Shown here: positions 1 through 64,000 of the stretch, piece after piece | How positions within the stretch are numbered: position 1 is the first letter of the stretch | How the letters are laid out: every line of letters starts with the position of its first letter | IMG/VR virus record: IMGVR_UViG_3300026382_000012 | Location: 1 to 64,000 of that record | Reading direction: 5' to 3' (one strand) | Length of the DNA stretch: 64,000 nt | Source: a virus | Program-made: the position numbers and the translations under genes | Notes under the pieces: generated by a model | The model's database searches: none | Told to the model about the DNA's origin: nothing | Seen by the model: only the letters and a program-made list of their open reading frames with translations

Positions 1-411
1 GACAAAGAATATTGTTATTTTAGAAAAGGTGATCTATATGCATTAAGTATTGACATTCAGACTGGCGAGATTTCGTTTAAACCAGTTAAATTTATTATGC
101 GTCATAAAATAAATTTAAAAGAGAAAAAACTTTATAAAATTATTGGTAATCCTTACGGTGTTGTATATGTTACAGAAGATCATTCGTTAATAGTAAAACG
201 CGGCGAGAGATTTACTGTTACTACTCCAAGAAATTTACAACCGAATGACAAACTAATTTCATATACATTTGCTACAGACACAACCGAATATATTGATATT
301 AAAGATATCATAGACATCTCAAACGAGTTTAATGACGAGGAAATATATGTATATGACTTGCACGTAGAAGATAATAATACATTTCTAGCAGATAACTTTT
401 TTGTACATAAT
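1..411 (+). mobile_element. Intein (partial) inserted in PolB motif C (D|TDS)
   Basis: Block B VTEDHSL, block F VYDLHVE, block G FFVHN followed by Thr; no homing endonuclease between blocks B and F. Confidence 0.9.
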
Positions 412-1293
412 ACAGATTCTCTGTTTATTCAGGTTTTTGATAAAAATGAGTTTAAAAAATTAGGTTATGAATTAAAAGCTGATAAAGAAGTAATAGATGA
501 AATAGAGAAGAAATTTGTCAAACCAATATCAGAAAAAATAAATACTGAACTAACGAATTATTGGAATAATAATTTACTTAATAAACTTAATATAGACCCA
601 GAATGGAATACTATTGATTTTAAAACAGAAATTGTAATGGATAAAATATTACTTTTAGGTGTTAAAAAGAGATATGTTTGTCGAATATATAAGGAAGATA
701 AAACATATTATATTCCACCAAAGTTAAAATTTACAGGTATAGAAATAAAAAGAAGCGATAGTTCAAGATTAACAAAATATGCGCTTCAAAAGATAATTGA
801 TATCATTTTTACTTTTGAAGACAAGAAAGAAAGAATACAAAAAACTAAAGAACTTGTATTGGACATTAAGAAGAAATTTGATGATGCTAAGAAGAATTAT
901 GATCTTGAACTAATTGGAATCCCATCGTCATGGGGAATTAAAGAATATGAATCTATCCCTACATATGTATATGGTGCTATGTTATATAACACTTTAATTC
1001 AAGATATATGTAGACCCGGCGTTAAAGGATATAGGATACATATTAAGCTAAATCTACCAAAAATAAAAAAGATAATCCAAGAACTGAAGAATAAATCTAA
1101 ATATCAATTTGATATTAAAACATTTGAGAAAGTTTCAAATAAACTTGATGTAATATTTATTCCACCTGAGTTTAACAGGGAAAAAATAAAACAATTGGAA
1201 AAAGATAAAATTATACAAATAGATTGGGATACGCAGTATAATAAAATCATTAGAGAAAAACTAGAAACATATATTGATATTGTTAAGGATTAA
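1..1293 (+). CDS. Family B DNA polymerase, C-terminal subunit (motif C onward and thumb), intein-containing; 5' end outside window
   Basis: Frame is open from base 1. After the intein end (FVHN) comes TDSLF (motif C), then FKTE, KKRY and KFTGIEIKRSD, all PolB palm/thumb motifs. Confidence 0.9.
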   Translation, partial: DKEYCYFRKGDLYALSIDIQTGEISFKPVKFIMRHKINLKEKKLYKIIGNPYGVVYVTEDHSLIVKRGERFTVTTPRNLQPNDKLISYTFATDTTEYIDIKDIIDISNEFNDEEIYVYDLHVEDNNTFLADNFFVHNTDSLFIQVFDKNEFKKLGYELKADKEVIDEIEKKFVKPISEKINTELTNYWNNNLLNKLNIDPEWNTIDFKTEIVMDKILLLGVKKRYVCRIYKEDKTYYIPPKLKFTGIEIKRSDSSRLTKYALQKIIDIIFTFEDKKERIQKTKELVLDIKKKFDDAKKNYDLELIGIPSSWGIKEYESIPTYVYGAMLYNTLIQDICRPGVKGYRIHIKLNLPKIKKIIQELKNKSKYQFDIKTFEKVSNKLDVIFIPPEFNREKIKQLEKDKIIQIDWDTQYNKIIREKLETYIDIVKD

Positions 1294-1298
1294 TACCG

Positions 1299-3728
1299 AT
1301 GGATAATAAAGTAAAAAACATACCACCGTATAGATTCTACTTTCTGGATTATAATCCAGAACAACAATTAGCACTTTTTTATTATAAAGAAAGAATAAAT
1401 CAAGATAATTATACTACCGATCAATATATTAAAAAAATATTTTTGGATATTGAAGTATTTACAGAATTTGAGAATAAATTTCCTGAGCCAAAACACGCCG
1501 AAAAACCTATTAATGCTGTTACATTAATAAATGATAAAAGCGATATTGATATTTTATTCTTATTGCATAAAGACATTGTAAATTTTGACAGAGAAAAGAT
1601 AATTGAAAACATTATAAATAACTCAAAAAAAGAATACAATTTTGAAATTAATAATCTTAATATGTATGTGTTTGATGATGAAAGCGATTTAATATATACT
1701 ATGTGGAATATAATTCACAATTATGATCCTGCAATTTTAGTAGGATTTAACTCCGATTACTTTGATTTTCCATATATTGTGAGAAGAACAATTAATTTAT
1801 TTGGATATGAAGACGCGGCGCAATTAATAACTAAATTTAATGAATTTAATATATCAGGATTTAATATTTCAATACCAGATTTTCAATTAGTAGATATTTT
1901 AAAGATGTATAAACCAGGTGAAGGTTTTGGCTTTGGAAAAAATTTAGAAAAATTTAATCTTGATACTGTTGCCGAAGAAGAGTTAGGCGTCAAAAAAGTA
2001 GAACATGAAAATATATCATTAGATGAGTTATACATAAATGATCCGGAAAGATTTATTTATTACAACATGATTGATACATATCTAATTTATATGTTGGATA
2101 AGAAATTAAAACATTTTGACTTATTTAACGCACAACGCAGAATATCTTTCTGCCCTGTTTCAAGAGCATATCATGGTCGCTCCGTTATGGGCGAACAGAT
2201 ACAAACCTATAATATGTTAATTAACGAAAATAAAGTTCCAAGATCTTATCTAGTTAAAGAAAAATACGCAGTTGATGATAATGAAGATGAATTTAAGAAA
2301 TATTCACTTTCACTTTCATACTACGGTGCTTATGTTAGAGATCCAATTAGAGGAATATATGATGGGTTAATTATAGACTTAGACCAATCATTAACAGGTG
2401 ATCAATTAATTGTTATTAAAAGAGACGGTATAGCATTAGAAATACCTATAGGAAAATATGAATACAAGGAAGGTGATGAAACATTAACATTAGATCATAA
2501 TAAAAAGGTTTGTTGGAAAAAAGTAAAAGGCGTTATAAAACACAAAAACAAACATAAGATTTTAAAGATAAAGACTAAATCCGGTAAAATAATTAAAATC
2601 ACCGATAATCATTCTATTTTCATATATAGAAATGATAATATCGAATTAATTAAGGCAAGCGAATTAAAACATGGTGATAAAGTAATAACTATTGTAGGAT
2701 TTGATGAATTGATCAATACAGATAAAATTATTGAAATAGAAGTAATAGAAAAGAAAAAAGCGAGATATGTTTATGATATTTCAGTAGAAGACACTGAAAG
2801 ATTTTTTGCTAGAGATCCAGAATCAAATGGTTATATATTAGTACACAATACTTCAATGTATCCTTCATTGATTAAAATGTATAATATGGAATATAGTACA
2901 TATAAAGCCAAATTATACAATAATACAATATATGGTTTCATTAATGTTTTAAGGAAATTTATTAATAATGAAGATAAGACACTAACAACAGATATTATTG
3001 TTAACGCAATACAAAAACAATTATTACAATACTTGAAAAACCATACTACCAGTTATAAAAATTATTACAAAAAGAATATGTTATACATAACAAATATAAT
3101 TGAAACATTGAAAAATAGCGGATTTACTTTTGAAGAAATAATTTCTAATAAGAATTATTATCTTCTAAAGACAAAATTAGTGCCGTTATTAGAAATTGTT
3201 GAGCTAATACTTTCTGATGAATACAATAATATTATATACGATTATTTATTTATGGAATACACAGATTTCGTTGAAAAATATAGAAATATAAATTTTTACT
3301 TATTAGATAGCCCGACTGATAGTTATTCTCAATTAAAAATATTAAGTTTTGAAGAATTAATAGATGAATATTTAAAGAAGTATATAATCACAATTACTGG
3401 TTGTTTATTTATTAAACATTCAGAAAAGACCGGTTATATTATTCAATTGATAAATAAATTAATGAAAGAAAGAAAGCAATTAAAGAATAAATTAAAAGAA
3501 ATTGACCCTAACACAAAAGAATATGAACTTATGTATCGCACACAGTTAAGTATCAAAGTTCTTCTAAACTCACTATACGGAATTTATGGTTTAACTACAT
3601 ATAGATACAATGAGAAAAATATAGCAAACGCTATTACTATTTCAGGTAGAGTTCTAATTAAAACAGCTCAATATGTTGCAGATAGAACAATACAAGAATT
3701 TAAGAATAACGTTCTATCTTTCAATTAA
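1299..3728 (+). CDS. Family B DNA polymerase, N-terminal subunit (3'-5' exonuclease, motifs A and B), with mini-intein
   Basis: ExoI FLDIEV, ExoII GFNSDYFDFPY, ExoIII YNMID; motif A DLDQ|TSMYPS; motif B KVLLNSLYG; ORF ends before motif C. Confidence 0.92.
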   Translation: MDNKVKNIPPYRFYFLDYNPEQQLALFYYKERINQDNYTTDQYIKKIFLDIEVFTEFENKFPEPKHAEKPINAVTLINDKSDIDILFLLHKDIVNFDREKIIENIINNSKKEYNFEINNLNMYVFDDESDLIYTMWNIIHNYDPAILVGFNSDYFDFPYIVRRTINLFGYEDAAQLITKFNEFNISGFNISIPDFQLVDILKMYKPGEGFGFGKNLEKFNLDTVAEEELGVKKVEHENISLDELYINDPERFIYYNMIDTYLIYMLDKKLKHFDLFNAQRRISFCPVSRAYHGRSVMGEQIQTYNMLINENKVPRSYLVKEKYAVDDNEDEFKKYSLSLSYYGAYVRDPIRGIYDGLIIDLDQSLTGDQLIVIKRDGIALEIPIGKYEYKEGDETLTLDHNKKVCWKKVKGVIKHKNKHKILKIKTKSGKIIKITDNHSIFIYRNDNIELIKASELKHGDKVITIVGFDELINTDKIIEIEVIEKKKARYVYDISVEDTERFFARDPESNGYILVHNTSMYPSLIKMYNMEYSTYKAKLYNNTIYGFINVLRKFINNEDKTLTTDIIVNAIQKQLLQYLKNHTTSYKNYYKKNMLYITNIIETLKNSGFTFEEIISNKNYYLLKTKLVPLLEIVELILSDEYNNIIYDYLFMEYTDFVEKYRNINFYLLDSPTDSYSQLKILSFEELIDEYLKKYIITITGCLFIKHSEKTGYIIQLINKLMKERKQLKNKLKEIDPNTKEYELMYRTQLSIKVLLNSLYGIYGLTTYRYNEKNIANAITISGRVLIKTAQYVADRTIQEFKNNVLSFN
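2388..2849 (+). mobile_element. Mini-intein (154 aa) in PolB motif A
   Basis: Starts SLTGDQ, block B ITDNHS, block F VYDISVE, ends ILVHN before Thr; no endonuclease domain. Confidence 0.9.
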
Positions 3729-3731
3729 GTA

Positions 3732-3746
3732 ATATAGATATTATAT
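3732..3746 (+). promoter_or_regulatory. Putative phage promoter ATATAGATATTAT
   Basis: Recurrent intergenic 13-mer containing a TATTAT -10-like box. Confidence 0.55.
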
Positions 3747-3782
3747 AAGTAGTTTACTACTTATTAATCGAATACAGTAGAC

Positions 3783-3947
3783 ATGATTTTATACGAAATC
3801 CATAACCTACTCGAAGAACAGAAAAGACTAAGCGATAAATATTCAAAAATATTAAGCTATTTACGACCAGTATTTATACATTTGGCAAAGATTATGTATA
3901 TAAAACACGATTTCAATACTTTTAATTATTGGTTAAAAGAAATCTGA
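3783..3947 (+). pseudogene. Short/truncated ORF (54 aa) resembling the N-terminus of 4064..4492
   Basis: MILYEI...VFIHLAKIMY...FNYWLKEI* versus MTVILHEL...IYEHIYKIICY; ends at TGA. Confidence 0.4.
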
Positions 3948-4063
3948 TTTATGTTAAAAAGTATTTCAATAGAAAAAATTGTAAGGCATAATACGGATAT
4001 TACAATTCAAGTGCGGGCGTTCTTTTTCTTGTCCGCACAAATTACTTAATAGGAGACTCAATA

Positions 4064-4492
4064 TTGACAGTTATATTGCATGAATTATCAAAACAAATAA
4101 AATCATTAAAAAGTAATGAAGGAATATTTGAGAAAATATATGAACATATTTATAAAATTATCTGCTATCAAGATTACTATGATCTAAATAAACATATTCA
4201 TGATTTGAATATATGGATAAATGTTATAAAGAAAGAAGTTGAAAAAAATAAAATCAAGCAAAATAAATTGACTACGTATATAAACAAAGAAATAAATGAT
4301 AAAGTTAGACAACAGATTAGAGACAAAGTAGATAGAAAATATACTATACCGAAGGTAAATAATAATATTAAAACAGTTGATGAATTTTTTGATAGGTTAA
4401 TAATTTCAATGTATAATAACAATACAAGTCAAATTTTGAAGCAACTGAAACAATATGTTGAGGATAATCATGAAAACAGTAGAGTTACTTGA
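4064..4492 (+). CDS. Hypothetical protein (weak DUF29-like EHxxKxxxY motif)
   Basis: ORF with AGGAG SD. Confidence 0.6.
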   Translation: MTVILHELSKQIKSLKSNEGIFEKIYEHIYKIICYQDYYDLNKHIHDLNIWINVIKKEVEKNKIKQNKLTTYINKEINDKVRQQIRDKVDRKYTIPKVNNNIKTVDEFFDRLIISMYNNNTSQILKQLKQYVEDNHENSRVT

Positions 4493-4883
4493 TAGCTGGA
4501 AAGACAGATTGAAACACAGAATTTATCTTTTATTATTTGGCAGAGATGATTTAGTTGATATTTTATCAGACATTCTCATACAAATAAGAAGTTTTATCGA
4601 ACGGTGCAAATACAGAAACAAAATAGAAATAGAAGAAATGTTTTATGATGAATATTATGATGTATTTAGGAAGTCACTAAGCACATACAAACAGTTGTAC
4701 ATAGATTTAGATGTAAATAGAGATAAGATAATTAAATTAATTAGTAAAAATAAAAGTATTGAAAAAGTAATAAACGAAATTATTGATAATAATAAAAAAT
4801 TAGAGGTTATTTTTAATTTATTGTTAGATAATAAAATAGATGATATTTGGGATACTTTGACTAGTTTGAAAGGAGGCCACTAA
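4470..4883 (+). CDS. Hypothetical protein
   Basis: ORF 4455..4883; GAGGA SD favours ATG at 4470. Confidence 0.6.
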   Translation: MKTVELLDSWKDRLKHRIYLLLFGRDDLVDILSDILIQIRSFIERCKYRNKIEIEEMFYDEYYDVFRKSLSTYKQLYIDLDVNRDKIIKLISKNKSIEKVINEIIDNNKKLEVIFNLLLDNKIDDIWDTLTSLKGGH

Positions 4884-5680
4884 TGTACACAATTAAAAAG
4901 AAATTTATGGTTGATCTGGCGCATATTGTGCCGACTCAACAATTTTTTAATCCTAAATATGAATGTAAATGTAGAAATATACATGGACATACCTTCACAA
5001 TCATTCCTATAGTAAAAGCAAAAAAATTAGATAAAAATACCAGAATGGTAATAGATTATACTCTATTTAAGCCATTTAAAGATGTTCTAGATAAATTTTT
5101 TGATCATAAATTTATAATCTCAGATAGAATACCTAACTATGAAAAAGTAGTTGATCTAATAAATCAAGTCAAATCTATATGCAACGGTAATGAAGGCAGA
5201 TATAGTAAAGCAATGATAACATATAAATCTATTACATTAGATAAAATTTTACTTACGAATATAGATAACGTAACTATTGTACATTGGGATAGCACCACGG
5301 CAGAAGATATGTCGCATTTTCTTCAATATATACTAGCAGATGAACTAATTAAAACTTTTGAAATAAGACAAGAAATTAGCATATCAGTAGCAGTTAAAGA
5401 AACACCGAATAGTTTTGCAGTATATAATAAACCATATACAATTGTGCCGAGTATTAGACTTGCATTAAGAAGGATTAATAGATTACCAGAGAAAGAAAAA
5501 ATATATGTTATAATCAATAATTTTATTCCATATGTAAAGAGGAACAATAATTTATATCCATATGTTAAGGATATCATAGATAAGATAGAATTGTTGCGCA
5601 AAAAACATTCGAATCAGAAACACATTTCTATACTAGTTGATAGATTGTTAAATGAAATAAATATGTTGAAAATTACTTAA
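4883..5680 (+). CDS. queD: QueD (6-carboxytetrahydropterin synthase) with C-terminal extension
   Basis: AH...CRNIHGH, MVIDY, FDH, TAE and VKETPNSFA motifs. Confidence 0.88.
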   Translation: MYTIKKKFMVDLAHIVPTQQFFNPKYECKCRNIHGHTFTIIPIVKAKKLDKNTRMVIDYTLFKPFKDVLDKFFDHKFIISDRIPNYEKVVDLINQVKSICNGNEGRYSKAMITYKSITLDKILLTNIDNVTIVHWDSTTAEDMSHFLQYILADELIKTFEIRQEISISVAVKETPNSFAVYNKPYTIVPSIRLALRRINRLPEKEKIYVIINNFIPYVKRNNNLYPYVKDIIDKIELLRKKHSNQKHISILVDRLLNEINMLKIT

Positions 5681-5685
5681 CTGTA

Positions 5686-5702
5686 AACTACTTTAAAGGA
5701 GG
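5686..5702 (+). repeat. First copy of dispersed element AACTACTTTAAAGGAGG. Other copies start at 8321, 9735, 10578, 11830, 14004, 14973, 15519, 17145, 21152, 22092, 22675 (degenerate), 23394, 24133, 24844, 25737 (half), 39124, 39907, 41158, 42309, 43331, 55808 and 57453
   Basis: Read directly; full copies are fused to the SD a few nt before a start codon. Confidence 0.93.
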
Positions 5703-5710
5703 AAATTTAC

Positions 5711-6349
5711 ATGACTCAGGGAAACAATATTGAACTAGAAAGAGCATTTACAGGAAGTTTATCATGCAATATGATAATAAATGGGAATAATATTCAAGGT
5801 GAGGCATTTGGTTATATTATTAAACCGTATTCTAGTGTAACACTTATATTTAGAAGCTCAGATGGTAATAATTTCGCAAATATTTATCTTGATTCTATTC
5901 ATCTAAGATTTATTAAGAATGTATTGGAAACGGGCGCGTTTGTTAATACAATGTTTAAAAAAAGAATAAGTAACAATATAATTCCAATACAATTTGTTTC
6001 CGATGAAAACTTTATTATGTTTACAATAACTGATCAAAGAAATAACTCATCAACAAATGTTGCAATAGCAAAACAAGATGTTGCATCTATTTTAGCACTT
6101 AAAAGTATTGTTGATGAATTATTACATATTATGACATATATAGAACCATATTTTGCTAAACAAAGAGAGCAAAATCAGCAGAATAGTATACAACAAAATA
6201 GCATACAGCAAATAAATAATAATGTAATTAATAGTGCTCCACCTGCTCCGCAACAAACAATACAACCAGTACAAACACAACAAAATACAATAGGCAATAG
6301 TCCTAATCCATTTGTAAATAGTATGAATAATAGTAATGGAGTTATTTAA
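5711..6349 (+). CDS. Hypothetical protein with Q/N/P-rich disordered tail
   Basis: ORF with strong SD; QQNSI repeats. Confidence 0.7.
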   Translation: MTQGNNIELERAFTGSLSCNMIINGNNIQGEAFGYIIKPYSSVTLIFRSSDGNNFANIYLDSIHLRFIKNVLETGAFVNTMFKKRISNNIIPIQFVSDENFIMFTITDQRNNSSTNVAIAKQDVASILALKSIVDELLHIMTYIEPYFAKQREQNQQNSIQQNSIQQINNNVINSAPPAPQQTIQPVQTQQNTIGNSPNPFVNSMNNSNGVI

Positions 6350-6351
6350 CA

Positions 6352-6771
6352 TTGATAGTAACAGATTTAACATATTATAATTGGTTTGGTTATGATCTAA
6401 CTAATCCAAGGAAATTAGATAAACTAATAAAGAAATTGGAAAGAATTATTAGAATATCACCTGAATATAAATTATGGGCAGATATATGCAGATCAGGTAA
6501 ATATAAATGTCCTAAATGCGGCATTAGTTCTGAACTAATGCCGCTAGAAGTTCATCATACCCCAAAAACATTATATGATATTGTTGATGAAGTATTAAAT
6601 AAACATATAGAAAATGATGATATATTAGAATTGTATCCAACAGATATTGTAAAAGAAGTATTATTATTACACTTAGAAAATAAAGTATCATATGAGGTAT
6701 TGTGTAAATCCTGTCATGAAATAGAACATAATAAAAGAAAACTTCAAGAATCAACAAAAATACCTGATTGA
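6352..6771 (+). CDS. HNH endonuclease-like zinc-binding protein
   Basis: CPKCG...LEVHH...VLCKSCHEIEH. Confidence 0.75.
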   Translation: MIVTDLTYYNWFGYDLTNPRKLDKLIKKLERIIRISPEYKLWADICRSGKYKCPKCGISSELMPLEVHHTPKTLYDIVDEVLNKHIENDDILELYPTDIVKEVLLLHLENKVSYEVLCKSCHEIEHNKRKLQESTKIPD

Positions 6772-6774
6772 TTT

Positions 6775-6793
6775 TGGTGGGTTTCGCCCACCA
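6775..6793 (+). terminator. GC-rich hairpin, probable intrinsic terminator
   Basis: TGGTGGG-TTTCG-CCCACCA followed by TATTT. Confidence 0.6.
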
Positions 6794-6825
6794 TATTTAA
6801 ACTAGCAAACAAGAGGAGTGCACTG

Positions 6826-7152
6826 ATGGAGAATACATACTTTTTTATAATTGCTTTATTAATCTATTTCTTTATTGATAAAATATTAGAAGTATTTGAG
6901 GAAAAATATAATTCTGATACTAACTTAACAGTAGCAGATGCAACTAATATAATTATCTTAATTGCTTCGCCTATAATTAAAAATCTTAAAAATGATAAAA
7001 GTAAAACAACAAAAGAAATACTAACGGAAACATATGCGTCGGTTATAAAAATGGTAGATATCAAAAAATATAAGAAATCGTTAGGACTAACTGATGAAGG
7101 ATTAAGAACATTTATTTCATCTATCATACTTGAACTTTATAATCAAACATAA
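6826..7152 (+). CDS. Small membrane-anchored hypothetical protein
   Basis: N-terminal hydrophobic stretch; GAGGAG SD. Confidence 0.65.
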   Translation: MENTYFFIIALLIYFFIDKILEVFEEKYNSDTNLTVADATNIIILIASPIIKNLKNDKSKTTKEILTETYASVIKMVDIKKYKKSLGLTDEGLRTFISSIILELYNQT

Positions 7153-7227
7153 AAGATTTTTACTTTTATCAGATTATAGTACTAAAAAGAACTCAGGAAA
7201 CGTAAAATTTAAAAATTAGGAAAACAA

Positions 7228-7242
7228 ATATAGATATTATAT
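7228..7242 (+). promoter_or_regulatory. Putative phage promoter ATATAGATATTAT
   Basis: Exact copy, intergenic, upstream of a long plus-strand gene run. Confidence 0.55.
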
Positions 7243-7270
7243 TCGTAAGAACTCTTTTTGAGGAGTAGGC

Positions 7271-7360
7271 ATGATAATAGCAGCGATAGTTTTAGCTATG
7301 GGCAGTTACCCATGGCTAAAAGAACTTTTTAAAGAAAAAATTGAAACTATAGTTTATTTA
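7271..7360 (+). CDS. Small 29-aa hydrophobic peptide (MIIAAIVLAMGSYPW...) with an internal hairpin at 7291..7320
   Basis: GAGGAG SD upstream, ATG...TAA. Confidence 0.4.
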
Positions 7361-7379
7361 AGGTAGAAGGAGTTTAAAA

Positions 7380-7919
7380 ATGGATAAATATGAAAAAGTT
7401 AATTTTTCAATAAATGAAATTATTGATGAAATTAAAGAAGAATTTAAAAAGAATAATCATGATATTTTAATTGTATTGCCTATAATGACGGGCGTGATGC
7501 AATTCACAGTTGAATTATTGAAAAATATCAACGGAATAGAAAACAATATAAACCATATTATATATCCAGTTGTAATTAAGTCATATTATGCTAATAAACA
7601 GAAGAAATCTCCTACTATTAAATATTTTGAGGATATTGAGTTTGTGAGAGACGTTAAGAAATTTAATAACCCTATGATTATGATAGTCGATGATATAATA
7701 GATACGGGCGAAACAGTTGAATTTTTAACAAAATACATTAAGGAACTTACTGATAATAAAATCTATATTTGTTCGCTAATTTGGAAATCAAATAAATCCA
7801 AAATAAAACCTAATTTTTATTGTATTGAAGATAGATATGATAGATGGTGGGTAGGATTTGGAATGGATGATAATAATATGAATAGATTTACGAAAGAATT
7901 ATATTTTCTAACTAATTAG
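7380..7919 (+). CDS. hpt: Hypoxanthine/guanine phosphoribosyltransferase-like protein
   Basis: PRPP loop IVDDIIDTGET, KSY loop, WWVGFGMD. Confidence 0.85.
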   Translation: MDKYEKVNFSINEIIDEIKEEFKKNNHDILIVLPIMTGVMQFTVELLKNINGIENNINHIIYPVVIKSYYANKQKKSPTIKYFEDIEFVRDVKKFNNPMIMIVDDIIDTGETVEFLTKYIKELTDNKIYICSLIWKSNKSKIKPNFYCIEDRYDRWWVGFGMDDNNMNRFTKELYFLTN

Positions 7920-7940
7920 TCGTGATTTAGTGAGGCAAAT

Positions 7941-8321
7941 ATGAAGAAGTTAATTTGCCCAATCTGTAACAAAATGGTTGATTCGTTTTATATAGATTAT
8001 CGTGAAGCACAATATTGTTCTGTTTTATATCATGATGGTTATATTGACTGGGATAGTAAAGATATTGACGATACATATATTGAACTTATCACGTTAAGAT
8101 GTTCTAATTGTTTTATGTCATTTTCGGATGAATACTATAATATAGAAGAAGCAAAAAAATCTATTAAAGACTTTGAAATAGAATTAGATGCGAATAATAA
8201 TATTGTAAAAATAGGTGAAAGCGCAAAAATAATCTTACATAAACTAGCGCGTAAAAATAATATAGAAATAACAAATGATGAAGAATTAAACAATTTCTTT
8301 AAAATGTACTATAATTTATAA
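7941..8321 (+). CDS. Zinc-ribbon hypothetical protein, paralog of 13586..14005
   Basis: CPIC...DWD...CSNC...IGESAK. Confidence 0.7.
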   Translation: MKKLICPICNKMVDSFYIDYREAQYCSVLYHDGYIDWDSKDIDDTYIELITLRCSNCFMSFSDEYYNIEEAKKSIKDFEIELDANNNIVKIGESAKIILHKLARKNNIEITNDEELNNFFKMYYNL

Positions 8322-8343
8322 ACTACTTTAAAGGAGGTTGTTT

Positions 8344-9735
8344 ATGCAAAACACTAAAGTAAAAGTAAAACATATTGTAGATTATCTTAATGAACATGTT
8401 ATATCTCAGGATGACGCAAAAAGGCAATTAGCAATACTTATTAAGAATAAAGCAAGATATGAAAATATTAAAGAAGAAGATTGGAAGAAAAATATTACTC
8501 CATTTAATGCATTAATTATCGGCCCTACTGGTTCTGGTAAAACAGAACTATTTAGAAAATTGGCAGAATATTTAAATGTAGCATTTTGTAAAGTGGATAT
8601 TTCGGGTTATACTAGATCTGGATATGTTGGCAAGGATGTAGAAGATATTATTAATGTTCATTTATATGAGGCCGCTAAGAGAAAGGCAATAGAAGAATTA
8701 AAAGAAGAGTTAAGAGAAGATATAGAAAATAAGATTATTAAAGAACTGGCAGCTGCATATATAGAAAAACATAAAGATAAATTTACAAACAATAATGCTC
8801 ATAACACAATAGTAGGTTCCATGTTATTTACAGCAGATTCTGAAGATATTGAAAATGTTTTAAATAATATAAAAGAAATAGAAAAACGCATTAAACTTAG
8901 AGATCCCGATATTTTGAAAGAAGAAGTAACTGTAATCAGACAAGTATATAATTTACCTAAAAATGCTATTGTTCCACCGCAGATGAAAGATCAGTTTAGG
9001 GAAGAAAAAGCATTCACAGATACAATTGAAAATCTTCTTAAAGAGCTATTTGAGATTGATATACAGGAAATGGTTAAAGATAGTTCTAAACTAAGAAATA
9101 AGATTAAGGAATTGATGGAAAATGGAATTGTATTCATTGATGAAATTGATAAAATTGCAGGTAAAGATAATACTAGAATTGATACATCAGGAGTCCAAAA
9201 AGAGCTTCTTACATTGGTAGAAGGAACTACAGTTCAAACCGAGATCGGCCCAATTAACACAGATCATATTCTATTTATCGCAGCAGGTGCATTTCATACA
9301 GCAAAACCCTCTGATCTTCTTCCCGAATTATTGGGTAGATTTCCGGTTAGAATTGTATTAAAGAAACTCACAAAAGAAGATCTTAGAAGAATTCTTATCG
9401 AGCCAAAATATGCTATAATTAAGAAAGTTCAAAAGCTTTATGAAACAGATAACATCAAAATAGAATTTACAGATGATGCAATTGATGAAATTGCTGATAT
9501 TGCATGTCAACTTAATACAGAAGACGAAGATCTAGGCGCGAGAAGATTACATACCATTGTACATATGTTACTTGAAGACATAGATTTTGAAATTGAAGAA
9601 GGAAAGCTAGATAAAGAAAATATAGTTATAGATAAAGAATACGTAAGGAATAAGTACCAAGAAAAAGATAAGAAAATTAAAGAATCACTTGAATATCTTG
9701 AAGATAAGACAAGAAAAGTCGGGTTTGTTGTTTAA
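8344..9735 (+). CDS. hslU: HslU (ClpY)-like AAA+ unfoldase with atypical C-terminal KVGFVV tail
   Basis: GPTGSGKTE Walker A, GYVG pore loop, IVFIDEIDKIA Walker B, TDHILFIAAGAFH, PELLGRFPVR, LGARRLHT. Confidence 0.92.
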   Translation: MQNTKVKVKHIVDYLNEHVISQDDAKRQLAILIKNKARYENIKEEDWKKNITPFNALIIGPTGSGKTELFRKLAEYLNVAFCKVDISGYTRSGYVGKDVEDIINVHLYEAAKRKAIEELKEELREDIENKIIKELAAAYIEKHKDKFTNNNAHNTIVGSMLFTADSEDIENVLNNIKEIEKRIKLRDPDILKEEVTVIRQVYNLPKNAIVPPQMKDQFREEKAFTDTIENLLKELFEIDIQEMVKDSSKLRNKIKELMENGIVFIDEIDKIAGKDNTRIDTSGVQKELLTLVEGTTVQTEIGPINTDHILFIAAGAFHTAKPSDLLPELLGRFPVRIVLKKLTKEDLRRILIEPKYAIIKKVQKLYETDNIKIEFTDDAIDEIADIACQLNTEDEDLGARRLHTIVHMLLEDIDFEIEEGKLDKENIVIDKEYVRNKYQEKDKKIKESLEYLEDKTRKVGFVV

Positions 9736-9756
9736 ACTACTTTAAGGGAGGCATTA

Positions 9757-10038
9757 ATGGAGCTATTCCTAGTTATAGACAATACAATATCAAATATTTT
9801 TAATAAATGCATAGTCGGAGTAATGGATATATATTATGTACTTGATTATATTCAAGAGAGAATAAATGACTTTGAAGATTATATTTTAGATGATGAAGAT
9901 TTTATTATGCCCGATTTTGATGAATTAGAAAATGAACTAAGAAATATGCCATTTGGCGATGATATTTGTATTAGATTACCAGGAACCGATGATTATATTG
10001 ATATAATAAAAGTACCTGTGTATAAAGATCAAGATTAA
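9757..10038 (+). CDS. Small acidic hypothetical protein
   Basis: ORF after repeat element and SD; D/E-rich. Confidence 0.65.
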   Translation: MELFLVIDNTISNIFNKCIVGVMDIYYVLDYIQERINDFEDYILDDEDFIMPDFDELENELRNMPFGDDICIRLPGTDDYIDIIKVPVYKDQD

Positions 10039-10056
10039 ACTTTGAAGTGAGAAAAT

Positions 10057-10566
10057 ATGGCAACTATAATTAAAACTAAAGACGTTAATTTTAAATCAAT
10101 AGATATTAATTTAACAGCTGAAGAAAGTATTAAACTATATAACCGTATTAAAAAATATTTAGTGAGAGTAATTAAAATAATATATGGCTCCACTACTATT
10201 AAAAGACCATTTATATTATATGACGGCACAAAATCTTTTGAGCATAATCTAATTTATAATATTCTAAAATCAACTTCTAATAGATCTTATAGATTTAATT
10301 GCTATTCAATGATTTCAGCATTCTATGGTGAACTGAACTGGGTGAAAGTCAAACCATATTTTAAATTAATGAAAAAACTTATACGAGAATTTAATAAAAG
10401 AAAAGATATACATATAGAAATTAGAGGTTATCGTGTATATATACTTTACAAAAGCAAAATGATAAATGAATACATATCATACGGACAACAAGAATATGAA
10501 TATTTAACTGAAGATATTGTTGATGAAGTTGTTAACAGAATTAAATTAACGATTTTATCTAAATAA
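10057..10566 (+). CDS. Hypothetical protein (C-terminal motif family, extended)
   Basis: Ends DEVVNRIKLTILSK. Confidence 0.65.
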   Translation: MATIIKTKDVNFKSIDINLTAEESIKLYNRIKKYLVRVIKIIYGSTTIKRPFILYDGTKSFEHNLIYNILKSTSNRSYRFNCYSMISAFYGELNWVKVKPYFKLMKKLIREFNKRKDIHIEIRGYRVYILYKSKMINEYISYGQQEYEYLTEDIVDEVVNRIKLTILSK

Positions 10567-10599
10567 TCCATACATAAAACTACTTCAAAGGAGGTTAAC

Positions 10600-11802
10600 A
10601 TGATTCAAATGTCGGTTTCTAAGTTTATTAACGTTTATCTTCCTGTTATTGTAAAATATGATTTTGATGTTATTCCTGTCATGGTTGGAAATCCTGGCAT
10701 ATCAAAAACAGCTCAATTGCATCAGCTTTGTGAAAGAATGAATTGGGGTTTGGTACCCGTGCATCTTGCCCTCCGACCAATTGAATCATTGTCAGGTTTA
10801 CCTGAAATCAAAAGATTTGATAATGAATTACATACGGAATGGTCTATGCCAGAAATTATTTCCAAAGCAAATGAATTGGCCAAAAAACATGAAAAAGTTA
10901 TACTATTCTTTGATGATATACATCTTGCTGATAAATCGAGACAAGCATACTTCTTCGAATTAGCGTCCGAAAGGGCGCTGCAAGGACATAAATTAGCAGA
11001 TAATGTTAGAATTGTTTGTGCCGGGAACCCTACTGCAAAGGCCGGCGCAAAAACATTTCTAACAGCAATTATTAACAGATTTACATTTATAGACGTTGGT
11101 ATTACATTAAAAGATTGGCAAGATTGGGTGCTAGATAATACCAATAAATATGCTAAGTTTAATGCTAATATTAATGAGAAAGACATCGAAAGAGTTAGAT
11201 CATATAAAATACATCCGATGGTATTAGGTTTCCTTATGGATAATGATGCAAAACTATCTGAAGGTGAAAATACTTCGCCATTTGCATCTCCAAGATCTTG
11301 GTATTTTATGTCAGAATGGGTGAAAATTTTCGAATTACTATATGGAAATACAAATAATTGGAATGATGATGTTATTTCTGATTTTAGCAATATAGCTAAA
11401 GGTACTATAGGTGCATCGATTGCTACAGAATTTGTCACATTTATTAAATATACGTATGATATTGATATTGAGAAAATTATGAAAGATCCTAAAGAACTAC
11501 TTAAAATACAGGATAAAGAGAAAAGAATTGCCGCATATACACTTACATTGGCTAGGCTAGCAGACCCTAAGAACAGAAAATACTGTGTTAGATTTATAGA
11601 CTTTGCATATTATATCCTTGGAAATAATGGAAAAGCAAAACATTTCGCCACAATTGCAATTTCTGTACTAAAGAATCAGATTATTCCAGCTGCATCGAAA
11701 ACAGTATTTGAAAATGATTATCTGCCGCCTTACGATGGCAGAGGATATAAAGAATTCTTCGATATTCTTACAGAAATTATTAACGATCTTAAATTTGTAT
11801 AA
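10600..11802 (+). CDS. MoxR/dynein-related AAA+ ATPase
   Basis: GNPGISKT Walker A, LFFDDI Walker B, CAGNP, NRF, SPRSW. Confidence 0.85.
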   Translation: MIQMSVSKFINVYLPVIVKYDFDVIPVMVGNPGISKTAQLHQLCERMNWGLVPVHLALRPIESLSGLPEIKRFDNELHTEWSMPEIISKANELAKKHEKVILFFDDIHLADKSRQAYFFELASERALQGHKLADNVRIVCAGNPTAKAGAKTFLTAIINRFTFIDVGITLKDWQDWVLDNTNKYAKFNANINEKDIERVRSYKIHPMVLGFLMDNDAKLSEGENTSPFASPRSWYFMSEWVKIFELLYGNTNNWNDDVISDFSNIAKGTIGASIATEFVTFIKYTYDIDIEKIMKDPKELLKIQDKEKRIAAYTLTLARLADPKNRKYCVRFIDFAYYILGNNGKAKHFATIAISVLKNQIIPAASKTVFENDYLPPYDGRGYKEFFDILTEIINDLKFV

Positions 11803-11806
11803 ACTG

Positions 11807-11828
11807 ATTGGGGCGGTCGCGCCCCAAT
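11807..11828 (+). terminator. GC hairpin between MoxR and VWA genes
   Basis: ATTGGGGCG-GTCG-CGCCCCAAT; weak U-tract, so possibly a stability or processing hairpin. Confidence 0.45.
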
Positions 11829-11850
11829 TAACTACTTTAAAGGAGGCATA

Positions 11851-13377
11851 ATGGAAAAGAAAAAACTAACAAATGAAGATTGGTCAACAATAGTAACAAA
11901 CCTAATATACTTCGATAAAAATAGCGTATTATATCCATTTCTTAGGGCTCTACAAGGGTTTATTTTAATGCTAGAACATGATATTGAAATTTCCGATGAG
12001 AAAGAAATCTCTGACTTATATATCGAATATAATAATGGCAATATTATTGTCAAAGGAACTTTAGCTGAAATTTCTGATAAGAATGAGAGAATTAAACAAT
12101 GGACATTTGATGTGGCACATACAATATTTATGTATATAAATAGACAGCCGCAAAGAGGAAAAAATAAAATCGCGCAGTTATGGTTTAAATCGCTATGTAA
12201 ATTAAATAACGATTTATATGGTTTGTCATATCCGAAAATATATTATAAATTGTTTGAAGATGCTGACACGATTATAAACAAAGTAAAAGAAAAAGTAAAG
12301 AATTATAGCTATTCTGAGGAAGAAAATTATAAAATTTTAAAATCTATGCATAAATCATTTAATAATTCATTAAATAATTTTCTACAAGAACTATCACAAG
12401 TTATACAACAATTGAATCAAATGATGTCATCTACCAATAGTAGAAGCACAAAATCTAAACTAACAAACCTCAAGAATAAATTAGAAAAGATTCGTGATGA
12501 TCTTACAAATAAGGGATATGCAGACAATAATGATATTGAACAATCCAAAGATTTAAATAATTCAACACCTAATAAAACGTTAAAGAAAAAAATTGATGAT
12601 CTTTTAAATAAGTTACAAAAATCCGAGTTTAACAGTAAAAATATACCAATTAATTGGTATGAAAATTCAGCTAATGATGAACAAGGAAATGAGAATAGTG
12701 ATAAAGTAACTAATATTATACATAGATCGTTAAGAGCTTCATTTGAAAAATTGAAAGGAGAATTGCCTGGGCATATTATTGATAAGTTAAGAAAATTATT
12801 AAAGATAGAACTTGATTGGAGTGAAATTCTATCGCGCGCTTTAAATACATTTTTAGAAAAATCACAAGCTAAAAAATGGAACTATCCAAACATCTATTAT
12901 AGACACATTAGATACTTACCATCAGATGATTTTGAAGAATCAATACATAACATAACATGTTTTGTAGATACTTCTGGATCTATGTCTGATGAAGAACTAG
13001 AGAAAATTTTTGGTATCATATACGATCTTATAGAGAAAAATAATATCAAAACGATTACCATTATACAACATGACTATGAATTACAACATTATGAATTAAT
13101 CGATGCAGAAGACATTGCCGATGAAAAAGATTTACTGAATAAAATTAAAATATATGGTAGAGGTGGCACATCTCATATAAGACCTTGGAAGAAATTCGAA
13201 GAATTAATGGAAATGGAAGAACTACCATTTCCAGATTTGGTAATATTTATGTCAGATTTCTTTTCAGATTTTGAAGAGTTGTATAACGAAATTAAAAATG
13301 ATTATGAATGTTTCTGTATTACAACAGATAAGAAACCAGCAATTAACGATAAATCAAGAATTATTAAGATTAGATAA
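11851..13377 (+). CDS. VWA-domain protein (DUF2201-like), MoxR partner
   Basis: MIDAS DTSGSMS, GRGGTS, FMSD; LDWSEIL and YLPS motifs. Confidence 0.85.
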   Translation: MEKKKLTNEDWSTIVTNLIYFDKNSVLYPFLRALQGFILMLEHDIEISDEKEISDLYIEYNNGNIIVKGTLAEISDKNERIKQWTFDVAHTIFMYINRQPQRGKNKIAQLWFKSLCKLNNDLYGLSYPKIYYKLFEDADTIINKVKEKVKNYSYSEEENYKILKSMHKSFNNSLNNFLQELSQVIQQLNQMMSSTNSRSTKSKLTNLKNKLEKIRDDLTNKGYADNNDIEQSKDLNNSTPNKTLKKKIDDLLNKLQKSEFNSKNIPINWYENSANDEQGNENSDKVTNIIHRSLRASFEKLKGELPGHIIDKLRKLLKIELDWSEILSRALNTFLEKSQAKKWNYPNIYYRHIRYLPSDDFEESIHNITCFVDTSGSMSDEELEKIFGIIYDLIEKNNIKTITIIQHDYELQHYELIDAEDIADEKDLLNKIKIYGRGGTSHIRPWKKFEELMEMEELPFPDLVIFMSDFFSDFEELYNEIKNDYECFCITTDKKPAINDKSRIIKIR

Positions 13378-13585
13378 GTTATTTGGTGCTTAAAGTCTTA
13401 GAGCAAGAAAGAGAGATAATCAGATATTTAAATGGTTTAAAGAAGTTTTAGTTCAAACTGACGCGATGGTCGTAATCCCTGGTACTTTGCAAGGAGGATT
13501 TAAAGTAAAATTCAGAGACGATCTAGTCCAGAAATGTAGATATTAATGTTTTGTTATTAGTTAGAAACAAGAAAGAGAGGTAACC

Positions 13586-14005
13586 ATGAAGAAAAGATAT
13601 TTTGTCTGCCCAGATTGTGGTTTAGTAGATAATGTAGAAATGCACGGTTATACAATTACCACTTTTTACATAAGATTTTCTGGAAATGATTATGATTGGG
13701 ATGCATATGAAGAAGATTCAAGTAATAATAGTATGAATATACATACTATTTTATGTCCTAATTGCTATAATGAAATAGCCGAAGGTCTAGACATAGCATC
13801 AGATGATTATGATACAATCTATAAATATCAAATTATTGTAGATACCAAAAATAATAAAATTGAAATAGGCGAATTTGCAAAAGAATTATTAATTGAATAC
13901 GTAACTAATAATGTATTTTTACCTGAAGAATTTAGTAACAAAAATGAATTTACAGATGAAGATCTGGTAAACATAGTTAAATTAATTTTGCTAGAAGAAA
14001 AATAA
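13586..14005 (+). CDS. Zinc-ribbon hypothetical protein, paralog of 7941..8321
   Basis: CPDC...DWD...CPNC...IGEFAK. Confidence 0.7.
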   Translation: MKKRYFVCPDCGLVDNVEMHGYTITTFYIRFSGNDYDWDAYEEDSSNNSMNIHTILCPNCYNEIAEGLDIASDDYDTIYKYQIIVDTKNNKIEIGEFAKELLIEYVTNNVFLPEEFSNKNEFTDEDLVNIVKLILLEEK

Positions 14006-14025
14006 CTACTTTAAAGGAGGGTTTC

Positions 14026-14352
14026 ATGTCTACGCCTTGTAAAATTGTTTTGAAAAAAGATAATCGTAAATATATTACTTATTATTCTTCGGACGGCTAT
14101 CCAAATGAAATATTACCTATGTTAATAAATCTAAACGAATTAGAGCCAGACGAATATCCGGTATACGATGAACACAATGATCCATATTTTGATTTTGATT
14201 TTCTTTATGTAATAGAAGACGATAAAATCAAAGTATTTAATCCAAATGTAGCAGATGCTATTTACGATAGAAGTACTGGTGGATTAATAGAACTAATTCC
14301 ATATGATGATGACGATGAGTATGTAGAATCAATATATCCGAAAAAAGTATAA
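14026..14352 (+). CDS. Acidic hypothetical protein
   Basis: MST...SDGYP start, a pattern seen in small phage proteins. Confidence 0.65.
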   Translation: MSTPCKIVLKKDNRKYITYYSSDGYPNEILPMLINLNELEPDEYPVYDEHNDPYFDFDFLYVIEDDKIKVFNPNVADAIYDRSTGGLIELIPYDDDDEYVESIYPKKV

Positions 14353-14382
14353 TCTGCTTAATAAAAAGTAAAGGAGGAATTC

Positions 14383-14961
14383 TTGGTACCCATAGTAATA
14401 GAACAGAGCAACGGTTATGAAAGAGCATACGATATTTATTCTAGATTGCTAAAAGATAGAATAGTTTTTATCGGCACGCCCATAGATGATACAGTAGCAA
14501 ATACAGTTATAGCTCAATTGCTATTTCTAGAATCACAAAAAGATGATGAAGATATTTATCTTTATATAAATAGCCCTGGTGGTGTTGTTACTGCCGGGCT
14601 TGCTATATACGATACTATGCAATTTATTAAACCAGACGTAGTAACTATTTGTATTGGACAAGCTGCTAGTATGGCAGCAGTATTATTAGCAGCAGGAACA
14701 AAAGGCAAAAGATTTTCATTACCGCATTCAAGAATAATGATACATCAACCGATTGGCGGCATACAAGGACAAGCTACAGACATAGAAATACATGCTAAAG
14801 AAATTTTAAGAATTAAACAAACATTAAATGAAATACTTTCCAAACATACAAATCAGCCTATTGAAAAAATAGAACAAGATACAGATAGAGATAATTTTAT
14901 GACTGCTGAAGAAGCATTAAAGTATGGTATAATTGATAAAATTATTGAAAAAAAATCTTAG
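14383..14961 (+). CDS. clpP: ATP-dependent Clp protease proteolytic subunit
   Basis: [22 protein letters not shown] (Ser), IHQP (His), DRD (Asp); intact triad. Confidence 0.97.
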
Positions 14962-14996
14962 TTTTTCTAAAAAACTACTTTCAAGGAGGTACTGAT

Positions 14997-15386
14997 ATGA
15001 ACAAAGAAATAATTAAAGAAAAAGCTGAATATGTGTTGAAAACTTCAGTTGAAGTACTCAAAAAACATTATGTAAATATTCTTATTTATCTCGTTCCAGT
15101 TTTAGTATTTGTATATCTTCAATTGAAGATTAATTGGTTTATAGTTAGTTTAATTATTCCAGTATTTGCGTATTTCACAAAAAGGACAGATATTAGCAGA
15201 ATTCTAGTTGTTTCTTATCTTGCAGCGTATTTTAGTTATTGGTTGCTTGGTTATCAAATGTCTGCTGCGTTTCAAACAAACCAAGCAAGTAATCTAGTAT
15301 TGGATTTAATTATGGTGTTTATTTATACATCTGCATTGGAATTATTTAATGCTTGGATCGATTCAAAAAGAAAAGATAGGGAATAG
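14997..15386 (+). CDS. Multi-pass membrane protein
   Basis: 3-4 hydrophobic segments. Confidence 0.7.
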   Translation: MNKEIIKEKAEYVLKTSVEVLKKHYVNILIYLVPVLVFVYLQLKINWFIVSLIIPVFAYFTKRTDISRILVVSYLAAYFSYWLLGYQMSAAFQTNQASNLVLDLIMVFIYTSALELFNAWIDSKRKDRE

Positions 15387-15482
15387 ATTAAATATTATCC
15401 CAAAAATACTAGTTTAAAAACTAATACGCAGACTTGTATTTATAGCTGACTTAGTCTATGCTCTTATTTTTTTATCAAATTT

Positions 15483-15496
15483 ATATAGATATTATT
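15483..15496 (+). promoter_or_regulatory. Putative phage promoter ATATAGATATTAT
   Basis: Exact intergenic copy. Confidence 0.55.
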
Positions 15497-15542
15497 AAAT
15501 AAGCAAATATTTTTGTTAAACCACTTTAAAGGAGGAAGAATC

Positions 15543-16025
15543 ATGAAAAGATTGGTTGTCTTATTAGTAATGATTTTATTTTCTGTGATTAATGTAAATG
15601 CAGCAGATGAAAGAGCAATTAATGCATGTGTTAATTTCACTAAAACAACGTATATAGACTTAATAACACAATACATTAAAGATTATAGAAGATACTTGTA
15701 TGAAAGTATTGGATTTGTATCTACAGCACCCATTTATAAAGATTTAAATATAGTTCTGAATAGTACTAAAAAAGACGATTTAAAAATTGATATTGGTGAT
15801 AAATATAGCAGTGATATAGATCTATGGTTATGTTGTGTTGATTTCCATATTGGAAGATTTGTGAAAATGCTGCCTACATACAAAGAATGCGTTAAAGAAG
15901 CGGGTAGAACATGTGAAATTGTGACAGAAAGATGGTTAAAAGGACAAACAGGATTACATTTTTGTGGATATGTAGATCTAGAAGGAAATCCGGGAACTGG
16001 ACATTATAATTATTTTGAGTGGTAA
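15543..16025 (+). CDS. Exported Cys-containing hypothetical protein
   Basis: Signal peptide MKRLVVLLVMILFSVINVNA; six Cys; start set by element/SD at 15519. Confidence 0.7.
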   Translation: MKRLVVLLVMILFSVINVNAADERAINACVNFTKTTYIDLITQYIKDYRRYLYESIGFVSTAPIYKDLNIVLNSTKKDDLKIDIGDKYSSDIDLWLCCVDFHIGRFVKMLPTYKECVKEAGRTCEIVTERWLKGQTGLHFCGYVDLEGNPGTGHYNYFEW

Positions 16026-16046
16026 ATAAAAAAAGAGAGAGAGGTT

Positions 16047-16811
16047 ATGAAAATGTCAAAGAAAGTTGCGATTGTTTATTCGGGCGGATTAGATTCTTTA
16101 GTAACAGCACATTTATATCATTCATTACAATATGATGTAACATTAATACATTATACATATGGCCAATATGCACAGAATTTTGAATTAGAATATACTAAAA
16201 AATATGCTGATTATATCAAGGCAAAATTAGAAATCATAGATGCCAAAAAAATATTTGAACCGTTTAGTGAAATATCTACATTATTAAATAAAGAAAGAAA
16301 TGAAGATGAATTAAGAGAAGCAGAATCTGATAGTAACTATGTTCCTATGAGAAATTTGATATTGATTTCTTATTCGGCCGCTATTTGTGAAAAATTAGGA
16401 ATAAATAAATTAGCATATGGTGCTAATGTAACTGAATCAGGAAATTATCCAGATAATTCAGTTAGATTTTTTGAGAATTTAAAATCTACATTAAAAACAT
16501 CTGGCAAACAAGGATTTAAGTTAGAATTGCGGGCGCCGTTAATAAATTTAACTAAAACAGAAATAGTTAAATTAGGTTATTATTTCGATGCTCCGTTTGA
16601 GCTATCATTATCATGTTATTATCCAACTGAGGATGGTAAACATTGTGGTAAATGTGGTTCATGTTTATTAAGAATTAATGCATTTAAAAGAGCTAATATA
16701 AAAGATCCTGCTATGAATGATATAGATGATGAAACTAAAGAATTAAAATATATTGACAAATTACAGTTAAAAGAAGAAGTAGAAAGACTTCTTAAATATA
16801 TCGAAGTTTAA
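16047..16811 (+). CDS. queC: QueC 7-cyano-7-deazaguanine synthase (Gat-QueC-type domain)
   Basis: SGGLDS, YGQ, VPMRN, YPDN, SCY...HCGKCGSC. Confidence 0.93.
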   Translation: MKMSKKVAIVYSGGLDSLVTAHLYHSLQYDVTLIHYTYGQYAQNFELEYTKKYADYIKAKLEIIDAKKIFEPFSEISTLLNKERNEDELREAESDSNYVPMRNLILISYSAAICEKLGINKLAYGANVTESGNYPDNSVRFFENLKSTLKTSGKQGFKLELRAPLINLTKTEIVKLGYYFDAPFELSLSCYYPTEDGKHCGKCGSCLLRINAFKRANIKDPAMNDIDDETKELKYIDKLQLKEEVERLLKYIEV

Positions 16812-17155
16812 TGGAGTTTAATGTGATCTCTAAACGATATTGTTTTATTAAATCAATAGTATTTTATTGTCCTAAATGTAAAAAGATTTACGAATATAAA
16901 ACCGTTCGGTATGAATTACCTGGCTTGATATCTGTGAAACATACGATATCAAACACAGTTAGAAGATCAGAAATTATTTCTTTCAATGCCGAAAAGAAAA
17001 CAATTATTCTTAAATCCGAAGAAAGTTATATCATAGATGATACTGGTATTCTATTACAACCAATATGTCCAAAATGTAAAACAAATTCAGAAAAAAATAT
17101 TATAATTGCAATGAATGATGAAACTTTTCAATATATTCTAAAAGAACTACTTTAA
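16811..17155 (+). CDS. Zinc-ribbon hypothetical protein
   Basis: Two CPKC motifs. Confidence 0.65.
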   Translation: MEFNVISKRYCFIKSIVFYCPKCKKIYEYKTVRYELPGLISVKHTISNTVRRSEIISFNAEKKTIILKSEESYIIDDTGILLQPICPKCKTNSEKNIIIAMNDETFQYILKELL

Positions 17156-17168
17156 AGGAAGGTATAAA

Positions 17169-17540
17169 ATGTATGCTGCGCTTTTAGTCACACCCGATGG
17201 TGACTATGTAATCACATACGAATCTAAAACAAAAGATGAAGTTATAGAAAAACTAATCAATCGCGGCAGTAATTGGCATTTTTATCCAATTGAATTTATT
17301 AAATATCCATTTAATCCAAATGGATATATTGTTGATCATCCCTATGGTACACTAGGCTGGCCAGATAGGAAAATAAAAATTAAGAAAGTATTAGATGCTT
17401 TTAAAAAAGCATCTAAATTTTTAGAAGAAAATAATCTTGAGATAAATGATCTTAACGATTACATTGAGCTTGTTGCTGGGTTTCTAAACAAAAGGAGAGT
17501 TAGTAATGTGTACAATAATCGGTGCGAAAATAGACGTTAA
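17169..17540 (+). CDS. Hypothetical protein
   Basis: ORF after repeat element. Confidence 0.6.
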   Translation: MYAALLVTPDGDYVITYESKTKDEVIEKLINRGSNWHFYPIEFIKYPFNPNGYIVDHPYGTLGWPDRKIKIKKVLDAFKKASKFLEENNLEINDLNDYIELVAGFLNKRRVSNVYNNRCENRR

Positions 17541-18237
17541 AAATATAACAGTCAATGAACTAAACTACATTTCTGATTATATTAAAAATAATATATCAGT
17601 TAGAGGTAGAGATGGTTATGGATTAGAGATTATAACTGATAATATATACATGGATGAATATAGTATAAAAACAAAATCATATATAGAATTTAAGAATCAT
17701 TTCACACGTGTATTAGATTATGCTATAAATGATACAAATGAATATTTAACAATATTAACACAATCTAGAGCAATTCCTGAAACTGAAGATAATGTAAATA
17801 TAAACGAATATCAGCCTATAGTCTCTAGCAAACAGAAATTTATAGTATGTCATAATGGATTGATTTATAATGATAAAGAACTCGCGGCGCAATATAAACT
17901 AAAAATCAACTATGACTCACAAATAATTCCTGAACTATTAGGAATTAATTTTTCAAAATTCAAAGACTCTAGTACTAGATTAATCGATACCTTAGCCAAC
18001 ACATATAAAGAATTAAAAGGATCCTTTTCATGTATTATAGGCATTTGTAATGAAAACAAAGATTTATTTAAAAGAAGTATATCGTTTATGGTAAATTACC
18101 AACCTTTATATTATATCAAAGGCTGCAATTTTATAATATTCACTAATATTAAAACAGTGGATTGTATTGAAATAGAACCATATAGTGTGGGATTTTATGA
18201 TTTGAGAAATAAAAAATTAATTACAAATCAATTATAA
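17506..18237 (+). CDS. Class II (Ntn) glutamine amidotransferase, Gat domain of Gat-QueC type
   Basis: N-terminal M-C, RGRDGYG, SRAIPETE, QP, HNGLIYND, DS, GSFS. Confidence 0.85.
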   Translation: MCTIIGAKIDVKNITVNELNYISDYIKNNISVRGRDGYGLEIITDNIYMDEYSIKTKSYIEFKNHFTRVLDYAINDTNEYLTILTQSRAIPETEDNVNINEYQPIVSSKQKFIVCHNGLIYNDKELAAQYKLKINYDSQIIPELLGINFSKFKDSSTRLIDTLANTYKELKGSFSCIIGICNENKDLFKRSISFMVNYQPLYYIKGCNFIIFTNIKTVDCIEIEPYSVGFYDLRNKKLITNQL

Positions 18238-18278
18238 ACATTGTTCTCAAGAAACCAAATCAATTGGAAGCGGAATAA

Positions 18279-19577
18279 ATGTTTGAGTACAAGGAATTTA
18301 TTAATCTAACACCTAAGCAAAAAGTTAAATATTTAGAAAATTGCATTAAAGAAAATAGTTTATTTGAAGAAATCCTAGTTAGAGTGTTTAATTCGAATTA
18401 TCATTACGGCGCGCGTTATACTAAAAAAGAAATAAATAACCTATTAAACATTTGCCAACAGATAAATCAAAATAACAATAACTGTGATTATCAGAAGATA
18501 TTAAATATTCTTGATAAACTCTTGTCTATTAGACAAGGTAATAGAAAAGAGTTCATAAAAGAACTAGTACTAAATAAAAAAATAAATATCAATGAGTTAT
18601 TTCTATTACTATCAATTTTAAATAAAGACATACAAATCGGTAGAAAACAAGCAAGAAAAATTTCTAATAAAATCGAATACTATCCATTTCAACTAGCAGA
18701 AAAATATTCGAATTCGTTAAGTAAAAAATACAATAAATTATATGCTCAATATAAACTTGATGGACTAAGATTTATCTACATACCAAAATTAAATATATTT
18801 GTTACGAGAAATCAAAATATATTAACCAGTAAAACCAATCCAAATTTAGAATATATAGAAGATAACTTTGAAAAACTAAGAAAAGTTATAAGAAATTTAG
18901 ATGACGTAGTTTTTGATGGCGAGATTTATTGTATAGATTGGAACACTACATCTACTATAGTAAAATCTGAAAAAGATAAGATTACAGATAATAACATTAT
19001 TAGGCATTTGAAATTTAACATATTTGATATAATACCGGCCGATGATTATTTAAATTACAATCCGCATAAAGATATTGTTTCGGAAATAGAATATCATAGA
19101 AGATGCAACGCACTTAATAAATTAAAAGACAAAATTAAAAACATTAGTCACATTAACATACTTGAAACATTTGAAATCAATAATGAAAACGATCTAAATA
19201 AATTATTTAACGAAGCAGTTAATAAATACGGTTATGAAGGTTTGATGATTAAAATACCAGAAGAATACTATTATGATAAGAGAGTTAAAGCTTGGACTAA
19301 ATTAAAACCAGAAAAAGAAATAGATTGTGAAATAATTGATGCTATAGAAGGCGATGGAAGACATATAGGAAAACTCGGCGCGCTATTATGTAAACACAAA
19401 GATAAAATCTTCAAAGTGGGTTCTGGCTTTACAGATGAAGACAGAGAACATCTATGGCACAATAAAGATAAACTAATTGGCAGAATAGTAGAAATAAACT
19501 ATCAAGAATTAACAAAAGACGGCATACCAAGATTTCCAATTTTTAAGCGAATTAGATGGGACAAAACATCTCAATAA
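18279..19577 (+). CDS. ATP-dependent DNA ligase
   Basis: KLDGLR, FDGEI, FDI, EGLMIK, WTKLK, VGSGF, PRFP. Confidence 0.95.
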   Translation: MFEYKEFINLTPKQKVKYLENCIKENSLFEEILVRVFNSNYHYGARYTKKEINNLLNICQQINQNNNNCDYQKILNILDKLLSIRQGNRKEFIKELVLNKKININELFLLLSILNKDIQIGRKQARKISNKIEYYPFQLAEKYSNSLSKKYNKLYAQYKLDGLRFIYIPKLNIFVTRNQNILTSKTNPNLEYIEDNFEKLRKVIRNLDDVVFDGEIYCIDWNTTSTIVKSEKDKITDNNIIRHLKFNIFDIIPADDYLNYNPHKDIVSEIEYHRRCNALNKLKDKIKNISHINILETFEINNENDLNKLFNEAVNKYGYEGLMIKIPEEYYYDKRVKAWTKLKPEKEIDCEIIDAIEGDGRHIGKLGALLCKHKDKIFKVGSGFTDEDREHLWHNKDKLIGRIVEINYQELTKDGIPRFPIFKRIRWDKTSQ

Positions 19578-19587
19578 GGAGTGTAAA

Positions 19588-20445
19588 ATGAATTACGAAT
19601 TGTTTTCCCAAATACTTAAAAAGAACATACAAAAATATGTTAAAGAAAATATAGGGAGCGATCGCGCTCCGTATTTCTATAACGAAACACCACAATATCA
19701 TGATGATAATACATTAGTATATTCCATTAAAAATTGCGATGCATATATACAATTAAGAATCAATAAACAATTACCCACAAAATACGACAGAACAGTATTA
19801 TATGAAGCTATAGAAAAGATAACTTACTTAATTTCTAGAATGCTATATGATAGATTTTTCTACGGTTATGAAATAGTTATTAAAAATCCATATTTTATAA
19901 CAGTTTATAATTATGCACATACTGCAATATTAAATATAAAATTAGATGGTAGAATTTATAAACTCAATGATGATGCTAATTTCTTAAATACATATTTAAC
20001 TGAAATAAAATCATTTTTTGATGTAAGTGCTAGATGTACTGCGGCCAGACATCTACTCAGAGAATATTTATACGAAGATACTGATTACATGTATTATATC
20101 GCGCCGATGGCATCAAATTTTTGTTGTATCACTTTCAATAGAAAAAATACTATACTTGATAATAAAATTAGCATAAGAAACATAATTGAAATAGTTATAC
20201 CCGAAATAATTAAAAATGCAAGTATTGAAATGGCATTCATTAATCAAGACATTTGTATACATATAAACATGGTAGGCAGAATAACAACTACAAAAATTAA
20301 ACATAATGCATTTGAAATCAATCTAGAAAATCTTAGAGAATTATTAATCTTACTGATTGAATACACTAAACGAACGTCAGATAGAGAAATAATAACTATT
20401 GAAAATGAAACGGATATAAATAAATTGAAAGTGCAATTGTTTTAA
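19588..20445 (+). CDS. Hypothetical protein (C-terminal motif family)
   Basis: Ends DINKLKVQLF. Confidence 0.7.
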   Translation: MNYELFSQILKKNIQKYVKENIGSDRAPYFYNETPQYHDDNTLVYSIKNCDAYIQLRINKQLPTKYDRTVLYEAIEKITYLISRMLYDRFFYGYEIVIKNPYFITVYNYAHTAILNIKLDGRIYKLNDDANFLNTYLTEIKSFFDVSARCTAARHLLREYLYEDTDYMYYIAPMASNFCCITFNRKNTILDNKISIRNIIEIVIPEIIKNASIEMAFINQDICIHINMVGRITTTKIKHNAFEINLENLRELLILLIEYTKRTSDREIITIENETDINKLKVQLF

Positions 20446-20472
20446 ACAAAAAGTTTACTGGGTAGTTTAAGA

Positions 20473-21162
20473 ATGCGTATAATTAAATACAGTGGTAGTA
20501 ATAAAGTAGAAATAAGAGCTGAAAGTTCTCCTGGTATAATATATCCGTTTCCGAAAGATTTAAAGAAGATTATAGATTTTATTGGGAAGATACAATTGTC
20601 TGAGTTTCATGTTGATAGTTTAGAACTATCAATAAATCCATTACGAATTATTATTTCAGGTACATTTCGAACAATAATTTTTAGTAAATTAGATACTTCT
20701 TTATCCTTAAATAACTCTATAAAAGAAATTATCATGTGGTTGTTAAATAATTTTAATACCTCACATATAAGAAAATTGGAAATAACAGAAACTGCAGATT
20801 CTGTTTTAATTACTTCTGGTAGTTTTACATATACATTGGTTACTAGTATTGCATTTCATAAATTAATGAATAAGCTATGTATTTATAAAGATTTGATTCT
20901 ATATAATCTTAATGACGAAGAAATGAACATTGTAAAAAATCAGTTTGATAAGTACACAAAAATAATATGCGAACTAAAATATCCTATCGTTGTGCATAAA
21001 GTGGATCAGGAAAATATAACTATAACTAAATACGCTAAACAACGAAAGACAATAAAGAATATACACGAATTAGACCTAATTCCTTTTATAATAGAAACGA
21101 ATATTCTAGATGATGAGTTAGAGAGATCTATATGCCAATTTATTAAGATGCAACTACTTTAA
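20473..21162 (+). CDS. Hypothetical protein (C-terminal motif family)
   Basis: Ends ICQFIKMQLL. Confidence 0.7.
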   Translation: MRIIKYSGSNKVEIRAESSPGIIYPFPKDLKKIIDFIGKIQLSEFHVDSLELSINPLRIIISGTFRTIIFSKLDTSLSLNNSIKEIIMWLLNNFNTSHIRKLEITETADSVLITSGSFTYTLVTSIAFHKLMNKLCIYKDLILYNLNDEEMNIVKNQFDKYTKIICELKYPIVVHKVDQENITITKYAKQRKTIKNIHELDLIPFIIETNILDDELERSICQFIKMQLL

Positions 21163-21173
21163 AGGAGGTTAGA

Positions 21174-22091
21174 ATGAAAATGTTCAATACAATAGAAGAG
21201 TTTTTTGAAGAATACTTTCCTGAATATGATGTGTCATATAACATTAATAAAATGTTTCTAACAAAAATGTATTATCCTTATTCTATTTATGTTAAATCTA
21301 AAGATGAAAGAAATTATTCTATTAGATTTGCTAATATATGCATTAAAATTGATCTAGATAGAGGCATTGATAAGGAGCAAGAGCAGCTAATTGATAACAT
21401 AAAACATGTATATGATGATGTGCTTGTTAATAATACGCGCCGTTTTATATCAGTAGATATAGGCAACCTCAGATTAATCACCTCAGTGATATTTGATTTT
21501 AAAACTAAACGATTTGAGTCAGTTATTTATGACATTTCCAATCTCGATACATTTTTTACCAATTCATTTCTGTATAAAGTATTAAAAAGAATTGAAGGGA
21601 GTAATAATCAATATGAGACTTTACAAGAGATTTATAATAAATATTTTGCCGAAAGACATAAATATATTGATAAAGTAATAGAGCATTTCTATATTACAAG
21701 ATGTATTAAAAAGGATACAAATGAACCAAAACCATATATAATAATTGAAAATATAACTTTCGATAATGTAATTAATTTTCAGAAATATTTGCGCTGGAAT
21801 AAAGTCACAACGAAACATTTTAAACAGCTTAAAAAATATTTTACATTCTATTTTATAAATAGAGTAGTTTCATATTTTAATATGATGGCTAGAAAATTTG
21901 ATTTGCCGGTTATCAAAATAAGTGAATTAAATACTAGCAATATATCAGGCGAAATTAACGATAGAGATTTAAAAGCATGTCTAAATATGCTAAAAATAAA
22001 CATTAACATAAGCAGAATAATTGAAAATAGAAATAAAAATAATAAAAATGTAATCGACGAAATAGAGAAATATATACCAATTGTATTGTAA
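21174..22091 (+). CDS. Hypothetical protein
   Basis: Long ORF after element/SD. Confidence 0.7.
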   Translation: MKMFNTIEEFFEEYFPEYDVSYNINKMFLTKMYYPYSIYVKSKDERNYSIRFANICIKIDLDRGIDKEQEQLIDNIKHVYDDVLVNNTRRFISVDIGNLRLITSVIFDFKTKRFESVIYDISNLDTFFTNSFLYKVLKRIEGSNNQYETLQEIYNKYFAERHKYIDKVIEHFYITRCIKKDTNEPKPYIIIENITFDNVINFQKYLRWNKVTTKHFKQLKKYFTFYFINRVVSYFNMMARKFDLPVIKISELNTSNISGEINDRDLKACLNMLKININISRIIENRNKNNKNVIDEIEKYIPIVL

Positions 22092-22113
22092 AACTACTTT
22101 AAAGGAGACGGAA

Positions 22114-22593
22114 GTGCAAGTAAAATTCGACGTGTTTGTTAAAGGAGATCAAGTACATGTATATCCTTATATCGAATTCGAGAAGAAGTTATTATTTATC
22201 AAATATAAACAAAGATACGATTTGTTAGAAAGCGATAATATAGATAGCAACTATATGTATATGCCGGCTGATGTTATAGAAAAAATTACTAATAATCGTA
22301 ACGATATTCTTAAAATAAACGCACTGAATATCGAATTCTTAAATATAGAATTAGATTTATATAGATTTTGGCATAGTAATAAAAATAGTTTATCTACAAC
22401 AATCCGCGCGGATATTCCTATAGAAACAAATGTTAAGCAGATAAGCAAAGATATAAAGAAGATAAAAAAGTATATAACCAAATGGTTCAACAAACAATTA
22501 GATAGATTACATAAAAGATATCAAGATGAATTGGAAAAGGAAGATTATATTAAAAAATTTGAGGATGCTTTGAAGAAAGCAATTAAAGAATAA
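22114..22593 (+). CDS. Hypothetical protein
   Basis: GTG start inferred from element/SD at 22092. Confidence 0.65.
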   Translation: MQVKFDVFVKGDQVHVYPYIEFEKKLLFIKYKQRYDLLESDNIDSNYMYMPADVIEKITNNRNDILKINALNIEFLNIELDLYRFWHSNKNSLSTTIRADIPIETNVKQISKDIKKIKKYITKWFNKQLDRLHKRYQDELEKEDYIKKFEDALKKAIKE

Positions 22594-22696
22594 AATAATT
22601 GGGATATAAAACAATTTAAATTATAGATAGTGTAACTATTAAAAACATTACCTAGTATTCTTATGGTATATTCAAACAACTTAAAGGAAGCGCAAG

Positions 22697-23404
22697 ATGA
22701 AGCTAACTATAAAACTTGATATTAACGGTATACATATACATGGTGATATAGGATTAATGAAACAATTAAATAACGATTTATATAAATATGTTAATAGCAT
22801 TATAAATAATAAATACTCTTTCGGCACAATAGTAGAAATATATGATAGTACATTCAAAGTAAGTTATAAAAAGTTCTCGATATTTAGTGTATACAGAAAT
22901 GTAGAAGACTTTAGTAACAAAATAAATAGATATTTGTCTATACTAAATACACTAGCATATATTAATATTGTTAAAAATAACAGCAACATTGAAGATATTG
23001 AATTTGATCTGTTAGATAAAGTTGTTAGAATCAATAATAATAATGACGCTCAAATTCAAATAGAAGATTTAACAAAAGAAAGTATAATTATAAGATATTT
23101 TCATAATTTAATTTTAATTTATGAAGATAACAAATATGATTTGCATAAAATTACAGAATATATAAATGAGCTTTATTCATCTGTACATAAAAATATTTAT
23201 TCAAAATATTTAACCATAATCTCGGAACAAGAAAACGCAATATTTGAGATATTAACTCTTAATGTTGAAGATTTAACTTATAGAAAATATAGATTGGTCG
23301 ATAACATATACGATGCAGTTATACATGGTATTTTAGGTGTATTATTTAACGATAATAAAATATTAAAAGAATTAGCGAATTTGCATAAATTGAAACTATT
23401 TTAA
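22697..23404 (+). CDS. Hypothetical protein (C-terminal motif family)
   Basis: Ends LANLHKLKLF. Confidence 0.7.
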   Translation: MKLTIKLDINGIHIHGDIGLMKQLNNDLYKYVNSIINNKYSFGTIVEIYDSTFKVSYKKFSIFSVYRNVEDFSNKINRYLSILNTLAYINIVKNNSNIEDIEFDLLDKVVRINNNNDAQIQIEDLTKESIIIRYFHNLILIYEDNKYDLHKITEYINELYSSVHKNIYSKYLTIISEQENAIFEILTLNVEDLTYRKYRLVDNIYDAVIHGILGVLFNDNKILKELANLHKLKLF

Positions 23405-23420
23405 AGGAGGTAATTAAATC

Positions 23421-24143
23421 ATGAAGTGTTTGGAATGTAAAGGTGATTTAAAACTATACGGTGCCGCTGCTAGAAAATCACATAATAAATATTACTTAAC
23501 ATCCCTATGCTATATTTGTGAAAACTGCAATAAAATGAACATTTTTTCAACTAGACCAAAAATCATACCGAATTTAGATATTAACTTAATTTACATACCT
23601 TTTATGAAAGAGTTAGATCATATTAAAATATTGTTTCCTGCTAACAGAATTATTATACATGGTATTGATAAAAAAGATAAAGAGATTACTGTGCCTATGG
23701 CGTATGACACAAAAAATTTAGTCAATATTATCAATAACTTTAATCTTAATGATTTAGATTTGCAATATATCGACCCAGAATATAAATGTCTCAATTGTGG
23801 GTCAAGAGAACACAGAATTAATGGAATTAATATAAATATTTCTAAGAATTTTACAATTACACGGGCGATAATTAAATGTTCTAAATGTAAACAATCAAAA
23901 ACATATAATTTTTATGATTCACCTATTCAAATACCACATATAGATATTATTAAGCAGAAGTACGAAAAATATGTTTCAAAATTAGATAAATATTGTATTT
24001 ATTTATCAAATATGGGAAATGTAATATTATATGGACAAGATATAAATACAAGTTATAGACTGAGATATATCTTATACAAGTATAATAGAGATGAATACAA
24101 CAATATTTTATTGCAAATTTATAGGCGCATAAAACTACTTTAA
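23421..24143 (+). CDS. Internally duplicated zinc-ribbon protein
   Basis: KCLEC..CENC..IPNLD and KCLNC..CSKC..IPHID halves. Confidence 0.7.
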   Translation: MKCLECKGDLKLYGAAARKSHNKYYLTSLCYICENCNKMNIFSTRPKIIPNLDINLIYIPFMKELDHIKILFPANRIIIHGIDKKDKEITVPMAYDTKNLVNIINNFNLNDLDLQYIDPEYKCLNCGSREHRINGININISKNFTITRAIIKCSKCKQSKTYNFYDSPIQIPHIDIIKQKYEKYVSKLDKYCIYLSNMGNVILYGQDINTSYRLRYILYKYNRDEYNNILLQIYRRIKLL

Positions 24144-24153
24144 AGGAGGCACA

Positions 24154-24843
24154 ATGAAAAAAATCGACGTAGAAGAAGTTTTTATTGCGATAATTTTATG
24201 CGGTGTAATGTTATTTGCATCTGTAATATTCATATCAGTATCAATTAATGAACAAAAAGTCACAAGATGTAAAGTAAAGGAAATAGAAACTAAAATTAGC
24301 AAAATAGAAGATATTGATAGAAGAATTAAAGATATCAATAAGAAAATTGATAATGTTGAAAAGAAGGTAGATAGCATAAATAAAAAGATTGATAAGTTTA
24401 ATCATATTGCTAATAATATAGCTGCGATAATTAAACATGTTAATAATAAAATCGATAATAAAACCGCAAATATAATAGCATATAATATTATAGAGGCATC
24501 TCTCAAATATAAAGTGCCTATTGAATATATAATTTCTGTTATGTGGGTTGAATCTCATTTCAACCCACATGCTTATAATAAGAGAACTAAATGTATCGGT
24601 TTAATGCAAGTAAATCCAAATATTTGGATATCAAACAATGAATTAAGTATTTTACTATACGGCATAAGAACTAATATTATGGTAGGTACATATATATTAA
24701 GATATTATTATGATAACTATGGTAACTGGAAAGATGCTATTATAGCATATTATGGTATGTCAACATATGCAAAGGAATATTATGTTAAAAAAGTATTATG
24801 GAAAGTGAAATGGGTAAAAAAGAAATTAGTTCAAAAAAGTTAA
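24154..24843 (+). CDS. Lytic transglycosylase (SLT domain) with N-terminal membrane anchor and coiled coil
   Basis: VESHFNPHA, GLMQV, NIMVGTYIL, AIIAY motifs. Confidence 0.88.
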   Translation: MKKIDVEEVFIAIILCGVMLFASVIFISVSINEQKVTRCKVKEIETKISKIEDIDRRIKDINKKIDNVEKKVDSINKKIDKFNHIANNIAAIIKHVNNKIDNKTANIIAYNIIEASLKYKVPIEYIISVMWVESHFNPHAYNKRTKCIGLMQVNPNIWISNNELSILLYGIRTNIMVGTYILRYYYDNYGNWKDAIIAYYGMSTYAKEYYVKKVLWKVKWVKKKLVQKS

Positions 24844-24865
24844 TACTACCTTAAAGGAGGCCAGA

Positions 24866-25738
24866 ATGATCAAACTAGATAGAGAAATAGTTTTTAGAAA
24901 ACTTAAAGAACTTCCTACACTTTCTAAAGTTGAAATAGGTTGGGGGTTATGTTCTAAACAACCAGATATAACAATTAATGGTAAACTATATGAAATTCCT
25001 CGGGATTTACATAAAGAACTTTATTCATCTGAATCGCCAATTAGTATAGGTAATGGAAGATATTTACTATCCTATAAAAAATGTTTAAAGATTCGAAAAT
25101 TTGTTATAGTAGATAAAAAATTAAGCAACTGGAAATATATAGGTGAGTTATCACATATATCTTCATGGGGGCGTGATATAAATGATGAAGTATTTGACTG
25201 TCATATTCAACATTTATTTCTATTTCTAAATTTGGAAAGAAGACACGGTGATGTACTTCTAATTGATAACAATATTCTTGTTATAAACGATTGTGCGAAA
25301 TTTCGTATATTTTATCCAGAAATAGTAAATCTGAAAGATTTACTTTATAATAAATTTCCGCCACCTCCAAATGATGGTAAATTAGTATTTAAGGAAATTA
25401 CTATTCAACCCCCTAAAAAACTTTTAAACAAATGGATACAACAAGTATGTAATACACATGGTATAATGCCAGAAAATTGGAAGAAATATGGTAGAATAGT
25501 TAGAAAAGTACAAAGAAAAGCAGAATTATATGCTGCATGGAAATTATTAAGAAAAGGTAAACAAGTATATCTTCCTAGTCATATAGTTTATTACGATGAT
25601 GAAGCTAATTTGCATACATATTGTTTAGTAGGAACTCCAGCTATAAGAGGAGTATTTATTGCTGAAAAAGAAGATTATATTTTCGATATCTTCTCTACGA
25701 AAGAACCTGTTTATAAAATAAAAACTTCAGTGCTCTAA
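24866..25738 (+). CDS. Hypothetical protein
   Basis: 290-aa ORF after element/SD. Confidence 0.7.
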   Translation: MIKLDREIVFRKLKELPTLSKVEIGWGLCSKQPDITINGKLYEIPRDLHKELYSSESPISIGNGRYLLSYKKCLKIRKFVIVDKKLSNWKYIGELSHISSWGRDINDEVFDCHIQHLFLFLNLERRHGDVLLIDNNILVINDCAKFRIFYPEIVNLKDLLYNKFPPPPNDGKLVFKEITIQPPKKLLNKWIQQVCNTHGIMPENWKKYGRIVRKVQRKAELYAAWKLLRKGKQVYLPSHIVYYDDEANLHTYCLVGTPAIRGVFIAEKEDYIFDIFSTKEPVYKIKTSVL

Positions 25739-25868
25739 CTACTTTATGCTCCTCCATTCCTACTTAAACTTATTAAAAATTAAGTAGGAATTTTGGAGCA
25801 CGGAGATTCATAAAGAACCTCATTACTACCCACTATCCCTTTAGATAGGGATTCGTGGGATACCTTTA
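25728..25868 (-). ncRNA. Predicted TnpB omegaRNA of element 1 (scaffold plus flank-derived guide)
   Basis: Nested hairpins TATCCCAC..TCCCT/AGGGA..GTGGGTA and GTGCTCC..ATTCCTACTTAA/TTAAGTAGGAAT..GGAGCAT, shared with the other two elements. Confidence 0.65.
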
Positions 25869-27240
25869 AAAGTAGGTTATATAATGAACTCTGAATATCA
25901 GACATAAATATTCTTATAGGTCTCGCTAACTTATCCAGCCAAATATTAAAAGGCAAACAATTAACTATATCCTTTCTGACTTTCTTAATGATGTTCAAAG
26001 CGCCGTTGCAATCGGCATTCCAGATTTTATTAAGTTTTAAATCTTTGAAAAGACCTCTTTTTATTCTCTTGCCGTTATAAGATTCTTTCTTTGATGGTTG
26101 TTCAGTTAAAGCTGAACATTTAGATGTATAAGATTCATCTACTTCCACAACTTTAATACCGAATTTCTCACATTTGTATTTTAATTGCTCAATTAACATT
26201 CTAAAAGGCAAATAAACAAAATTTTGATTTGTTCTATCACCCAAATTAATTTCTTGTTTACTTTCAATTGCAGATTTACCTATTATAACATGCTTAATAC
26301 CAAATAATAGAAATAAGGTAACTAATTTGGATGTAATTTGATGGAACATACTTTTAATTCTTCTTGCTCTATAACGTTCTAATTTACGCCTCAATATTTT
26401 ATTTTCTCTTGATTGTAACTCAGCTTTGATTTTATTATACCATTGATTAAACGACTTAAACTCTTTACCATTAATTATTAATGACTTAAATTCTGGATGA
26501 TTGGAAACAATAGTCATGAGATTATCTAGTCCTAAATCTATACCAGCTACATATTTATCGTTCTTTATATTAGATAATTTAGGAATGTGTATTTTATATA
26601 CTACCTGTATGTAATAGTCGTCTAATTTCTTAACAACTCTCACAGAAGTGATTTTTTCCTCAAAATATTTAGGTAATTTGATTTTAATATTGGATTTTTT
26701 TGAATTTAATTTTAGTTGTATTACTCTACCTTTAGCTGATTCTATAATTTTAAATACTAAACTGCTAAATTCAATAGAGCAATTATTGACTCTTTCTATT
26801 TTCTTTGGTATTGGTGGTTTTGGCGGTGATTTAAATTTTGTTGGGTCTTTCTTATATTCATGAATAGCGGCGAAATATGATTTATAATTATTTGCTATTT
26901 CTTTGATTAATGCTTGAAATAAAGCATTGCCTAAATATTCTTTAATATTCTTTAGTTGTATATACAATTGTTTGTTTATACTGTCTGTTAATAATTCAGT
27001 TTCATATTGTTTCTTGAGTGAGATTTTCTTACTATAATCGCCACGGTTATAAATTTTACCAGTAAATAGTAAATTAAGATTTTGCAATGTTATACCTATT
27101 TTGACAAAAAATTTAAAATTTCTATTGATTAATAAATAAAACATATTCTTTGCATGGACATATGTCTTACATAACTTCATAACTTTCTTCTTTCTATCAC
27201 CTCGAATTCTGATTTCCAGAATATGGTTGATTGTCTTCAC
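25780..27240 (-). CDS. tnpB: TnpB RNA-guided nuclease (IS607 type)
   Basis: GIDLG, LKYK, VDESYTS, NADCNGALNI. Confidence 0.92.
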   Translation of the reverse strand: MKTINHILEIRIRGDRKKKVMKLCKTYVHAKNMFYLLINRNFKFFVKIGITLQNLNLLFTGKIYNRGDYSKKISLKKQYETELLTDSINKQLYIQLKNIKEYLGNALFQALIKEIANNYKSYFAAIHEYKKDPTKFKSPPKPPIPKKIERVNNCSIEFSSLVFKIIESAKGRVIQLKLNSKKSNIKIKLPKYFEEKITSVRVVKKLDDYYIQVVYKIHIPKLSNIKNDKYVAGIDLGLDNLMTIVSNHPEFKSLIINGKEFKSFNQWYNKIKAELQSRENKILRRKLERYRARRIKSMFHQITSKLVTLFLLFGIKHVIIGKSAIESKQEINLGDRTNQNFVYLPFRMLIEQLKYKCEKFGIKVVEVDESYTSKCSALTEQPSKKESYNGKRIKRGLFKDLKLNKIWNADCNGALNIIKKVRKDIVNCLPFNIWLDKLARPIRIFMSDIQSSLYNLLLKVSHESLSKGIVGSNEVLYESPCSKIPT

Positions 27241-27843
27241 CTAATAACTCCTTTGCTTTCTGCTCTAATTCAGAAATTTTTTATAACTTCGCGCACCATA
27301 TAATTTCATAGCGTAATAATGAATAAGATGAACTAATTCTTCAATTATATCTTTTGTAGTATCATCATGATTATCAATCTGTGATATGACTATAAGTTCT
27401 ACATCATGTAATTCACATAGTCTTTGTACTAGATCAAATCCAATTCTCGTAAGTCTATCTTTCGAAGCTATTATAACTTTATCTACAAGTTCATAACTTA
27501 TTAGTTTAATTAATTCGGAAAATCCCTTTCTATTAAAATTAACAGATGAACCTACATCTGTTATAATTTTGATTTTTCTAATGGTATTCCTAATTTATGA
27601 CAAAATTGTTCGCAAAATTGAACCTGATTTTCTAAATGTTTTCTGTGACTTAGTCGAAACTCTAGCATATATAATTGTATGTTTAGTTTGTAATTTGCCA
27701 AGCTGGTATAACTTACGAAGATGTTGTTCTGTATACCTTCTATGACCGCCTGGAGTGCGTTATGGCTGTAATAAATCATCGTATTTTCGCAATGTAGATA
27801 TACTTAAACCTGTTAACTTACTAAATTCCTCCAAAGTATACAT
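27230..27843 (-). pseudogene. tnpA: IS607 TnpA serine recombinase pseudogene
   Basis: MYTLEEFSKLTGLSISTLRKY...QP*RTPGGHRRY with in-frame TAA at 27762-27760; YARVST, then at least two frameshifts; later DRLTRIGFD. Confidence 0.88.
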
Positions 27844-27956
27844 GATTCCTACTCCTTATTAATTTTTATAGTAGATTTTACTATCTTCTAATAGATTATT
27901 CACTATTTTTTTGTCTATTAATAGTACTGTTTTGTACTACATATAAGCAAAAATAA

Positions 27957-27995
27957 AAATACCTGGGGCGTATAAAAATACAACCCCAGGTATTT
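27957..27995. terminator. Probable bidirectional terminator between convergent blocks
   Basis: AAATACCTGGGG...CCCCAGGTATTT inverted repeat. Confidence 0.75.
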
Positions 27996-28004
27996 ATTAA
28001 TTTA

Positions 28005-28790
28005 TTAGCTACCTATCGGCGATACATTATCGGTAACATTAAGCAGATTAGCTATAAGATCATCAGCGCCAATTGAAGATTTATTATCAGACGCAAATTT
28101 ATTAAGGAAATCTGCAGCTAATTGTTTTAAATCAGGTTTATAATCATCTGTTAATGGATATCCATCAAATCTATATGTATATGTCATTACAACTTCAGAT
28201 TGACCTGCAAGGTCATCATCTAGTGCATTTGATTGATCGTCTTGCGGTACTATACCTGGATACGCCCAAACATTTTCTATATGTTTAGGTGTAAATGTAG
28301 AAAATGCATTACCAGTTGTATATCTATTCATCGCGCCGATAGGCTTTGTTTTAATTACTATCATATTTCCTTTATATTCTTTAGGAGTAAATTCATTTAG
28401 TGCAGACATGCCTGTATATGGATCAAATAACATATTAATCCATTTACTATGAATTCTCCATATTGGAGAATCTTGGTAATCATAATATGTTACAGAGATA
28501 TCTCTGGAAAATGTAGAACCTGCGGCGTAAGAATGTTGTACGCCGCCCATAGCATTAAGATCAATCAAATTAAGTGTTTTCGAATGCGGTGTAAAATTAG
28601 TAGCTGTAGCTGAAATCCATTTTCTAGCAAATTCTCTTTCCTGATCATTAAAAATACCATCAGGAAGATCTATAATAACAAAGAAATATCCTTTTATTTT
28701 TGGATGTATTGCAGATTTACCTATATTAGCTCTTGTAATTACATCTGGACTATTAGTACCAATTACATTAATAAGTTCATCATATGCCAT
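28005..28790 (-). CDS. Tail tube protein (gp19-like)
   Basis: Follows sheath; ISVTYYD..IWRIHSKW..YKG..YPGIVP..YTYRFD pattern. Confidence 0.72.
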   Translation of the reverse strand: MAYDELINVIGTNSPDVITRANIGKSAIHPKIKGYFFVIIDLPDGIFNDQEREFARKWISATATNFTPHSKTLNLIDLNAMGGVQHSYAAGSTFSRDISVTYYDYQDSPIWRIHSKWINMLFDPYTGMSALNEFTPKEYKGNMIVIKTKPIGAMNRYTTGNAFSTFTPKHIENVWAYPGIVPQDDQSNALDDDLAGQSEVVMTYTYRFDGYPLTDDYKPDLKQLAADFLNKFASDNKSSIGADDLIANLLNVTDNVSPIGS

Positions 28791-28827
28791 GATTCGTGGC
28801 TCCTAATTTTAAAATTATTAAGGAATA

Positions 28828-28850
28828 GGGCGGGAATATTATTCCCGCCC
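28828..28850 (-). terminator. GC hairpin between sheath and tube genes
   Basis: GGGCGGGAAT-ATT-ATTCCCGCCC. Confidence 0.55.
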
Positions 28851-28866
28851 GAAATACAAAATTAAA

Positions 28867-30783
28867 TTATCTAACCTTTAAGGATACAACGATAAATTCA
28901 ATAGCTCTAATGAATTTAACATCAAGATCAATATATAATGTACTACTTGTATCATCAAATCTTACATTTAATTTATATTCTTTAATTGCTTCTTTTGTGA
29001 ATAACGGGCCGCCTTCTAACCATTGTTTGAGATAATTATTAACTCTTCTATATGCTTCTTTAATTACATTAGTAGTAGCTTTTCTTTGTAGTAGATCTTT
29101 AAGTATTTTTGGTATCTCTTTTCTAAATGTATGTATAACTTTTACAACATGCGCGCGCTGTAATATAGAAAGTCTCTTATAAGTAGTGAATTGTGTTGGT
29201 ATATAAGTACCATCAGGTTCTTTAATAGTTGGGTTGATCTGCCTATTGGTTAATTCATTAGCTTGGGCAAATATAGGAGAATAACTTAACTCAATAGGAT
29301 CCTGAATAAATGCTTTAAACATAGCAACGGGTTCAGCAATACCTTGAGTATTATCTACATTTAGATGACATTCAAGAGCATGATATGTGGGCGGGAACCA
29401 AACAGTTTTACCTGTATAAGGATCAGTCATTTTTCTATATTGGGAATATAACATAACATTGTATGTGGCATATGGTACATCATTTAATCTAGATTCAATA
29501 TCTTGAGTATATTTAGTATTAAACGGCATAGAAATTAAACCTAATACATCCTCTCTTACATCACAGAATTCTCTCATTGCAGCCTTAACTGTGAGAGGAT
29601 ATCCTGGATCTACTACATAATCGATTGGATAATATTGATATTGTGTATCTAGTAATTTAACACAATCTTCAGAATAAGTACCATTGAATACAGATGTTAA
29701 TAATTTATTTGCGACGCTCCAATCCAATTTACCAAATGAATCAAATAGAGATCCATCGGAACCGTTTTCGAAGTTAATCTGATCAGAGAAAGATTCTACT
29801 ACTAATTTTCTTGCATAAAGAGCTTCTACATCATTAGCACCGGCGCCATATAGAGATTTAACTTTATCTTCATTTGCAATTACTCTGATAAATTCAGAAT
29901 CTTCATTTATTCTAGTAACAATGTATAATTCTCTACCTGTAGTAGGATGTCTTACTGTATTGCCTGCAATTTTGTTTACTAAAGATGCAGTAATGGGGCC
30001 TTCTAATAATTTAACAGAACCATCTTCTTGTTCTTCATAAACATATATATCAACAAACATATATGGGAATAATGGATCACCTTTCTCATCTACATACATT
30101 TGTTCTAAAGTTGTATTTCTTACAAAAGATATTTTGATTTTGTTATAGAATTCGCCGCGACCAATTGGATAGAAAGTAAATACAGAATCATTAAATCCAG
30201 GATCACCTTTTAGTTCTTCTACTGAATTGGCATTAGATACAGAATCTAAAGTAACAACAGGTACTTTATGTACAATCGCGCCTGTATTAACACTTACAGG
30301 CTTATCTAATGTAATAGTATTACTAGAAGTATCAATATTAACAACAGTATATACATTGTTAATATCTTTATTAAAGAATATCTTATCATTTATAGAAATT
30401 TTAGATACATCATCTAATTCAATATCAGTAGCATCTGTATAATTGTTCTGTACTACAGGATTGGGCGAATAATCATTAATATTAACAGAAATTCTTTTAT
30501 TAGCTAATGTTGCATCATCAGGCAATACTCTAATGAGATATACCTTATTAGTATATAGAGATGCTTTTAATGCAAAATGCAAACCAAATCCATATTTCTC
30601 AGGATCTGGTTTTCCATAAACTCTTTCAATTTGAGTAGGAGAACTCATTAATTCTATTGTTTTATCCGGGCCTTTTGGAGATAAAATTGGTATGAATACT
30701 ACTCTATCGCCCGAGAAATTTGGTTCTACATAAGATACATCTTGAACATAGAATTGTATTTGGGGCATAGTTGTTAAAGACAT
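28867..30783 (-). CDS. Contractile tail sheath protein (gp18-like)
   Basis: KGP...YGKPD...YLIRV, DPYTGKTVWFPP, QINP, RAIEFI; SD favours start at 30783. Confidence 0.9.
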   Translation of the reverse strand: MSLTTMPQIQFYVQDVSYVEPNFSGDRVVFIPILSPKGPDKTIELMSSPTQIERVYGKPDPEKYGFGLHFALKASLYTNKVYLIRVLPDDATLANKRISVNINDYSPNPVVQNNYTDATDIELDDVSKISINDKIFFNKDINNVYTVVNIDTSSNTITLDKPVSVNTGAIVHKVPVVTLDSVSNANSVEELKGDPGFNDSVFTFYPIGRGEFYNKIKISFVRNTTLEQMYVDEKGDPLFPYMFVDIYVYEEQEDGSVKLLEGPITASLVNKIAGNTVRHPTTGRELYIVTRINEDSEFIRVIANEDKVKSLYGAGANDVEALYARKLVVESFSDQINFENGSDGSLFDSFGKLDWSVANKLLTSVFNGTYSEDCVKLLDTQYQYYPIDYVVDPGYPLTVKAAMREFCDVREDVLGLISMPFNTKYTQDIESRLNDVPYATYNVMLYSQYRKMTDPYTGKTVWFPPTYHALECHLNVDNTQGIAEPVAMFKAFIQDPIELSYSPIFAQANELTNRQINPTIKEPDGTYIPTQFTTYKRLSILQRAHVVKVIHTFRKEIPKILKDLLQRKATTNVIKEAYRRVNNYLKQWLEGGPLFTKEAIKEYKLNVRFDDTSSTLYIDLDVKFIRAIEFIVVSLKVR

Positions 30784-30841
30784 GTCTAACTTCTCCTTCT
30801 TATACACAAAAAGATCAAAAAATAAGAATGGAAATTATTCT

Positions 30842-31315
30842 TTATTTATCAGGTTTATAATAGTATTTTTTGAAATATCGATATATTAATTTTGATGCTT
30901 CATCAAAAGTAAAACCGGTTAGGTTGTATTTAGTTACAACATAAGATGCAAATATTTCTAAATATTTATTAACTTGTTCGTCTGAAGTGAACTTTCTTCT
31001 AATACAAGCTAGTTGTTCTCCATACGCCTCACACTCAAATTCAAATGTTTTTCTTTCAGACCATTTAGTTATACACCTGGGTAGAAATTTAAAGTATTTT
31101 AGCCATCTACCTAAAATATATTTTATAGGATTATTCCAAAATTGTTTTGAGTGTCTTATTTCATGCTGTATTAAACAATCATCATGACTATAATCTGGTC
31201 TAATAAAGTTAATAAATCCGATATTATAACCACTAAATCTTTTAGGAATAAAATCATCTGTAAATATAACAATTATAGGAAAGATCTTCTTATATAACTT
31301 ACAGAAGAATGACAT
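30842..31315 (-). CDS. HExxH zinc-metallopeptidase-like protein
   Basis: IQHEIRHSKQ...FECEAY. Confidence 0.6.
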   Translation of the reverse strand: MSFFCKLYKKIFPIIVIFTDDFIPKRFSGYNIGFINFIRPDYSHDDCLIQHEIRHSKQFWNNPIKYILGRWLKYFKFLPRCITKWSERKTFEFECEAYGEQLACIRRKFTSDEQVNKYLEIFASYVVTKYNLTGFTFDEASKLIYRYFKKYYYKPDK

Positions 31316-31357
31316 TTTTTATATCCGCCCGCAATTATTTATTATAAAACAAATAAA

Positions 31358-31984
31358 TTAGAATAATAAATACCATTCTATTCTAACTTTATCAGATGGA
31401 TCTATATATTTACCAGAAAAGCATACATGTGCAAATATACCTTTAACTTGATTATTAGAGTTATCTACATAGAAAAGGGCTGCTTCTGATAATAGAAATG
31501 TAGATGTTAGATTATCATCTGATTTAGAAGGATTGACAACTAATGTTACTTTTGCAGTTGTATAAGAATTGGTTGTAGAATCTTTTATTATTTCTATTCC
31601 GCCGCCGTCTAGTGTTATTGGTTTTGCGGCGTATTCGATTGTATTACCTTGTTGATCTACATATGATAGATAGTTTGTATTATTTTTAGCAAGTTGTATG
31701 CCTTTATAGATAGAATAGTCGTTATCAAGCGGGCCAACTAAAGCTGTTAGATTATCTGATTCAGTTCCACCTGAGCCGATGCCAAAATGTGTAATATTAT
31801 AAGATCTTAAATCAGATGACGCACCAGTTGATACATTTAATACCTTTTGAACAGCAAATTCTCTACCTTTATATACTACTAGATTATGTGTAGATTCTAC
31901 TAATTCATCATTAACAAATAAATTAACCATATTAACTTTGTCTTTTAACTTTTTATTCTCAAAGATTGGTATTATCTTTTCCAT
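31358..31984 (-). CDS. Probable baseplate/tail structural protein
   Basis: HNLVVYKGR, HFGIGSGG, SEAALF, EWYLLF pattern; tail-module context. Confidence 0.6.
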   Translation of the reverse strand: MEKIIPIFENKKLKDKVNMVNLFVNDELVESTHNLVVYKGREFAVQKVLNVSTGASSDLRSYNITHFGIGSGGTESDNLTALVGPLDNDYSIYKGIQLAKNNTNYLSYVDQQGNTIEYAAKPITLDGGGIEIIKDSTTNSYTTAKVTLVVNPSKSDDNLTSTFLLSEAALFYVDNSNNQVKGIFAHVCFSGKYIDPSDKVRIEWYLLF

Positions 31985-31998
31985 GACTGCTCCTAGTT

Positions 31999-33768
31999 CT
32001 AATTTATCATTATATTAACATAATCATTGATCATTATACGCGGCGATTTATCAACTACTATATCCTGACTCTTGACATCATTATTATAAAACTCTAGTTG
32101 ATCTTGGTGTATTTTCTTATATCTAATACTATCAAGTTCATCAAATATACTAATGCTATTAGATTTAGTTAAATCTATTTCTAATGTAGAAATATCGTAA
32201 ATAATGTTTCTTATTCTAATTAACATATGCAATATCAAAGTTTTAATATATTCAATTGGTGTATCATCTTTATTTTCTATTTTTTGATAAATTGTATCAA
32301 GATGATCATCTATGTTTAAATTATCTTTTTTAGAGAAAGTATTATATAGACATGAAATATCAAGAATATGTTGTAGTGATTTATTTAGAATAGATAAAAT
32401 TGTTTTTTTGTCATATCTAATCGGCGCGTTATCAATATTCTGTTTTGTAATATATATAGATTTAACAAAAGATTCAATATATAGATTTGTGAGTTTATCA
32501 TTAATAGTCAATAGTATATAATCAACAATTTCACTTAAAATCAATATATTTACGGGCTTATAATAGTTGATAAATTGATATGAAATCCTTTCTTCAATTG
32601 GTATTTGTTCTGCAAATAAGTAGTTCTTGATAAAAATATCAATGTATGGCACGTTATAGAAATTTATACTAATAGATTTTTTTGTTTTTATTATTAGGCT
32701 ATATAAATCGTATTCTTTATTCGTAGAATTGTTATATACACTATTTAGATACTGTATTAATGCTGGGTATTTTGCATATAGATAAGATTGTAAGTCTATA
32801 AAATCATATTCTGTCGGCTGCGGGTGTGTTAATTGTGTGAACTTTTGCTTTATGTATTGTTTAAATTTATCATATGTAGATTTATCCTTAATTTTATTGT
32901 ATTTAGATATTACTGTTTCTATTTCTGAGAATGATATTGTATTATTCTCGGCGCTATATTGTACTTCTACAATTGAAGGTTGATTTATAGTTAATTTAGA
33001 AATATTTTTAAATAGAGCTACTATGTAATAGTAGATTCTAATTATATCTTCAAATTGAACCTCAAATGTTTTATCGTAATATAAGATAACTTTTCTGCTC
33101 TTTAAATAATTAAATATTATCTGCGAAATTATCTCATTCATTAATGATATTGTTTGTTGGTTATTTGAAACGATTAATAAAATATTAGTTTTTTGAGGGG
33201 ATACTGCGTTATTATTACGAAATTGTGTTAGCCACTCATTTTTTGTTATTAATAATTCAGGAATACTATTGTATGCAGTATCATATGATATAATGGAATA
33301 TTTACTTTCTAAACTTGCTGGAGGTTTGATAATCCATTCAGGAACTAAATAAACATCATCTAAGTCTTTATTATAAACAAGATTTAATTCCGCAATATAA
33401 ATATCTTCGTCAAATAAATCTACTATATCTTTAATAAATTTAATAGTTGATTGGTCTGATAAAAATAATTGTAGTGATTTTAGTATTTTTTGAATATCTA
33501 CTATTGATAGTTTGTTAATTAAATGTTCTGGTATGCCGTAAGTTAGTAATATTTTTTTAGATAAATCTATTGATGAAGTAAAATCATGAAAACTTAGTAT
33601 TTCATCTAACTCTTTTGGAATATCCTCATATAAGTCCTTTAATAAATGATTCTTAATTATATCGAGAATAATAGATGTTATCAGAATATCATTATTATTA
33701 AAGTTGTTTAAATTAGTTTGGATTTGATTTATAAGCTCATTAATTTTATCTTTATCTATGGTTGCCAT
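31999..33768 (-). CDS. Probable baseplate wedge protein
   Basis: Context; FINYYKP motif. Confidence 0.45.
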   Translation of the reverse strand: MATIDKDKINELINQIQTNLNNFNNNDILITSIILDIIKNHLLKDLYEDIPKELDEILSFHDFTSSIDLSKKILLTYGIPEHLINKLSIVDIQKILKSLQLFLSDQSTIKFIKDIVDLFDEDIYIAELNLVYNKDLDDVYLVPEWIIKPPASLESKYSIISYDTAYNSIPELLITKNEWLTQFRNNNAVSPQKTNILLIVSNNQQTISLMNEIISQIIFNYLKSRKVILYYDKTFEVQFEDIIRIYYYIVALFKNISKLTINQPSIVEVQYSAENNTISFSEIETVISKYNKIKDKSTYDKFKQYIKQKFTQLTHPQPTEYDFIDLQSYLYAKYPALIQYLNSVYNNSTNKEYDLYSLIIKTKKSISINFYNVPYIDIFIKNYLFAEQIPIEERISYQFINYYKPVNILILSEIVDYILLTINDKLTNLYIESFVKSIYITKQNIDNAPIRYDKKTILSILNKSLQHILDISCLYNTFSKKDNLNIDDHLDTIYQKIENKDDTPIEYIKTLILHMLIRIRNIIYDISTLEIDLTKSNSISIFDELDSIRYKKIHQDQLEFYNNDVKSQDIVVDKSPRIMINDYVNIMIN

Positions 33769-34787
33769 TTTAGTTTATCCAACAAATATAATAAAACGAT
33801 TATCTTTTCTAAATCAGAACTATAACTATTAATGTTAAAAGTATTATTTGATACGGATTCATCAATTAAAGCATAATCTACATTGACTGGGCTTATTGAT
33901 TCTTGAAAATATTGATTGTTTTGATAGTAATTCAAATCGCCGCCCGTGTTATTTAAATTATTATAGTCCTTAACAAAAATATTCTTAGGTTTAGGTAAAT
34001 GTTTATAACCAAATGGCATATAAATATCTAAATGATGAAATTTCTTATTTGCTTTAGATATTGCATCGTATATCCATTTATTGATTTCGTAAAAGACATA
34101 TTTATTATCATTATATGTTATCTGAAGTAATTCGTCTGAAGTTAATAATGTTTTTAAATACTGTTTATATTGTGTATTAATTATGTTAACAATTTTTGTT
34201 TTTAGCGAGTAATCCTCTAATGGTATATATTCTTCTTTCGCATAATCATAGATATATCTATTATTAATATTTAAAGAAGCTAGAATATTATCTGGGTTGG
34301 AAGTATCAAGTTCAGTTAAAACAGGCGCGGGTTCTAAATCTAATTCATATACAGGCAAATCATTAAAATTATTTAACGGTACTCTAAAATTAGTTACTCT
34401 ATATAATACTAGTTTTTGATCATTAGGTGTGTAAAATTGGACTAAATCACCAATATATACTTTTGGTATAGTGTATATTTGGATGTTAAAAATAGTTGAA
34501 AATCTAGAGAAATCTTTATCTTGTTCATTTGATGTCATATTAATGATAGGTGAAGTGTAAAATGCGGGCGTGAATTCATAAACATCAAATACAATACCTG
34601 TTAAATTCTTTCTGTATTTATCAAAAGTTAACAGTGCATCTTCATCATATGTAGACTTATCCAAATTAATATTTAGATATCTAATAGGTATACTTGTTGT
34701 TTTAGCGTTCAAATAATATTTTGATATTCTAAGATATTCCTGGTATATATTTAAAACTTCTAATGGATAATTGTACATATTATACAT
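33756..34787 (-). CDS. Probable virion structural protein
   Basis: Context only. Confidence 0.45.
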   Translation of the reverse strand: MYNMYNYPLEVLNIYQEYLRISKYYLNAKTTSIPIRYLNINLDKSTYDEDALLTFDKYRKNLTGIVFDVYEFTPAFYTSPIINMTSNEQDKDFSRFSTIFNIQIYTIPKVYIGDLVQFYTPNDQKLVLYRVTNFRVPLNNFNDLPVYELDLEPAPVLTELDTSNPDNILASLNINNRYIYDYAKEEYIPLEDYSLKTKIVNIINTQYKQYLKTLLTSDELLQITYNDNKYVFYEINKWIYDAISKANKKFHHLDIYMPFGYKHLPKPKNIFVKDYNNLNNTGGDLNYYQNNQYFQESISPVNVDYALIDESVSNNTFNINSYSSDLEKIIVLLYLLDKLKWQP

Positions 34788-34826
34788 AACTTTTCTCTTT
34801 AAATGTTTAACATTAATTAAAAATAG

Positions 34827-35357
34827 TTAGAATGCTAAACTGATTACTGTGGTTTCAACATCAACTGTAAGCTCTATTAATATTGTTACTGTCGCGCGAT
34901 CATACTGTTCTAAATTTTGAATTGTTATTTTATTAACTTTAACGTAAACACCAAATAAATCTTGAATTTGAGATATTAAATCTGTTATTTCACTATTTAT
35001 CGCTAATTGAACTATAGAAGTATTTCTTGTTTGTAGTTTTTCGTGTAGAGTAGTTCCGAATTCCGGATCAAATGGATATGTACCTTTTCTTATCCTAAAA
35101 AAATTAGTTATATAGTTTCTAACAGCTTCTTTTATATCTGTTATATGTTTTAAATCATATTCACCACACGCCAGAGAAATATCATGTACATTTGATAAAC
35201 TATTATTTGTTTTTAATATAGTATTATTTAGATACTCATAAATAATCTCTCTTAAATTTAACGGCAAACTATCTACTTCTATTTTATCTTGAATTCTTAT
35301 AGATAATGGTAACTGGTTTAAGATTGAAATAGGTAATTTCTTTGTTTCAATAATCAT
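34827..35357 (-). CDS. gp25-like baseplate protein
   Basis: KGTYPFDPEFGTTL motif. Confidence 0.75.
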   Translation of the reverse strand: MIIETKKLPISILNQLPLSIRIQDKIEVDSLPLNLREIIYEYLNNTILKTNNSLSNVHDISLACGEYDLKHITDIKEAVRNYITNFFRIRKGTYPFDPEFGTTLHEKLQTRNTSIVQLAINSEITDLISQIQDLFGVYVKVNKITIQNLEQYDRATVTILIELTVDVETTVISLAF

Positions 35358-35384
35358 GATTGGTTACCTGTTGATTATAAAAAA

Positions 35385-36431
35385 TTAAAGTATTTTTTGC
35401 ATTTGATGCATTTTCTGTTTTTGTATTTTAGTTTTCTGTTTAAATGAATCAATAAGCGTTTTACTTAACTTTTCAAAAACAGGATAAGGCAGGTTAATAA
35501 ATTCATTAAATGATGTAAAATGATTTTCTGATACTGTATATAATGTTTCAAATAGACTAATATACTCATTTAGATATGATTCTTGTTTAGTTTTATGTTC
35601 AGTAATATTAATAAATTCTAATAGTGGTGATAATGATAATAGTATTGTGTTTTTACAATGAGGGCATTTTAATTCGTATCTATAATTAGGGCAGTATACT
35701 TTAATATTATTTTGGTAGAAAAATAAAAGTTGATTATAGATATTAGCGGGCAAATTAACAATTAACTCATATATTTCATCAGGCTTATCTAGTATTTCAT
35801 TTTTATTAGAATCATTATCCGTAGTCAATATAATCTGTTTTGTGTGTAATGTTAATTCAGTATGTATATCTAAAATAGATCCATATTTCTCTATATTATA
35901 GTTTATTGTTTCGGTAGTCAATCCGCGCACTTTTATAAGATATGTATATATATTTGGTATAAACATTATGAATTTAATGCTAGTTTGATTATCTATTTTA
36001 TATTCAAAATTGAAGTCGTATTCGAAATATGGTTTATTTTTATTCCATATTTTAATATTCTTTAGACTAATAAATTCTTTCAAGGAAATATCATATTTAA
36101 AGTTATTCTCGCAAATGGGGCATTTAATTGGTTTTTCATATGAATCATTTGTTTCGTATGTGCATAACGTATAAGTATATGCTATAGACTCTATTTCGTA
36201 ATATGAGACATAATATAAGAAATTTTCAAATGTTGAGAAATATTCTTTAAATTGCACAGGAATCAGATTAAAATTTTGATAGAATTTATGTAAAATAAAC
36301 TGTAATTTCATTGAGAATGATAAATTATTTGCCGACCTTATCTCAATTAGATCTTTTATTTTTAAAGATGGGGCGCCTATTTCGGCCCCCAATATATTAA
36401 AGATAACAGTAGACGTATTATATTCTAGCAT
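35385..36431 (-). CDS. Baseplate hub assembly protein (gp26/gp51-like), paralog of 36464..37372
   Basis: CPIC and CPHC; WNKNKPY and PNYRY shared with the neighbour. Confidence 0.6.
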   Translation of the reverse strand: MLEYNTSTVIFNILGAEIGAPSLKIKDLIEIRSANNLSFSMKLQFILHKFYQNFNLIPVQFKEYFSTFENFLYYVSYYEIESIAYTYTLCTYETNDSYEKPIKCPICENNFKYDISLKEFISLKNIKIWNKNKPYFEYDFNFEYKIDNQTSIKFIMFIPNIYTYLIKVRGLTTETINYNIEKYGSILDIHTELTLHTKQIILTTDNDSNKNEILDKPDEIYELIVNLPANIYNQLLFFYQNNIKVYCPNYRYELKCPHCKNTILLSLSPLLEFINITEHKTKQESYLNEYISLFETLYTVSENHFTSFNEFINLPYPVFEKLSKTLIDSFKQKTKIQKQKMHQMQKIL

Positions 36432-36463
36432 ATTAAATTACCTACATATTACTTACGATCTAT

Positions 36464-37372
36464 TTACATTAATACTCTTGTGATGAATTCAAAAATCGGA
36501 TGATAGAATATTTCCGTTTCTTTTTCACATTCTGGGCATTTAATCTTATATGCATAGTTAGGAATATATTTAGTAAATTCATCATTAAATCTATTTAATA
36601 CTTCTTCAATAATATTTTCGGGCAAAGATTCTAATACAATTTTAATATCATACATATTATCAAGTATGGTTTTATTTTCACCTTCGGGTTTATCTTTCTC
36701 AATAATTTCCATTGTATTGGTAATAAACAAACATCTTTCTACATTAGATGATGTTAATGTATATAATGGCAAATTGGTTCTTTCATTAACTGACGTTTCA
36801 TTCAAAATCTTTTTAGAAATTGCTATTTCATGATAAAGCGTTGCGATTTTAGTATTAAAAACAATATCAATATTATCATCAAGTTGTAGGCTAATAGTAT
36901 AAACATAATCAGTAAACGGTTTTTCTTTATCCCATGTTTTAGAAGTATTTTCAAAATTGGAATATGGTAATTTATCTATTTTATTAGTCGCCTCGCAATA
37001 TGGACATACAAATTCATAATCCTTCATATATTCAAATGTAGCTATATTCAATGCATGGAATAACGCAATAACATCAAATATAGATTCTGATTTTAAAAAT
37101 TTTTCAAATGTGATTATCTTGCTTTCATCTTCCTCGTTAACATTTTTACCTTCTAGTATATGGCTATATATAGTGAAATATAATTTTTCAGTAATTTTAG
37201 ATTCGGGCTTTCTAGGATTGATTATCTGTTTTAATTCTTGCTCATCTTTACCTTTCAATGGAGTAATGGTATATTCATGTAAAGATATTGGTGTCTTAAT
37301 TTTAGTATTTTTTGATTCAATTGATTTGTTAATGATGTTTAATACGCGCGATACTTTACCAATAGAAGACAT
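36464..37372 (-). CDS. Baseplate hub protein (gp26-like)
   Basis: PLKGKDE, CPYC, CPEC. Confidence 0.62.
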   Translation of the reverse strand: MSSIGKVSRVLNIINKSIESKNTKIKTPISLHEYTITPLKGKDEQELKQIINPRKPESKITEKLYFTIYSHILEGKNVNEEDESKIITFEKFLKSESIFDVIALFHALNIATFEYMKDYEFVCPYCEATNKIDKLPYSNFENTSKTWDKEKPFTDYVYTISLQLDDNIDIVFNTKIATLYHEIAISKKILNETSVNERTNLPLYTLTSSNVERCLFITNTMEIIEKDKPEGENKTILDNMYDIKIVLESLPENIIEEVLNRFNDEFTKYIPNYAYKIKCPECEKETEIFYHPIFEFITRVLM

Positions 37373-37415
37373 AAATTACCTCCTAATATATACAAGTTAG
37401 TTTTTTAATTTATTC

Positions 37416-37430
37416 ATATAGATATTATAA
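37416..37430 (+). promoter_or_regulatory. Putative phage promoter ATATAGATATTAT
   Basis: Exact copy in a divergent intergenic gap. Confidence 0.55.
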
Positions 37431-37458
37431 TTAGAACCATTTTATTGGAGGTTAGATA

Positions 37459-37836
37459 ATGTACAAATATATTATACTTTGGTATTACGACCCAGAAACA
37501 GGAAAACCTGTTTTTAGAGCAGGTGTTGAAATCAATATGGATAAATATGAAACTGGCCTCAATAAATTAAAATTATATACATTACAATTCGGTCAAAATA
37601 TGCATGAATTATTATCTGATGAATCAATAAAAGAAACTTTATTAAGTGATAAAGACATTAAATATGTTATTGATATAACAGAAACATTAATAATGCTTAA
37701 ACTAATAAAAACCATTCAATGCACAAAAGAAACAATATTCGATGTAGATGAGTCATTAGGAAAAAATTGGAAAGAGATGATGCAAGAAAACTTTGAATAC
37801 TTTTACAATTTATTATCTAAATATGAAAATCTTTAG
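37459..37836 (+). CDS. Hypothetical protein
   Basis: GGAGG SD, own putative promoter. Confidence 0.65.
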   Translation: MYKYIILWYYDPETGKPVFRAGVEINMDKYETGLNKLKLYTLQFGQNMHELLSDESIKETLLSDKDIKYVIDITETLIMLKLIKTIQCTKETIFDVDESLGKNWKEMMQENFEYFYNLLSKYENL

Positions 37837-37862
37837 TATATAACTATAGCTATAACCTTAAA

Positions 37863-39110
37863 TTAACAATACAATTCATAAAGAAATGTTCGACCGTATT
37901 TTTTATTGACACCAAAAAATGTCTGTGATGGTTTTGAGATTAGATTTTTATTGAAAGAATATTCATCTATGCCTTTTAATGAACCATTAACTATTATGCC
38001 ACCTAAAGGTCTATTAATAGTTAATGGTTGATGAAAATGCCCAATACAAACATAATGCACAGGCATATTATAAGAAGATAGCATTAGTTCTTGTTTATTA
38101 GTATAATCTCTTAACATACCGTAATATGGTATAGAATTCCAAATCCTAATATTATCGCCGTGACTGAATACTATATTATGATCTTGAATTGTGACGAAAA
38201 TAAAGTTAGATTTAGGTATAAAGGATTTAAATTTGGGCTTATTAGGAATTTTATCCTGATTAAATAATATTGAAATTTCTCTTTCGGTTATTTTATAAAC
38301 TAAATAATCATAGGAAGATGATGGATCTTTATATTCTTTTTTCTTTGTGGTACGCCCATGGTTTCCAGGAACACCATAGAAATAAATTTCATCAAAATAA
38401 TTGGATATGGTTAGAATAAATGAAGTTAATAATGTAGATGTATATAATATTTGATCTGCTATATTTAATGAATTAGTTTTATCTAATTCATCATGTAGAT
38501 TATTACCAGATATCATATCACCTAAACAAACAATATGAATTCTTTTAATAGTTGAAATATTTCTATGAAGCATAGTTAATTCTATTATTTTATTTGTTAT
38601 TTTTTCTAATCTTTCGCGCGCGATTTCCTCATTATACTCATTTAAATATCCAACTACTTCAGGATTAACAGTTTCACCTATATGCCAATCAGATAATAAT
38701 ATTACTACATCTTCTTCATCTTTATTAATATCAATATCTATATTTTTTGTATTGCTTATATAGATATTATTATTTTGAATATGAAATGGCTCTATTTGTT
38801 GTATATATTTCTCAATATTATTATTGATAAGGTTTAAAATATCATCATTATGTGATTTCTGTTTAGCTAGATTATTATATTTAGTTAATAATGATTTGTA
38901 TTTGGATTCGTAATTTTTATATTTGGAATATATTTCCTCAAATGTACCGTTATACTCTTTAAATAAATTTGCTAATTGACGTACTAGCTTAGCATAATAT
39001 ATTGATATATTATACTGTTTAGAAATTTTATGTGCGCCGATATGTTTATTAGTTTGTTGTTCTTTTTTATAAATCTCAGTAGCAATATGGTATAATTCGT
39101 TGATGTTCAT
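37863..39110 (-). CDS. Calcineurin-like metallophosphoesterase with N-terminal HTH/coiled coil
   Basis: SDWH, GD, GNHGR, HGD, GHFH. Confidence 0.85.
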   Translation of the reverse strand: MNINELYHIATEIYKKEQQTNKHIGAHKISKQYNISIYYAKLVRQLANLFKEYNGTFEEIYSKYKNYESKYKSLLTKYNNLAKQKSHNDDILNLINNNIEKYIQQIEPFHIQNNNIYISNTKNIDIDINKDEEDVVILLSDWHIGETVNPEVVGYLNEYNEEIARERLEKITNKIIELTMLHRNISTIKRIHIVCLGDMISGNNLHDELDKTNSLNIADQILYTSTLLTSFILTISNYFDEIYFYGVPGNHGRTTKKKEYKDPSSSYDYLVYKITEREISILFNQDKIPNKPKFKSFIPKSNFIFVTIQDHNIVFSHGDNIRIWNSIPYYGMLRDYTNKQELMLSSYNMPVHYVCIGHFHQPLTINRPLGGIIVNGSLKGIDEYSFNKNLISKPSQTFFGVNKKYGRTFLYELYC

Positions 39111-39144
39111 ATATAAACTCCTAAACTACTTTAAAGGAGACATA

Positions 39145-39906
39145 ATGGTTAAGTTTTGTTGTAAGAAAAACGAAAAGTTTATGCTGTCAGAACATGAAGT
39201 AATAAACCTAATTAACAAATATATTCATAATATGGTTGTATATATATTAAAGGCAACTATAGATTTTGATAGAATGGTTACACTAGAATTTGTTATGGAT
39301 AATAAGTATTTATCAAATACAGTAATAGTTAATATTAATATGTTAATTGATAAAGAGACGATAAATTCTAAAGATGTATATAATACAATAGAGAAATCCC
39401 TATATAAAATTACGCGGTTTGATTTTGAACATATTTATGATAGAATAAATGTTCAAGACTATGGTTTAAAGATTGATGAGTTTTTTATTCCGAATGATGT
39501 ATTTAGTCTTATTGACTTTAATTCAAAATTTTACGTCAATGAAAGTATATATTCTATGTTATTGGTGCCGCCGCAATATATAGACGATTTTATAACAGAA
39601 TCGGAAATAGACGATATACATGATAATCTTATCTTATTGATAGATGAGATCGAAGATGTAATTGACGTTTGGAAATATCCTATTACTATTGTTTTATCCG
39701 GACATAATACTTACATATGCAGCAATACATTACGTATTGAAAAAATACCAATCTCTACACATAAGCTAAAAGATATATTATCTAACAAAGAATGGAATGA
39801 AGAGAAATTTAAATTAGTTGATTTCTTACTTAAACATCTGTATGGATTATATGATAAAGATATAAGAGATGTGGCCATGAATAAGTTAAAACTGCAAATA
39901 CTATAG
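39145..39906 (+). CDS. Hypothetical protein (C-terminal motif family)
   Basis: Start from element/SD at 39124; ends AMNKLKLQIL. Confidence 0.7.
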   Translation: MVKFCCKKNEKFMLSEHEVINLINKYIHNMVVYILKATIDFDRMVTLEFVMDNKYLSNTVIVNINMLIDKETINSKDVYNTIEKSLYKITRFDFEHIYDRINVQDYGLKIDEFFIPNDVFSLIDFNSKFYVNESIYSMLLVPPQYIDDFITESEIDDIHDNLILLIDEIEDVIDVWKYPITIVLSGHNTYICSNTLRIEKIPISTHKLKDILSNKEWNEEKFKLVDFLLKHLYGLYDKDIRDVAMNKLKLQIL

Positions 39907-39927
39907 AACTACTTAAAGAGAGGAGCG

Positions 39928-40416
39928 ATGTTAGTTTATGCAACAATTAATAAAAAATATTCCACGTTTATAGAATCTAGAAAAATGAAAAAATTTATAG
40001 ACAAAATTATTGATTTATTCAATAACAATGTATGCATTAACCTTACTGCATACGGATTTATAGACATCGAAATTTACAGAATATTAACTAGAGATAAAGA
40101 TAAAGAGAAGTTATTAATATTGGATATTGAGTTAAAACATATATTTAGTTTCATTTTAGAAATGACTAATACTCAAGAAAATTGGAATAAGCTATTTAAG
40201 CTGACTAAAAATCCTACCAAGATAGTTAAATACGAATACATCTATAAAAGATTATCTAAAGAATCTCAATTTATTTATTTTGATTCAGAATTGTTGAAAT
40301 TATTTGATCGCCCTATACCATTATTCAACTTAGAAATATTAGAATTATTCGATCGCGCAGTTTCATTAAATGAAATAAAACAAAACATAAATAAAGCGAG
40401 AAAAACATGTACGTAG
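39928..40416 (+). CDS. Hypothetical protein
   Basis: ORF after element; ends INKARKTCT. Confidence 0.6.
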   Translation: MLVYATINKKYSTFIESRKMKKFIDKIIDLFNNNVCINLTAYGFIDIEIYRILTRDKDKEKLLILDIELKHIFSFILEMTNTQENWNKLFKLTKNPTKIVKYEYIYKRLSKESQFIYFDSELLKLFDRPIPLFNLEILELFDRAVSLNEIKQNINKARKTCT

Positions 40417-41159
40417 TAAAGACAAGAAACGATACTTATATTTTAGAAACTAAAAAAGAATTATTATCATTTCTAAAAAAGAACATAAGTAGATTTGAAT
40501 ATATTACAATTGAATATTTATTCGGCATTATGCTAGAAATACTTAATAACACCATAAATTCAGAAGTAATTGATATTTTGTTAAAAATGAGTGAATATAG
40601 CGCAGTAAATAATATTGCATTATATCGTAATAATGAATTGGCTATCAATAATTTAGTTTTTGAAAAATGGAGTATTGATAGTCTCCGCAAGCTTCTTAAA
40701 TATCTTAAACTCGATTACTATGATCCAAAAAAGATTTTTCAACTTGATTGGAAATTTATATTTAGAGATTTGAAAGATCTACTTAATTTCTTAGAGGATT
40801 CATATCTATGTGTTTCAAATACTAATAATAATCATTACATAATCGATCTAAGAAAACATATATCTGAAGATAGTATAATTAGTGTAAATAGTGATACATT
40901 CAAAATTCAAGAAATTGTCTATGGTGAAAAATGGAAAATTATACTCGATGAATTTGGTACGGAGTATTTTTATATAATCGGCGGGCGCGATGATTTTCTA
41001 AACAAAATATCAACACTCCTATGTTCTATACAAAAATTTAATCTAGATATAGTTAAAAAACATATTATTAAATATCTAGCAAAGCAACAAAAAAATACAT
41101 TTACAATTGATATTCTTGATGAGCTTAGTAACTATATTAATATTGTTATGAAATTCTAA
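40407..41159 (+). CDS. Hypothetical protein (C-terminal motif family)
   Basis: Ends LSNYINIVMKF. Confidence 0.7.
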   Translation: MYVVKTRNDTYILETKKELLSFLKKNISRFEYITIEYLFGIMLEILNNTINSEVIDILLKMSEYSAVNNIALYRNNELAINNLVFEKWSIDSLRKLLKYLKLDYYDPKKIFQLDWKFIFRDLKDLLNFLEDSYLCVSNTNNNHYIIDLRKHISEDSIISVNSDTFKIQEIVYGEKWKIILDEFGTEYFYIIGGRDDFLNKISTLLCSIQKFNLDIVKKHIIKYLAKQQKNTFTIDILDELSNYINIVMKF

Positions 41160-41181
41160 CTACTTTAAAGGGGGCGTAAAA

Positions 41182-41481
41182 ATGATTACAGCGTTTATTG
41201 AATTGTTTATTATTGTCAACCTTATCTCATTCGTAGTAACACTTATATTAGAAATAATAGATTACTTACAAAAAGATAAAACAGATAAAGAAGCAATTAA
41301 ATTTGATGAAATTATGAAATATACAGCTAATATTACTAGATGTATTAGTTTTAATAACGAAATTTTAAATAGCATATTAAGAGGTATTGCTGTATTTGTG
41401 TGTCTCTTAATTACGCCCGGAATACTAATTGGTAGTAAATTGGCTAATGCAGTTTACAATAATATGAGTAAAACCAAATAG
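41182..41481 (+). CDS. Small two-TM membrane protein
   Basis: Two hydrophobic helices. Confidence 0.65.
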   Translation: MITAFIELFIIVNLISFVVTLILEIIDYLQKDKTDKEAIKFDEIMKYTANITRCISFNNEILNSILRGIAVFVCLLITPGILIGSKLANAVYNNMSKTK

Positions 41482-41490
41482 GAACACGGT

Positions 41491-42300
41491 ATGTTCGTCA
41501 TAAATAATTTAGATAATTTAATAATAGAGACAAATAACAAACATGCATTATTAAAAATATTAAATAAAATTTTTAATTCTGATTCGATTATTATTAAAGA
41601 TAAAAAGAGAAGATACTACATAAATAATGTTAATCATAAAACTATTAAAGTACTAGAAAAAATATTGGATATCAGATTTAATTTTGAGAACGATATTGAT
41701 ATTTTGGAGATTACAGATAATCTTACATTATTGAAGATAAATCCCATTTGTAATTTTATCATTGATAATTACTTTATAAACAATTTCGATAAAATTTCAA
41801 ATGAAGATATAACCAATTGTCTAAATAATATTGTTAATAGTCAATATGTAACGCCGACGATTTACATTAAAGACATAGTAAAATATACTAGAATAGAAAA
41901 TAAATTAATTGGTAAAAAAGATTATAGCAAAGACTTATATGTAATTTATACAACAAATGATCCCGATATTCTTACATTCATTATAAAATGCATCACAAAA
42001 CATCACCTGAATATAGAAGAATTTATATTTGATCATTATGTATATGCAAATAAAATAATCTTTACAAAATCTATTTTCGAATATTACATCAAACGAGATA
42101 AAAATAATATGCTGAGGCTTCTAAAATACCCAAATATCATTAAACGATACAATAACCAAAAATTTGTGATTAAGATGCGTGATATATTTCCAGTTATGCT
42201 TTTTAATACTATTATGCCGCCGCAATATTGTATAGGAATAATAGATAGCAAAGAAAAATATACAGAAATTATTAACTACTTAAACATAAGTCGTCTATAA
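41491..42300 (+). CDS. Hypothetical protein, paralog of 42331..43194 (C-terminal motif family)
   Basis: Shared YVTPxIYI, EEFIFxHYVY, IGIID; ends IINYLNISRL. Confidence 0.75.
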   Translation: MFVINNLDNLIIETNNKHALLKILNKIFNSDSIIIKDKKRRYYINNVNHKTIKVLEKILDIRFNFENDIDILEITDNLTLLKINPICNFIIDNYFINNFDKISNEDITNCLNNIVNSQYVTPTIYIKDIVKYTRIENKLIGKKDYSKDLYVIYTTNDPDILTFIIKCITKHHLNIEEFIFDHYVYANKIIFTKSIFEYYIKRDKNNMLRLLKYPNIIKRYNNQKFVIKMRDIFPVMLFNTIMPPQYCIGIIDSKEKYTEIINYLNISRL

Positions 42301-42330
42301 AATCTAAAAACTACTTCAAAGGAGTACGAA

Positions 42331-43194
42331 ATGTACCAAATAATTACAACTAACGGAAAACAAACAAACTGCATAGCCATTGAAAATAAAGAAGATTTAT
42401 ATAAATTACTACATACCTTAACAATTAGTTCATATCAAATAAAAGACTTAAAACAAAATATAACATGTTACATCTGCAATGTTAATGTAGTTAAAACAGA
42501 TTACACAATCAAAATATTAGATAAAATATTTCAAGATACCAAGTTAAGTAGTAAATATAAACTATTCAGACTAGGACATGTCGATCAATATACATTTCTT
42601 GATATTATAGATGAAAAGTATAGTCATGAATATATATGCACAATAGACAGTTTGTATAATTGGAAAATGAGATTTATTATCGATGAAGAATTCTTTAATA
42701 AGGATACAATAGCAGAATATATTTACAAAATAGATGAAGAATCCTATGTAACACCAGTCATTTATATTAGCGATATAGAAAAATATATTGACTCCAGCAG
42801 TAAAATGGTATTAGATGATAAAGTTATATACGCCGCTAATAATATCAGCATTATTAAAAATTTGATAAAATTAAAATATGATAAAGTTAAGCGGCTTTAC
42901 TTGGAAGAATTCATATTTAATCATTATGTATATTTGAACGGGATAATATTTGCTAAAGATTTCTTTGAAGATATCATAATAAATGAAAATGCGCTAGATG
43001 ATCTAAAGATGATATTAACTTGTGCTAAAGATATTAAGAAATACTTTGATCAAAATAATATAGTTGTTACTACTAATATCGCGCCGGTTTTCTTCTTTTC
43101 AGCACTTAAACCACTAAAATATACTATTGGTATAATAGATAACATGGAAAAATATAATCAGTTAATCAATCACGCAAAACTAAGAATGCTATAA
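42331..43194 (+). CDS. Hypothetical protein, paralog of 41491..42300 (C-terminal motif family)
   Basis: Ends LINHAKLRML. Confidence 0.75.
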   Translation: MYQIITTNGKQTNCIAIENKEDLYKLLHTLTISSYQIKDLKQNITCYICNVNVVKTDYTIKILDKIFQDTKLSSKYKLFRLGHVDQYTFLDIIDEKYSHEYICTIDSLYNWKMRFIIDEEFFNKDTIAEYIYKIDEESYVTPVIYISDIEKYIDSSSKMVLDDKVIYAANNISIIKNLIKLKYDKVKRLYLEEFIFNHYVYLNGIIFAKDFFEDIIINENALDDLKMILTCAKDIKKYFDQNNIVVTTNIAPVFFFSALKPLKYTIGIIDNMEKYNQLINHAKLRML

Positions 43195-43209
43195 AATTAT
43201 CCAGCTTTC

Positions 43210-43223
43210 ATATAGATATTATT
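43210..43223 (+). promoter_or_regulatory. Putative phage promoter ATATAGATATTAT
   Basis: Exact intergenic copy; variant at 43926. Confidence 0.5.
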
Positions 43224-43351
43224 TAGAAAAAATATAAGGGAGGTCACGTTGGCAGGTATAATCTTCTTGAGGTAAATTGTGACTGTCTATAAACAATAAA
43301 TGTTATATCTTATCCTATCTTATTTTTACAAACTACTTTAAGGAGGTTAAA

Positions 43352-43879
43352 ATGAAAAAGTACAAGGTTTTGATTGAGTTTAACAGGTATAATGAAGAAG
43401 GCAAATTTGAAGGGCATTCCAATAAATTACTTATTGTGGAAGCAAATGATATTGATGAAATTGATGAAGATTTTATTAGAGAAAATCTTGGATTTGAATT
43501 TGATTTTGATATAGTTATAGTATGCGAATATGATAAATATACTGATGATGAAATTTATGATATTTATTTCGATTTGTGTATGTGTACAAGATTTTATGAG
43601 AAATATGATAAGCCGATTGTTTATAAGAAAAATTCAATTGGATATTATTTGAAACCGGGTGCGTTAAAGAATATAGAGCCCGATATGATTATCATATATG
43701 TTAATGATAGAATTAAGATAGTCAATCCAAATATGACGTTCTCTGAATTGGATAGATATATTCAAAAGAAATTCAATGATGAAATGAAAGATATTAAAAT
43801 CTATTACGTATTCAATAAAAATGTTGAGTCTGATGATGATATTATATGTATTGATGAATGGGCTAGATATGTAAATTAA
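43352..43879 (+). CDS. Acidic hypothetical protein
   Basis: ORF after element/SD. Confidence 0.65.
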   Translation: MKKYKVLIEFNRYNEEGKFEGHSNKLLIVEANDIDEIDEDFIRENLGFEFDFDIVIVCEYDKYTDDEIYDIYFDLCMCTRFYEKYDKPIVYKKNSIGYYLKPGALKNIEPDMIIIYVNDRIKIVNPNMTFSELDRYIQKKFNDEMKDIKIYYVFNKNVESDDDIICIDEWARYVN

Positions 43880-43880
43880 T

Positions 43881-43905
43881 TGGGGTTTCGTGCCCCATTT
43901 CTTTC
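43881..43905 (+). terminator. Probable intrinsic terminator
   Basis: TGGGG-TTTCGTG-CCCCA-TTTCTTT. Confidence 0.55.
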
Positions 43906-43934
43906 TTAATATTTTTAGAGGATAGATATAGATA

Positions 43935-44714
43935 TTGTTGGAAGGTGATAGAATGACGAACAAACTTTCATTACTAAACGATAATTTATTCTTTAATAAT
44001 AATCAAATAGTCAAATCACAAAACCAAATATATGGCATTATTAAATTATTAGAATCAGTGCCCGGGGAAGTTATCCTACCAAATAAAAAATACATTAAAC
44101 TAATAAACACTATATATGGATATCATTATAAAACTAACTTAGATGTTGATGATCTAATAGAGCTAAGTGATTACATCGAATATAAAGCAAAAATGACTTC
44201 CTTATTAGAAACAATTGAATGCTATCCTAACATCATTTTTACACCAAATAATGTTATTATTAATCTAGAATATAACGAATCGATAGCATTTACAATAAAA
44301 ATTAGTCATTATTCAAATAAATCTAATAAATTAAATGTTATTCTTGAGGATGAACGTTTCGATGAATTTAGATGCAATTATTATAACATAAATATATATT
44401 GCTCATATCTAAACTATGAAATCGGCAAAGAATATTCTAGAAAAATTTATTCTAAGTTTAAAATATTAATTAATGCTTTTGAAGATCTAGATATCAGAAT
44501 TTCTGTATTATTATCAAAATCAATATTCTATGTACTAATTAAACATTTTGATGTAATAGGTTCGTTTGCGAGAGTTTTTGAATATGGTGATTTAGAAAAT
44601 AATAACTTTGAGCATAAGATGATTGAAATGTTGAGCGGGATAAAAAACAAAGATATTAAAGAATTAATTACAAATACGGCACGATTAAAACATCTTCAAT
44701 TAAAGCATTTTTAA
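43935..44714 (+). CDS. Hypothetical protein (C-terminal motif family)
   Basis: Ends ITNTARLKHL-QLKHF; start probably ATG 43953. Confidence 0.7.
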   Translation: MLEGDRMTNKLSLLNDNLFFNNNQIVKSQNQIYGIIKLLESVPGEVILPNKKYIKLINTIYGYHYKTNLDVDDLIELSDYIEYKAKMTSLLETIECYPNIIFTPNNVIINLEYNESIAFTIKISHYSNKSNKLNVILEDERFDEFRCNYYNINIYCSYLNYEIGKEYSRKIYSKFKILINAFEDLDIRISVLLSKSIFYVLIKHFDVIGSFARVFEYGDLENNNFEHKMIEMLSGIKNKDIKELITNTARLKHLQLKHF

Positions 44715-44723
44715 AGGAATATC

Positions 44724-45377
44724 ATGCCAGGAATAATCAAAGTTTTAGAAATAACTAAAAAGAAAAATCGAATACAAAGAACACTAACAGAATTAATAGT
44801 TCCAAATAAATTAATACTTGCAAATACTAGAGGTATAGCATTATTAGATAAAACAGATAATGATGAACAATTAGAAATAAATTATATTCATATTCTTCAT
44901 TATAATATTCAGGAACTAATGAAATACTTTATAGAAAATTCAAGGAAATTATCACATTTATTAAATCTTATAAAATTATTTATAGAAACTAACTGTTGCT
45001 TAACAATATGCCATAAAAAGAACAGCCCTATAAAAATTGATTTTTCTGTATATAATAGTACGTTAATATTTTCAAGCTATAAAGAATTAAATAATTTCAT
45101 TAAAAATAATGTATTTTATGAAAATATAGAACCAAGTTCCATTAATTTAATTACTTTCGAAGGTAAAAAAAATAGGCTAAATGAAATAAGAAATAAGTTG
45201 GCTAAAATAATTAATATATTAGATCTTGACATATTATACATGACTAATAAGTATGAATTAATAGATATTGATTATAGAACAGATGAAGAAATCATTAATA
45301 TGTTTTTATGGTATCTGCATATAAACGGTAAACAATATGATACTATTAAAAATTTAATTACGTTAGAACATTTTTAA
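44724..45377 (+). CDS. Hypothetical protein (C-terminal motif family)
   Basis: Ends IKNLITLEHF. Confidence 0.7.
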   Translation: MPGIIKVLEITKKKNRIQRTLTELIVPNKLILANTRGIALLDKTDNDEQLEINYIHILHYNIQELMKYFIENSRKLSHLLNLIKLFIETNCCLTICHKKNSPIKIDFSVYNSTLIFSSYKELNNFIKNNVFYENIEPSSINLITFEGKKNRLNEIRNKLAKIINILDLDILYMTNKYELIDIDYRTDEEIINMFLWYLHINGKQYDTIKNLITLEHF

Positions 45378-45877
45378 AGGAAATTTATTATGTGGAAAGA
45401 AGTAATAACGGCCGGCGTAATTTTGGATAAAAAATTGCAAAAATTTAAAGAACTACATAATAAACTATCCTACATAACAAAGTACGATATTGATGAATTA
45501 TATATATGCACTAAAAATTGTTCATTTATAGTTTCTAAATTTAAAAATTATTATTTTAGATTATTTATTCTTGACTCGGAAAATTTTGATTATGCAACAT
45601 TAGAACATTTATGGGATACTACAATGCATATTATCAGAAATAAGTTTAGAAATATAAAAAATGTGTACTATATCAATTTTAAGTATACAATAAATAATGT
45701 AGATATCGAAATTATGACTAAAAGAAATCACAATATAATTTACTTAAACAACATACATAACAAACATAGTAGTTTACATTTTATCTGTGATAAAAATGAT
45801 GAAATAATAAACCTCTTGTTTGCTAGTTTTTATAAATCTATCTAACGAAATTTAATTAATGCTAAGGAGGATTTATC

Positions 45878-46522
45878 ATGTCTAATAAATACTACACAAC
45901 TAAGGAATTTATGCAAATTACCAAAATACCGAAATCTACTCTTTATAAGTATATAAAAGAAGGTAAAATAACACCTTATAAATTACCAAATAAACAATAT
46001 AGATTTACAGATGAACACATAGAACAAATATTAAATATACATAAAAATATAGCTGATAATCATATGAAACTTAATATTATTTATGCGAGAGTTTCAAGTC
46101 AAACGCAGAAAAAATATATACAAAATCAAATTAAGTACTGCAAAGAATTTTGTATAAAGAACGGAATAATTATTAATGATATTATATACGATATTTCATC
46201 CTCATTTAATTTTAATCGGCCCGGATTATTAAAAATCTTAAAATTATTAAAAGAAAATAAAATCAATAATTTAATAGTATACAGTAAAGATCGTTTAACA
46301 AGATTAGCTTTTGATTTGTTTGATAATCTATTCAAAATATATAATGCGAATATAATTGTAATTGACAATTCAGATATTCCTATAGATGAATTAGATAGAA
46401 AAGATTTAATTGACGAGTTAGTATCATTTATTCATTATATAACTTCTAAAATATATGGAAAACGAAAATATACTAAAAGCAAATTGAAGGAGATAATCAA
46501 TGAAGAAATTAAGAAGAGTTAA
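45878..46522 (+). CDS. tnpA: IS607 TnpA serine recombinase
   Basis: N-terminal MerR-like HTH, YARVSS, DRLTR, KIYGKR. Confidence 0.93.
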   Translation: MSNKYYTTKEFMQITKIPKSTLYKYIKEGKITPYKLPNKQYRFTDEHIEQILNIHKNIADNHMKLNIIYARVSSQTQKKYIQNQIKYCKEFCIKNGIIINDIIYDISSSFNFNRPGLLKILKLLKENKINNLIVYSKDRLTRLAFDLFDNLFKIYNANIIVIDNSDIPIDELDRKDLIDELVSFIHYITSKIYGKRKYTKSKLKEIINEEIKKS

Positions 46523-47816
46523 GCAAATTTTTAAAACAAAGAAATCGCTATATCATAAAGTTGAAAAAATTATGTGTTCATTTAACATAATTAAAAATGA
46601 AATGTATAATCTTGTTAATTATTATTATGATAAAACAGGTGATATTAAACCTTTTATAACTGGTAGAAATTTATATTACATAATTACTGGAAATAAAACA
46701 CTACCATATCATGATCAAAACATACAACAAATATTAAACAATATACGAAATGCACAAATAATAAATCAAAAAGTAAAAACTGATATTATTAATATTGCAT
46801 GTGAAATAATTAGGCGCGAATTGAAATCTGTCGTAGGTAAATGGAAGAAAGGTCAAAAGGCTTCCTTGCCAAAACAAAAGAATTTTAATGATTTATTTAC
46901 GTATTCATTAGAAATACCAAAACGAATGATTAAGGATTTAAGAAAAAGAAAGAGAAAACCTGAAAATGCAATATTAATTACTATTCAAAAAGGCATTTAT
47001 ATTAAACTTAAAATTGATAAAAAATTTCCAAATATTAATTGCATAACAATTATCTGGAAAAGAGATATTGGTGTATACTTTAATATTATTTATGAAATAA
47101 ATCAAGAAGATATTGCATTAAATAAAGATAATTGGATATCAATTGATTTAGGAATTAATAACTTCGCATCAATAGTTTCAAATCATATAGATTCTATTAT
47201 TATCTCAGGCAAAAATTTGAAATCTTTTAATCAATGGTATAACAAATTATATGCTAAATTACAAACAAAAGGTAATGATAAATTGAGAAGAATATTAACT
47301 GATTATCGTAAACGAAGAATTAAGATGTTTTATCATAATACTGCAAATAAGATTATAGATATCTGTTTGGATAATAATATAGGTAAAATTATAATAGGCA
47401 ATCCAACTACATTGTTTCAGAAAAAATCTAAATATTCTAAGAAATCAAACCAAAATATTAGAATGGTAAATTTAGGAAAATTTATTAATATTTTAAGATA
47501 TAAATGCGAACAATTTGGTATAGAATTTCATATTGTATCTGAAAATTATACATCTGTTTTGTCATCAATTACCGAAAATATCACAACATTTACATATGAA
47601 TATCTAAAATCGATATATAGCAAACTCAAGAAAAATCGTATTAAAAGAGGTCTTTTTAAAGACCATAAAATTAATAAAGTTTTTAATGCAGATTTAAATG
47701 GCGCATTAAATATAGCTAAACAAATAATAACAAATTTACATAAATTAATTCAAGAACAATTAGATATATACATTGATAAAATTTCTAGGGCAAATAAATT
47801 AGTAATATATTTTTAA
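46500..47816 (+). CDS. tnpB: TnpB RNA-guided nuclease (IS607 type)
   Basis: SIDLG, LRYK, SENYTS, NADLNGALNI. Confidence 0.92.
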   Translation: MKKLRRVKQIFKTKKSLYHKVEKIMCSFNIIKNEMYNLVNYYYDKTGDIKPFITGRNLYYIITGNKTLPYHDQNIQQILNNIRNAQIINQKVKTDIINIACEIIRRELKSVVGKWKKGQKASLPKQKNFNDLFTYSLEIPKRMIKDLRKRKRKPENAILITIQKGIYIKLKIDKKFPNINCITIIWKRDIGVYFNIIYEINQEDIALNKDNWISIDLGINNFASIVSNHIDSIIISGKNLKSFNQWYNKLYAKLQTKGNDKLRRILTDYRKRRIKMFYHNTANKIIDICLDNNIGKIIIGNPTTLFQKKSKYSKKSNQNIRMVNLGKFINILRYKCEQFGIEFHIVSENYTSVLSSITENITTFTYEYLKSIYSKLKKNRIKRGLFKDHKINKVFNADLNGALNIAKQIITNLHKLIQEQLDIYIDKISRANKLVIYF

Positions 47817-47940
47817 CAAGTATTCCGTGAGTCCTTTAATAGGATAGCGGATAGTAATGCCTAGTATTGGTTAATTATAACCAATACTAGAGACACCTAG
47901 TTAGGAATTAAAGAACTAGGTACACTTATTGTTAATCACA
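47817..47940 (+). ncRNA. Predicted omegaRNA of element 2
   Basis: TATTCCGT..TCCT/AGGA..GCGGATA covaries with element 1; further hairpins CTAGTATTGGTTA/TAACCAATACTAG and ACCTAGTT/AACTAGGT. Confidence 0.6.
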
Positions 47941-48263
47941 ATGATCCTGATATATTAAAAATAGTTGAAGAAATAACTGAAAAGTACATAGAACCATACT
48001 TAATCAAACTTTTTAATTCAACAAATACAGAAAAATTTGGCTTTTTGGTTGATTCAAAGAATTATATTGATTATTATTTTATCGCGCGCGGTAAAATATT
48101 TGATGATTTCTACCGCGCTATTTATGAATTATCAAATATCAAAAACATCTTAAATATTAAATTTGAGGAGTTTAAAAATTTTCTGAAATTAATCCCTTTA
48201 ATCTAAAATTAATATATTGAATCAATTTTTCAATTGTAAAGCAACAAATTACGGGCATGGTGT

Positions 48264-48902
48264 ATGTTAAAGGAAGTAATCGCGGGCGATTTTATACTAG
48301 ACGAAATAAATAAAAAAGAACTACAAAATCTAGAATTTAAGATAACACAAATTACAGCAATATACGACATAAACAAATATCATATCAAATCTAACGACTG
48401 TAAATTTATTATTACAAAAATTGATTTAAATAGTATTAGACTATTTGTTCAGTCTGATGCTGACTATAAAATGATAAATCGGTTATGGAATACAACTGCT
48501 GGAATTATTAAAAAGTATTTTTGGGATATCTGCAATGTAGAAAGTCTCAAGATAGAGTATTTATTAAATGGTGCGCGTATTGAACTTTCATTTAAAAGTA
48601 AACTTAAACTTACAATAGATAATGTATACGAGAAATGCGCTGAGCCTCAAATTGTATGTAATAATGATGATGAATCAAAACAAATATGCAAAAAACTCCT
48701 TGATAAATTTCCACAAATCAATTTTATTATACAATCAGACAATGATGTATTTTACTTTTATTGGAAAAACGCCGGGTGGTTTTACATAGATAGAACTAGT
48801 TTATGCAATAATATAAGTGCTATATATTATAGCATGTTATCTGATATGCGCGCAGAAATTGTAGAAGAGGTAATAAACTATGCTTCAATCCTGCTATTAT
48901 AG
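48264..48902 (+). CDS. Hypothetical protein (C-terminal motif family)
   Basis: Paralog of 45390 (KEVI, RLF, LWxTT); ends VINYASILLL. Confidence 0.72.
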   Translation: MLKEVIAGDFILDEINKKELQNLEFKITQITAIYDINKYHIKSNDCKFIITKIDLNSIRLFVQSDADYKMINRLWNTTAGIIKKYFWDICNVESLKIEYLLNGARIELSFKSKLKLTIDNVYEKCAEPQIVCNNDDESKQICKKLLDKFPQINFIIQSDNDVFYFYWKNAGWFYIDRTSLCNNISAIYYSMLSDMRAEIVEEVINYASILLL

Positions 48903-48981
48903 TACTTATCAAAACCCACATATTGTCGCTAAGTATATAAATTTAAGATCAGATCCTACTACTTTTGTCAGCCATAATAAT

Positions 48982-49110
48982 ATGATCAAAATACCATCCA
49001 TCCTCCTAATCTCCTACTCAATAATAATCTAACATAATACTTTGAGTAGGATTTCGGAGGACAAAGTAACTACCGTCCCAGGCCCTATATCAGGTTCCTG
49101 GTTGCTTTTA
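48982..49110 (-). ncRNA. Predicted omegaRNA of element 3
   Basis: GTCCTCC..TCCTACTCAA/TTGAGTAGGA..GGAGGAT stem, homologous to element 1. Confidence 0.6.
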
Positions 49111-50485
49111 ATTCATTAACAATAAGTGAAATATTAGATTGTGTTAAAGTTGTTATATTAAACTTAATTGGATTTGCTAATTTAATTAATTTTAGTTTAT
49201 CAGAAAAATTTTTAAATGCGTTTTTATAAACGCATCTGATTATGTTAAATGCACCATTAATATCAGCATTCCATATTTTATTGATTTTAGGATCGAAATA
49301 AGAACCTCTGCCGTATTTACGATATATATGTTTTTCATATATTTTATTAGTAATTGCAGATTTAGCACTAGTGTAATACTCTTCAACTATAGTTACTTTA
49401 ATACCATATTTTTCACCTTTATATTTCAATTGATTTATTAAAACCGAAAATGGTATTGAATAAAAATTCTGGTTATTTCTACTGCCAAGATTAATATTTT
49501 GTTTAGCAGAAGGCAAATCACCTATTATTATTTCATTTATTCCGTATTGTTTACATATTTGAATAATTTTATTTGTAATCTGATGAAATACACTCTTAAT
49601 TCTTCTATTTCTATATGCAAATAATTTGCGATACATATAAATTAAGTCTTTCTTTTTATCTTTATCAGTTTCCAAATCTATTTTACTTCGTAATTTGGCT
49701 AAATGTTTATTTGCCCACTGATTGAAAGATTTAATTTCATTACCGGAAATTATAAAACTTTTTAAATTAGGATTATTACTTATTGCAGAAATCAAATTAC
49801 TAATACCTAAATCTATACCTAATTTGTAATTTCCAGTAACATTTTCAAATTCTGATAAATCAACTTCATAATAAATATCCAAATAAATATCAGTTAAAGA
49901 CATTCTAATACCAAATGTTTTTATATTATTTGGATCTATATACTTTAGTTTACTAAATTTGATATTAAAATGTAGATTTTTATCTTTTGTAGGTTTAATC
50001 AAATAAGTATTATCATCAATAAGTTTGAATTGCCTATGACAAAGTATATAATTTACATTGATTATTTTATCAAGCTTTTTAGGACGAGGTATACCAGGTT
50101 TATTTTCTATTTTACCATTTTTATACTTTTTAAGCAATGCAAAATAACTTTTATATTCTTTATCTACTTGTTTATTGGTAGCTTGGAAAAAATCACTGCC
50201 ATTATGTTTGTAAATATTTTGGATATTATTTATAATATTTATTAGTGATGAATCTAATTGAATTAACTGATCGATTAACTCTTTATCTCTACAATTTGCA
50301 ATCTTATCTCGTTGTTTTAAATCGAGATATTTAGATGTTAATTCAAAATATTTATTTATAAGTATGTAAAGTAAGTTTTTAAGATGTTGAAATCTTAATA
50401 AAGAAGAGCGGGCGATCTTTTTCTTATCACCCCGCAATCTAACAGATAAAACATACTTAACTTTCTTTTTCTTCAATTCCGACAT
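49085..50485 (-). CDS. tnpB: TnpB RNA-guided nuclease (IS607 type)
   Basis: GIDLG, LKYK, EEYYTS, NADINGAFNI. Confidence 0.92.
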   Translation of the reverse strand: MSELKKKKVKYVLSVRLRGDKKKIARSSLLRFQHLKNLLYILINKYFELTSKYLDLKQRDKIANCRDKELIDQLIQLDSSLINIINNIQNIYKHNGSDFFQATNKQVDKEYKSYFALLKKYKNGKIENKPGIPRPKKLDKIINVNYILCHRQFKLIDDNTYLIKPTKDKNLHFNIKFSKLKYIDPNNIKTFGIRMSLTDIYLDIYYEVDLSEFENVTGNYKLGIDLGISNLISAISNNPNLKSFIISGNEIKSFNQWANKHLAKLRSKIDLETDKDKKKDLIYMYRKLFAYRNRRIKSVFHQITNKIIQICKQYGINEIIIGDLPSAKQNINLGSRNNQNFYSIPFSVLINQLKYKGEKYGIKVTIVEEYYTSAKSAITNKIYEKHIYRKYGRGSYFDPKINKIWNADINGAFNIIRCVYKNAFKNFSDKLKLIKLANPIKFNITTLTQSNISLIVNELKATRNLI

Positions 50486-51095
50486 CTTTTAATACCTCAT
50501 CTTTTAATTTTTTAATTTTTCTATAATTTCGTGTACCGTAAATCTTCATAGCATAAAGATGTATTATACGTACTAATTCTTCTACAATATCTTGTACTCT
50601 GTCATATTTAATACTATCTTGATTTATAACTACCAATTCAATACCTAATATATCAAATAATGTTTTAAATAAATCAAAACCAATTCTAGCTAATCTGTCT
50701 TTATCAGCAATAACAATTCTTTTCGGTTTATAAATATAACATGTTTTTAGTAATTCTTTTAATCCTTTTCTATTAAAATTAACAGATGAACCAATATCTT
50801 TAATTATTTTAGATATTTGCCAACCATTAGCAATGCAATATTTTTCACAATATTCAATTTGATTTTCTAGATTATTCTTTTGTTTAGTTGTTGAAACTCT
50901 ACAATAAATAATTGTATCGTAATTTTCTGATATATCTTTCTTTATTTTACCTAATTTATATAGTGTTTTTAAATGTTCATCTGTATATCTTCTTTTGCCA
51001 CCAGGCGTACGCAATGGATTAAGAATATTATCATAACGACGCAAAGTTGAAATGCTTAGACCAGTTAATTTAGAAAATTCTTTTATATTATACAT
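50457..51095 (-). CDS. tnpA: IS607 TnpA serine recombinase
   Basis: HTH, RTPGGKRRY, YCRVST, DRLAR, KIYGTR. Confidence 0.93.
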   Translation of the reverse strand: MYNIKEFSKLTGLSISTLRRYDNILNPLRTPGGKRRYTDEHLKTLYKLGKIKKDISENYDTIIYCRVSTTKQKNNLENQIEYCEKYCIANGWQISKIIKDIGSSVNFNRKGLKELLKTCYIYKPKRIVIADKDRLARIGFDLFKTLFDILGIELVVINQDSIKYDRVQDIVEELVRIIHLYAMKIYGTRNYRKIKKLKDEVLKDVGIEEKES

Positions 51096-51689
51096 TTATT
51101 ACCTCCTATTTCACTATTCAAAATACTACTCATTATTATATCGTAATATAGATTATATAACTAATGAGTAGATTTAACACAATAAATACCATTATGAAAA
51201 TTCATTGCCGCTATTTATTGATCTATTAAATTTGCGCAGGGGTTTTGAGTATCAAACATTTGTAAATAACCTAGAAATACTTATAACTTATAAAATAAAC
51301 TTTAACGATATGGTTTTATATCTAGATGAAATTAATACATCAATTGATATTAATGGATCAACTCCGCGCAATATATTTTCGAATCTAGATTTTGAAAAGA
51401 TAAAAATAAGTAAAAATATAACTTGGATTAGATACAACAATACAAACGAAAATATTGATAAAGATTTGATAATGAAGATACTAAATGCTATTAGAACATT
51501 AAGTAAATCTACTGTTTTTTACATACTAACATTTAATAACATGTTACTATTCAATGAAGATGCTCTCGATTATTATGAGATAAAAGAACATATTAATACG
51601 CCTAATTTTCTTAACTACATAGCAAGTAATATAAATGACATCCAGATATTTGATGAAGATTTAGTTAACTTTCTAAACGTGAAGAGGCT

Positions 51690-52397
51690 ATGATGCATAT
51701 TGAATCAATAAGCTTGGATAATGCAGATAAACTATTACTAATTGCCGAAAGTAAGAAATATCTACTTTCAGCAGAGATAATAGAAAAATTAAAAAAGATA
51801 CGCAGAAAAATACATATTGATCTAAACATAATTGATAGAGATAAAAATAGTTCATATATGTATATTGAAAATAACAAAGAACTAATGGTTGTATATATGT
51901 TTAACGAAAATATCAAAGAAGAGTTATTTAACGAATTTGTGAATAAGAAACTTGATTTCGCTCTATTATTATTTGATGAGGATGATAAATATTCTGACTT
52001 TTTTAAATTTATTAGTTCTATTAAGAATTATGTTAGAATTATTGATTTTATTGATTCTTATTCTGATGGGTATAATGTTAATATTTATTTTGATAAATAT
52101 ATTCCTGTTGTGCTGTCTTCTAATAATTTAGAAAAATTTAGATTTTATCGAACCGCTCGCGGATTTTACTTTATAAAAGAACACCTTTCCGAATATGAAG
52201 AACTAGAAGAAATTTTTAAATCATTTAAATATACATATATCGTAATCGATAAAATAATTACGATATATGATAGAAATAACTTTATCATGTCCATAAATAT
52301 CTTATCTGAAGATTTTTACGAAGTCAAATGCCTATTATATAATGATATGCTTGACCCTTCGGAAGTCGAAAATTATGTAAGGTTCGAAAATGTCTAG
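51690..52397 (+). CDS. Hypothetical protein, module gene A copy 1 (C-terminal motif family)
   Basis: Distant paralog of 54401 and 56018; ends VENYVRFENV. Confidence 0.7.
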   Translation: MMHIESISLDNADKLLLIAESKKYLLSAEIIEKLKKIRRKIHIDLNIIDRDKNSSYMYIENNKELMVVYMFNENIKEELFNEFVNKKLDFALLLFDEDDKYSDFFKFISSIKNYVRIIDFIDSYSDGYNVNIYFDKYIPVVLSSNNLEKFRFYRTARGFYFIKEHLSEYEELEEIFKSFKYTYIVIDKIITIYDRNNFIMSINILSEDFYEVKCLLYNDMLDPSEVENYVRFENV

Positions 52398-53088
52398 TTC
52401 TAATAATTACTACCTCATTATAAACGAAAGCATTATGTACAATAAATTTACAGATACAATTATAAAAATAAATATAAACAGGCTTTTTAAACCAATACCT
52501 GCGTATAATGAATATAGAACATATATGAAAGTTTTTGAATTATCAGGAGATGAAAAATTATTTACGTTTGAAATCGATAACATTGCCATTTTGAAGATAT
52601 ATGTTAAAGAAAAAGATAATTTAGTTAATACCGTCAATAAATGGTTGAATAAAACTGAAATAAATAATTTATTTGAAATGTTTTGTAATATAAAAACAAA
52701 TGTTGAAGCGCATTATGATATTAACAATAATATTAAGACTATTAATATCAATAATCAGTTATATTTTGAACTTCCTTTTAATATAAAAATTAAGAAACTA
52801 GTCGAGCATTTACCAATATATGTCATCAACAAAAAGAATAATACCATTATAAGAAAAATACAGAATTTATTCTACGAATTAAGTCGAAACTCGCGCCTAA
52901 GACACATCAATAATAATTTTATATTACTATGCTATAAAGATAAGATATATTATATTTGGGGCGATACTATTATAGAATACACAGAACAAACCAAGCAAGA
53001 TATAATATATGATGTTTTATATAAAATTTTGAATCTGAAAATAGAAAAGAATGCATTTATTAATCTTATGAAATTAACTAGATTCTAA
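52390..53088 (+). CDS. Hypothetical protein, module gene B copy 1 (C-terminal motif family)
   Basis: Distant paralog of 55059 and 56692; ends FINLMKLTRF. Confidence 0.7.
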   Translation: MSSSNNYYLIINESIMYNKFTDTIIKININRLFKPIPAYNEYRTYMKVFELSGDEKLFTFEIDNIAILKIYVKEKDNLVNTVNKWLNKTEINNLFEMFCNIKTNVEAHYDINNNIKTININNQLYFELPFNIKIKKLVEHLPIYVINKKNNTIIRKIQNLFYELSRNSRLRHINNNFILLCYKDKIYYIWGDTIIEYTEQTKQDIIYDVLYKILNLKIEKNAFINLMKLTRF

Positions 53089-53104
53089 CCTAACAAAAGA
53101 GGTT

Positions 53105-53689
53105 ATGATGTATACTTACCTAATAGCCACGCCATTGTATACGATAAATTACTATTCAGAAAATAAAAAGAAAGATCTAAAAGAAATCGAAGAAACATAT
53201 TATAAACTAGTTAAAAAGAGTATCGAATTTTATAAGAAAATTTATAACACAAATAGTGATTTAAAAATTGAAAATAGAAATGTGTCTTATCGTGAAAACT
53301 TTTGTTTAAATCTTAATGCATTATTAACATTAAGAAAATTAAACGGCGCGCGTATTGTAAGAGCTTTCTTTAGTACATCTTATACCTTATATGGAGTAAA
53401 AGTTAAATTATCAGATAAATATCTAGAAGAATTAATAAACGAAATCAGATACCTTATAAACATAATAAATAAAACATACAAACAATACAGAAAAAATATT
53501 TCAATTTCACATGTTGATATTATATATGTTTTTAAAGCAGAAAATGAAATCTATAAAAAATTGAGGTTAGAATTACTAAATAACCGCGCAATATCAAAAG
53601 AGATAACCAACTTAAATATTTCTGATAGGCAAGCAGTAGAAATAGCAATAAAGGAGCTGTTTAATAAGGTTCTACTTACAAAACTTTAA
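53105..53689 (+). CDS. Hypothetical protein (C-terminal motif family)
   Basis: Ends LFNKVLLTKL. Confidence 0.7.
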   Translation: MMYTYLIATPLYTINYYSENKKKDLKEIEETYYKLVKKSIEFYKKIYNTNSDLKIENRNVSYRENFCLNLNALLTLRKLNGARIVRAFFSTSYTLYGVKVKLSDKYLEELINEIRYLINIINKTYKQYRKNISISHVDIIYVFKAENEIYKKLRLELLNNRAISKEITNLNISDRQAVEIAIKELFNKVLLTKL

Positions 53690-53710
53690 TACGGAAAAGA
53701 GAGGTATTAT

Positions 53711-54388
53711 ATGTTAAAATTTATTGAGAGTATATGGCTCTCAACAAAGTTATTCTTTAGCAAAGCAGATTGTTATTTTATCAATAACAAAAAAGGATAT
53801 ATTAAAGTTAAAACACGCCCGATACATTTTATATATAAAAATGAAAATTACAATTTTGCCATTATACATATTCCATTTGAAGAAATAAAGATACTATATA
53901 TCCCAGATAGAACTTTATTGCTAAATTTTAGTAACGAAACTGAGTTACATCATTGGATAAATACCGTTTTGCAATTAGTTGAAGATGAGATAATTTTGGA
54001 AGATCATTTTAATTCTTCTCTTACTATTGGGCATATAGAATATTGTAAAACTGCACCGATTGATGAGATATTAAGCAATTTTAAATTTGAAGAGCATGAA
54101 CTTAATAAAACTGACAATACTATTAATATTGTCGCGCACCATAATGAAAACTTAGACGATATAATAACATTTATAATTAATACTCTAAGAAACATATCAA
54201 ATAGTATCTCAATTATTAATGATATATATGTAATAATTGGTTATGGCCAGATAACAATCAAATACGGTAAAAGAAAATTAACAAAATTGATAGAAAAGAT
54301 TAAAGATACTGATATTTATATGTTGTTCATTAACGATATTAAGTTAATAGAATTAATTAAAAATCATAATCTATTAAAGAAGTTATAG
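53711..54388 (+). CDS. Hypothetical protein (C-terminal motif family)
   Basis: Ends IKNHNLLKKL. Confidence 0.7.
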   Translation: MLKFIESIWLSTKLFFSKADCYFINNKKGYIKVKTRPIHFIYKNENYNFAIIHIPFEEIKILYIPDRTLLLNFSNETELHHWINTVLQLVEDEIILEDHFNSSLTIGHIEYCKTAPIDEILSNFKFEEHELNKTDNTINIVAHHNENLDDIITFIINTLRNISNSISIINDIYVIIGYGQITIKYGKRKLTKLIEKIKDTDIYMLFINDIKLIELIKNHNLLKKL

Positions 54389-54400
54389 AAAGAAACTGTA

Positions 54401-55081
54401 ATGTGGGAAGCAGAAACCTTTTATACATACACAGTAGCTTATAATATTAATAAAAATGTAAACATTAAAAAAGAACATTTAATTAAATTTATAGAATTAG
54501 TAGAATATTTTTCGGAAACTATAAACTTATATATAAGAGCATTCTATAAAACTCTAGTAACAGTAAAATACGATGGTTTAGTTATTAAACTGATATTCGA
54601 TAAAAATATGACACAAAGAGAATATGATGAATTAATTGATAAATTAGATAAAATTACGCCTCAAGAATTAAGAAATTTCTTTCACAATCAAATTACAAAA
54701 AATGTAGTTGAATACATAGAAATATTAGATTACGAATCAATCAAAATAGTATTTAAAAACTTAACTACTTATATTTTAAGTATTGATGACATAAATAACT
54801 TTAAAGAGGGATATCGTCCGGAAAAATCCGTATTTTTGTTAAATAAGAGAAATCCGAATAATACTGAAATAATCAAAATAGTAGATAGGTTATCAAAATT
54901 ATTTAATCATTATTTCTTAGTAATCGATAATATATTACTTATATATAACGATAGTTTAGATATATTAAAGATAATTACCCCTATTGACAAAATAAAAATT
55001 AATGATATAATTAGTCAGTTGACTTTTGAAAAGTTTACTCTAGAGGAACTGAATAATTATGAAAAACTCCGTGCGCTTTAA
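54401..55081 (+). CDS. Hypothetical protein, module gene A copy 2
   Basis: Close paralog of 56018; ends LNNYEKLRAL. Confidence 0.75.
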   Translation: MWEAETFYTYTVAYNINKNVNIKKEHLIKFIELVEYFSETINLYIRAFYKTLVTVKYDGLVIKLIFDKNMTQREYDELIDKLDKITPQELRNFFHNQITKNVVEYIEILDYESIKIVFKNLTTYILSIDDINNFKEGYRPEKSVFLLNKRNPNNTEIIKIVDRLSKLFNHYFLVIDNILLIYNDSLDILKIITPIDKIKINDIISQLTFEKFTLEELNNYEKLRAL

Positions 55082-55808
55082 ACAAACATTATATATAATT
55101 TTAGATAAAGAAAATCTATTAATATACGATAAAGATAAGATACTAAAAATCAATATAAAAGAAATCGAAATCGATGAAATATCTTATTTTAAAAAACACA
55201 TCCTGAAATTATCATACAATAATAAAATATATTACGAATTTGAGTTTAGTAATTATAGAAATAATAGACAAAAAAAATTATCAATAGAGTATTGTACGAA
55301 TAATGATAATATTGTAGATGTTGTTAATAAAATAATGAACAAAAAATCCATAATACCATTTATGTATTATATAGCAAATGCAAAAATAGATAACTTAAAT
55401 GTTATTATATCTGAAGACAATGATAATATAATCGAAATTAATGGAATCACTTTACGTGCACCGCGCATTAAAACATCATATGATATAAGTTATTTTGCGT
55501 CGTCAACGTACATTCGTTATTTATGTATAAATACATATTCTGATAAAATACACAATAAATTGGGAGAGATATCGAAAAAAATAATAGATAAAATAAGTAA
55601 TTTAAACATTCATAGTCCAATATTTACAATAGATTTTGATTATATAGTTTTTGAGAGCAGAATATTCTTCGTATTAAATAATTATATACGAGAAATAAAG
55701 GATGAATTAGATATACAAGAAATAATATTAATGTTTATGAAGAAAATGTTTAACTTAAAAATAAATGATGAAGAGCATACATCATTACTTAAACTAATGA
55801 TGCAATAA
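55059..55808 (+). CDS. Hypothetical protein, module gene B copy 2
   Basis: Close paralog of 56692; ends HTSLLKLMMQ. Confidence 0.75.
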   Translation: MKNSVRFKQTLYIILDKENLLIYDKDKILKINIKEIEIDEISYFKKHILKLSYNNKIYYEFEFSNYRNNRQKKLSIEYCTNNDNIVDVVNKIMNKKSIIPFMYYIANAKIDNLNVIISEDNDNIIEINGITLRAPRIKTSYDISYFASSTYIRYLCINTYSDKIHNKLGEISKKIIDKISNLNIHSPIFTIDFDYIVFESRIFFVLNNYIREIKDELDIQEIILMFMKKMFNLKINDEEHTSLLKLMMQ

Positions 55809-55830
55809 ACTACTTTAAAGGAGGTAAACG

Positions 55831-56006
55831 ATGGAAAAGAAAGTTAAGTATATTGTTAAAAAGAGTTGTACTAGGTCGTACATGATACGGTGATAAAGGT
55901 GTTTATAAAATGGAAACAAATAGACTATATGACACATACGAAGAAAAATTATTAGAAATTATCAAAGAAACCCCAAATCAAGATGGTCTACTAAAGAAAT
56001 TGTAGG
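55831..56006 (+). pseudogene. Frameshifted gene remnant ending LLKKL*, like 53711..54388
   Basis: Element, SD and ATG give only 20 codons; a second frame reads YGDKG...DGLLKKL*. Confidence 0.45.
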
Positions 56007-56017
56007 GAGAAGTTGCA

Positions 56018-56689
56018 ATGTGGAAAGTAGAAGCTTTTCATTCATATATAGTGGCTTACGACATTAATGAAAATATAAATGTAAAAAGAGAACATTTAAC
56101 TAAATTTATAGAATTAGTAGAACATTTCTCAGGAACTATAAATTTATATATAAGATTATTCTACAAATTTTTAGTGTTGATAAAATGTGACGACTCAATT
56201 ATTAAAATAATGTTTGATACTAGTATAACGCAAAATGAATACAATGAATTAATCGATAAATTAGATAAAATCACGCACCGACTAAAAGAAATAGGAAATT
56301 TCTTCCATAATCCAGTCACAAAAAATATGGTCGGATATATAGAGATATTAGACTATAGATCAATCAAAATAGTATTTAAAAATTCAACTACTTATATCCT
56401 AAATATTGATGATATAAATAACTTTAAGGAAAAAGTAATACATAAAAAATCTATATTATTACTGAATAAGAATAATCCAAATAATGTTAAAATAATTAAA
56501 ACAATAGATAAATTATCGAAATTATTTAATCATTACTTCTTAGTAATCGATAATATGTTACTTATATATAACAATAGTCTAGATGCGTTAATAACAGTTA
56601 TCTCTATTGATAAAGTAGAGATTGACGATGTGATTAAACAATTAACTTTTGGATTATTTACCTCAAAGAACCTCAAAGGAGTTAAGTAG
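56018..56689 (+). CDS. Hypothetical protein, module gene A copy 3 (tail frameshifted)
   Basis: Paralog of 54401; ACCTCAAAG duplication alters the C-terminus. Confidence 0.75.
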   Translation: MWKVEAFHSYIVAYDINENINVKREHLTKFIELVEHFSGTINLYIRLFYKFLVLIKCDDSIIKIMFDTSITQNEYNELIDKLDKITHRLKEIGNFFHNPVTKNMVGYIEILDYRSIKIVFKNSTTYILNIDDINNFKEKVIHKKSILLLNKNNPNNVKIIKTIDKLSKLFNHYFLVIDNMLLIYNNSLDALITVISIDKVEIDDVIKQLTFGLFTSKNLKGVK

Positions 56690-56691
56690 CT

Positions 56692-57453
56692 ATGAAAACC
56701 GCACGCCTATACACAATATTAGATAAGGAAAATCTACTAGTAAATGATAGTAACGAAATACTAAAAATTAATATAGAAGAAATAGTTGATGAAATGGGTT
56801 ATTTCAAGAAACATATTTTAAAATCATCATATAATAATAAAATATGTTACGAATTTAAATTTAACGAGTATGGAAATAGTAGACCGAAGAAATTATCAAT
56901 AAAATATTATACAAATAATGACAATATTGTAGAAGTTGTCAATGAAATAATGAACGAAAAATCTATAGTAGCATTTATATATTACATAGTTAATGCAAAA
57001 ATAGACAAACTAAATGTTACTATATCTGAAGATAATGGAGTCATAATTAAAACCAACGAAATAACTTTACACGCGCCGCATATCAAAGCATTATGCAATA
57101 CAAATCATTCTATTTTGTCATTTGCATTGCCATCAACATTTATAGCAAACACACATATTTGTAGTCTATGTATGAATACAAATTTTAGTAAGGCATATAA
57201 TAAATCAGACAAAATAACAAGAAAAATAACGGATAAAATAAACAGTTTAAATATACACAAACTAACATTTACAATAAGCTTTGACTATATAGTTTTTGAA
57301 GATAAAATATTCTTCGTATTACATGACTATATACGAGAAATAAAAAATGACGCGGATATACAGGAAATAGCATTGTTATATATAAAGAAAATGCTTAACT
57401 TAAAAATAACTGATGAGGAATACGCCACATTGTTTAAATTATTGATGTTGTAA
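56692..57453 (+). CDS. Hypothetical protein, module gene B copy 3
   Basis: Ends YATLFKLLML. Confidence 0.75.
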   Translation: MKTARLYTILDKENLLVNDSNEILKINIEEIVDEMGYFKKHILKSSYNNKICYEFKFNEYGNSRPKKLSIKYYTNNDNIVEVVNEIMNEKSIVAFIYYIVNAKIDKLNVTISEDNGVIIKTNEITLHAPHIKALCNTNHSILSFALPSTFIANTHICSLCMNTNFSKAYNKSDKITRKITDKINSLNIHKLTFTISFDYIVFEDKIFFVLHDYIREIKNDADIQEIALLYIKKMLNLKITDEEYATLFKLLML

Positions 57454-57479
57454 ACTACTTTAAAGGAGGTTAGAATAAA

Positions 57480-58289
57480 GTGTTTAGTGCAATCGTACAT
57501 AAATTACCTTACTTTCCTCACGCTAAATTATACAGTTGTGTAATAACTGAAGATAATAAGCTTATTTATAGCGGACTTATATATTCGCCACATGAAATAT
57601 TAAAAAACATATCCAATAAAATATTCAAAGATGTTCTTGAATATCTAGTAACATCTGGATATATAATTGATTGGGATAGTACTATTATTAAATTTGATCC
57701 TTTGCGAGAAGATATCTTTATTGACATGTCTAGATTATCAATACTTGGTTTTAGTAGAATTAAAAATATGACCATTTCTACTAAACTGGAAGTATACCAA
57801 AAAGCGATACCTGACATATCTGATGTTTTAAAAATCGCTAGAGGACTTTCTTATGTATCATTTGCATCATTGGAGGATATTTTAATATACATATCACAAG
57901 GCAATTCTAATTACATAAATATAGAAATAAGCAATACTGCTAGTACTATTGAAACTAAAAATTCGCGCGAATATTTTTCACAATTAAAATTCGAAAAAAT
58001 TGAAACAGATAAGTTTTCATGGATAAAATATAACGATAGTACTATTAAAAAAGAATTGATATTGAAAGTAATAAGTATAATAAATACATTGATAAGAGCC
58101 GATGTAAAACCAAATATATTAACAATAAGTGATTTATTAGTAACATCCGGCGGTTATGTATTTAATAAATACGAACTGGAAGAACGGATAGGATCATCAG
58201 ATATGTTTAATTATATAGCCAGTAAGATAGATCATATAGAAGTTTTCGACGACGAATTAATCAACTTTATGAATATAAAGAAATACTAA
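57480..58289 (+). CDS. Hypothetical protein (C-terminal motif family)
   Basis: Ends LINFMNIKKY. Confidence 0.72.
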   Translation: MFSAIVHKLPYFPHAKLYSCVITEDNKLIYSGLIYSPHEILKNISNKIFKDVLEYLVTSGYIIDWDSTIIKFDPLREDIFIDMSRLSILGFSRIKNMTISTKLEVYQKAIPDISDVLKIARGLSYVSFASLEDILIYISQGNSNYINIEISNTASTIETKNSREYFSQLKFEKIETDKFSWIKYNDSTIKKELILKVISIINTLIRADVKPNILTISDLLVTSGGYVFNKYELEERIGSSDMFNYIASKIDHIEVFDDELINFMNIKKY

Positions 58290-58342
58290 TTAATGGTAGC
58301 TATAAATAGTACAAATATGAACTATACTAAAATAAAAAAATT

Positions 58343-58371
58343 TTGGGTGGGATAATAATTCGCCCACCCAA
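58343..58371. terminator. Terminator between convergent genes
   Basis: TTGGGTGGG...CCCACCCAA with an A/T tract alongside. Confidence 0.7.
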
Positions 58372-58373
58372 TA

Positions 58374-59195
58374 CTATGCAATTAATTCACTAAACAGAAA
58401 TCTATATCTTTCTATGCCACTTTCAGCGAAAATTATATCTTTTATTTCGCTTTCTTTAACTACATCTTTTATATTTTTGATGACGTTAAAATTATATTCA
58501 TTAATCCAATTTATAACTTCTGATGTTACATATACTTTATTGTCTACTAATAACCTATTTATTGATATTACTTCGATTACAGTTAATTCCATTGCTTGTG
58601 TAAGAATTCTTGAATATTCTTCTATATAACTATTAAAATCACCGTTATCTTTAGGATATTTTATTTTTGTTAGTACTATGTCTTTAAATTTATAGTAAAG
58701 TTTTTCGTGTGCTTGTATGAAATATTTAATAATTTTCTTTTGAAAATCATTATCAAGTTGCTGGCATATCTTTTGTAATATTGTTGTGTATTTATCTTTA
58801 TAATAATCTAGAATTAATTCAACTATGCGTTTAAATTGCGCGCATTCGTTATTTCTTTTTCTGATAATAAACATGTATTTCATTAAATCTGAAATTGTTT
58901 GTATTGACTCGCGCCATACTCTAAATTTAACATCTAAAATATAATGACAAATGTAATCGAAATCAAAATTAGCATTTTCTATTAAACTTATAAACATAGA
59001 ATGATTATATTCAAATTTAGAAATATTATTACTAGTAGTTATAGATAACTTAATAAATCTTGAAAATTCTCTTTCGTCAATTAGTTCTATAAAGAAGTCA
59101 TCGTAATTATTTACTAATTTAACTAATCTGCTGCATTCGTTACGATAAGGACATTTATTACATATATCATTTTTTAGAAGAATTTCTCTCAGCAT
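58374..59195 (-). CDS. Hypothetical protein with N-terminal Cys cluster
   Basis: CNKCPYRNEC. Confidence 0.65.
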   Translation of the reverse strand: MLREILLKNDICNKCPYRNECSRLVKLVNNYDDFFIELIDEREFSRFIKLSITTSNNISKFEYNHSMFISLIENANFDFDYICHYILDVKFRVWRESIQTISDLMKYMFIIRKRNNECAQFKRIVELILDYYKDKYTTILQKICQQLDNDFQKKIIKYFIQAHEKLYYKFKDIVLTKIKYPKDNGDFNSYIEEYSRILTQAMELTVIEVISINRLLVDNKVYVTSEVINWINEYNFNVIKNIKDVVKESEIKDIIFAESGIERYRFLFSELIA

Positions 59196-59244
59196 ATTCT
59201 AAAACCCTATATGGAATAAAGTTTAATTAAATACTATTTAAAAA

Positions 59245-59742
59245 CTAAAATGATACATCTCTCTTGGTATTGATAGTTTTGACACTATCATCAATTGATA
59301 TTAATTTATTTTTAATATGTTCTAACTCTTTAGTAATAGCTTTAGTTTCAGATGTCAACTTTACTATTTCTAATAATAATTCGGGAATTTTTTCGCGATG
59401 AAAATTAGAATCGTCATTAATTTTCCTAAGAATTGACTTAATATTTTCTTCTATGTATTCTATACGTACATTTAATTTCTCTATTTCGTTTAATATATTT
59501 GTTATATCGCGGCCGGTATTACTAATAACCACTTGTTTATTTACATTCTGTGTTGTTGGCTGCGGTGATTTTTTAGTACTCATATTAGAATTCTTACCCA
59601 TAAGTGTAAGAAAAAAATCTTTATTTTGGACAATCACAATTACTAATAGAGCAATAATAAAAAGTATCAAAACAAATTCTAAATTTGTCAATGTCTTTAA
59701 TTTGTATGCGATAGCATCTGCAATAGAATCCGTCCATGCCAT
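59245..59742 (-). CDS. Single-TM coiled-coil protein (holin- or spanin-like, uncertain)
   Basis: N-terminal TM plus heptad repeats, downstream of the capsid gene. Confidence 0.5.
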   Translation of the reverse strand: MAWTDSIADAIAYKLKTLTNLEFVLILFIIALLVIVIVQNKDFFLTLMGKNSNMSTKKSPQPTTQNVNKQVVISNTGRDITNILNEIEKLNVRIEYIEENIKSILRKINDDSNFHREKIPELLLEIVKLTSETKAITKELEHIKNKLISIDDSVKTINTKRDVSF

Positions 59743-59781
59743 TATAGTTCCTTTTGATACTGATATAATACAAAAAATTAA

Positions 59782-59811
59782 ATGCCTCCGGGATTATAAT
59801 CCCGGAGGCAT
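59782..59811 (-). terminator. Perfect 30-bp palindrome after the major capsid gene
   Basis: ATGCCTCCGGGATTA-TAATCCCGGAGGCAT followed by a T-rich tract on the minus strand. Confidence 0.75.
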
Positions 59812-59817
59812 CAATAA

Positions 59818-61344
59818 TTAAACATATGGATTATTAACAACTTTAACTACACCAAGTTTTCTAGGATCTACAACTTCTACAGCAGTTCTAGACTTGAGAT
59901 ATTGCTTTGTAACGCCATTTACATCAGACTTATGGATATAGAGCGGTTTATAAACAACATCAACAAGAGCAGCGGCGGATTTATTATTTGCCTTATAAAC
60001 TACATAAATCTTTCCTTCTTCAACAGAATCAGATTTAAATATTGTGAACTTAGTAAATTGAAGTGCGGAAGCAGCAGGTCCTAATTTTCCTTGTCCTTGT
60101 GTATTCATTTGAGCGGTAGCGAAAGACTGAAGAGCTTCTAGTGTAATTGCTGTCTTCCTATCTGTAACAAGATATTGAGGTGTTACGTGCGCATTCTTCT
60201 CGATAGAAGAAGCAACAGCAAGAATCTTAGGTACTACGAGAGAGAATACATCTGCAATATTAGCAGGTGTGAGATAAGTAGGAATAGAAGAGTAATCTAT
60301 AGTAGCAGTATTACCATATTTAGCCATATCAGGCTCAGAAAGTTTAAGAAGATCTGCTACATCTGCATCTTTATTTAATTGGAATTGGAGTTTAACAACT
60401 TCCATAATGGAAGCAAGAAGATCTATGTTATAAATATCTTTAAAGTCTTGAACTTCTTCATCAATTAGTTCGATGAAGAATGTATTATCTTCATCGAGTT
60501 GAAGTTTGAGTTCATCTTCTACGTTGAGTTTAATTTTAACTTTTCCTTTATCGGCGCCGTATACGTTAATTCTACATTCTACAGTTGCATTTTGGAAGTC
60601 AATAGTATCAGAAGAATCAGTTATAATGTTTTTAGAAAGTACGATTTCGCCGGTTTCGAAGTTTACATTACCTGTAACAATTACATTAACAGTTTTACCG
60701 TCACCGGCAGCAGTAAATTGAGCTTCACCATAGAAGTTACCGGAGAAGTCTGCTCTGATAACTACAGGAAGATTTACTGTAGTAGTACTAGAACCATCAT
60801 TATCTGTGAGAGTTAGTTTAGTAATAGCAAAGTATCTTTGATTAATTTTTGCTTTATCAGTTATAGAAAGTAGAGAGAAGAGATTTGTTTTACCTTCGCT
60901 AATAGTTTCAACTATTTTATTAGGCCTTACAGCGGTAGAAGAAGGAAGTTCTACTTTATCAAGAACTGTGCCGTCGATTTTTATAACTTCACCGACAACA
61001 GATTTTCTTGGAATAGCAACTCTTTTCTGAGAAGTAGTAAATACAGTTAGAAGTTTAGAAATAAGAGGTGTTTGATATACATCTGCGAGTATTGGGAAGT
61101 ACATAATCGCCCAAGCTCTTCCTTCACCAGTTAAGAGATCGCCGGATTCTTGAAGAACTTCTCTTTCCCTATAAGCTACTGTTTTAAATGCTTCTCTAGC
61201 ATCTTTATCTTCAATAGCTTCAGAAAGTGCAGTGATAAAATCTTTAAATGCAGTATTATCTTTTAGAAATCCTACAGGATCAGATTCAATAAGAGATCTG
61301 TTTTGTTTAACATAAGAATCATACTGTTCCAATATTAAAGCCAT
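59818..61344 (-). CDS. Major capsid protein (gp23-like HK97 fold)
   Basis: Position after protease; EEVQDFKDIYNIDL helix, VYKPLY, KSRTA; distinct codon usage; strong terminator. Confidence 0.8.
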   Translation of the reverse strand: MALILEQYDSYVKQNRSLIESDPVGFLKDNTAFKDFITALSEAIEDKDAREAFKTVAYREREVLQESGDLLTGEGRAWAIMYFPILADVYQTPLISKLLTVFTTSQKRVAIPRKSVVGEVIKIDGTVLDKVELPSSTAVRPNKIVETISEGKTNLFSLLSITDKAKINQRYFAITKLTLTDNDGSSTTTVNLPVVIRADFSGNFYGEAQFTAAGDGKTVNVIVTGNVNFETGEIVLSKNIITDSSDTIDFQNATVECRINVYGADKGKVKIKLNVEDELKLQLDEDNTFFIELIDEEVQDFKDIYNIDLLASIMEVVKLQFQLNKDADVADLLKLSEPDMAKYGNTATIDYSSIPTYLTPANIADVFSLVVPKILAVASSIEKNAHVTPQYLVTDRKTAITLEALQSFATAQMNTQGQGKLGPAASALQFTKFTIFKSDSVEEGKIYVVYKANNKSAAALVDVVYKPLYIHKSDVNGVTKQYLKSRTAVEVVDPRKLGVVKVVNNPYV

Positions 61345-61396
61345 GTCTAATTACTCCTTTTTTGTTTAATAAATTTTTAAAATAATACAACATTAT

Positions 61397-63100
61397 TTAC
61401 TTAAAATCATAGAAAATATGCTCAAAGAAAATAGCATCTAATATATCATTAGATGCTAAATTAAGAGATTCCTTAATTTCATTATAGTATTCTTTTAATA
61501 GATGGTTTAATAAAATATCTAGCTCATATTCAGAAATAATATCATTTTCGCTTAAAATACTATTTTCATTATATTTCTGATCTTCTAAGTATAATTCCTC
61601 TAATATAGAAGGTATTGAGTTTAGTTCTTGAATACATTCTTCTAGAGATTTATTATAGTTATTTATTACTAAATTATCTATGTTGGTTAGATAAGATTCA
61701 ATTTCATTTAAGTAGTAGTTTAATTGATAGTCTAAATCATCAATAGTAGTAGTTCCATATTCAAAATCATCGTCTGTAATATAATCATCAATATTAGTAG
61801 TAGTGTTAATATTAGACTCTAGTAGGGAGCAATTATTGATATTATTATTTGAAAGATCTTCTAAATCAAAATAATCTTCTAAAACTAGAATGTCTTTAGA
61901 TTCATTTAATTTACGCGCCGCGATATTGTATATAGATTCAAATAACTCATCTATCTTATCTTCCATATTATCATCATTTAATATTTGCTCTAATAAATCT
62001 AAATCATTTTCAAAGGATTTTTCAATTGCATTATTTAATTGAATTGTAGGATCAATATCCATAGTATCTTCATATTCTGCATTATCATCATTAATTATAT
62101 CATTAGTATTTTTGCTTGTTAATAGAACTGGATCTGTAATAGGATTTAGAAATGGTTTATAATTATTGGTTGATTGCATAGATAGTTTTATGGCGCGCCC
62201 GAATCCTACTAACGGATAAAATTCACAATTAGAATCTGCATTTGTTAATTTAGCATATCTATTTCTACCTATAATAACTTTAACTAAATCATCTAATGAT
62301 TTAGTTACACATTGATTATTATTACAAATAGTAACTTTATTGTTTTCTGGGTCGATAGAAATAGTATATGCTTGTATATTTATATCATCAAAATTCTGTA
62401 GTGAAGATAAATCATCTTCATTTAAATCGTTAATAATCGCCCCGATTGGTAAATAAATAGTCTGTTTTGTTTTATTATCTTCTACAGAAGCATTTTCTAT
62501 CAATAATTCATTACTATCTAGTTTAAATAGATTGATATCTTCATTTAAGAATTCTAGAATTCTTGCATTAGAGTGTGAAGGATTTGATACTACATCATAA
62601 GTTATAGCTTTTATATCATCGCCTACTATTACTGTGCCGTCTGGACCGGGCATTACAGGCCCAAATGCCCTTAATGAAAAACCTATATTTACACCATCTT
62701 TAATTAAACCATATAAATCTAGCCCTTTCTGATTTGTTAGTGTTTCACATTCAGCAATTACATATTTACCATCAAATTGTATATCTCTAATTAGGCAACA
62801 AACCTCTGAAAGTCTTATTTGTGCGGCTCTTCTTTTTAAAATATCTTGATCTTTAGTATTAACCCAAGGGTGATCTAATTCAGATAATAATTCTCTATTT
62901 TTTGCTTTTGGTTGTAGTTGTTGAACTACTTTTTCAAGAACAGATTTAGGATATATTCTCTTGTTTTGGTTGGGCGTATCAGCTTCTTGGAGAATTGTTT
63001 TGAATATTAATTTGTATTTATTATCGCCTACTTTTTTATCTTGTATGATTACAGGCTTCTCTGCAGGCGTATAAGCTTCTTCAATTATAAATTTAAGCAT
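61397..63100 (-). CDS. Prohead protease (gp21-like) with long acidic C-terminal extension
   Basis: LQEADTPNQNKRIYP, ELDHP, GFSLRAFG, TYDVVSNPSH. Confidence 0.9.
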   Translation of the reverse strand: MLKFIIEEAYTPAEKPVIIQDKKVGDNKYKLIFKTILQEADTPNQNKRIYPKSVLEKVVQQLQPKAKNRELLSELDHPWVNTKDQDILKRRAAQIRLSEVCCLIRDIQFDGKYVIAECETLTNQKGLDLYGLIKDGVNIGFSLRAFGPVMPGPDGTVIVGDDIKAITYDVVSNPSHSNARILEFLNEDINLFKLDSNELLIENASVEDNKTKQTIYLPIGAIINDLNEDDLSSLQNFDDINIQAYTISIDPENNKVTICNNNQCVTKSLDDLVKVIIGRNRYAKLTNADSNCEFYPLVGFGRAIKLSMQSTNNYKPFLNPITDPVLLTSKNTNDIINDDNAEYEDTMDIDPTIQLNNAIEKSFENDLDLLEQILNDDNMEDKIDELFESIYNIAARKLNESKDILVLEDYFDLEDLSNNNINNCSLLESNINTTTNIDDYITDDDFEYGTTTIDDLDYQLNYYLNEIESYLTNIDNLVINNYNKSLEECIQELNSIPSILEELYLEDQKYNENSILSENDIISEYELDILLNHLLKEYYNEIKESLNLASNDILDAIFFEHIFYDFK

Positions 63101-63434
63101 TGTTTTCAACCTCAGTCTTCTTTTTAACAAATTGTCCTAACTTTGTTAATGTATTTATAATGTCGTCATATATAGCTAATACATCATTGGTTGTTAATGC
63201 ATGTAACGCGGGTTTTATATCTTCAATAATATTAATTACATATTGAATATTGGGATATTTATCAACATAATTTGTTAATGTCTCTTTTATTTTTTCAATT
63301 TGATTTATAACGGTATATTTTAGTATATAATCAGATAGTAAAGATAAAGTCTGATTAGATGTTAATTCGGGATTTTCTTCTTGTTGAATATTTTCAGATT
63401 CTATATCATTCTGTTCATATAGGAGGTAATACAT
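63093..63434 (-). CDS. Hypothetical head-module protein
   Basis: Between portal and protease. Confidence 0.6.
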   Translation of the reverse strand: MYYLLYEQNDIESENIQQEENPELTSNQTLSLLSDYILKYTVINQIEKIKETLTNYVDKYPNIQYVINIIEDIKPALHALTTNDVLAIYDDIINTLTKLGQFVKKKTEVENNA

Positions 63435-63459
63435 TTCAGTGCTCTCGTATTAAAATTTA

Positions 63460-64000
63460 CTAGAACGGACTATTATTTTGATTATTCGGCGGCATATTTT
63501 GTGTTGTTATTTGTTGTAATTCATTTCTCTTATAGTCATCATTGGTTTTAAGAAATTCATCCCAATCAATAGTAGGTATAAATTTCTTGAGGAATTTAAT
63601 TATATCAATATTTTGGCCATCGGGTGTTGAAGATAACAACTGTAAAGTATTAGACATTGAAACAAATACTGCATCAAGATATTGTAGTTGTAACATAACT
63701 GGTTGATTTAAGACTGCTTTAGCTATATCACTAGGTAATATTAAATTACTATCGGAATTCAAATATGTTTCTTTATTCACAACTAAGTATATCTTATTGA
63801 TTAATTCATTTATCTTATCAATGAATTGTTGTTGATAACTAGATATAGTCTCGGCCCATATTATATTAGCAGTTACTAATTGTTCTCTTAATTCTACAGT
63901 ATCAACTAAACCTAAATATGGACTAGGTACCTTAGATAAGGATATAATTTCACTTTTCAGAAAATCTAAATCCTGTATATCTACAGTTGGATCGCCTGTT
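63460..64000 (-). CDS. Portal protein (gp20-like), C-terminal part; 5' end outside window
   Basis: Frame open to window end: DIQDLDFLKSEIISLSKVPSPYLG. Confidence 0.75.
   Translation of the reverse strand, partial: TGDPTVDIQDLDFLKSEIISLSKVPSPYLGLVDTVELREQLVTANIIWAETISSYQQQFIDKINELINKIYLVVNKETYLNSDSNLILPSDIAKAVLNQPVMLQLQYLDAVFVSMSNTLQLLSSTPDGQNIDIIKFLKKFIPTIDWDEFLKTNDDYKRNELQQITTQNMPPNNQNNSPF

Follow-up and report, generated by a model that had tools for sequence, protein, structure and literature searches.

Start-associated and promoter motifs in phages

The closest described counterpart of the element analysed here is the start-associated sequence (SAS) found in cluster K mycobacteriophages (Pope et al. 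2011, PMC3203893). It occurs in 11–19 copies per genome, in one orientation and 3–9 bp before the starts of non-structural genes only (PMC3203893), and its role was still termed ill-defined in 2024 (PMC11373665) and 2025 (PMC12699233). Conserved sequences fused to the ribosome-binding sites of one gene class have been known in these phages since 2011 without their mechanism having been found.

Other class-specific signals have been described at early gene starts. In phage T4, RegB cuts GGAG in early Shine–Dalgarno (SD) sequences, and repeats of the promoter-early-stem-loop (PeSL) kind lie on either side of small early genes and favour their shuffling. For the epsilon motif of the T7 gene 10 leader, pairing with helix 17 of 16S rRNA has been proposed. 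This motif, UUAACUUUAA, places the word AACU...UUUAA immediately ahead of a strong SD of the AGGAG type (PMC9590205). In giant phages of the phiKZ/AR9 type, early promoters are AT-rich, highly conserved and about 10–13 nt long, with transcription starting 6 nt downstream (PMC5312081, PMC7598289; AR9 early consensus in PMC5312081). The known early motifs consist of A and T only and give leaders of at least 26 nt, with the SD outside the motif (PMC5312081, PMC7598289). The AR9 late promoter has AACA at −11 to −8, T at −1 and a purine start, and stands before late structural genes (PMC5312081).

Distribution and structure of the 17-mer

A search of the 64,000-nt window analysed, which forms part of an 85.8-kb viral record, for the 17-mer AACTACTTTAAAGGAGG with at most three mismatches gave 20 matches, 8 of them exact. 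Shuffled sequences predict 0.22, and none of 100 shuffles reached 20. A copy lacking one A, two copies with four mismatches and one half copy bring the family to 24 members, compared with 23 in the first-pass annotation. All copies lie on the plus strand. The remaining 64–86 kb of the record, which holds minus-strand virion genes, does not contain the 17-mer.

Exact copies are located at 5686..5702 (with the ATG of gene 5711–6349 8 nt downstream), 8321..8337 (upstream stop on position 1; gene 8344–9735, an HslU-like AAA+ ATPase), 11830..11846 (directly preceded by a GC-rich hairpin at about 11808–11829; gene 11851–13377, DUF2201/VWA) and 14004..14020 (gene 14026–14352, then ClpP-like 14383–14961). 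Two further exact copies, 55808..55824 and 57453..57469, form the right ends of the duplicated units 54370–55825 and 55987–57470. As they sit in an old tandem duplication, they are not independent; the first is followed only by a 20-codon ORF, the second by gene 57480–58289 with a GTG start. Copies with one mismatch precede genes 9757–10038 (9735..9751), 10600–11802 (10578..10594; AAA/MoxR-like ATPase), 14997–15386 (14973..14989), 22114–22593 (22092..22108; GTG start), 39145–39906 (39124..39140, within the 34-nt gap of divergent genes) and 41182–41481 (41158..41174). Two mismatches are found at 24844..24860 (gene 24866–25738) and 42309..42325 (gene 42331–43194), three at 39907..39923 (gene 39928–40416), and an AACCAC... 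variant lies at 15519..15535 (gene 15543–16025).

In the four remaining copies, the last residues and the stop codon of the preceding gene are encoded by the element itself, as had been noticed before, the TAA within the motif serving as the stop: ELL* at 17145..17161 (one mismatch; gene 17169–17540), QLL* at 21152..21168 (exact; gene 21174–22091), KLF* at 23394..23410 (one mismatch; gene 23421–24143) and KLL* at 24133..24149 (exact; gene 24154–24843, SLT transglycosylase domain). The upstream stop codon falls on motif positions −1 to +1 in 10 further copies, or 11 if the half copy is counted. The upstream stop thus overlaps the element in 14 of 21 copies, in line with the earlier remark that many copies overlap or directly follow it.

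The irregular copies are the one minus one A (AACTACTTTAAGGAGG, 43331..43346; gene 43352–43879), the degenerate copies with four mismatches at 37435..37451 (AACCATTTTATTGGAGG; gene 37459–37836) and 4040..4056 (AATTACTTAATAGGAGA; GC-rich hairpin directly 5′, gene 4064–4492 with a TTG start), and the half copy AACTACTTTA at 25737..25746. The latter was correctly described as having no SD and closing a gene block: it lies at the stop of the block's last gene and adjoins the end of an IS607/TnpB element.

The 3′ half of the 17-mer, AAAGGAGG, is an 8-nt full-strength SD site. Every full copy is followed by a start codon 4–10 nt past GGAGG, which is ATG except for GTG in two cases. The 5′ half, AACUACUUU, is a G-free, U-rich stretch ahead of this strong SD and equals it in invariance. 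Information content per position is high across all 17 positions and drops to background at positions 0 and 18, which bears out the earlier remark that conservation reaches beyond the SD; it revealed no −35-like conserved signal upstream. The nine near-invariant bases at positions 1–9, 5′ of the SD match, include two C's. In all 21 full copies, the two halves are fused in a single fixed register. The 17-mer also has an imperfect dyad symmetry (7 of 9) centred on TTTAAA, seen in minus-strand matches and by direct reading, and the two positions that break the symmetry are themselves conserved.

Gene class and specificity

The 17-mer is present at 20 of the 61 plus-strand genes and at none of the 32 minus-strand genes (Fisher p = 9e-5). 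The minus-strand set includes tail sheath, head protease, terminase, baseplate and virion proteins, i.e. all recognised virion genes, and the restriction to plus-strand, non-structural genes reported in the first-pass annotation was thereby confirmed. A perfect GGAGG goes together with the 5′ half of the 17-mer: it was found at 14 of 20 motif genes but only at 9 of the other 73 (p = 1e-6). In 185,579 prokaryote genomes, the exact 17-mer occurs 54 times in total and at most twice in any genome. The motif is therefore not a general host ribosome-binding site or extended SD in any of these 185,579 sequenced species, nor is it the extended SD of the phage's own late genes, which do without it. The 17-mer is a phage-specific and class-specific unit.

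A separate promoter-like 13-mer in a giant phage

Homologies assign the phage to the giant phages of the phiKZ/AR9 type, which carry genes for RNA polymerases of their own, and so does a related contig, L040, through its RNA polymerase beta′ genes. Although otherwise dissimilar, L040 contains four 17-mers compared with 0.07 expected, as well as a second motif, the 13-mer ATATAGATATTAT. A related Fusobacterium phage uses a different SD-fused AT-rich word, ATTTTAAGGAGG, 16 times.

In the phage studied here, the 13-mer occurs in 7 exact copies compared with 0.21 expected, all on the plus strand and mostly in long intergenic gaps. These promoter-like sites are located at 3732..3744 and at 7228, 15483, 23938, 37416, 38758 and 43210; a copy with one mismatch is found at 43926. 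A purine stands 7 nt 3′ of the 13-mer in 9 of 9 copies in the record and likewise in L040. Leaders predicted from the 13-mer to the first ORF measure 24–42 nt at five sites and are longer elsewhere. The 13-mer, unlike the 17-mer, fits the description of phiKZ/AR9-type early promoters, and by analogy it is probably the early promoter, recognised by the virion RNA polymerase. Its resemblance to the AR9 early promoter implies that the 17-mer is probably not an early promoter and would lie mostly inside multi-gene early transcripts. Tried as a promoter of this early type, the 17-mer would place the start, 6 nt past its AT-rich part, behind the SD.

Several 17-mers lie shortly downstream of start sites predicted from the 13-mer, at 0, 17 and 102 nt in the record and at 12 nt in L040, and may sit in 5′ leaders. 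The copy at 37435 begins 6 nt past the 13-mer at 37416, and the start predicted from that 13-mer is the first base of the 17-mer. The copy at 15519 lies 23 nt downstream of the 13-mer at 15483, and the copy at 43331 lies 108 nt past that at 43210. Neither the RNA-polymerase-encoding class of the phage nor the separate AR9-like early-promoter motif in the window had been taken into account when an enhancer, an RNA-processing site and a recombination joint were first proposed for the 17-mer.

Comparison with known systems

Like SAS, the 17-mer is a short, asymmetric, conserved sequence with an SD core inside, present in a single orientation before non-structural genes only and at similar spacing (3–9 bp for SAS, 4–10 nt here), and in both the upstream stop codon sometimes falls inside. 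SAS flanks are conserved yet unable to pair with 16S rRNA, and SAS is essentially absent from the host genome. The possible counterparts here are positions 1–9, which lie 5′ of the 8-nt SD match and are as conserved as the SD, and the at most two exact copies in any of the 185,579 genomes. In both systems, a promoter-bearing conserved element precedes a subset, namely ESAS in SAS phages and the probable promoter 13-mer here, although the inverted-repeat ESAS is absent from this phage. The GC-rich SAS consensus GGGATAGGAGCCC is unrelated to the AT-rich 17-mer, which is therefore analogous to SAS without belonging to it by sequence. Moreover, conservation extends on both sides of the SD in SAS but only on the 5′ side in the 17-mer, and SAS is carried by temperate siphoviruses using the host polymerase, the 17-mer by a giant phage of lytic type that has RNA polymerases of its own.

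The T7 epsilon shares with the 17-mer the word directly 5′ of a strong SD, but belongs to one leader and one gene, whereas the word in the 17-mer is common to 20 genes in fixed register. AR9/phiKZ promoters are likewise short, conserved, in a single orientation and over-represented before many genes (PMC5312081, PMC7598289), and AAC also opens the AR9 late consensus, which lies close to gene starts; the SD, however, lies inside the 17-mer and outside the early motifs. Similar to the RegB and PeSL signals of T4, the 17-mer is class-specific at probable early gene starts, but no regB homologue was found among the proteins scanned and the 17-mer carries neither a sigma-70 promoter nor a regular stem-loop.

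Function of the 17-mer

The reading that we favour, albeit tentatively, is that the 17-mer is a start-associated element read in the mRNA, forming a composite translation-start signal for about 20 non-structural cistrons. Early transcripts would begin at the separate ATATAGATATTAT promoters and span several genes, so that most 17-mers would be internal to polycistronic RNA, often over the upstream stop codon. At these internal cistrons, the SD half would recruit or retain the 30S subunit. The 5′ half, presumably unable to pair with the 16S tail, would most likely be recognised, base by base, by a factor devoted to it. This putative factor, probably phage-encoded, would switch translation of the whole gene set on or off jointly. 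Pfam and PHROGs searches of the small plus-strand proteins were empty and yielded no candidate reader in the 85 kb. Likewise, no RNA complementary to the 17-mer was detected there, either as an Rfam match or as an intergenic antisense copy. The logic is the same as that proposed, as a hypothesis, for the SAS of cluster K mycobacteriophages. In favour of this reading stand the fixed fusion with the SD, the coupling of a perfect GGAGG to the 5′ half, conservation that ends with the 17 nt, the restriction to one gene class, the rarity in prokaryote genomes, the AR9-like 13-mer in the long gaps, the recurrence of both motifs in L040 and the parallels with SAS.

Against a signal in translation, it counts that nine near-invariant bases are equally typical of a phage polymerase promoter, that AR9 late promoters also start with AAC, only 17–35 nt before start codons, and that predicted RNA accessibility is no different at motif starts than at other genes. 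Because phages of this class encode their own RNA polymerases, a promoter is a serious rival reading, and the main one. The 17-mer would then be a compact promoter fused to a ribosome-binding site: on recognising AACTACTTTAAA, the phage's non-virion RNA polymerase (middle class) would initiate near position 12–13, giving each motif gene its own short-leader mRNA that begins with the SD. Conservation at all 17 positions is as phage polymerase promoters show, and sigma-70-like sites show no excess over shuffled sequence. AR9 late promoters have the form AACA-(6N)-TA/G before about half of all genes, with leaders mostly of 17–35 nt, and the AAC of the 17-mer is placed so that the AR9 geometry gives a start at position 12. 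Furthermore, GC-rich hairpins at 11808 and 4011 stand directly before 17-mer copies; if these are terminators, the genes downstream need a promoter exactly at the 17-mer. The implied leader of 10–16 nt, however, is shorter than every AR9 leader examined in Table S3, and the distance between the 5′ half and the SD never varies, although an independent promoter and SD would permit variation. The −8 A and −1 T of AR9 are unmatched. Structural genes lack the 17-mer and show no excess of AACA-N6-TR before them, and the three copies in the record and one in L040 noted above already lie 0–102 nt past a probable early start site. On balance, we consider this promoter unlikely. As an AR9-type late promoter proper, the 17-mer agrees only in AAC, position 4 being T and position 11 A.

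It is quite doubtful that the 17-mer works purely in cis, as a translational enhancer or a coupling spacer that needs no dedicated factor, by S1 or standby binding or by re-initiation after an overlapping stop, in the way suggested for epsilon of T7 gene 10. Its likeness to the epsilon motif, which functions ahead of an SD (PMC9590205), the stop-codon overlap and the SD-fused word of the Fusobacterium phage relative all point in this direction. Such enhancers allow wide variation, however, and nine near-invariant, presumably non-pairing bases exceed what an enhancer of the T7 epsilon type explains. The 17-mer is also missing from late genes, which likewise require efficient translation, and predicted RNA accessibility at motif starts is no better than at the starts of other genes. 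Of the three options first suggested, a translational enhancer or extended start signal fits best, with an SD at working distance from every start codon and the 5′ half in fixed register, but a T7-type enhancer falls short of the near-invariance.

An endoribonuclease site that cuts polycistronic early RNA into SD-led units, or inactivates them as T4 RegB does at GGAG, is improbable. The copies lie at cistron boundaries within probable multi-gene transcripts, GGAG is contained in the 17-mer, and the stable hairpins directly before two copies could shield a new 3′ end. Against this, no RNase candidate, RegB-like or other, was present among the proteins scanned in 85 kb, about one-third of the genome, and RegB-type sites are not known to have a long flanking consensus.

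A role in DNA, either as a stoperator-like roadblock for a phage DNA-binding protein, in line with the dyad symmetry and with the similarly asymmetric, single-orientation, intergenic L5-type stoperators (PMC3203893), or as a short-homology joint for gene cassettes, weakly suggested by one datum, a 1.5-kb, 74%-identical tandem duplication whose homology stops exactly at the 17-mer 3′ end in both units, is highly improbable: it leaves the fixed SD register unexplained, the non-symmetric pair of positions is conserved as such, the 20-nt stretch of identity at the duplication end ranks no higher than third or fourth by length in the alignment, and 17 nt is short for homologous exchange.

Implications

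An independent case, unrelated in sequence and carried by a phiKZ/AR9-type giant phage whose host is AT-rich, suggests that fusing a conserved sequence to the ribosome-binding site is a recurring phage strategy and not an oddity of mycobacteriophages. Since promoter and start-associated element are separable by sequence in this phage, the question of function can be put more sharply. In practical terms, the 17-mer is a marker by which contigs of this uncultured lineage can be recognised and non-structural genes, probably early or middle ones, picked out; given a host or a cell-free system, it could also serve as a defined bait in RNA pull-downs or in reporter work. It is conceivable, though we hold it to be rather less than likely, that the 5′ half is an address label for a dedicated factor specific to this giant-phage lineage, be it a protein, a small RNA or a ribosome modified by the phage. 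The label would mark some 20 cistrons inside polymerase-independent early transcripts, either for selective translation or for cleavage into units led by an SD. If true, this would reveal a phage-private layer of translational control and would provide the first workable clue to the function of SAS-type elements.

Copy number, register and conservation of the 17-nt element

The element AACTACTTTAAAGGAGG (17-mer) was found 20 times in the 64-kb window at up to three mismatches, compared with 0.22 copies in dinucleotide-preserving shuffles. All 20 copies are located on the plus strand and eight of them are exact. Using a relaxed search, we additionally detected, on the same strand, a copy without one A (43331), two copies with four mismatches preceding genes (37435 and 4040) and a half copy, AACTACTTTA, at 25737. 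The window covers the first 64 kb of a record that comprises 85,766 bp and is rated 33% complete in IMG/VR. Words of the 17-mer are the top over-represented k-mers of this record, and its last 22 kb, which carry minus-strand virion genes, contain no copy.

The 3′ half of the element provides a strong SD at a functional distance from the start codon: an ATG (GTG in two cases) follows 4–10 nt past GGAGG at every full copy. The 5′ half (positions 1–9) is equally conserved and stands in a fixed register with the SD. Alignment of the copies showed high information at 17 of 17 positions and background immediately beyond, indicating that the element has no −35-like partner. The stop codon of the upstream gene is located at motif positions −1 to +1 in 10 copies (11 including the half copy at 25737), is provided by the motif-internal TAA in four further copies (ELL*, QLL*, KLF*, KLL*) and lies 6–28 nt 5′ of the element in five. 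Only two copies are preceded by a long gap, and one copy is found in a gap between divergent genes. The alignment revealed no nucleotide conservation extending from the 17-mer into the upstream C-terminal coding region. Many of the plus-strand proteins of the window that end at the element have amphipathic C-termini rich in N, K, I and L; as the nucleotides upstream of the 17-mer are not conserved, any shared tail signal would have to act at the protein or compositional level.

Genes preceded by the element

The 17-mer is both class-specific and phage-specific. It precedes 20 of 61 plus-strand genes but none of the 32 minus-strand genes (p = 9e-5). A perfect GGAGG is present at 14 of the 20 motif genes and at 9 of the 73 other genes (p = 1e-6). 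Through this coupling of the perfect GGAGG to the 5′ half, the 17 nt behave as a single selected unit. Minus-strand genes mostly have SD sites of the AAAAGGAG type without a fixed extension.

According to domain matches, the plus strand begins with an intein-bearing DNA polymerase of family B, which is split (1–3728). The two genes encoding it lie next to each other and both match an intein or Hint domain, and the piece with motif C and the thumb lies upstream of that with the exonuclease and motif A. QueD-like (4883–5680), phosphoribosyltransferase (7380–7919), QueC-like (16053–16811) and glutamine-amidotransferase-like (17506–18237) genes are located on the same strand; considered as a set, they suggest that the phage DNA carries a modification of the 7-deazaguanine type. 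Further plus-strand products between 1 and 25.7 kb are HslU-like and MoxR-like ATPases, the latter with a DUF2201/VWA partner, as well as a ClpP-like protease, an SLT-domain protein, an ATP-dependent DNA ligase and many ORFans. Tail sheath, head protease, terminase, baseplate and virion proteins are encoded on the minus strand, together with a tape-measure-like lysin, a DnaB-like helicase and an SbcD-like exonuclease.

A putative early promoter and the type of phage

The terminase is distantly T4-gp17-like, and a virion protein (69273–70538, minus strand) has homologues only in giant phages of the phiKZ type infecting Erwinia, Yersinia, Pseudomonas, Vibrio, Bacillus, Listeria and Salmonella. 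The metagenome contig Ga0256836_1000762 (L040; 27.5% G+C) contains four copies of the 17-mer, all preceding genes, compared with 0.07 expected. L040 encodes split RNA polymerase β′ pieces, whose nearest kin are found in AR9-like Bacillus phages, Staphylococcus and Listeria giant phages and Fusobacterium phage JD-Fnp1.

A second word, the 13-mer ATATAGATATTAT, was spotted when the window's long intergenic gaps were listed, and most of its copies lie in such gaps. Seven exact copies were counted compared with 0.21 expected, all on the plus strand (3732, 7228, 15483, 23938, 37416, 38758 and 43210). Plus-strand copies with one mismatch are located at 43926 and at 77104 of the record, the latter ahead of a lone plus-strand gene at 77165, and L040 has an exact copy at 7464, 18 nt ahead of a 17-mer. 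A purine follows seven positions after the 13-mer in nine of nine copies of the record and also in L040. In form, the 13-mer resembles the early (virion RNA polymerase) promoter of AR9, AAATATATATTAT-(6N)-G(+1) (PMC5312081). Promoters of phiKZ-related virion polymerases are extended, AT-rich and highly conserved, with the start 6 nt downstream, and were found by over-representation (PMC5312081, PMC7598289). From the phiKZ/AR9-type homologies, the form of the 13-mer and the motif pair common to L040, we infer at the sequence level that the phage would be a polymerase-encoding giant phage, with the 13-mer as its putative early promoter and L040 as a presumed relative covering a genome part missing here. 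Three 20-kb scans yielded 139, 153 and 171 promoter-like sigma-70 sites, compared with 157, 175 and 192 after shuffling; this slight deficit would agree with a phage that can do without the host polymerase. Directly after the 13-mer at 3732 there is a perfect inverted repeat (3746–3763, TAAGTAGT-TT-ACTACTTA), which spans the predicted start site and whose arms include the ACTACTT core of the 17-mer 5′ half.

Predicted early start sites on the plus-strand blocks are 0.7 to ~8 kb apart, and the predicted leaders to the first ORF measure 24–42 nt at five sites and are longer at the rest. Given this spacing of the putative promoters, most 17-mers would be found at cistron junctions within multi-gene transcripts. 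Three copies of the record follow a predicted start site at distances of 0, 17 and 102 nt, and one of L040 does so at 12 nt; these copies should hence be part of 5′ leaders. The three promoter-proximal copies (15519, 37435 and the L040 copy) have the variant AACCAYTTTA. Since copies sit downstream of the starts predicted by the 13-mer, the 17-mer is probably not an early promoter itself.

Occurrence in prokaryote genomes and other phages

The first-pass annotation had considered that the motif might be the general extended SD of the host. We searched exhaustively for the exact 17-mer in one genome per species of 185,579 prokaryote species and obtained 54 copies, roughly as many as we estimate for chance alone; eight exact copies are present in the 85-kb phage fragment. 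With no more than two copies per genome, a host-wide SD was rejected for these 185,579 species.

Megablast against phages gave no match to a close relative, and alignment of the sheath protein and of DUF2201 revealed no relatives in IMG/VR. Homologues of the DUF2201 protein are encoded on a 13.5-kb contig (74% identity) and on a 130-kb contig (identical protein). Exact-motif scans of IMG/VR and metagenomes yielded, among the matches listed, single and apparently chance matches except for L040. The combined 13-mer and 17-mer pattern gave 29 matches in IMG/VR, which we regard as chance because none has the 17-mer. The element is absent from the cultured relatives JD-Fnp1, Goe21, LPJP1 and UFV_DC4. 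JD-Fnp1 has its own SD-fused word, ATTTTAAGGAGG (16 copies compared with 0.04 expected); in this RNA-polymerase-encoding phage (ON464759.1), (A)AAATTTTAAGGAGGAA is found before ~16–18 genes, e.g. at 149598, 146928 and 143227 on the minus strand.

Possible functions of the element

We tentatively favour the view that the 17-mer is a start-associated signal which is read in the mRNA and jointly controls translation of a gene set. The main rival, which we consider unlikely, is a promoter that is joined to the SD and serves the second phage polymerase, the non-virion one. Late promoters of AR9, AACA-(6N)-TA/G, are found ahead of about half of all genes (PMC5312081) and just 17–35 nt upstream of start codons; moreover, two 17-mers lie directly 3′ of GC-rich hairpins (11808–11829 and ~4011–4039). 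However, such a promoter would leave a leader of just 10–16 nt, the distance between 5′ half and SD never varies, the −8 and −1 bases of AR9 are unmatched in the 17-mer, and the structural genes have neither the 17-mer nor an excess of AACA-N6-TR. Neither hairpin has a U-tract, and each directly abuts a 17-mer copy on its 5′ side; possible roles are those of a phage-polymerase terminator, a processing site or a 3′-end stabiliser.

A simple cis-acting enhancer comparable to T7 epsilon (motif quoted in PMC9590205) appears improbable. Enhancers of this kind need no nine invariant bases, and the start regions of motif genes are predicted to be as accessible as those of other genes, with no difference in SD-sequestering hairpins either. 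For both reasons, the cis enhancer is less likely than a signal read in the mRNA. An RNA processing site, as had been suggested in the first-pass annotation, is decidedly doubtful, and a role at the DNA level is very improbable. The one datum for the recombination joint proposed there comes from a two-gene unit that underwent an old tandem duplication (54370–55825 and 55987–57470; 1.5 kb, 74% identity), in which the homology stops one base past the 17-mer in both units; yet the identical run of 20 nt at this end is not the longest of the alignment. The units are separated by a unique spacer of 161 nt with two mini-ORFs. Three IS607-type elements with TnpA serine recombinase and TnpB are present (25747–27945, minus; 45878–47816, plus; 49085–51095, minus). 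Targeting of the 17-mer by TnpB/IS607 was rejected, as just one of the three copies adjoins a half copy. In this element (25747–27945), tnpA is decayed and the end adjoins the half copy at 25737.

Comparison with SAS and proposed mechanism

By analogy, the 17-mer comes closest to a phenomenon described in cluster K mycobacteriophages, the start-associated sequence (SAS). This asymmetric 13-bp sequence occurs in a single orientation in 11–19 copies per genome, 3–7 bp upstream of start codons of non-structural genes only (PMC3203893). It contains AGGAG, its conserved flanks are unable to pair with 16S rRNA, it sometimes encloses upstream stop codons, and the host genome has no exact copies (PMC3203893). 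An extended element, now thought to be promoter-bearing, precedes about half of the SAS copies (PMC11373665) and is paralleled, together with SAS, by the pairs of 13-mer and 17-mer. The 17-mer and SAS have their behaviour in common, whereas sequence, phage type and host type differ. The role of SAS was still termed ill-defined in 2024–2025 (PMC11373665, PMC12699233).

Pfam and PHROGs revealed no candidate for a reader protein in the 85-kb record, which represents about a third of the genome. Likewise, no intergenic reverse-complement copy of the 5′ half, as expected for an antisense RNA, was present in the 85 kb, and Rfam found nothing. If the 17-mer acts as such a signal at the mRNA level, a putative factor would specifically recognise its 5′ half, and binding of this factor may place the genes carrying the element under shared translational control.

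Follow-up and report, generated by a model that had tools for sequence, protein, structure and literature searches.

Two genes lie on the same strand within the 64,000 nt stretch of viral DNA analysed here, referred to below as the window: one encodes an HslU-family AAA+ unfoldase (8344-9735, plus strand, 463 aa from an ATG at 8344), and the other a ClpP serine peptidase (14383-14961, plus strand, 192 aa). Between them are found a MoxR-like AAA+ ATPase (10600-11802, plus strand; Pfam AAA_5/AAA, phrog_1297 ATPase) and a protein combining DUF2201_N, a putative metallopeptidase domain, with a VWA-like region (11851-13377, plus strand; Pfam PF13203 and PF09967). VWA proteins are the usual type of partner of MoxR ATPases, and these two are regarded here simply as neighbours of the putative protease genes. 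In a more divergent relative, seen among contigs from four vent and unlabelled DNA runs, the order of HslU-like gene followed by MoxR gene is retained and the small genes between them differ. Directly upstream of the HslU-like gene is a four-cysteine zinc-ribbon protein (7941-8321, plus strand), speculatively a candidate accessory factor, a paralogue of which (13586-14005, plus strand; BLASTP E value 4e-8, 25% identity) lies two genes upstream of clpP. Several of these genes share a 17 nt gene-start element, AACTACTTTAAAGGAGG, which includes the Shine-Dalgarno sequence and is found at 8321-8337 (plus strand), directly upstream of the HslU-like gene. It occurs 19 times in the window at up to two mismatches, always on the plus strand, when none would be expected by chance, and it also precedes orf9757, the MoxR-like gene, the VWA-like gene, orf14026 and orf14997.

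The probable start of the HslU-like gene is the ATG at 8344, positioned 6 nt 3' of the AAAGGAGG Shine-Dalgarno, in agreement with a preliminary description of this DNA; residues are numbered according to the 465 aa ORF that begins at the TTG at 8338 (8338-9735). The best NCBIfam match of the protein is to HslU (TIGR00390), spanning profile positions 4-432 of 441, and the unmatched part therefore corresponds to the canonical tail, the absence of which leaves the score (326 bits) below the equivalog cut-off of 362.45. ClpX models score just 170-197 bits against cut-offs of 359-371 (170.6 against 370.75 for TIGR00382), and the protein has no N-terminal domain ahead of the AAA+ module, hence no ClpX C4 zinc-binding domain. 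Among PDB sequences HslU is likewise the best match (E value 4e-78, compared with 2e-37 for ClpX), and the protein branches with HslU, not ClpX, in a phylogenetic tree. The AF2 model (pLDDT 89.4, pTM 0.84) has ClpY/HslU as its top Foldseek matches, at a TM-score of about 0.7, with 430-464 columns aligned to full-length HslU/ClpY chains. Between Walker A and Walker B it contains an inserted helical/beta domain at approximately residues 103-250 (8644-9087, plus strand), equivalent to the HslU I-domain. The AAA+ module itself includes Walker A and B, a GYVG pore-1 loop (residues 95-98; 8620-8631, plus strand) and sensor-2 arginines; GPTGSGKT (62-69), GYVG, FIDEIDK (266-272) and GARRL (400-404) are invariant alignment columns, and TDHILFIAAGAFH is found at residues 308-320. 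Family scores, PDB matches and fold all identify ORF 8344-9735 as a true HslU-family AAA+ unfoldase rather than a ClpX, as had been proposed in the preliminary description from the pore loop and the size of the insert.

It is at the C-terminus that the protein departs from its family. HslU engages its peptidase through its extreme C-terminus, the activating octapeptide of the Escherichia coli protein being EDLSRFIL (PMC4106860). Canonical HslUs almost always end in [FY]-I-L, as seen in 117 of 164 sequences in a tally that pooled top representatives, clade members (defined below) and cluster members, and in all 119 of the nearest relatives of P0350, a protein considered below. By contrast, the phage protein has a C-terminal helix (residues 433-455; 9634-9702, plus strand) that is about 14 residues longer than that of canonical HslU, appearing as an insertion relative to bacterial HslU in alignments. 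This is followed by a flexible basic tail, DKTRKVGFVV (9703-9732, plus strand; V-G-F codons at 9718-9726, stop codon at 9733-9735), such that the protein terminates ...EDKTRKVGFVV, in line with the KTRKVGFVV of the preliminary description. Of the HslV-activating tail, D-L-S-x-[FY]-I-L-COOH, the D-L-S is missing and just the aromatic residue at -3 is kept. Disorder is predicted for the tail, behind its lengthened helix, with pLDDT values below 50 at residues 459-465, and its VGF, the sole [LIVM]GF in the protein, is thus an exposed and flexible [LIV]-G-[FL] tripeptide of the sort that characterises unfoldases partnering ClpP; there is no internal ClpX-type IGF loop. The IGF tripeptide is a known ClpP-docking element (PMC11448347; PMC8745299).

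The tail is shared by a clade comprising this protein and about nine metagenomic relatives with which it is 44-99% identical. In these, D-L-S-x-[FY]-I-L is replaced by the helix extension of about 14 residues and a flexible basic tail containing [IV]-G-F, the tripeptide being invariant in 10/10 members, with G462 and F463 as invariant columns. The phenylalanine is followed by zero to two residues of varying identity (VV, VF, VI, LG, VL, IT, LA, or none in P0251, which ends at F). Invariance of [IV]GF at overall identities as low as 44% indicates that chance alone does not account for the tail. The notion that its conservation is an artefact, whether of gene-calling errors, of chance or of the 17 nt element, is suggested by the next copy of that element (9735-9751) beginning at the last base of the HslU-like stop codon. 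It is barely credible, as the V-G-F-V-V codons (9718-9732) lie entirely upstream of that copy and the motif is kept among relatives with differing flanks and tail lengths. For the same reason, the tail codons ending at 9732 and the element starting at 9735, the specific idea that the junction element encodes the tail was rejected.

The ten tail-bearing proteins form a single clade, the sister group of the canonical HslUs as a whole (SH-aLRT support of 96, or 93.7 when the tails were removed prior to analysis). No further members were found beyond this phage's own record in searches of viral contigs, in a search of genome contigs using P0008 as the query, or among the matches listed from a metagenome search, in which bacterial HslU dominated at a best identity of 40%. 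Outside the clade, the Bacillota-like HslU P0350 has the tail ...KKKETRIGFAI; in the free tree it nests among canonical HslUs, within a clade of support 99, although a single origin of its tail and those of the clade was not rejected by an AU test (p 0.41). This provides only a hint of a second, convergent origin of the IGF tail, P0350 being a singleton that could be artefactual.

The ClpP is intact, and begins at the mature N-terminus with a TTG start codon behind AAAGGAGG. It scores 335.7 bits against TIGR00493, above the equivalog cut-off of 308.6, aligns without gaps to solved ClpPs (E value 4e-90), and has the catalytic triad S96, H121 and D170 as well as LLFLE and YLYINSPGG segments; the residues that we take, from E. 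coli ClpP numbering, to form the apical pocket are intact. The closest cellular ClpPs, from Aquificota/Desulfurobacteriaceae, are 77-81% identical. A role as prohead protease was considered and rejected given this similarity to cellular ClpP and the location of the gene in a plus-strand, non-structural block; a separate head-maturation protease is encoded at 61397-63130 on the minus strand (phrog_207, E value 3e-28).

The clpP gene starts 4,648 nt past the HslU stop codon, in accordance with the spacing of 4.6 kb on the same strand originally reported, and the association recurs in relatives. P0002 (86% identity to the HslU-like protein) and the ClpP P0134 (95%) both come from a 13,509 nt JGI contig, while P0003 (67%) and the ClpP P0135 (84%) both come from a 3,245 nt contig, where the genes can be at most about 1.3 kb apart; in both cases linkage is deduced from the identical size and source of the contigs. 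The HslU-like gene is therefore accompanied by clpP in 3/3 checkable contexts, which are this phage, P0002 and P0003, the three closest lineages, a count that leaves out P0004, P0006, P0007, P0008, P0250 and P0251. A ClpP identical to that of the phage (P0129) is also present on a 129,858 nt contig. The clade-linked ClpPs have apical-surface changes not shared by ClpX-linked phage ClpPs or by any of 113 Aquificota ClpPs, namely an N-terminal loop of SNGY or TEYG, as opposed to T-x-[RK]-G, and a glutamate at position 56, where lysine is found in 100% of the bacterial set. As these changes come from a single lineage, they may reflect drift.

No member of the HslV/proteasome family was identified using PF00227 and TIGR03692 in either the window, as previously claimed, or the whole 85,766 nt record, and the best match of a custom HslV HMM to the six frames of the record had an E value of 0.4; CheckV estimates the record to be about 33% complete, meaning an hslV could sit in the unseen two thirds. 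Of 69 bacterial loci, 66 have hslV directly upstream of hslU, whereas the corresponding position here is occupied by the zinc-ribbon ORF, so the arrangement is not that of an hslVU operon. More generally, comparison across other viral and bacterial loci indicates that the docking element is predictive of the neighbouring peptidase. Viral HslUs with canonical tails adjoin hslV (L001/L183, L181); viral ClpX-like proteins, with an IGF loop at around residue 260, have clpP within 10 kb in 33/81 and 10/80 loci; and cultured jumbo-phage HslU-like proteins with neither motif come from complete genomes with neither peptidase.

An alternative explanation is that the tail is a diverged HslV activator, directed at the host's HslV or at one encoded in the unsequenced part of this phage, with ClpP an unrelated auxiliary employed by host ClpX or ClpA. 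In 9/10 clade members the phenylalanine is at -3 and followed by two mostly hydrophobic residues, in the same register as the canonical [FY]-I-L, and P324, the equivalent of E. coli HslU P315 (PMC4106860), is conserved along with the surrounding HslV-facing loop; furthermore, the presumed host lineage encodes HslU (P0097), and presumably HslV too. Yet basic residues and an invariant I/V-G have taken the place of D-L-S, the 14-residue extension is present, and the last two positions, near-invariant in canonical HslUs, are free to vary, with G, T and A all observed. When coupled with the lack of a detectable hslV in spite of its near-universal adjacency to hslU, and the retention of canonical tails by viral HslUs that are paired with hslV, this makes an HslV-directed tail unlikely.

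Alternatively, the protein could be a stand-alone unfoldase or remodelling chaperone, the tail of which either acts intramolecularly, in autoinhibition or assembly, or binds some other protein, leaving ClpP to function with host ClpX, ClpA or ClpC. Host unfoldases might readily use a phage ClpP so similar to the cellular enzyme. In free HslU the tail phenylalanine packs into the neighbouring subunit, against P315 (PMC4106860), and HslU-like proteins with no accompanying ClpP or HslV are encoded by Klebsiella phage Miami and the Erwinia phages Desertfox and Phobos, all of whose genomes are complete. However, those jumbo-phage proteins have neither [LIV]GF nor a canonical tail, and an invariant ClpP-type tripeptide on a disordered, lengthened tether, associated with clpP wherever context could be checked, renders this explanation improbable as well. 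It is the conservation of P324 and of the phenylalanine at -3 with its hydrophobic neighbours that would permit either an HslV-type or a purely intramolecular function for the tail.

On balance, we lean towards the interpretation that a hydrothermal-vent phage has rewired HslU from HslV to ClpP, generating a previously undescribed HslU-ClpP protease. This rewiring was put forward in the preliminary description, and the comparative tests it called for, on conservation of the tail, co-occurrence of clpP and the search for hslV, came out in its favour, with an HslV-type interaction still conceivable. Against it, known ClpP partners carry the docking motif within an internal loop and not at the C-terminus. 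The literature searched, coverage of which was incomplete, contained neither an HslU-ClpP pairing nor a C-terminal IGF tail. The phage would thereby encode a two-part ATP-dependent protease assembled from non-cognate components. Substrate selection would fall to the diverged I-domain of an HslU-family hexamer, with threading by way of its GYVG pore loops, while the HslV-activating tail would have been rebuilt as a longer helix and a flexible basic tether of around ten residues ending in [IV]-G-F, the tripeptide with which loops of ClpX, ClpA and ClpC dock into hydrophobic pockets of the ClpP ring. Six such tails may bind the heptameric face of the host-derived ClpP that the phage encodes, and perhaps that of host ClpP too, opening the gate so that unfolded protein could be fed in; the longer flexible tether would suit the 6:7 symmetry mismatch. 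This would likely serve to let the phage control the breakdown of host or phage proteins while it infects a vent bacterium, probably one of the Aquificota.

The preliminary description further saw in the proposed pairing a possible hub for the C-terminal motif proteins. A more elaborate, and very doubtful, extension of the HslU-ClpP model holds that the pair is a phage-private degradation machine, with specificity wired to a position-locked C-terminal signal (asparagine at -8, hydrophobic residues at -4 and -1) on about 20 mostly unrelated ORFans encoded by the same phage. These would be degron-tagged substrates degraded at set times, or else adaptors, and the zinc-ribbon paralogues on either side of the module would be detached adaptors resembling the ClpX zinc-binding domain. 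If so, a natural HslU-ClpP chimera would be the basis of a complete proteolysis system encoded by the phage.

The components of AAA+ proteases are taken to come in set combinations: the hexameric threonine peptidase HslV goes with HslU, and the heptameric serine peptidase ClpP with ClpX, ClpA or ClpC. Were the HslU-ClpP pairing real, partner specificity could be rewritten through a few residues at a flexible terminus, with the ancestral tail phenylalanine apparently now serving as the F of IGF. The pairing would represent a natural example of ClpP docking by a C-terminal tail instead of a loop, and a simple system in which to study how six tethers meet seven pockets. Vent phages of thermophiles would also have a protease under their own control that selects its substrates by means of an I-domain.

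Of the known systems, HslUV (ClpYQ) is the best match in family, sequence and fold, sharing the AAA+ core, GYVG pore loop, I-domain insertion and sensor/arginine residues, and peptidase docking through the extreme C-terminus is the HslU manner (PMC4106860); the phage protein differs in its longer helix, its K/R-[IV]-G-F-xx tail, and its linkage to clpP with no hslV in the record. The HslU-like proteins of cultured jumbo phages (phrog_4339; Erwinia Agricanvirus/Derbicusvirus and Klebsiella Miamivirus) are also phage-borne members of the family without hslV, but they lack both types of tail as well as ClpP, and have just 26-43% identity to the protein described here over partial matches. Proteasomal ATPases offer a parallel in their HbYX-type docking, where a short hydrophobic/aromatic motif at the C-terminus enters inter-subunit pockets of a heptameric ring and opens the gate. 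This resemblance is one of analogy only, as the motif, ATPase family and peptidase family all differ from those of the phage pair. With ClpXP, ClpAP and ClpCP the phage pair shares a tripeptide on a flexible element, a peptidase family encoded nearby and the 6:7 geometry problem (PMC11448347; PMC8745299), but in ClpXP the motif belongs to a loop within the large AAA+ domain and there is a zinc-binding N-domain. Lastly, the ClpX-like and ClpP modules present on many IMG/VR contigs and in jumbo phages (PMC7824862) are similarly phage-borne, on one strand and often 4-6 kb apart, yet their unfoldases are ClpX-type proteins of about 400 aa that carry IGF loops internally and lack an I-domain; the ATPase, ClpP and DNA ligase are the only genes in common between such phages and this one, and the intervening genes differ.

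The ATPase encoded by the ORF at 8338-9735 on the + strand, the probable start of which is the ATG at 8344, 6 nt 3' of AAAGGAGG, had been placed in the HslU class by the preliminary description, and profile scores, a PDB sequence search and the predicted fold all bear this out. Among NCBIfam models, the HslU profile TIGR00390 scores 326 bits, versus 170-197 bits for ClpX models; HslU is matched in the PDB at an E value of 4e-78, against ~2e-37 for ClpX; and the top Foldseek matches of the AF2 model (pLDDT 89.4, pTM 0.84) are ClpY/HslU chains, aligned over 430-464 columns. The protein has Walker A and B motifs, the GYVG sequence, sensor arginines and, at about 103-250, an I-domain. The TIGR00390 score lies under the curated cut-off of 362, with an alignment ending nine positions before the end of the profile; hence the part that is missing is the canonical tail. 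Neither a second HslU- or ClpX-like gene nor a second ClpP was found in the record.

Relatives were sought among 1.84 billion representatives, both by a word-indexed search and, exhaustively, with HMMER; a small set of metagenomic sequences was recovered (P0001-P0008, P0250 and P0251; 99-44% identity), beyond which the matches are ordinary bacterial HslUs of about 40% identity or lower. The ten sequences that bear the tail form a single clade, the sister group of every canonical HslU in the sample (SH-aLRT 96), a grouping retained when the last 30 residues were cut to keep the tail trait out of the tree (SH-aLRT 93.7). In all ten, the canonical end is replaced by ~14 extra residues, which continue the last helix (433-455) in the AF2 model, and then by a disordered tail (pLDDT < 50), basic-basic-[IV]-G-F plus 0-2 residues. 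The preliminary description had likened the VGF of this tail to the [LIV]GF docking motif and called for a check of its conservation; the I/V, G and F are invariant in 10/10 members, at identities down to 44%; the F is followed by VV, VF, VI, VV, LG, VL, IT, LA or nothing. In canonical HslUs, D-L-S-x and a final [FY]-I-L are nearly fixed, the latter being found in 117 of 164 sequences tallied (the top representatives, with clade and cluster members added). The octapeptide EDLSRFIL of Escherichia coli HslU is enough for HslV activation (PMC4106860), and Clp ATPases bind the hydrophobic pockets of ClpP through the tripeptide seen here (PMC11448347; PMC8745299). As [IV]GF is fixed in the clade and the canonical end elsewhere, constraint on these sequences has shifted, off the positions relevant to HslV and onto a tripeptide of the ClpP-docking type.

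We lean, modestly, towards an HslU unfoldase that has been rewired from HslV to ClpP. The simplest history would be that the ancestral tail Phe (F441 in E. coli) was retained while the two residues preceding it changed to I/V-G. Continued use of HslV, served by the same tail, would fit the Phe at -3 and two subsequent hydrophobic residues of most clade tails, and also the conservation here of the proline that packs against the tail Phe in free HslU (PMC4106860); given the shift in constraint, we consider it improbable. Owing to this retained Phe and conserved proline, a purely intramolecular role for the tail, or a residual interaction with HslV, is nevertheless possible. The rewiring from HslV to ClpP may also have occurred a second time, independently, in P0350, a singleton HslU from a 4,505 nt JGI contig outside the window. 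This protein is 50-55% identical to Bacillota HslUs and ends in KKKETRIGFAI (GDGKKKETRIGFAI) instead of the canonical tail, the [FY]-I-L end being present in 119/119 of its nearest relatives. The unconstrained tree places it within the canonical HslUs; a single origin of the tail is not rejected by the AU test (p 0.41), and as a singleton it may be an artefact.

The second component of the putative protease is encoded at 14383-14961 (+), 4.6 kb 3' of the HslU-like gene and on the same strand, as previously described. By its TIGR00493 score of 335.7 bits, above the cut-off of 308.6, this is a genuine ClpP; its alignment to solved ClpPs is gap-free, and the Ser-His-Asp triad (S96, H121 and D170) and apical segments are intact. 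An identical ClpP is encoded on a 129.9 kb contig. A role as the prohead protease was rejected, as that enzyme has its own gene within the structural module (head-maturation protease, 61397-63130, - strand). The closest cellular ClpPs, 77-81% identical, belong to Aquificota, mainly Desulfurobacteriaceae (Thermovibrio, Desulfurobacterium, Balnearium and Phorcysia), which points to a host of this lineage and to rather recent capture of the gene. This affinity is consistent with a vent habitat: two studies of hydrothermal vents have metagenome runs with near-identical DNA, and one of them may be where the record itself came from. On the surface that faces the unfoldase, the six ClpPs of this phage lineage have substitutions in common that are seldom or never found in 113 Aquificota-type ClpPs or in the ClpPs that accompany phage ClpX. 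Their N-terminal loop is SNGY or TEYG in place of T-x-[RK]-G, and residues 51-56 are SQKDDE in place of AEDPEK; the latter stretch includes K56E, where the bacterial set has Lys in 100% of sequences. The changes hint at possible co-adaptation, or, being confined to a single lineage, may represent drift.

Co-occurrence with clpP extends, by matching contigs, to two further clade members. P0002 and a 95% identical ClpP are on JGI contigs both of 13,509 nt from the same source, and P0003 and an 84% identical ClpP are on contigs both of 3,245 nt, a length that would place the two genes within ~1.3 kb of each other. The lack of hslV noted earlier holds for the window and for the entire 85,766 nt IMG/VR record, whose first 64 kb make up the window; in this record no HslV/proteasome-family gene was found using PF00227, TIGR03692 and a custom HMM (built from 54 hslV genes adjoining bacterial hslU) in a six-frame search. 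As the record is 33% complete by CheckV estimate, an hslV could lie in the other two thirds of the phage genome.

Nineteen copies of a 17 nt gene-junction element, AACTACTTTAAAGGAGG, occur in the window (5686-57469, two or fewer mismatches; none expected by chance), all on the + strand and just upstream of start codons. Six precede genes of the block: the HslU-like gene, orf9757, the MoxR-like and VWA-like genes, orf14026 and orf14997. As these share the element and clpP lies directly 3' of orf14026, common regulation of the block is plausible; the element itself resembles a promoter or a translation-initiation signal specific to one class of genes, those of the non-structural blocks. It was rejected as the source of the HslU-like tail, since its first base is the last of the stop codon. 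The genes that separate the HslU-like gene from clpP include, at 10600-13377, one for a MoxR-like AAA+ ATPase and one for a protein with DUF2201_N (putative metallopeptidase) and VWA-like parts, by annotation a second chaperone-like pair; in a more divergent relative from metagenome run X3, the order of the HslU-like and MoxR genes is kept and the small genes between them differ. Paralogous four-Cys zinc-ribbon proteins (E 4e-8), encoded directly upstream of the HslU-like gene (7941-8321) and two genes upstream of clpP (13586-14005), may be accessory or adaptor proteins.

Separately, some 20 + strand ORFs of 160-290 aa (19588-58289) have a position-locked end, in which position -8 is Asn and positions -4 and -1 are hydrophobic (for instance ...NLHKLKLF, ...NYLNISRL and ...NFLNVKRL). 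BLASTP found paralogues for only 8 of 26 ORFs tested, so the common ending is not explained by paralogy; some endings (...LL or ...LF before the stop) may be partly encoded by the 17 nt element, one frame of which is CTA CTT TAA. The preliminary description saw the HslU-like protein as a natural hub for C-terminal motif proteins of this kind, a role that is speculative.

The source virus is a tailed phage, with a GC content of ~26% and a tail sheath gene at 28867-30807 (-). It also encodes a DNA ligase, a family-B DNA polymerase divided between two ORFs (97-3728), C-terminal part first, each with intein/Hint matches, and three TnpB/OrfB_IS605-type genes with a Cas12f-like TNB domain (25780-27240, -; 46500-47816, +; 49085-50485, -). 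QueD-like, QueC and glutamine-amidotransferase genes (4883-5680, 16047-16811 and 17506-18237) suggest 7-deazaguanine modification of the phage DNA.

Phage-borne ClpP, ClpX, ClpA and ClpS are already known (PMC7824862), as are phage HslU-like ATPases. A non-exhaustive literature search found no HslU-family unfoldase described as carrying a docking motif of the ClpP type, no docking on ClpP via a C-terminal tail and no HslU-ClpP pair. The pair would be a variant of the AAA+ two-component protease. In a widespread phage group (L012, L015, L027, L032 and ~30 further IMG/VR loci), a ClpX-like protein with an internal IGF loop is encoded on one strand with an ATP-dependent DNA ligase upstream and a bona fide ClpP ~4-6 kb downstream. 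Judged from gene neighbourhoods, the type of docking element tracks the peptidase gene across other loci. Where bacterial metagenome loci have enough upstream sequence, hslV is upstream of hslU in 66/69, and IMG/VR HslUs with canonical tails adjoin hslV (L001/L183 and L181); for viral ClpX-like proteins of ~400 aa, in which the IGF loop is internal, a true ClpP is encoded no more than 10 kb away in 33/81 and 10/80 loci, often 4-6 kb downstream; and in cultured jumbo phages the HslU-like proteins lack both motifs and the complete genomes lack both peptidases. A stand-alone unfoldase, as this last arrangement might suggest, is an unlikely description of the HslU-like protein studied here, which has both a docking-type tail and a linked clpP. 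The clade of this protein brings in a fourth combination, in which a C-terminal IGF on an HslU body goes with ClpP.

Follow-up and report, generated by a model that had tools for sequence, protein, structure and literature searches.

A shared C-terminal peptide, possibly a docking label, on about 20 otherwise dissimilar proteins of a hydrothermal-vent phage

The window analyzed here, a stretch of 64,000 nucleotides from virus record IMGVR_UViG_3300026382_000012, derives from an uncultured, T4-type, and very AT-rich phage of a hydrothermal vent, whose 85.8-kb contig represents an estimated one-third of the genome. Two plus-strand accessory gene arrays (19.6 to 24.1 kb and 39.1 to 58.3 kb) raise the question of why proteins with so little else in common should end in the same way. 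Judging from the sequences, about 20 orphan proteins with a length of about 240 aa, which fall into at least 15 families, appear to have as their only common feature a C-terminal peptide of 10 to 13 residues, here called the tag. The explanation that we favor, with a probability of about one-half, is that the tag is a constant docking or address label on variable bodies, which is read by a common putative partner; we infer both the binding of the tag and what its partner might be.

A motif confined to the C-terminus

The motif N-x-x-x-h-x-x-h-COOH (h, hydrophobic; regular expression N...[LIVMFYW]..[LIVMFYW]$) ends 15 of the 93 ORFs of the contig, against 1.28 expected from its internal frequency (binomial P = 3e-12), and a stricter form with K, R, or N at -5 ends 10, against 0.30 expected (P = 9e-13). 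Shuffling the last 30 residues of each ORF gave a mean of 1.34 matches and a maximum of 7 in 5,000 shuffles, which bears out the motif described in the initial annotation, and all 14 ORFs listed there exist at the starts given and end as quoted. Fourteen of the 15 matches are on the plus strand within positions 19588 to 58289, and the fifteenth (69273 to 70583, minus strand) is at chance level. About eight more ORFs carry variants of the motif or the motif followed by one to five extra residues. With a 13-residue position-specific scoring matrix (PSSM) from which each sequence family was left out in turn, 10 of 12 family representatives scored p ≤ 2e-3 at the exact C-terminus, the exceptions being 39100 (p = 7e-3) and 51690, which failed. 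A score of 9 was reached by only 1 of 24,133 internal windows; the 13-residue profile is locked to the C-terminus and almost never protein internal.

The consensus of the tag is [DE]-[DE]-h-x-N-h-x-[KR]-h-x-x-h-COOH. Positions -12 (8/15; p = 3e-4) and -11 (7/15; p = 2e-3) are enriched in acidic residues, in agreement with the acidic patch described before, and position -5 is enriched in K and R (8/15; p = 2e-4). The earlier description of the tag as an amphipathic helix was not upheld. With its hydrophobic residues at -10, -7, -4, and -1, the tag has a high hydrophobic moment at 120 degrees but only an ordinary one at 100 degrees. No Gly/Pro-rich linker was found between tag and body, as Gly and Pro make up 3.1% of residues -30 to -14 compared with 5.0% genome-wide. 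The ends and PSSM scores of the ligase, ClpP, polymerase, and minus-strand virion genes confirmed that they lack the motif.

Among the near variants, those with extra residues at 10057 (+2), 13586 (+3), 43935 (+5), 48045 (+1), and 40407 (+1) are supported, so the free carboxylate does not in every case follow the motif directly. Also supported are 55059 and 56692, which have S or T at -8 and whose tails align as homologous to that of 52390. In ORF 20473 (Q at -8), inspection by eye shows K(-5) and both hydrophobic positions (-4 and -1) retained, although its PSSM score is low, and 7941, 23421, and 39928 are weak by PSSM. The motif set is real, but about 20 tail ORFs is therefore a safer count than the 25 or so first proposed. 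Coordinates are listed in Table 1.

Table 1. Positions of tail ORFs, related frames, candidate readers, and the gene-start element
Feature	Position	Strand	Length (aa)	Remarks
ACTACTTTAAAGGAGG gene-start element	5687..57469	+		20 copies (≤3 mismatches), just before gene starts
Paralog of 13586	7941-8321			upstream of HslU-like gene
HslU-like AAA+ ATPase	8338..9735	+		candidate reader; TIGR00390, 326 bits, below cutoff of 362
VNRIKLTIL + SK	10057..10566	+	169	directly upstream of MoxR-like ATPase; PSSM 12.0, offset 2
MoxR-like ATPase	10600-11802	+		candidate reader
508-aa protein	11851-13377	+	508	candidate reader
VNIVKLILL + EEK	13586..14005	+	139	zinc-ribbon-like; upstream of ClpP
ClpP	14383..14961	+		candidate reader; TIGR00493, 336 bits, above cutoff
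INKLKVQLF	19588..20445	+	285	PSSM 7.1, p = 3e-4; no Pfam/PHROG match
CQFIKMQLL (variant)	20473..21162	+	229	Q at -8; stop codon within ACTACTTTAAAGGAGG element
ANLHKLKLF	22697..23404	+	235	PSSM 10.7; stop within one-mismatch copy of element
IYRRIKLL (weak variant)	23421..24143	+	240	Cys-rich (several CxxC); PSSM -0.7
MNKLKLQIL	39145..39906	+	253	start fixed by element at 39125-39140
SNYINIVMKF (variant, +1)	40407..41159	+	250	
INYLNISRL	41491..42300	+	269	paralog of 42331
INHAKLRML	42331..43194	+	287	PSSM 13.5
TNTARLKHL then QLKHF (variant, +5)	43935..44714	+	259	PSSM 11.0, offset 5
KNLITLEHF	44724..45377	+	217	
Truncated paralog of 48264	45390-45845			no tail
KNFLKLIPLI (open frame, +1)	47901..48206	+		adjoins right end of IS607/TnpB; no start codon before TTG at 48045; possibly what is left of the 3' end of a tail gene; no significant similarity to 48264 (E 0.4)
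INYASILLL	48264..48902	+	212	
VNFLNVKRL	51205..51693	+	162	PSSM 11.1; matches C-terminal 160 aa of 57480
ENYVRFENV	51690..52397	+	235	tail by regular expression only, no leave-one-out PSSM support
INLMKLTRF	52390..53088	+	232	relatives 55059/56692 (28%) and P0016 (37%)
FNKVLLTKL	53105..53689	+	194	PSSM 11.7
KNHNLLKKL	53711..54388	+	225	
NNYEKLRAL	54401..55081	+	226	last 23 nt overlap start of 55059 in a different frame
TSLLKLMMQ (variant)	55059..55808	+	249	
Tail-less duplicate of 54401	56018..56689	+		67% identical; stop precedes next ATG; dN/dS 0.25
ATLFKLLML (variant)	56692..57453	+	253	
INFMNIKKY	57480..58289	+	269	last gene of array, no plus-strand gene behind

Protein bodies and gene arrays

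By BLAST, the bodies share nothing beyond about six small subfamilies. No shared sequence was detected by leave-one-out HMMs of residues -82 to -13 or in the N-terminal 60 aa of the tail ORFs, residues -48 to -14 held no shared signal (Fisher p = 0.19), and no relationship or similarity between bodies emerged from global alignment against reversed sequences or from hydropathy profiles. Family HMMs linked no families to each other, hhalign gave two weak links only, and no relatives of the tail ORFs were found in Pfam, PHROG, or PDB. The two AlphaFold models were poor (pLDDT, 41 and 35). The predicted pI values range from 4.8 to 9.6.

The 15 sequence families are nevertheless narrow in size, with lengths of 194 to 285 aa and a standard deviation of 24 aa (P < 1e-5 versus the other ORFs of the genome). 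Their genes form tandem series on a single strand, in which one cassette of two genes has been duplicated (54401/55059 and 56018/56692). In three paralog pairs, dN/dS is 0.19 to 0.30, indicating purifying selection on the bodies, which are real, constrained genes; in the recent duplicate 56018, the tag has been lost while purifying selection still acts. Within subfamilies, a reading of the sequences shows the 13 tail residues to be overall no more conserved than the body (4 to 7 of 13 identical). The uniform size, the tandem layout, and the recent duplicates make one old, hyperdiverged family at least as likely as unrelated bodies; the initial view of mostly unrelated proteins needs qualification, and a common origin of the tail genes is plausible.

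The tag is retained in a homolog from another sample (P0016), which is 37% identical to 52390 and ends in FSNFIKLTKL at the same position with the motif intact. In the alignment of 52390 with this homolog, the end point is the same and N, K, L, and T are kept; motif positions likewise survive in the alignment with 56692 (28% identical), where the rest has changed. In a relative whose capsid protein is 53% identical (L003), the whole 19-kb array is missing between adjacent homologous genes. A distant relative, the 122-kb phage G001, has no C-terminal motif when the same ORF caller is used, so conservation of the tag, which the initial annotation proposed to seek in related phages, is on record for one narrow lineage only.

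A docking label and its candidate readers

If the tag is a docking label, a putative reader would recognize the last 10 to 13 residues, in most cases along with the free C-terminus, and the different bodies would supply different activities or targets. Such a system would most likely have arisen from a single ancestral gene, about 240 aa in length, by tandem duplication and divergence past recognition, with the tag positions alone remaining constant. A comparable architecture is known from the poxvirus ankyrin/PRANC (F-box-like) proteins and similar viral multigene families, which are amplified in tandem, diverge fast, and dock on one hub through a C-terminal module that stays constant. The tail family of the vent phage likewise appears to be tandemly amplified and fast diverging, with variable bodies and a constant C-terminal part. 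However, the bodies of PRANC proteins are recognizable repeats, their C-terminal domain measures about 40 to 50 aa, and their host partner is known, whereas here the bodies are unrecognizable and the constant part has only 10 to 13 residues.

A reader, if there is one, would most likely be a host hub or a protein encoded in the two-thirds of the genome that lie outside the contig, which we regard as a nearly even prospect. An AAA+ protease, whether that of the phage (its HslU-like ATPase plus ClpP) or a Clp system of the host, for which the tag would be a degron or adaptor tether, is a more tentative choice, and a prohead or scaffold, by analogy with the capsid-targeting sequence (CTS) of T4, is a doubtful one. 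The hubs named in the initial annotation (HslU-like, ClpP, MoxR, and VWA) are candidates only, and the VWA label of the 508-aa protein found no backing, as this protein matched only HNH endonuclease, tape measure, and unknown PHROGs. Sliding-clamp binders, including the bacterial QL[SD]LF motif, the PIP box, and the C-terminal tails of T4 gp43, gp33, and gp55, resemble the tag in being short, often C-terminal hydrophobic plugs with a conserved amide residue, and the hydrophobic period near three of the tag is similar to their 3-10 helix plug. In contrast, the tag has Asn instead of Gln, and its hydrophobic residues lie at +1, +4, and +7 from this residue rather than at +3, +6, and +7 as in the PIP box. 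No clamp gene was found in the 85.8-kb contig, and we know of no precedent for some 20 clamp binders in one phage.

Alternative explanations

It is rather unlikely that the tail proteins are diverged paralogs of one fold in which the tag is the most constrained last helix or strand, such as a folding nucleus, with no external partner. The uniform sizes, the tandem arrays with recent duplicates, and the tolerance of extra residues after the motif are consistent with this explanation; without a flexible linker, the tag could simply be packed into a common fold as its final secondary-structure element, and in a low-confidence AF2 model it directly follows a short loop that comes after another helix. 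However, structural elements normally covary with their packing partners. Here all other positions have diverged too far for HMM, profile-profile, and hydropathy tests to detect any relationship, whereas at least 12 families retain N(-8) together with hydrophobic residues at -10, -4, and -1, and the stop has stayed in place to the residue in at least 14 genes and in P0016.

Unlikely, too, is the form preferred in the initial annotation, in which unrelated bodies each acquired the tag; they would work as adaptors that bring substrates to HslU-like/ClpP or MoxR-type machines or as early proteins that carry a degron for them. The ssrA tag, the MuA-type ClpX signal, and the SspB XB tail are cases in which many proteins are read at their free C-terminus by one AAA+ machine. 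The tag resembles them in its position at the free C-terminus, its hydrophobic last residue, and its nearby basic residues; the bodies have no detectable homology, and the phage encodes an HslU-like ATPase and a bona fide ClpP on the same strand. In addition, small ORFs with tag-like ends (followed by two to three residues) directly precede the MoxR-like (10057) and ClpP (13586) genes, and a weak variant that lacks PSSM support (7941) precedes the HslU-like gene. However, the tag is a different and longer sequence with an invariant Asn at -8, some variants have extra residues, and the only link between tag and machines is their presence in the same genome. Moreover, 15 independent acquisitions would leave the uniform size of 194 to 285 aa unexplained, and no DNA trace of a shared 3' cassette was found among the tail genes.

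We consider it improbable that the tag loads proteins into the prohead for coinjection, playing at the C-terminus the part of the T4 CTS or of encapsulin cargo-loading peptides. The T-even internal proteins (IPI, IPII, IPIII, and Alt) are highly diverse, with only this targeting peptide in common (PMC3012670), and encapsulin cargo is loaded by dedicated peptides onto HK97-fold shells (PMC8346489). The vent phage resembles the T-even phages in being of T4 type and in encoding, in variable (hyperplastic) parts of its genome, a set of diverse accessory proteins that have nothing but a terminal peptide of about 10 residues in common. It has a T4-type prohead protease and a capsid protein of the gp23 type (PF07068 in relatives), and the larger array adjoins the head gene block. 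However, the CTS stands at the N-terminus, from which the prohead protease removes it, whereas the tag is C-terminal, and no consistent protease-type h-x-E site precedes it in our reading of the sequences. The vent-phage proteins are also larger (about 240 aa) and not uniformly basic, and they are encoded on the strand opposite all virion genes, some of them behind the ACTACTTTAAAGGAGG start element, which also precedes replication and metabolic genes but never structural genes. Encapsulin cargo-loading peptides, which like the tag are short C-terminal peptides on functionally diverse proteins, are preceded by a flexible linker and have a Gly/Ser/Leu-rich consensus. The tag has no linker, a different motif, and no shell-cargo operon.

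Self-association is more improbable still. The tag would then be a short oligomerization element with a buried Asn, comparable to Asn at the a position of coiled coils, and the homo- or hetero-oligomerizing family itself would be the hub. The conserved Asn flanked by hydrophobic residues at -10, -7, -4, and -1 and the possession of one interface motif by many coexpressed paralogs fit this explanation, but 10 to 13 residues with a hydrophobic period of 3.0 are short and atypical for a coiled coil.

An origin at the nucleic acid level or by chance, as a by-product of the gene-junction element or ribosome-binding site, AT-rich codon bias, or ORF calling, is scarcely credible and is refuted for most members: although three tail ORFs stop inside an ACTACTT-TAA-AGGAGG element and Leu(-1) has CTN codons in 8 of 11 cases versus 36% genome-wide (p = 0.014), the enrichment holds (P about 1e-12) both against windows inside proteins and against shuffles that preserve composition, the same ORF caller yields no such motif in G001, and the tag also occurs where no plus-strand gene follows (42331, 48264, and 57480). 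The ACTACTTTAAAGGAGG element is a separate feature that overlaps the stops of only these three tail ORFs, and Asn(-8), 24 nt upstream of the stop, is outside it, so neither the element nor the SD sequence accounts for the motif. As the initial annotation had argued, the tag is selected at the protein level and is not a DNA-level effect: between families, positions with the same residue share 122 identical codons versus 156 expected from codon usage, and the Asn(-8) codons (10 AAT and 4 AAC) follow genome usage.

The C-terminal peptide and its conservation

ORFs of at least 50 amino acids were called and the longest nonoverlapping ones were kept, which gave 93 in the contig; they are named here by their start coordinates. 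The terminal pattern N-x-x-x-h-x-x-h-COOH, in which h is a hydrophobic residue, ends 15 of these 93 ORFs, against 1.28 expected from the frequency of the motif inside the same proteins (P = 3e-12), and a stricter form ends 10 against 0.30 expected (P = 9e-13). The 14 ORFs named in the initial annotation are all present with the ends quoted there, and the enrichment holds over shuffled controls: when the last 30 residues of each ORF were shuffled 5,000 times, such ends numbered 1.3 on average and never more than 7, compared with the 15 observed. To score each sequence family independently of itself, a 13-residue PSSM was derived from single representatives of all the other families. Ten of the 12 representatives reached p ≤ 2e-3 and one reached 7e-3, with 51690 failing, and a score of 9 was attained by 1 of 24,133 internal windows. 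The PSSM also recovers ORFs 10057, 13586, 43935, 48045, and 40407, in which the motif is followed by 2, 3, 5, 1, and 1 residues, respectively. The motif lies at the extreme C-terminus in 14 exact cases, and about six variants are extended by 1 to 5 residues. In 55059 and 56692, S/T replaces N, and alignment shows these ends to be homologues of the canonical 52390 terminus; 20473 has Q at -8 (positions are counted from the C-terminus), fits by eye, and scores low in the PSSM. The PSSM and alignment support for these variants indicates that about 20 genes carry the tag. The earlier figure of about 25 thus shrinks to some 20 supported by motif, PSSM, or alignment, with ORFs 7941, 23421, and 39928 being doubtful carriers.

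The consensus of the tag is [DE](-12)-[DE](-11)-h(-10)-x-N(-8)-h/aromatic(-7)-x-[KR](-5)-h(-4)-x-x-h(-1)-COOH; K/R is overrepresented at -5 and -2, and the last residue is hydrophobic. The hydrophobic positions -10, -7, -4, and -1 recur with a period of three, and the conserved Asn sits among them. Owing to this spacing, the hydrophobic moment reaches a high peak at 120 degrees but is ordinary at 100 degrees, where its mean ranks at the 42nd percentile among internal windows. With an unremarkable moment at 100 degrees, the tag is not the classical amphipathic alpha-helix that had been proposed for it. A membrane-targeting amphipathic helix of the MinD/FtsA type was rejected, as there is no high alpha-helical moment with one clean nonpolar face. 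The tag is closer to motifs that act as plugs, inserting into a groove. Gly and Pro make up 3.1% of residues -30 to -14 versus 5.0% genome-wide, so that no Gly/Pro-rich linker precedes the tag.

The DNA element ACTACTTTAAAGGAGG is present in 20 copies (≤3 mismatches) against 0.75 expected, all on the plus strand and directly before start codons; it precedes 20 plus-strand gene starts and none of the minus-strand virion genes. Across IMG/VR, the 16-mer occurs at most once per contig. Its ACTTTAA beside a strong SD resembles the T7 gene-10 'epsilon' translational enhancer leader. That the motif is a by-product of this overlapping element is ruled out: the stop lies inside it in only three tagged ORFs (20473, 22697, and 23421), the codons vary, and the tag is kept in 42331, 48264, and 57480, which have no close downstream plus-strand gene. 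The Asn(-8) codon, 24 nt upstream of the stop, is AAT in 10 cases and AAC in 4, matching genome usage, and at Leu(-1), CTN codons are slightly overrepresented (8/11, p = 0.014). At positions where families have the same residue, the codon is identical 122 times versus 156 expected from codon usage. Conservation of the tag therefore acts at the protein level, and the DNA bears no trace of a recently shared 3' cassette. In 19588 alone, the tag codons GAT ATA AAT AAA spell TATAAATA, the T4 late-promoter consensus; the octamer is underrepresented in the window (30 found, 46 expected), and promoter and late-promoter scans gave nothing informative.

Relatedness of the tagged proteins

All-against-all BLASTP joined only the groups 41491/42331, 51205/57480, 54401/56018, 55059/56692, 45390/48264, and 7941/13586. 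In hhalign comparisons of 29 groups, 52390 joins 55059/56692 (E = 0.002 over 147 columns), 43935 is weakly linked to 44724 (E = 0.018), and motif-motif scores are weakly shifted relative to motif-control scores (p = 0.02). Iterative HMMs seeded on four subfamilies, leave-one-out HMMs lacking the last 12 residues, family HMMs set against decoys retaining the tail, and hydropathy-profile correlation were all negative or marginal for body homology. The N-terminal 60 amino acids have nothing in common across the tagged ORFs, and residues -48 to -14 hold no shared signal (combined p = 0.19). Compared with reversed sequences, global alignment gave p = 0.02, yet the result was indistinguishable from controls (p = 0.09). 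In a position-wise hydropathy scan anchored at the C-terminus, the signal is confined to about -12 to -1. None of the 20 tagged array ORFs scored above cutoffs against Pfam and PHROGs, family profiles A3 and A4 had no sequence match in the PDB, 57480 and 53105 had zero homologues among 5.8 billion proteins, and the ESM Atlas returned nothing usable. AlphaFold2 on two paralogue alignments reached pLDDT values of 41 and 35, which are too poor for a fold search. By these comparisons, at least 15 families have only the tag, the last 10 to 13 residues, in common. Because about five positions stay in C-terminal register while all else has changed, we read the tag as a putative shared interaction peptide, serving for docking or as an address, and give this reading a probability of about one-half. 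It would explain the register both for bodies of common descent and for unrelated ones.

The main rival, which we consider rather doubtful, holds that all these proteins have one fold that has diverged and that the tag is merely the part of its structure under the strongest constraint. The bodies had been described as mostly unrelated, and sequence does join them only into small groups; their uniform size, tandem order, and duplicates argue against that description. Family representatives are 194 to 285 amino acids long (SD, 24), a uniformity equaled in 0 of 100,000 random draws from other ORFs, and the tagged ORFs stand in tandem on one strand, with a duplicated two-gene cassette among them. 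The dN/dS ratio is 0.19 to 0.30 in three paralogue pairs, and the bodies are therefore constrained, working genes.

Candidate partners of the tag and comparison with known systems

If the tag is a docking peptide, the leading candidate for the partner that reads it is, by association only, an AAA+ protease, since the phage encodes an HslU-like ATPase, ClpP, and a MoxR-like ATPase with adjoining tag-like small ORFs. The HslU-like ATPase has hslU as its best match (326 bits, below the equivalog cutoff), ClpP is genuine (336 bits, above the cutoff), and there is no HslV in the 85.8 kb of the record. Small ORFs with tag-like ends lie directly before the MoxR-like gene (10057) and ClpP (13586), and the weak variant 7941 precedes the HslU-like gene; 7941 and 13586 are small zinc-ribbon-like paralogues. 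A further proposal, which we hold to be quite unlikely, is that the tag is a targeted-proteolysis plug, with variable bodies that would seize host proteins while the tag docks on HslU-like/ClpP, or else that the tagged proteins are timed substrates of this protease. About 20 diversified proteins would then have differing host targets, such as defence proteins, and the system, if true, would be the bacterial-virus counterpart of the F-box/PRANC adaptor families of eukaryotic viruses. The tag is like a ClpX/HslU-type degron or SspB-like tether in lying at the extreme C-terminus, and in that an unfoldase candidate (HslU-like) and a peptidase (ClpP) are present in the same genome. C-terminal signals of the ClpX/HslU type include the classes LAA-COOH, RRKKAI-COOH, and LRVVK-COOH. 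The tag is identical to none of these; its enriched residues at -5 and -2 are K/R, and its end is hydrophobic.

Targeting to the capsid is disfavored. T-even internal proteins set a precedent for it (PMC3012670), and in T4-type CTS internal proteins, as here, diverse proteins have only a short terminal peptide (10 to 13 residues in this phage) in common. However, the T4 CTS stands at the N-terminus, where the prohead protease cuts it off at (L/I)-x-E, whereas the tag is C-terminal, and sequence reading found no h-x-E cleavage site consistently before it. In addition, the tagged ORFs lie with the replication and metabolic genes on the plus strand, opposite to the virion genes on the minus strand, the gene-start element is common to tagged ORFs and nonstructural genes, and the tagged proteins, which are soluble and have no TM segments, are heterogeneous in charge (pI 4.8 to 9.6).

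Encapsulin cargo-loading peptides, which attach to the inside of an HK97-fold shell protein, are also short C-terminal peptides on diverse proteins, but they follow a flexible Gly/Pro/Ala-rich linker, and the tag has no Gly/Pro-rich one. Clamp-binding motifs (QL[SD]LF/PIP box) have a conserved Gln and canonical spacing, whereas the tag has Asn(-8) and hydrophobic residues at -10/-7/-4/-1; neither a gp45-type clamp nor a gp32 homologue was found in the 85.8-kb fragment, itself estimated by CheckV at about 33% of the genome. Among described systems, those nearest to the tag are the T4 CTS, encapsulin cargo-loading peptides, ClpX signals or tethers at the C-terminus, and viral multigene families whose constant C-terminal module binds a hub; where they could be tested, the tag lacks at least one defining feature of each. 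No tag of this kind turned up in a literature search.

About a quarter of the genes in the 86-kb fragment are orphans for which the tag is the sole handle for study. If one partner recognizes it, about 20 proteins of unknown function would be placed in a pathway (proteolysis, encapsidation, or another hub) by one pull-down; the tag would also provide a targeting peptide that can be moved to other proteins and a guide to functionally linked orphans in other large phages.

Coordinates of the features discussed, on the virus record
Feature	Coordinates	Strand
PTPS/QueD-like gene	4883-5680	
Phosphoribosyltransferase gene	7380-7919	
HslU-like ATPase	8338-9735	
MoxR-like ATPase	10600-11802	
ClpP	14383-14961	
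QueC gene	16047-16811	
Glutamine-amidotransferase gene	17506-18237	
Span of ACTACTTTAAAGGAGG sites	5687-57469	+
ACTACTTTAAAGGAGG, example	8322-8337	+
ACTACTTTAAAGGAGG, example	24134-24149	+
ACTACTTTAAAGGAGG, example	57454-57469	+
TATAAATA in tag codons of 19588	20415-20422	
TnpB copy	25780-27240	-
Exonuclease gene flanking the block	37863-39110	
Block absent from L003	39100-58289	+
IS607-like unit with flanks	45390-48206	
Truncated 48264 paralogue	45390-45845	
Serine recombinase	45878-46522	
TnpB copy	46500-47816	+
TnpB 3' flank, repeated (75 nt)	47637-47711	
Start-less frame ending in tag	47901-48206	
TnpB copy	49085-50485	-
Serine recombinase	50457-51095	
Cassette, first copy	54401-55808	
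Cassette, second copy	56018-57453	
Gene flanking the block	58374-59195	

The phage and the history of the array

The virus record is 85,766 bp long, with a G+C content of 25%, and the window comprises its first 64 kb. CheckV estimates of about 33% completeness for this record and 51% for related 122-kb records indicate that the phage is probably a jumbo phage of at least 240 kb, with a T4-type capsid protein; Pfam PF07068 (gp23 family) is present in relatives of that protein. The record encodes a contractile tail sheath, a T4-type prohead protease, an Mre11-like exonuclease, and an ATP-dependent ligase. Its QueD-like, phosphoribosyltransferase, QueC, and amidotransferase genes suggest a putative 7-deazaguanine-type DNA modification pathway. 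An identical copy of the capsid protein lies on a separate 129,858-bp contig, and closer relatives exist with capsid proteins 64 to 89% identical; scans of IMG/VR and JGI gave distant capsid relatives only. The phage collection held no DNA or protein match to this phage, the sole match for the tail sheath there being Yersinia phage phiR1-37 (24%). The sequencing runs that contain the phage DNA are labeled hydrothermal vent metagenome, and run X3 has an approximately 95% identical strain whose contigs do not include the tags.

In L003, a 10,950-bp relative whose capsid protein is 53% identical, the two genes flanking the plus-strand block have homologues only 166 bp apart (L003:4242-6506), that of 58374-59195 coming first and that of the exonuclease gene 37863-39110 second; the genes are otherwise in colinear order. 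The 19-kb block is therefore specific to the present lineage or was lost in that of L003. A GC-rich hairpin lies between the two flanking-gene homologues. At dN/dS ratios of 0.19 to 0.30, paralogues could become unrecognizable within the time in which the capsid proteins diverged to 53% identity. For the evolution of phage accessory arrays, this would be a case in which a whole array is lineage specific and its members have diverged past recognition, with about five residues kept in C-terminal register.

The 52390-family profile found one outside protein among 1.84 billion representatives. Its full-length cluster mate from another run, P0016, is 37% identical to 52390 across the whole length and ends at the same residue in FSNFIKLTKL, which retains N(-8), K(-5), L(-4), and the hydrophobic last residue. 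In G001, a 122-kb distant relative with a 33% identical capsid protein, the same procedure found neither this motif nor another C-terminal motif, which also serves as a control of the method. The A4 profile had no match in G001 or in the related contig G002.

Within the array, the two-gene cassette is duplicated in tandem, with 66% and 65% amino acid identity and dN/dS ratios of 0.25 and 0.19. The first copy has 54401 overlapping the start of 55059 by 23 nt, and this overlap encodes the tag of 54401 in a frame other than that of 55059; in the second copy, the upstream gene ends before the ATG and the tag is lost. An IS607-like unit, consisting of a serine recombinase and TnpB, is flanked by the truncated 48264 paralogue and by the start-less frame ending in the tag, and a tag gene may have undergone an insertion or deletion here. 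Similarity does not support a single gene whose halves, 45390 and 48045, were separated by the unit (E = 1.9 and 0.4). The three TnpB copies, which are diverged (37 to 40% identity), lie inside or beside accessory arrays, and two of them adjoin serine-recombinase genes that are 41% identical. The word depth of the TnpB 3' flank is about 3,900 in run X1 and 990 in run X2, versus about 10 for the phage, which indicates that some very abundant organism in the vent samples has this element end in repeated form, a possible clue to the host.

Follow-up and report, generated by a model that had tools for sequence, protein, structure and literature searches.

The IS607-type element E1 occupies positions ~25745-27945 on the minus strand of the window, by which we mean the whole 64,000-nucleotide stretch analysed here from the 85.8-kb record of a hydrothermal-vent phage, and combines an intact gene for a 486-aa TnpB and a predicted, structured right-end omegaRNA with a broken serine transposase gene. 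Most likely it is a TnpB element of an established kind, and a reading as a regulator is not favoured. We consider it probable that E1 is a selfish TnpB/omegaRNA homing module and that the match between its guide and a motif repeated at the gene starts of the phage is a side effect of the landing site. The relevant features are:

25725-25744, minus strand: predicted 20-nt guide and native target AAGTAGTTAGAGCACTGAAG, its boundary drawn from three related families
25737-25746, plus strand: motif copy AACTACTTTA adjoining E1, overlapping the TAA stop codon of ORF 24866-25738
25745-25746, minus strand: TA, presumed recombination core and final 2 nt of the right end and omegaRNA scaffold
25747-25869, minus strand: omegaRNA scaffold, 5' end undefined (fold, covariation)
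25780-27240, minus strand: tnpB, intact, 486 aa, GTG start (open frame, Pfam, homologue alignment)
27271-27843, minus strand: tnpA pseudogene, IS607-type serine recombinase with MerR HTH and resolvase domains (domain matches, comparison with a relative)
27844-27945, minus strand: left end with several TAGT-containing repeats (sequence)
27960-27992, no strand assigned: inverted repeat ACCTGGGG...CCCCAGGT with flanking T-runs on both strands (sequence)
41155-41167, plus strand: best secondary guide match, located at the junction that follows ORF 40407-41159 and made up of TTTA and 11 guide nt (AAGTAGTTAGA)

Judged from its sequence, E1 is a member of the IS607 family, with a MerR-resolvase TnpA, now broken, and with TnpB and omegaRNA downstream. 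The tnpA fragments match PF00376 (MerR) and PF00239 (Resolvase), and their product shares 54% identity with the intact TnpA of E3, which together with E1 and E2 makes up the three TnpB elements of this phage genome. tnpB lies directly 3' of tnpA on the same strand, and in the frame found in a relative (sequencing run X3) tnpA overlaps the start of tnpB. The TAGT-containing repeats of the left end are TGTAGTAC, CAGTACTA, ATAGTGAA, GATAGTAA and CTACTATA. Identity as an IStron was considered and rejected, as Rfam detected no group I intron in the window and the left ends measure just ~100 nt.

The tnpB product (TnpB1) contains the Pfam OrfB_IS605 domain and a Cas12f1-like TNB domain and is full length, with no C-terminal truncation. 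Its E and D motifs align with those of the solved Cas12f/TnpB-like chains 8j3r and 7wju, and the catalytic D/E/D that had been predicted for an intact TnpB is present as an intact RuvC triad (D235, E369 and D410), invariant among six homologues. The zinc-finger CxxC...CxxC of the TNB domain is absent from TnpB1, from the proteins of E2 and E3 and from the TnpB1 homologues P0002-P0004 (72-61%); by this comparison the cysteines are missing from the clade as a whole, and the nuclease activity of TnpB1 is putative. TnpB1 is also encoded, as P0001, on a 129,858-bp contig. Searches of the phage collection and of IMG/VR recovered no relative of TnpB1 or of the flanking tail-tube gene, the JGI metagenome scan gave homologues of at most 43% identity, and the homologues detected in a genome scan belong to Aquificota MAGs (33-40%).

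The damage to tnpA consists of a nonsense codon (TAA after LLQP, 27760-27762), as originally predicted, and of frameshifts, which by comparison with a relative number three rather than two: T-run deletions of 1 nt near 27276, 1 nt near 27572 and 2 nt near 27638. The same lesions are found in contigs of the runs X1 and X2, the latter from a second sample, which answers the concern that they might be assembly errors. X3, a 1-2% diverged relative in which individual pieces differ at ~0.6-2.6% of positions, carries E1 at the identical right junction (contig 25648-25772) and lacks all three frameshifts. The decay of tnpA is thus real and recent, and the site is occupied in X3. The states before and after loss of the transposase are kept in two vent populations. 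Between the window and X3, tnpB diverges by ~1.1%, like the flanking phage genes, and in four sequencing runs no contig joined across E1 and no element-free allele were seen.

The four disabling lesions are all in tnpA (603 nt), and tnpB (1461 nt) has none (P ~0.007 by length; 0.016-0.037 by T/A-run counts), an asymmetry in keeping with selection that preserves tnpB or acts against tnpA. It also weighs against pure decay, in which all of E1 would be junk and tnpB merely not yet damaged, as does a substitution at 25806 in X3 and X4 that converts a G.U into a G-C pair and so strengthens hairpin 2 of the omegaRNA. Even though the lineage split is shallow (~1%) and three of the four lesions are T-run slippage, both of which would be expected of simple decay, we regard this reading as rather unlikely.

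The omegaRNA has a fold z-score of -7.6 and is predicted to form a nested stem 1 (CCCAC..ATCCC..GGGAT..GTGGG), followed by UAGUAAUG, hairpin 2 (GAGGUUC..GAAUCUC) and a long hairpin 3 (GUGCUCC..GGAGCAU); its scaffold overlaps the final 30 codons of tnpB. Across six elements stem 1 shows compensatory changes in 7 of its 11 pairs, and no Rfam family matches the RNA. A candidate pseudoknot between the 5' region and AAAGUAGUU was unsupported by E3 and was discarded. In copies of related elements located at different sites (L009/L011, L013/L014 and L096/L099/L007) identity is lost 0-1 nt past the last hairpin. By analogy with these three TnpB families we infer that the boundary of E1 is ...GGAGCA(TA) / AAGTAGTTAGAGCAC, the slash marking the junction, with the right end reading ...GGAGCATA; that the scaffold might extend beyond AAAGTAGTT, as had been considered, is not borne out by the analogy. 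With the boundary at this position the guide begins inside a copy of AACTACTTTAAAGGAGG.

On the plus strand the right junction reads ...GTGCTCT AACTACTTTA / TGCTCCTCC... and on the element strand ...GGAGGAGCA TA AAGTAGTT AGAGCAC, in line with the half copy of the repeated motif that E1 had been proposed to abut; this copy, AACTACTTTA at 25737-25746, has neither an SD nor a gene 3' of it. TA is present at both junctions, the left one being GCT-TA-TA-TG (27942-27945), ambiguous by 2 nt. Since in the related elements L096 and L097 TA follows ...CCGTTCC and the left ends begin with TA, the dinucleotide is presumed to be the recombination core of E1, and the TAM is presumably CTTA (27944-27947, element strand), or TATA under the other parse. 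In CboIStron the flank TG[GG] and the right end TC[GG] differ at position -3, which separates self from target (10.1101/2023.11.20.567912), and the flank GCT[TA] and right end GCA[TA] of E1 mirror this pattern. The flank TCTAACTACTTTA beside E1, stop-codon overlap included, recurs exactly at 41155-41167, a genuine junction of phage genes, which speaks for phage DNA and against transposon end as the origin of these bases.

E1 lies between convergent gene blocks, adjoining the tail tube and tail sheath genes, and is co-oriented with the late genes. The inverted repeat at 27960-27992, which was missed by a simple terminator scan because its loop is long, probably acts as a bidirectional terminator for the plus-strand block and the tail tube/tail sheath block. 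An objection to a mere side effect of landing is that the guide starts exactly on the top 10-mer of the genome, which is improbable for a random intergenic insertion, with a chance estimated at ~0.2-1%. Restricted to this 23-nt spacer, the estimate for the same coincidence is ~5-10%. Chance insertion into a common motif, offered as the null together with the original prediction, stays plausible once the constraints on the site are counted. A directed insertion is an alternative: the transposase of E1 may prefer the motif, whose CTT-TA-AAG centre and GTAGT both resemble its own binding sites, in which case the copies would be hot spots and the guide match would imply no function. The core TA is indeed central in the palindromic CTTTAAAG, and GTAGT is repeated in the ends of E1. 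However, in none of E1, E2 and E3 do the left-end and right-end regions resemble each other more than shuffles do, and the studied IS607 transposase needs only a dinucleotide and a short upstream preference, so that we hold a preference for the motif to be decidedly unlikely.

Why, then, would the guide begin with the antisense of a sequence found at so many gene starts? The motif AACTACTTTA occurs 16 times without mismatch in the 85.8-kb record, always on the plus strand, and with one mismatch it is matched 45 times in the 64-kb window as against 15.6 expected, a number reached in none of 100 shuffles. Nearly all matches sit in the arrangement AACTACTTTAAAGGAGG-N5-8-ATG, often overlapping an upstream stop codon. 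10- and 12-mers of AACTACTTTAAAGGAGG are among the most frequent of the genome, TAAAGTAGTT being the joint most frequent 10-mer and TTTAAAGTAGTT the joint most frequent 12-mer, and k-mers as common as these account for 0.04% of positions. For an 8-mer as frequent as the guide start the figure is 12% of positions in this 26% GC genome, which is not unusual. A search for the motif in IMG/VR gave ten unrelated single matches.

The guide runs antisense to the 3' end of ORF 24866-25738, covering its final codons and its stop codon; nt 1-8 of the guide are the antisense of AACTACTT, and its single 20/20 match in the genome is the native site. The 8-nt start is matched at 27 other places on the guide strand, 18 of them at gene starts, where about 20 start-region matches had been predicted; elsewhere the matches end at 8-9 nt, with 11 nt at one site. 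A seed of 8-10 nt had been proposed, of which 8 nt (AAGTAGTT) stand if the terminal TA is the core and 10 do not. Likewise, the site at 41158 is real, its supposed 13-nt match consisting of TA and 11 guide nt. The TAM-like sequences claimed to lie beside other motif copies are present: TTTA+AAGTAGTT occurs in 12 copies, as the joint most frequent 12-mer, exact CTTA is found at two further sites, and the TTTA- or CTTA-flanked seed sites at gene starts number 14.

Could E1 be an incipient or domesticated regulator, in which TnpB1-omegaRNA, produced by read-through of the late tail operon, binds these 14 seed sites and damps the plus-strand genes? The underlying premise is in the literature, as ~8 TAM-proximal matches permit binding without cutting (10.64898/2026.01.09.698545; 10.1101/2023.11.30.569447); Dra2 TnpB still binds targets whose mismatches lie past position ~8, the TldR seed is ~6 nt, and some TldRs use 9-11-nt guides. 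The abundance of the TTTA- and CTTA-flanked sites, the dead tnpA beside an intact tnpB (P ~0.007-0.04) and the orientation of E1 with the late genes would also suit a regulator. However, TldRs are nuclease-dead whereas the RuvC site of TnpB1 is intact, and tnpA decay is so recent that X3 still lacks the three frameshifts. In TldR assays a block to elongation was seen only with the TAM-proximal end towards the polymerase, whereas here the TAM-distal end faces the incoming RNA polymerase at every motif copy. Moreover, the motif sites are intercistronic and not obviously promoters, the guide runs on into unique flank and not into the better conserved SD, and the other two TnpB elements of the genome show no overlap between guide and motif. 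The shortness of the secondary matches (8-9 nt, 11 nt at one site) and the position of E1 in the one spacer where an insertion does no harm, between convergent blocks, also speak against regulation. The claim of a global regulator of the early genes gains no support and is opposed by the recent decay, the intact nuclease and the ineffective orientation, and we consider such a role very unlikely. Similarly slim is the chance that a nuclease-competent TnpB, transcribed with the late tail genes, occupies the 14 motif copies via the first 8-11 guide nt and modulates plus-strand non-structural genes as a first step of TnpB-to-TldR domestication. Were the seed matches functional, E1 would illustrate how the accident of an insertion site can give rise to an RNA-guided transcription factor, but the evidence does not favour this. 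Least credible is a mis-set boundary, with AAAGTAGTT as a terminal transposase-binding subsite and a guide starting at AGAGCAC, unrelated to the motif, since the TAGT-containing repeats at both ends, the related left ends beginning with TAGTTAA and a possible pairing of AACCUACUUUUA (upstream of stem 1) with UAAAGUAGUU in the centroid fold have to be set against three related families that end 0-1 nt past the last hairpin, the exact match of TCTAACTACTTTA and its stop-codon overlap to the junction at 41155-41167, and the stop codon of ORF 24866-25738 falling inside TCTAACTACTTTA.

A selfish homing module would account for E1 as follows. An IS607-family element would have inserted into the short spacer that separates the last plus-strand gene from the terminator used jointly with the tail block, the only kind of location where it does no harm, by recombination at a TA within a remnant of the phage gene-junction motif. 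In the lineage of the window the serine transposase gene would later have been destroyed, and the TnpB nuclease and its omegaRNA would have been retained because of their selfish action: in relatives that infect the same cell, the RNP may recognise and cut the allele that lacks E1 (AAGTAGTTAGAGCAC... next to the TAM CTTA or TATA), whereupon recombinational repair would copy E1 into the cut allele. Loss of tnpA would remove the risk of excision. Given the landing site, a seed match to the 27 other sites is automatic; the 14 TTTA/CTTA sites may be bound transiently and left uncut, and no selected regulatory role is needed. TnpB homing or gene drive is established (10.1101/2023.11.20.567912; PMC10055086; PMC11870625), and it is in this form, as RNA-guided homing against an element-free allele, that the suggestion of a weapon against related phages survives.

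Among known systems, TldR (10.1101/2023.11.30.569447) resembles E1 in being a phage-borne, TnpB-derived RNP without a transposase, for which a short TAM-proximal match could suffice to bind near gene starts. E1 differs in its intact RuvC triad, in a guide that is ordinary flank, in a target orientation that is the ineffective one for blocking elongation, and in having no conserved locus across diverged genomes. CboIStron (10.1101/2023.11.20.567912) is closer in architecture: in both, a gene for a MerR-HTH serine recombinase precedes tnpB, an omegaRNA that covers the right end draws its guide from the adjoining DNA, and position -3 distinguishes the TAM (in E1 a presumed one) from the right end. 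The core dinucleotide that CboIStron has both at its left flank and at its right end would have a counterpart in the TA of E1. E1, however, is without a group I intron, its core is probably TA and not GG, its tnpA is pseudogenised, its TnpB is longer (486 aa) and without zinc-finger cysteines, and its host replicon is a phage. The transposase-less TnpB homing or gene-drive elements (PMC10055086; PMC11870625) differ from E1 in that its homing is proposed, no empty allele having turned up in the four runs. Like E1, they keep TnpB and omegaRNA without a working transposase, in a multicopy recombining replicon and with a guide that matches the element-free allele. E1 would represent a tidy natural case in which an element loses its transposase but retains the RNA-guided nuclease, in a phage that makes homing profitable.

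E1 is an IS607-type element (minus strand, about 25745-27945) caught losing its transposase, in which the TnpB/omegaRNA module persists. Its genes and neighbours, and two further IS607 elements of the same genome (E2 and E3), are as follows.

E1, its surroundings and the related elements
25780-27240, minus strand: tnpB, open, 486 aa, with Pfam OrfB_IS605 and Cas12f1-like TNB domains
27271-27843, minus strand: tnpA, wrecked IS607-type serine transposase gene with MerR HTH and resolvase domain matches
27960-27992: hairpin with T-runs on both strands at its sides
28005-28790: tail tube, neighbour of E1
28867-30807: tail sheath, neighbour of E1
about 45780-47925, plus strand: E2, IS607-type, tnpA and tnpB intact
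about 48950-51190, minus strand: E3, IS607-type, tnpA and tnpB intact

As originally described, tnpB is intact: the catalytic residues of its product TnpB1 (D235, E369 and D410) are invariant in six homologues, and the E and D motifs can be aligned to solved Cas12f/TnpB-like chains. The CxxC...CxxC zinc-finger cysteines of the TNB domain (TnpB1 residues about 370-410) are missing across the clade, which comprises TnpB1, its homologues P0002-P0004 and the TnpBs of E2 and E3 (36% and 40% identical to TnpB1, respectively). Almost all of the nearest genomic homologues come from Aquificota MAGs (L096-L107; 33-40% identity), which may hint at the host lineage; one MAG holds two transposase-less copies, L096 and L099, whose left end is just some 50 nt long.

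The tnpA remnant shares 54% identity with an intact paralogue and carries a TAA and three frameshifts, in keeping with the nonsense codon and at least two frameshifts originally described. These lesions are real and recent rather than errors of assembly. Run X2 belongs to another sample and study code, and its contigs match the window without a difference over 25925-27856. X3, a run from a 2025 study, diverges from the window at about 0.6-2.6% of positions in the pieces compared; here the element is present and its right junction is the same (contig 25648-25772), and there are extra Ts behind 27276 (one), 27572 (one) and 27638 (two), all in T-runs. Applied to the window, these insertions give a single continuous transposase frame except for the TAA; the X3 tnpA therefore lacks all three frameshifts, and tnpA was lost in the window's lineage after the split. 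In tnpB the two differ by about 1.1%, like the flanking phage genes, so that the insertion is older than the split. The 603-nt tnpA bears all four of the disabling lesions and the 1461-nt tnpB not one; such a distribution has a probability of about 0.007 by length and of 0.016-0.037 by T/A-run counts.

The window covers bases 1-64000 of an IMG/VR virus record (85,766 bp, 26% GC), and the runs in which the stretch occurs are hydrothermal-vent metagenomes; the window contains no tRNA genes and no Rfam families at gathering score. Plus-strand blocks, most of whose genes are unknown, run convergently toward a structural block on the minus strand. E1 occupies a spacer of roughly 23 nt that separates the last plus-strand gene from the T-run-flanked hairpin, one of the few spots where a 2.2-kb insertion does no harm. 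In the related phage of X3, 803 bp (24845-25647, most of ORF 24866-25738) are absent, but the last ~100 nt, beside the element's right end, are kept. E2 and E3, whose tnpA genes are of the MerR-resolvase type, lie within the array of unknown genes that are paralogues of one another; a paralogue of ORF 48264-48902 seems to be interrupted by E2, and the ORF following E3 (51205-51693) has neither start nor SD.

A strongly structured RNA overlaps tnpB and extends downstream of it (fold z = -7.6). TnpB loci from further metagenomes and MAGs share its first nested stem, which covaries: 7 of 11 pairs have compensatory changes. Neither a second copy nor an empty site of E1 came to light, and the guide boundary was therefore derived from related multi-copy families: identity runs to ...TTTTGARGCACCT in L009 and L011, which are unrelated beyond, to ...TTTTGAGATAC in L013 and L014, and to ...CCGTTCCT in L096, L099, L007 and also L097, each time breaking 0-1 nt past the stem that closes the final long hairpin. 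For E1 this stem is GUGCUCC...GGAGCAU, which by these three families puts the predicted scaffold end at GGAGCA(TA). The flank TCTAACTACTTTA, stop-codon overlap included, recurs unchanged in a true gene junction at 41155-41167, which marks it as phage DNA rather than transposon end. The guide is thus predicted to begin AAGUAGUUAGAGCAC..., inside the gene-start motif as had been proposed and not beyond it. Stem 1 of the omegaRNA and its tail (GGGATAGTGGGTAGTAATGAG; window 25815-25860) are identical to sequence at L085 2610-2655, where it forms the P9 hairpin and 3' end of a group I intron. This intron carries an HNH gene and interrupts the lysin gene of an unrelated phage; the intron call is weak and sub-threshold (Rfam Intron_gpI, E = 0.0076, 21.4 bits; gathering score 50). 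The identity may be due to chance, or it may be a trace of the IStron connection of group I introns with IS607 guide RNAs.

The overlap of seed and gene-start motif is real. AACTACTTTAAAGGAGG-N5-8-ATG stands before many genes of the plus strand and before none of the minus strand (for example, plus-strand sites at 5686, 8321, 11830, 14004, 21152, 24133, 39124, 55808 and 57453). AACTACTTTAAAGGAGG is confined to plus-strand gene junctions, often overlapping the upstream TAA, with one leftover copy after the last gene of a plus-strand block. Since the part upstream of AAAGGAGG reaches past the Shine-Dalgarno core, it may have another reader, such as a translational regulator, a processing enzyme or a coupling signal. 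The original prediction had the seed matching about 20 gene starts, each preceded by CCTT(T)A. AAGTAGTT occurs at 27 other sites of the element strand, 18 of them at gene starts. The contiguous guide match is 8-9 nt, reaching 11 nt at 41165 rather than the 13 nt claimed near 41158, and CCTTTA precedes 12 sites and CTTA two. AAGTAGTT has an ordinary frequency for an 8-mer in this AT-rich genome; extended by TA or TTTA it is tied for commonest 10-mer and 12-mer.

What would such matches do? According to published work, Dra2 TnpB remains bound when mismatches start beyond position ~8 and requires 12-16 bp for cutting, and the nuclease-dead TnpB-derived repressors (TldRs) have seeds of ~6 nt and some guides of 9-11 nt. 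Thus, if TTTA should be tolerated as a TAM, cut-free binding at 14 sites is physically plausible, and incidental binding of the TnpB1 RNP there is possible. A selected regulator of the motif-led genes, incipient or domesticated, is disfavoured, however. The nuclease site is intact, the decay of tnpA is recent, the X3 copy being still free of the three frameshifts, and beyond position 8 the guide is simply unique flank. The motif copies are intercistronic, with no obvious promoter status, and since at all of them the TAM is on the downstream side with respect to transcription, polymerase reaches the TAM-distal end before the other; TldR reporter assays showed an elongation block only with the TAM-proximal end toward polymerase. 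Finally, E1 lies in the harmless spacer. Given this spacer, we estimate the chance of a seed on a motif remnant at several percent, and at 0.2-1% for a random intergenic position; a transposase preference for the palindromic CTT-TA-AAG centre or GTAGT is conceivable but unsupported.

We consider it most likely that the TnpB/omegaRNA module is kept since it drives its own inheritance: it would cut the element-free allele in co-infecting phages and thereby favour its own transmission, as in homing or gene-drive by TnpB modules (10.1101/2023.11.20.567912; PMC10055086; PMC11870625). An IS607 element studied earlier has TG[GG] as its left flank and TC[GG] as its right end: the core dinucleotide is common to both, and the difference at position -3 allows TnpB to leave the occupied site uncut (10.1101/2023.11.20.567912). 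At its presumed ends E1 would follow this pattern, with GCT[TA] at the left flank and GCA[TA] at the right end; because TA occurs a second time at the left junction, the parse is ambiguous by 2 nt and the TAM would be CTTA or TATA. From the TldRs E1 differs in its intact RuvC site and in a target orientation that did not block elongation in the TldR assays.
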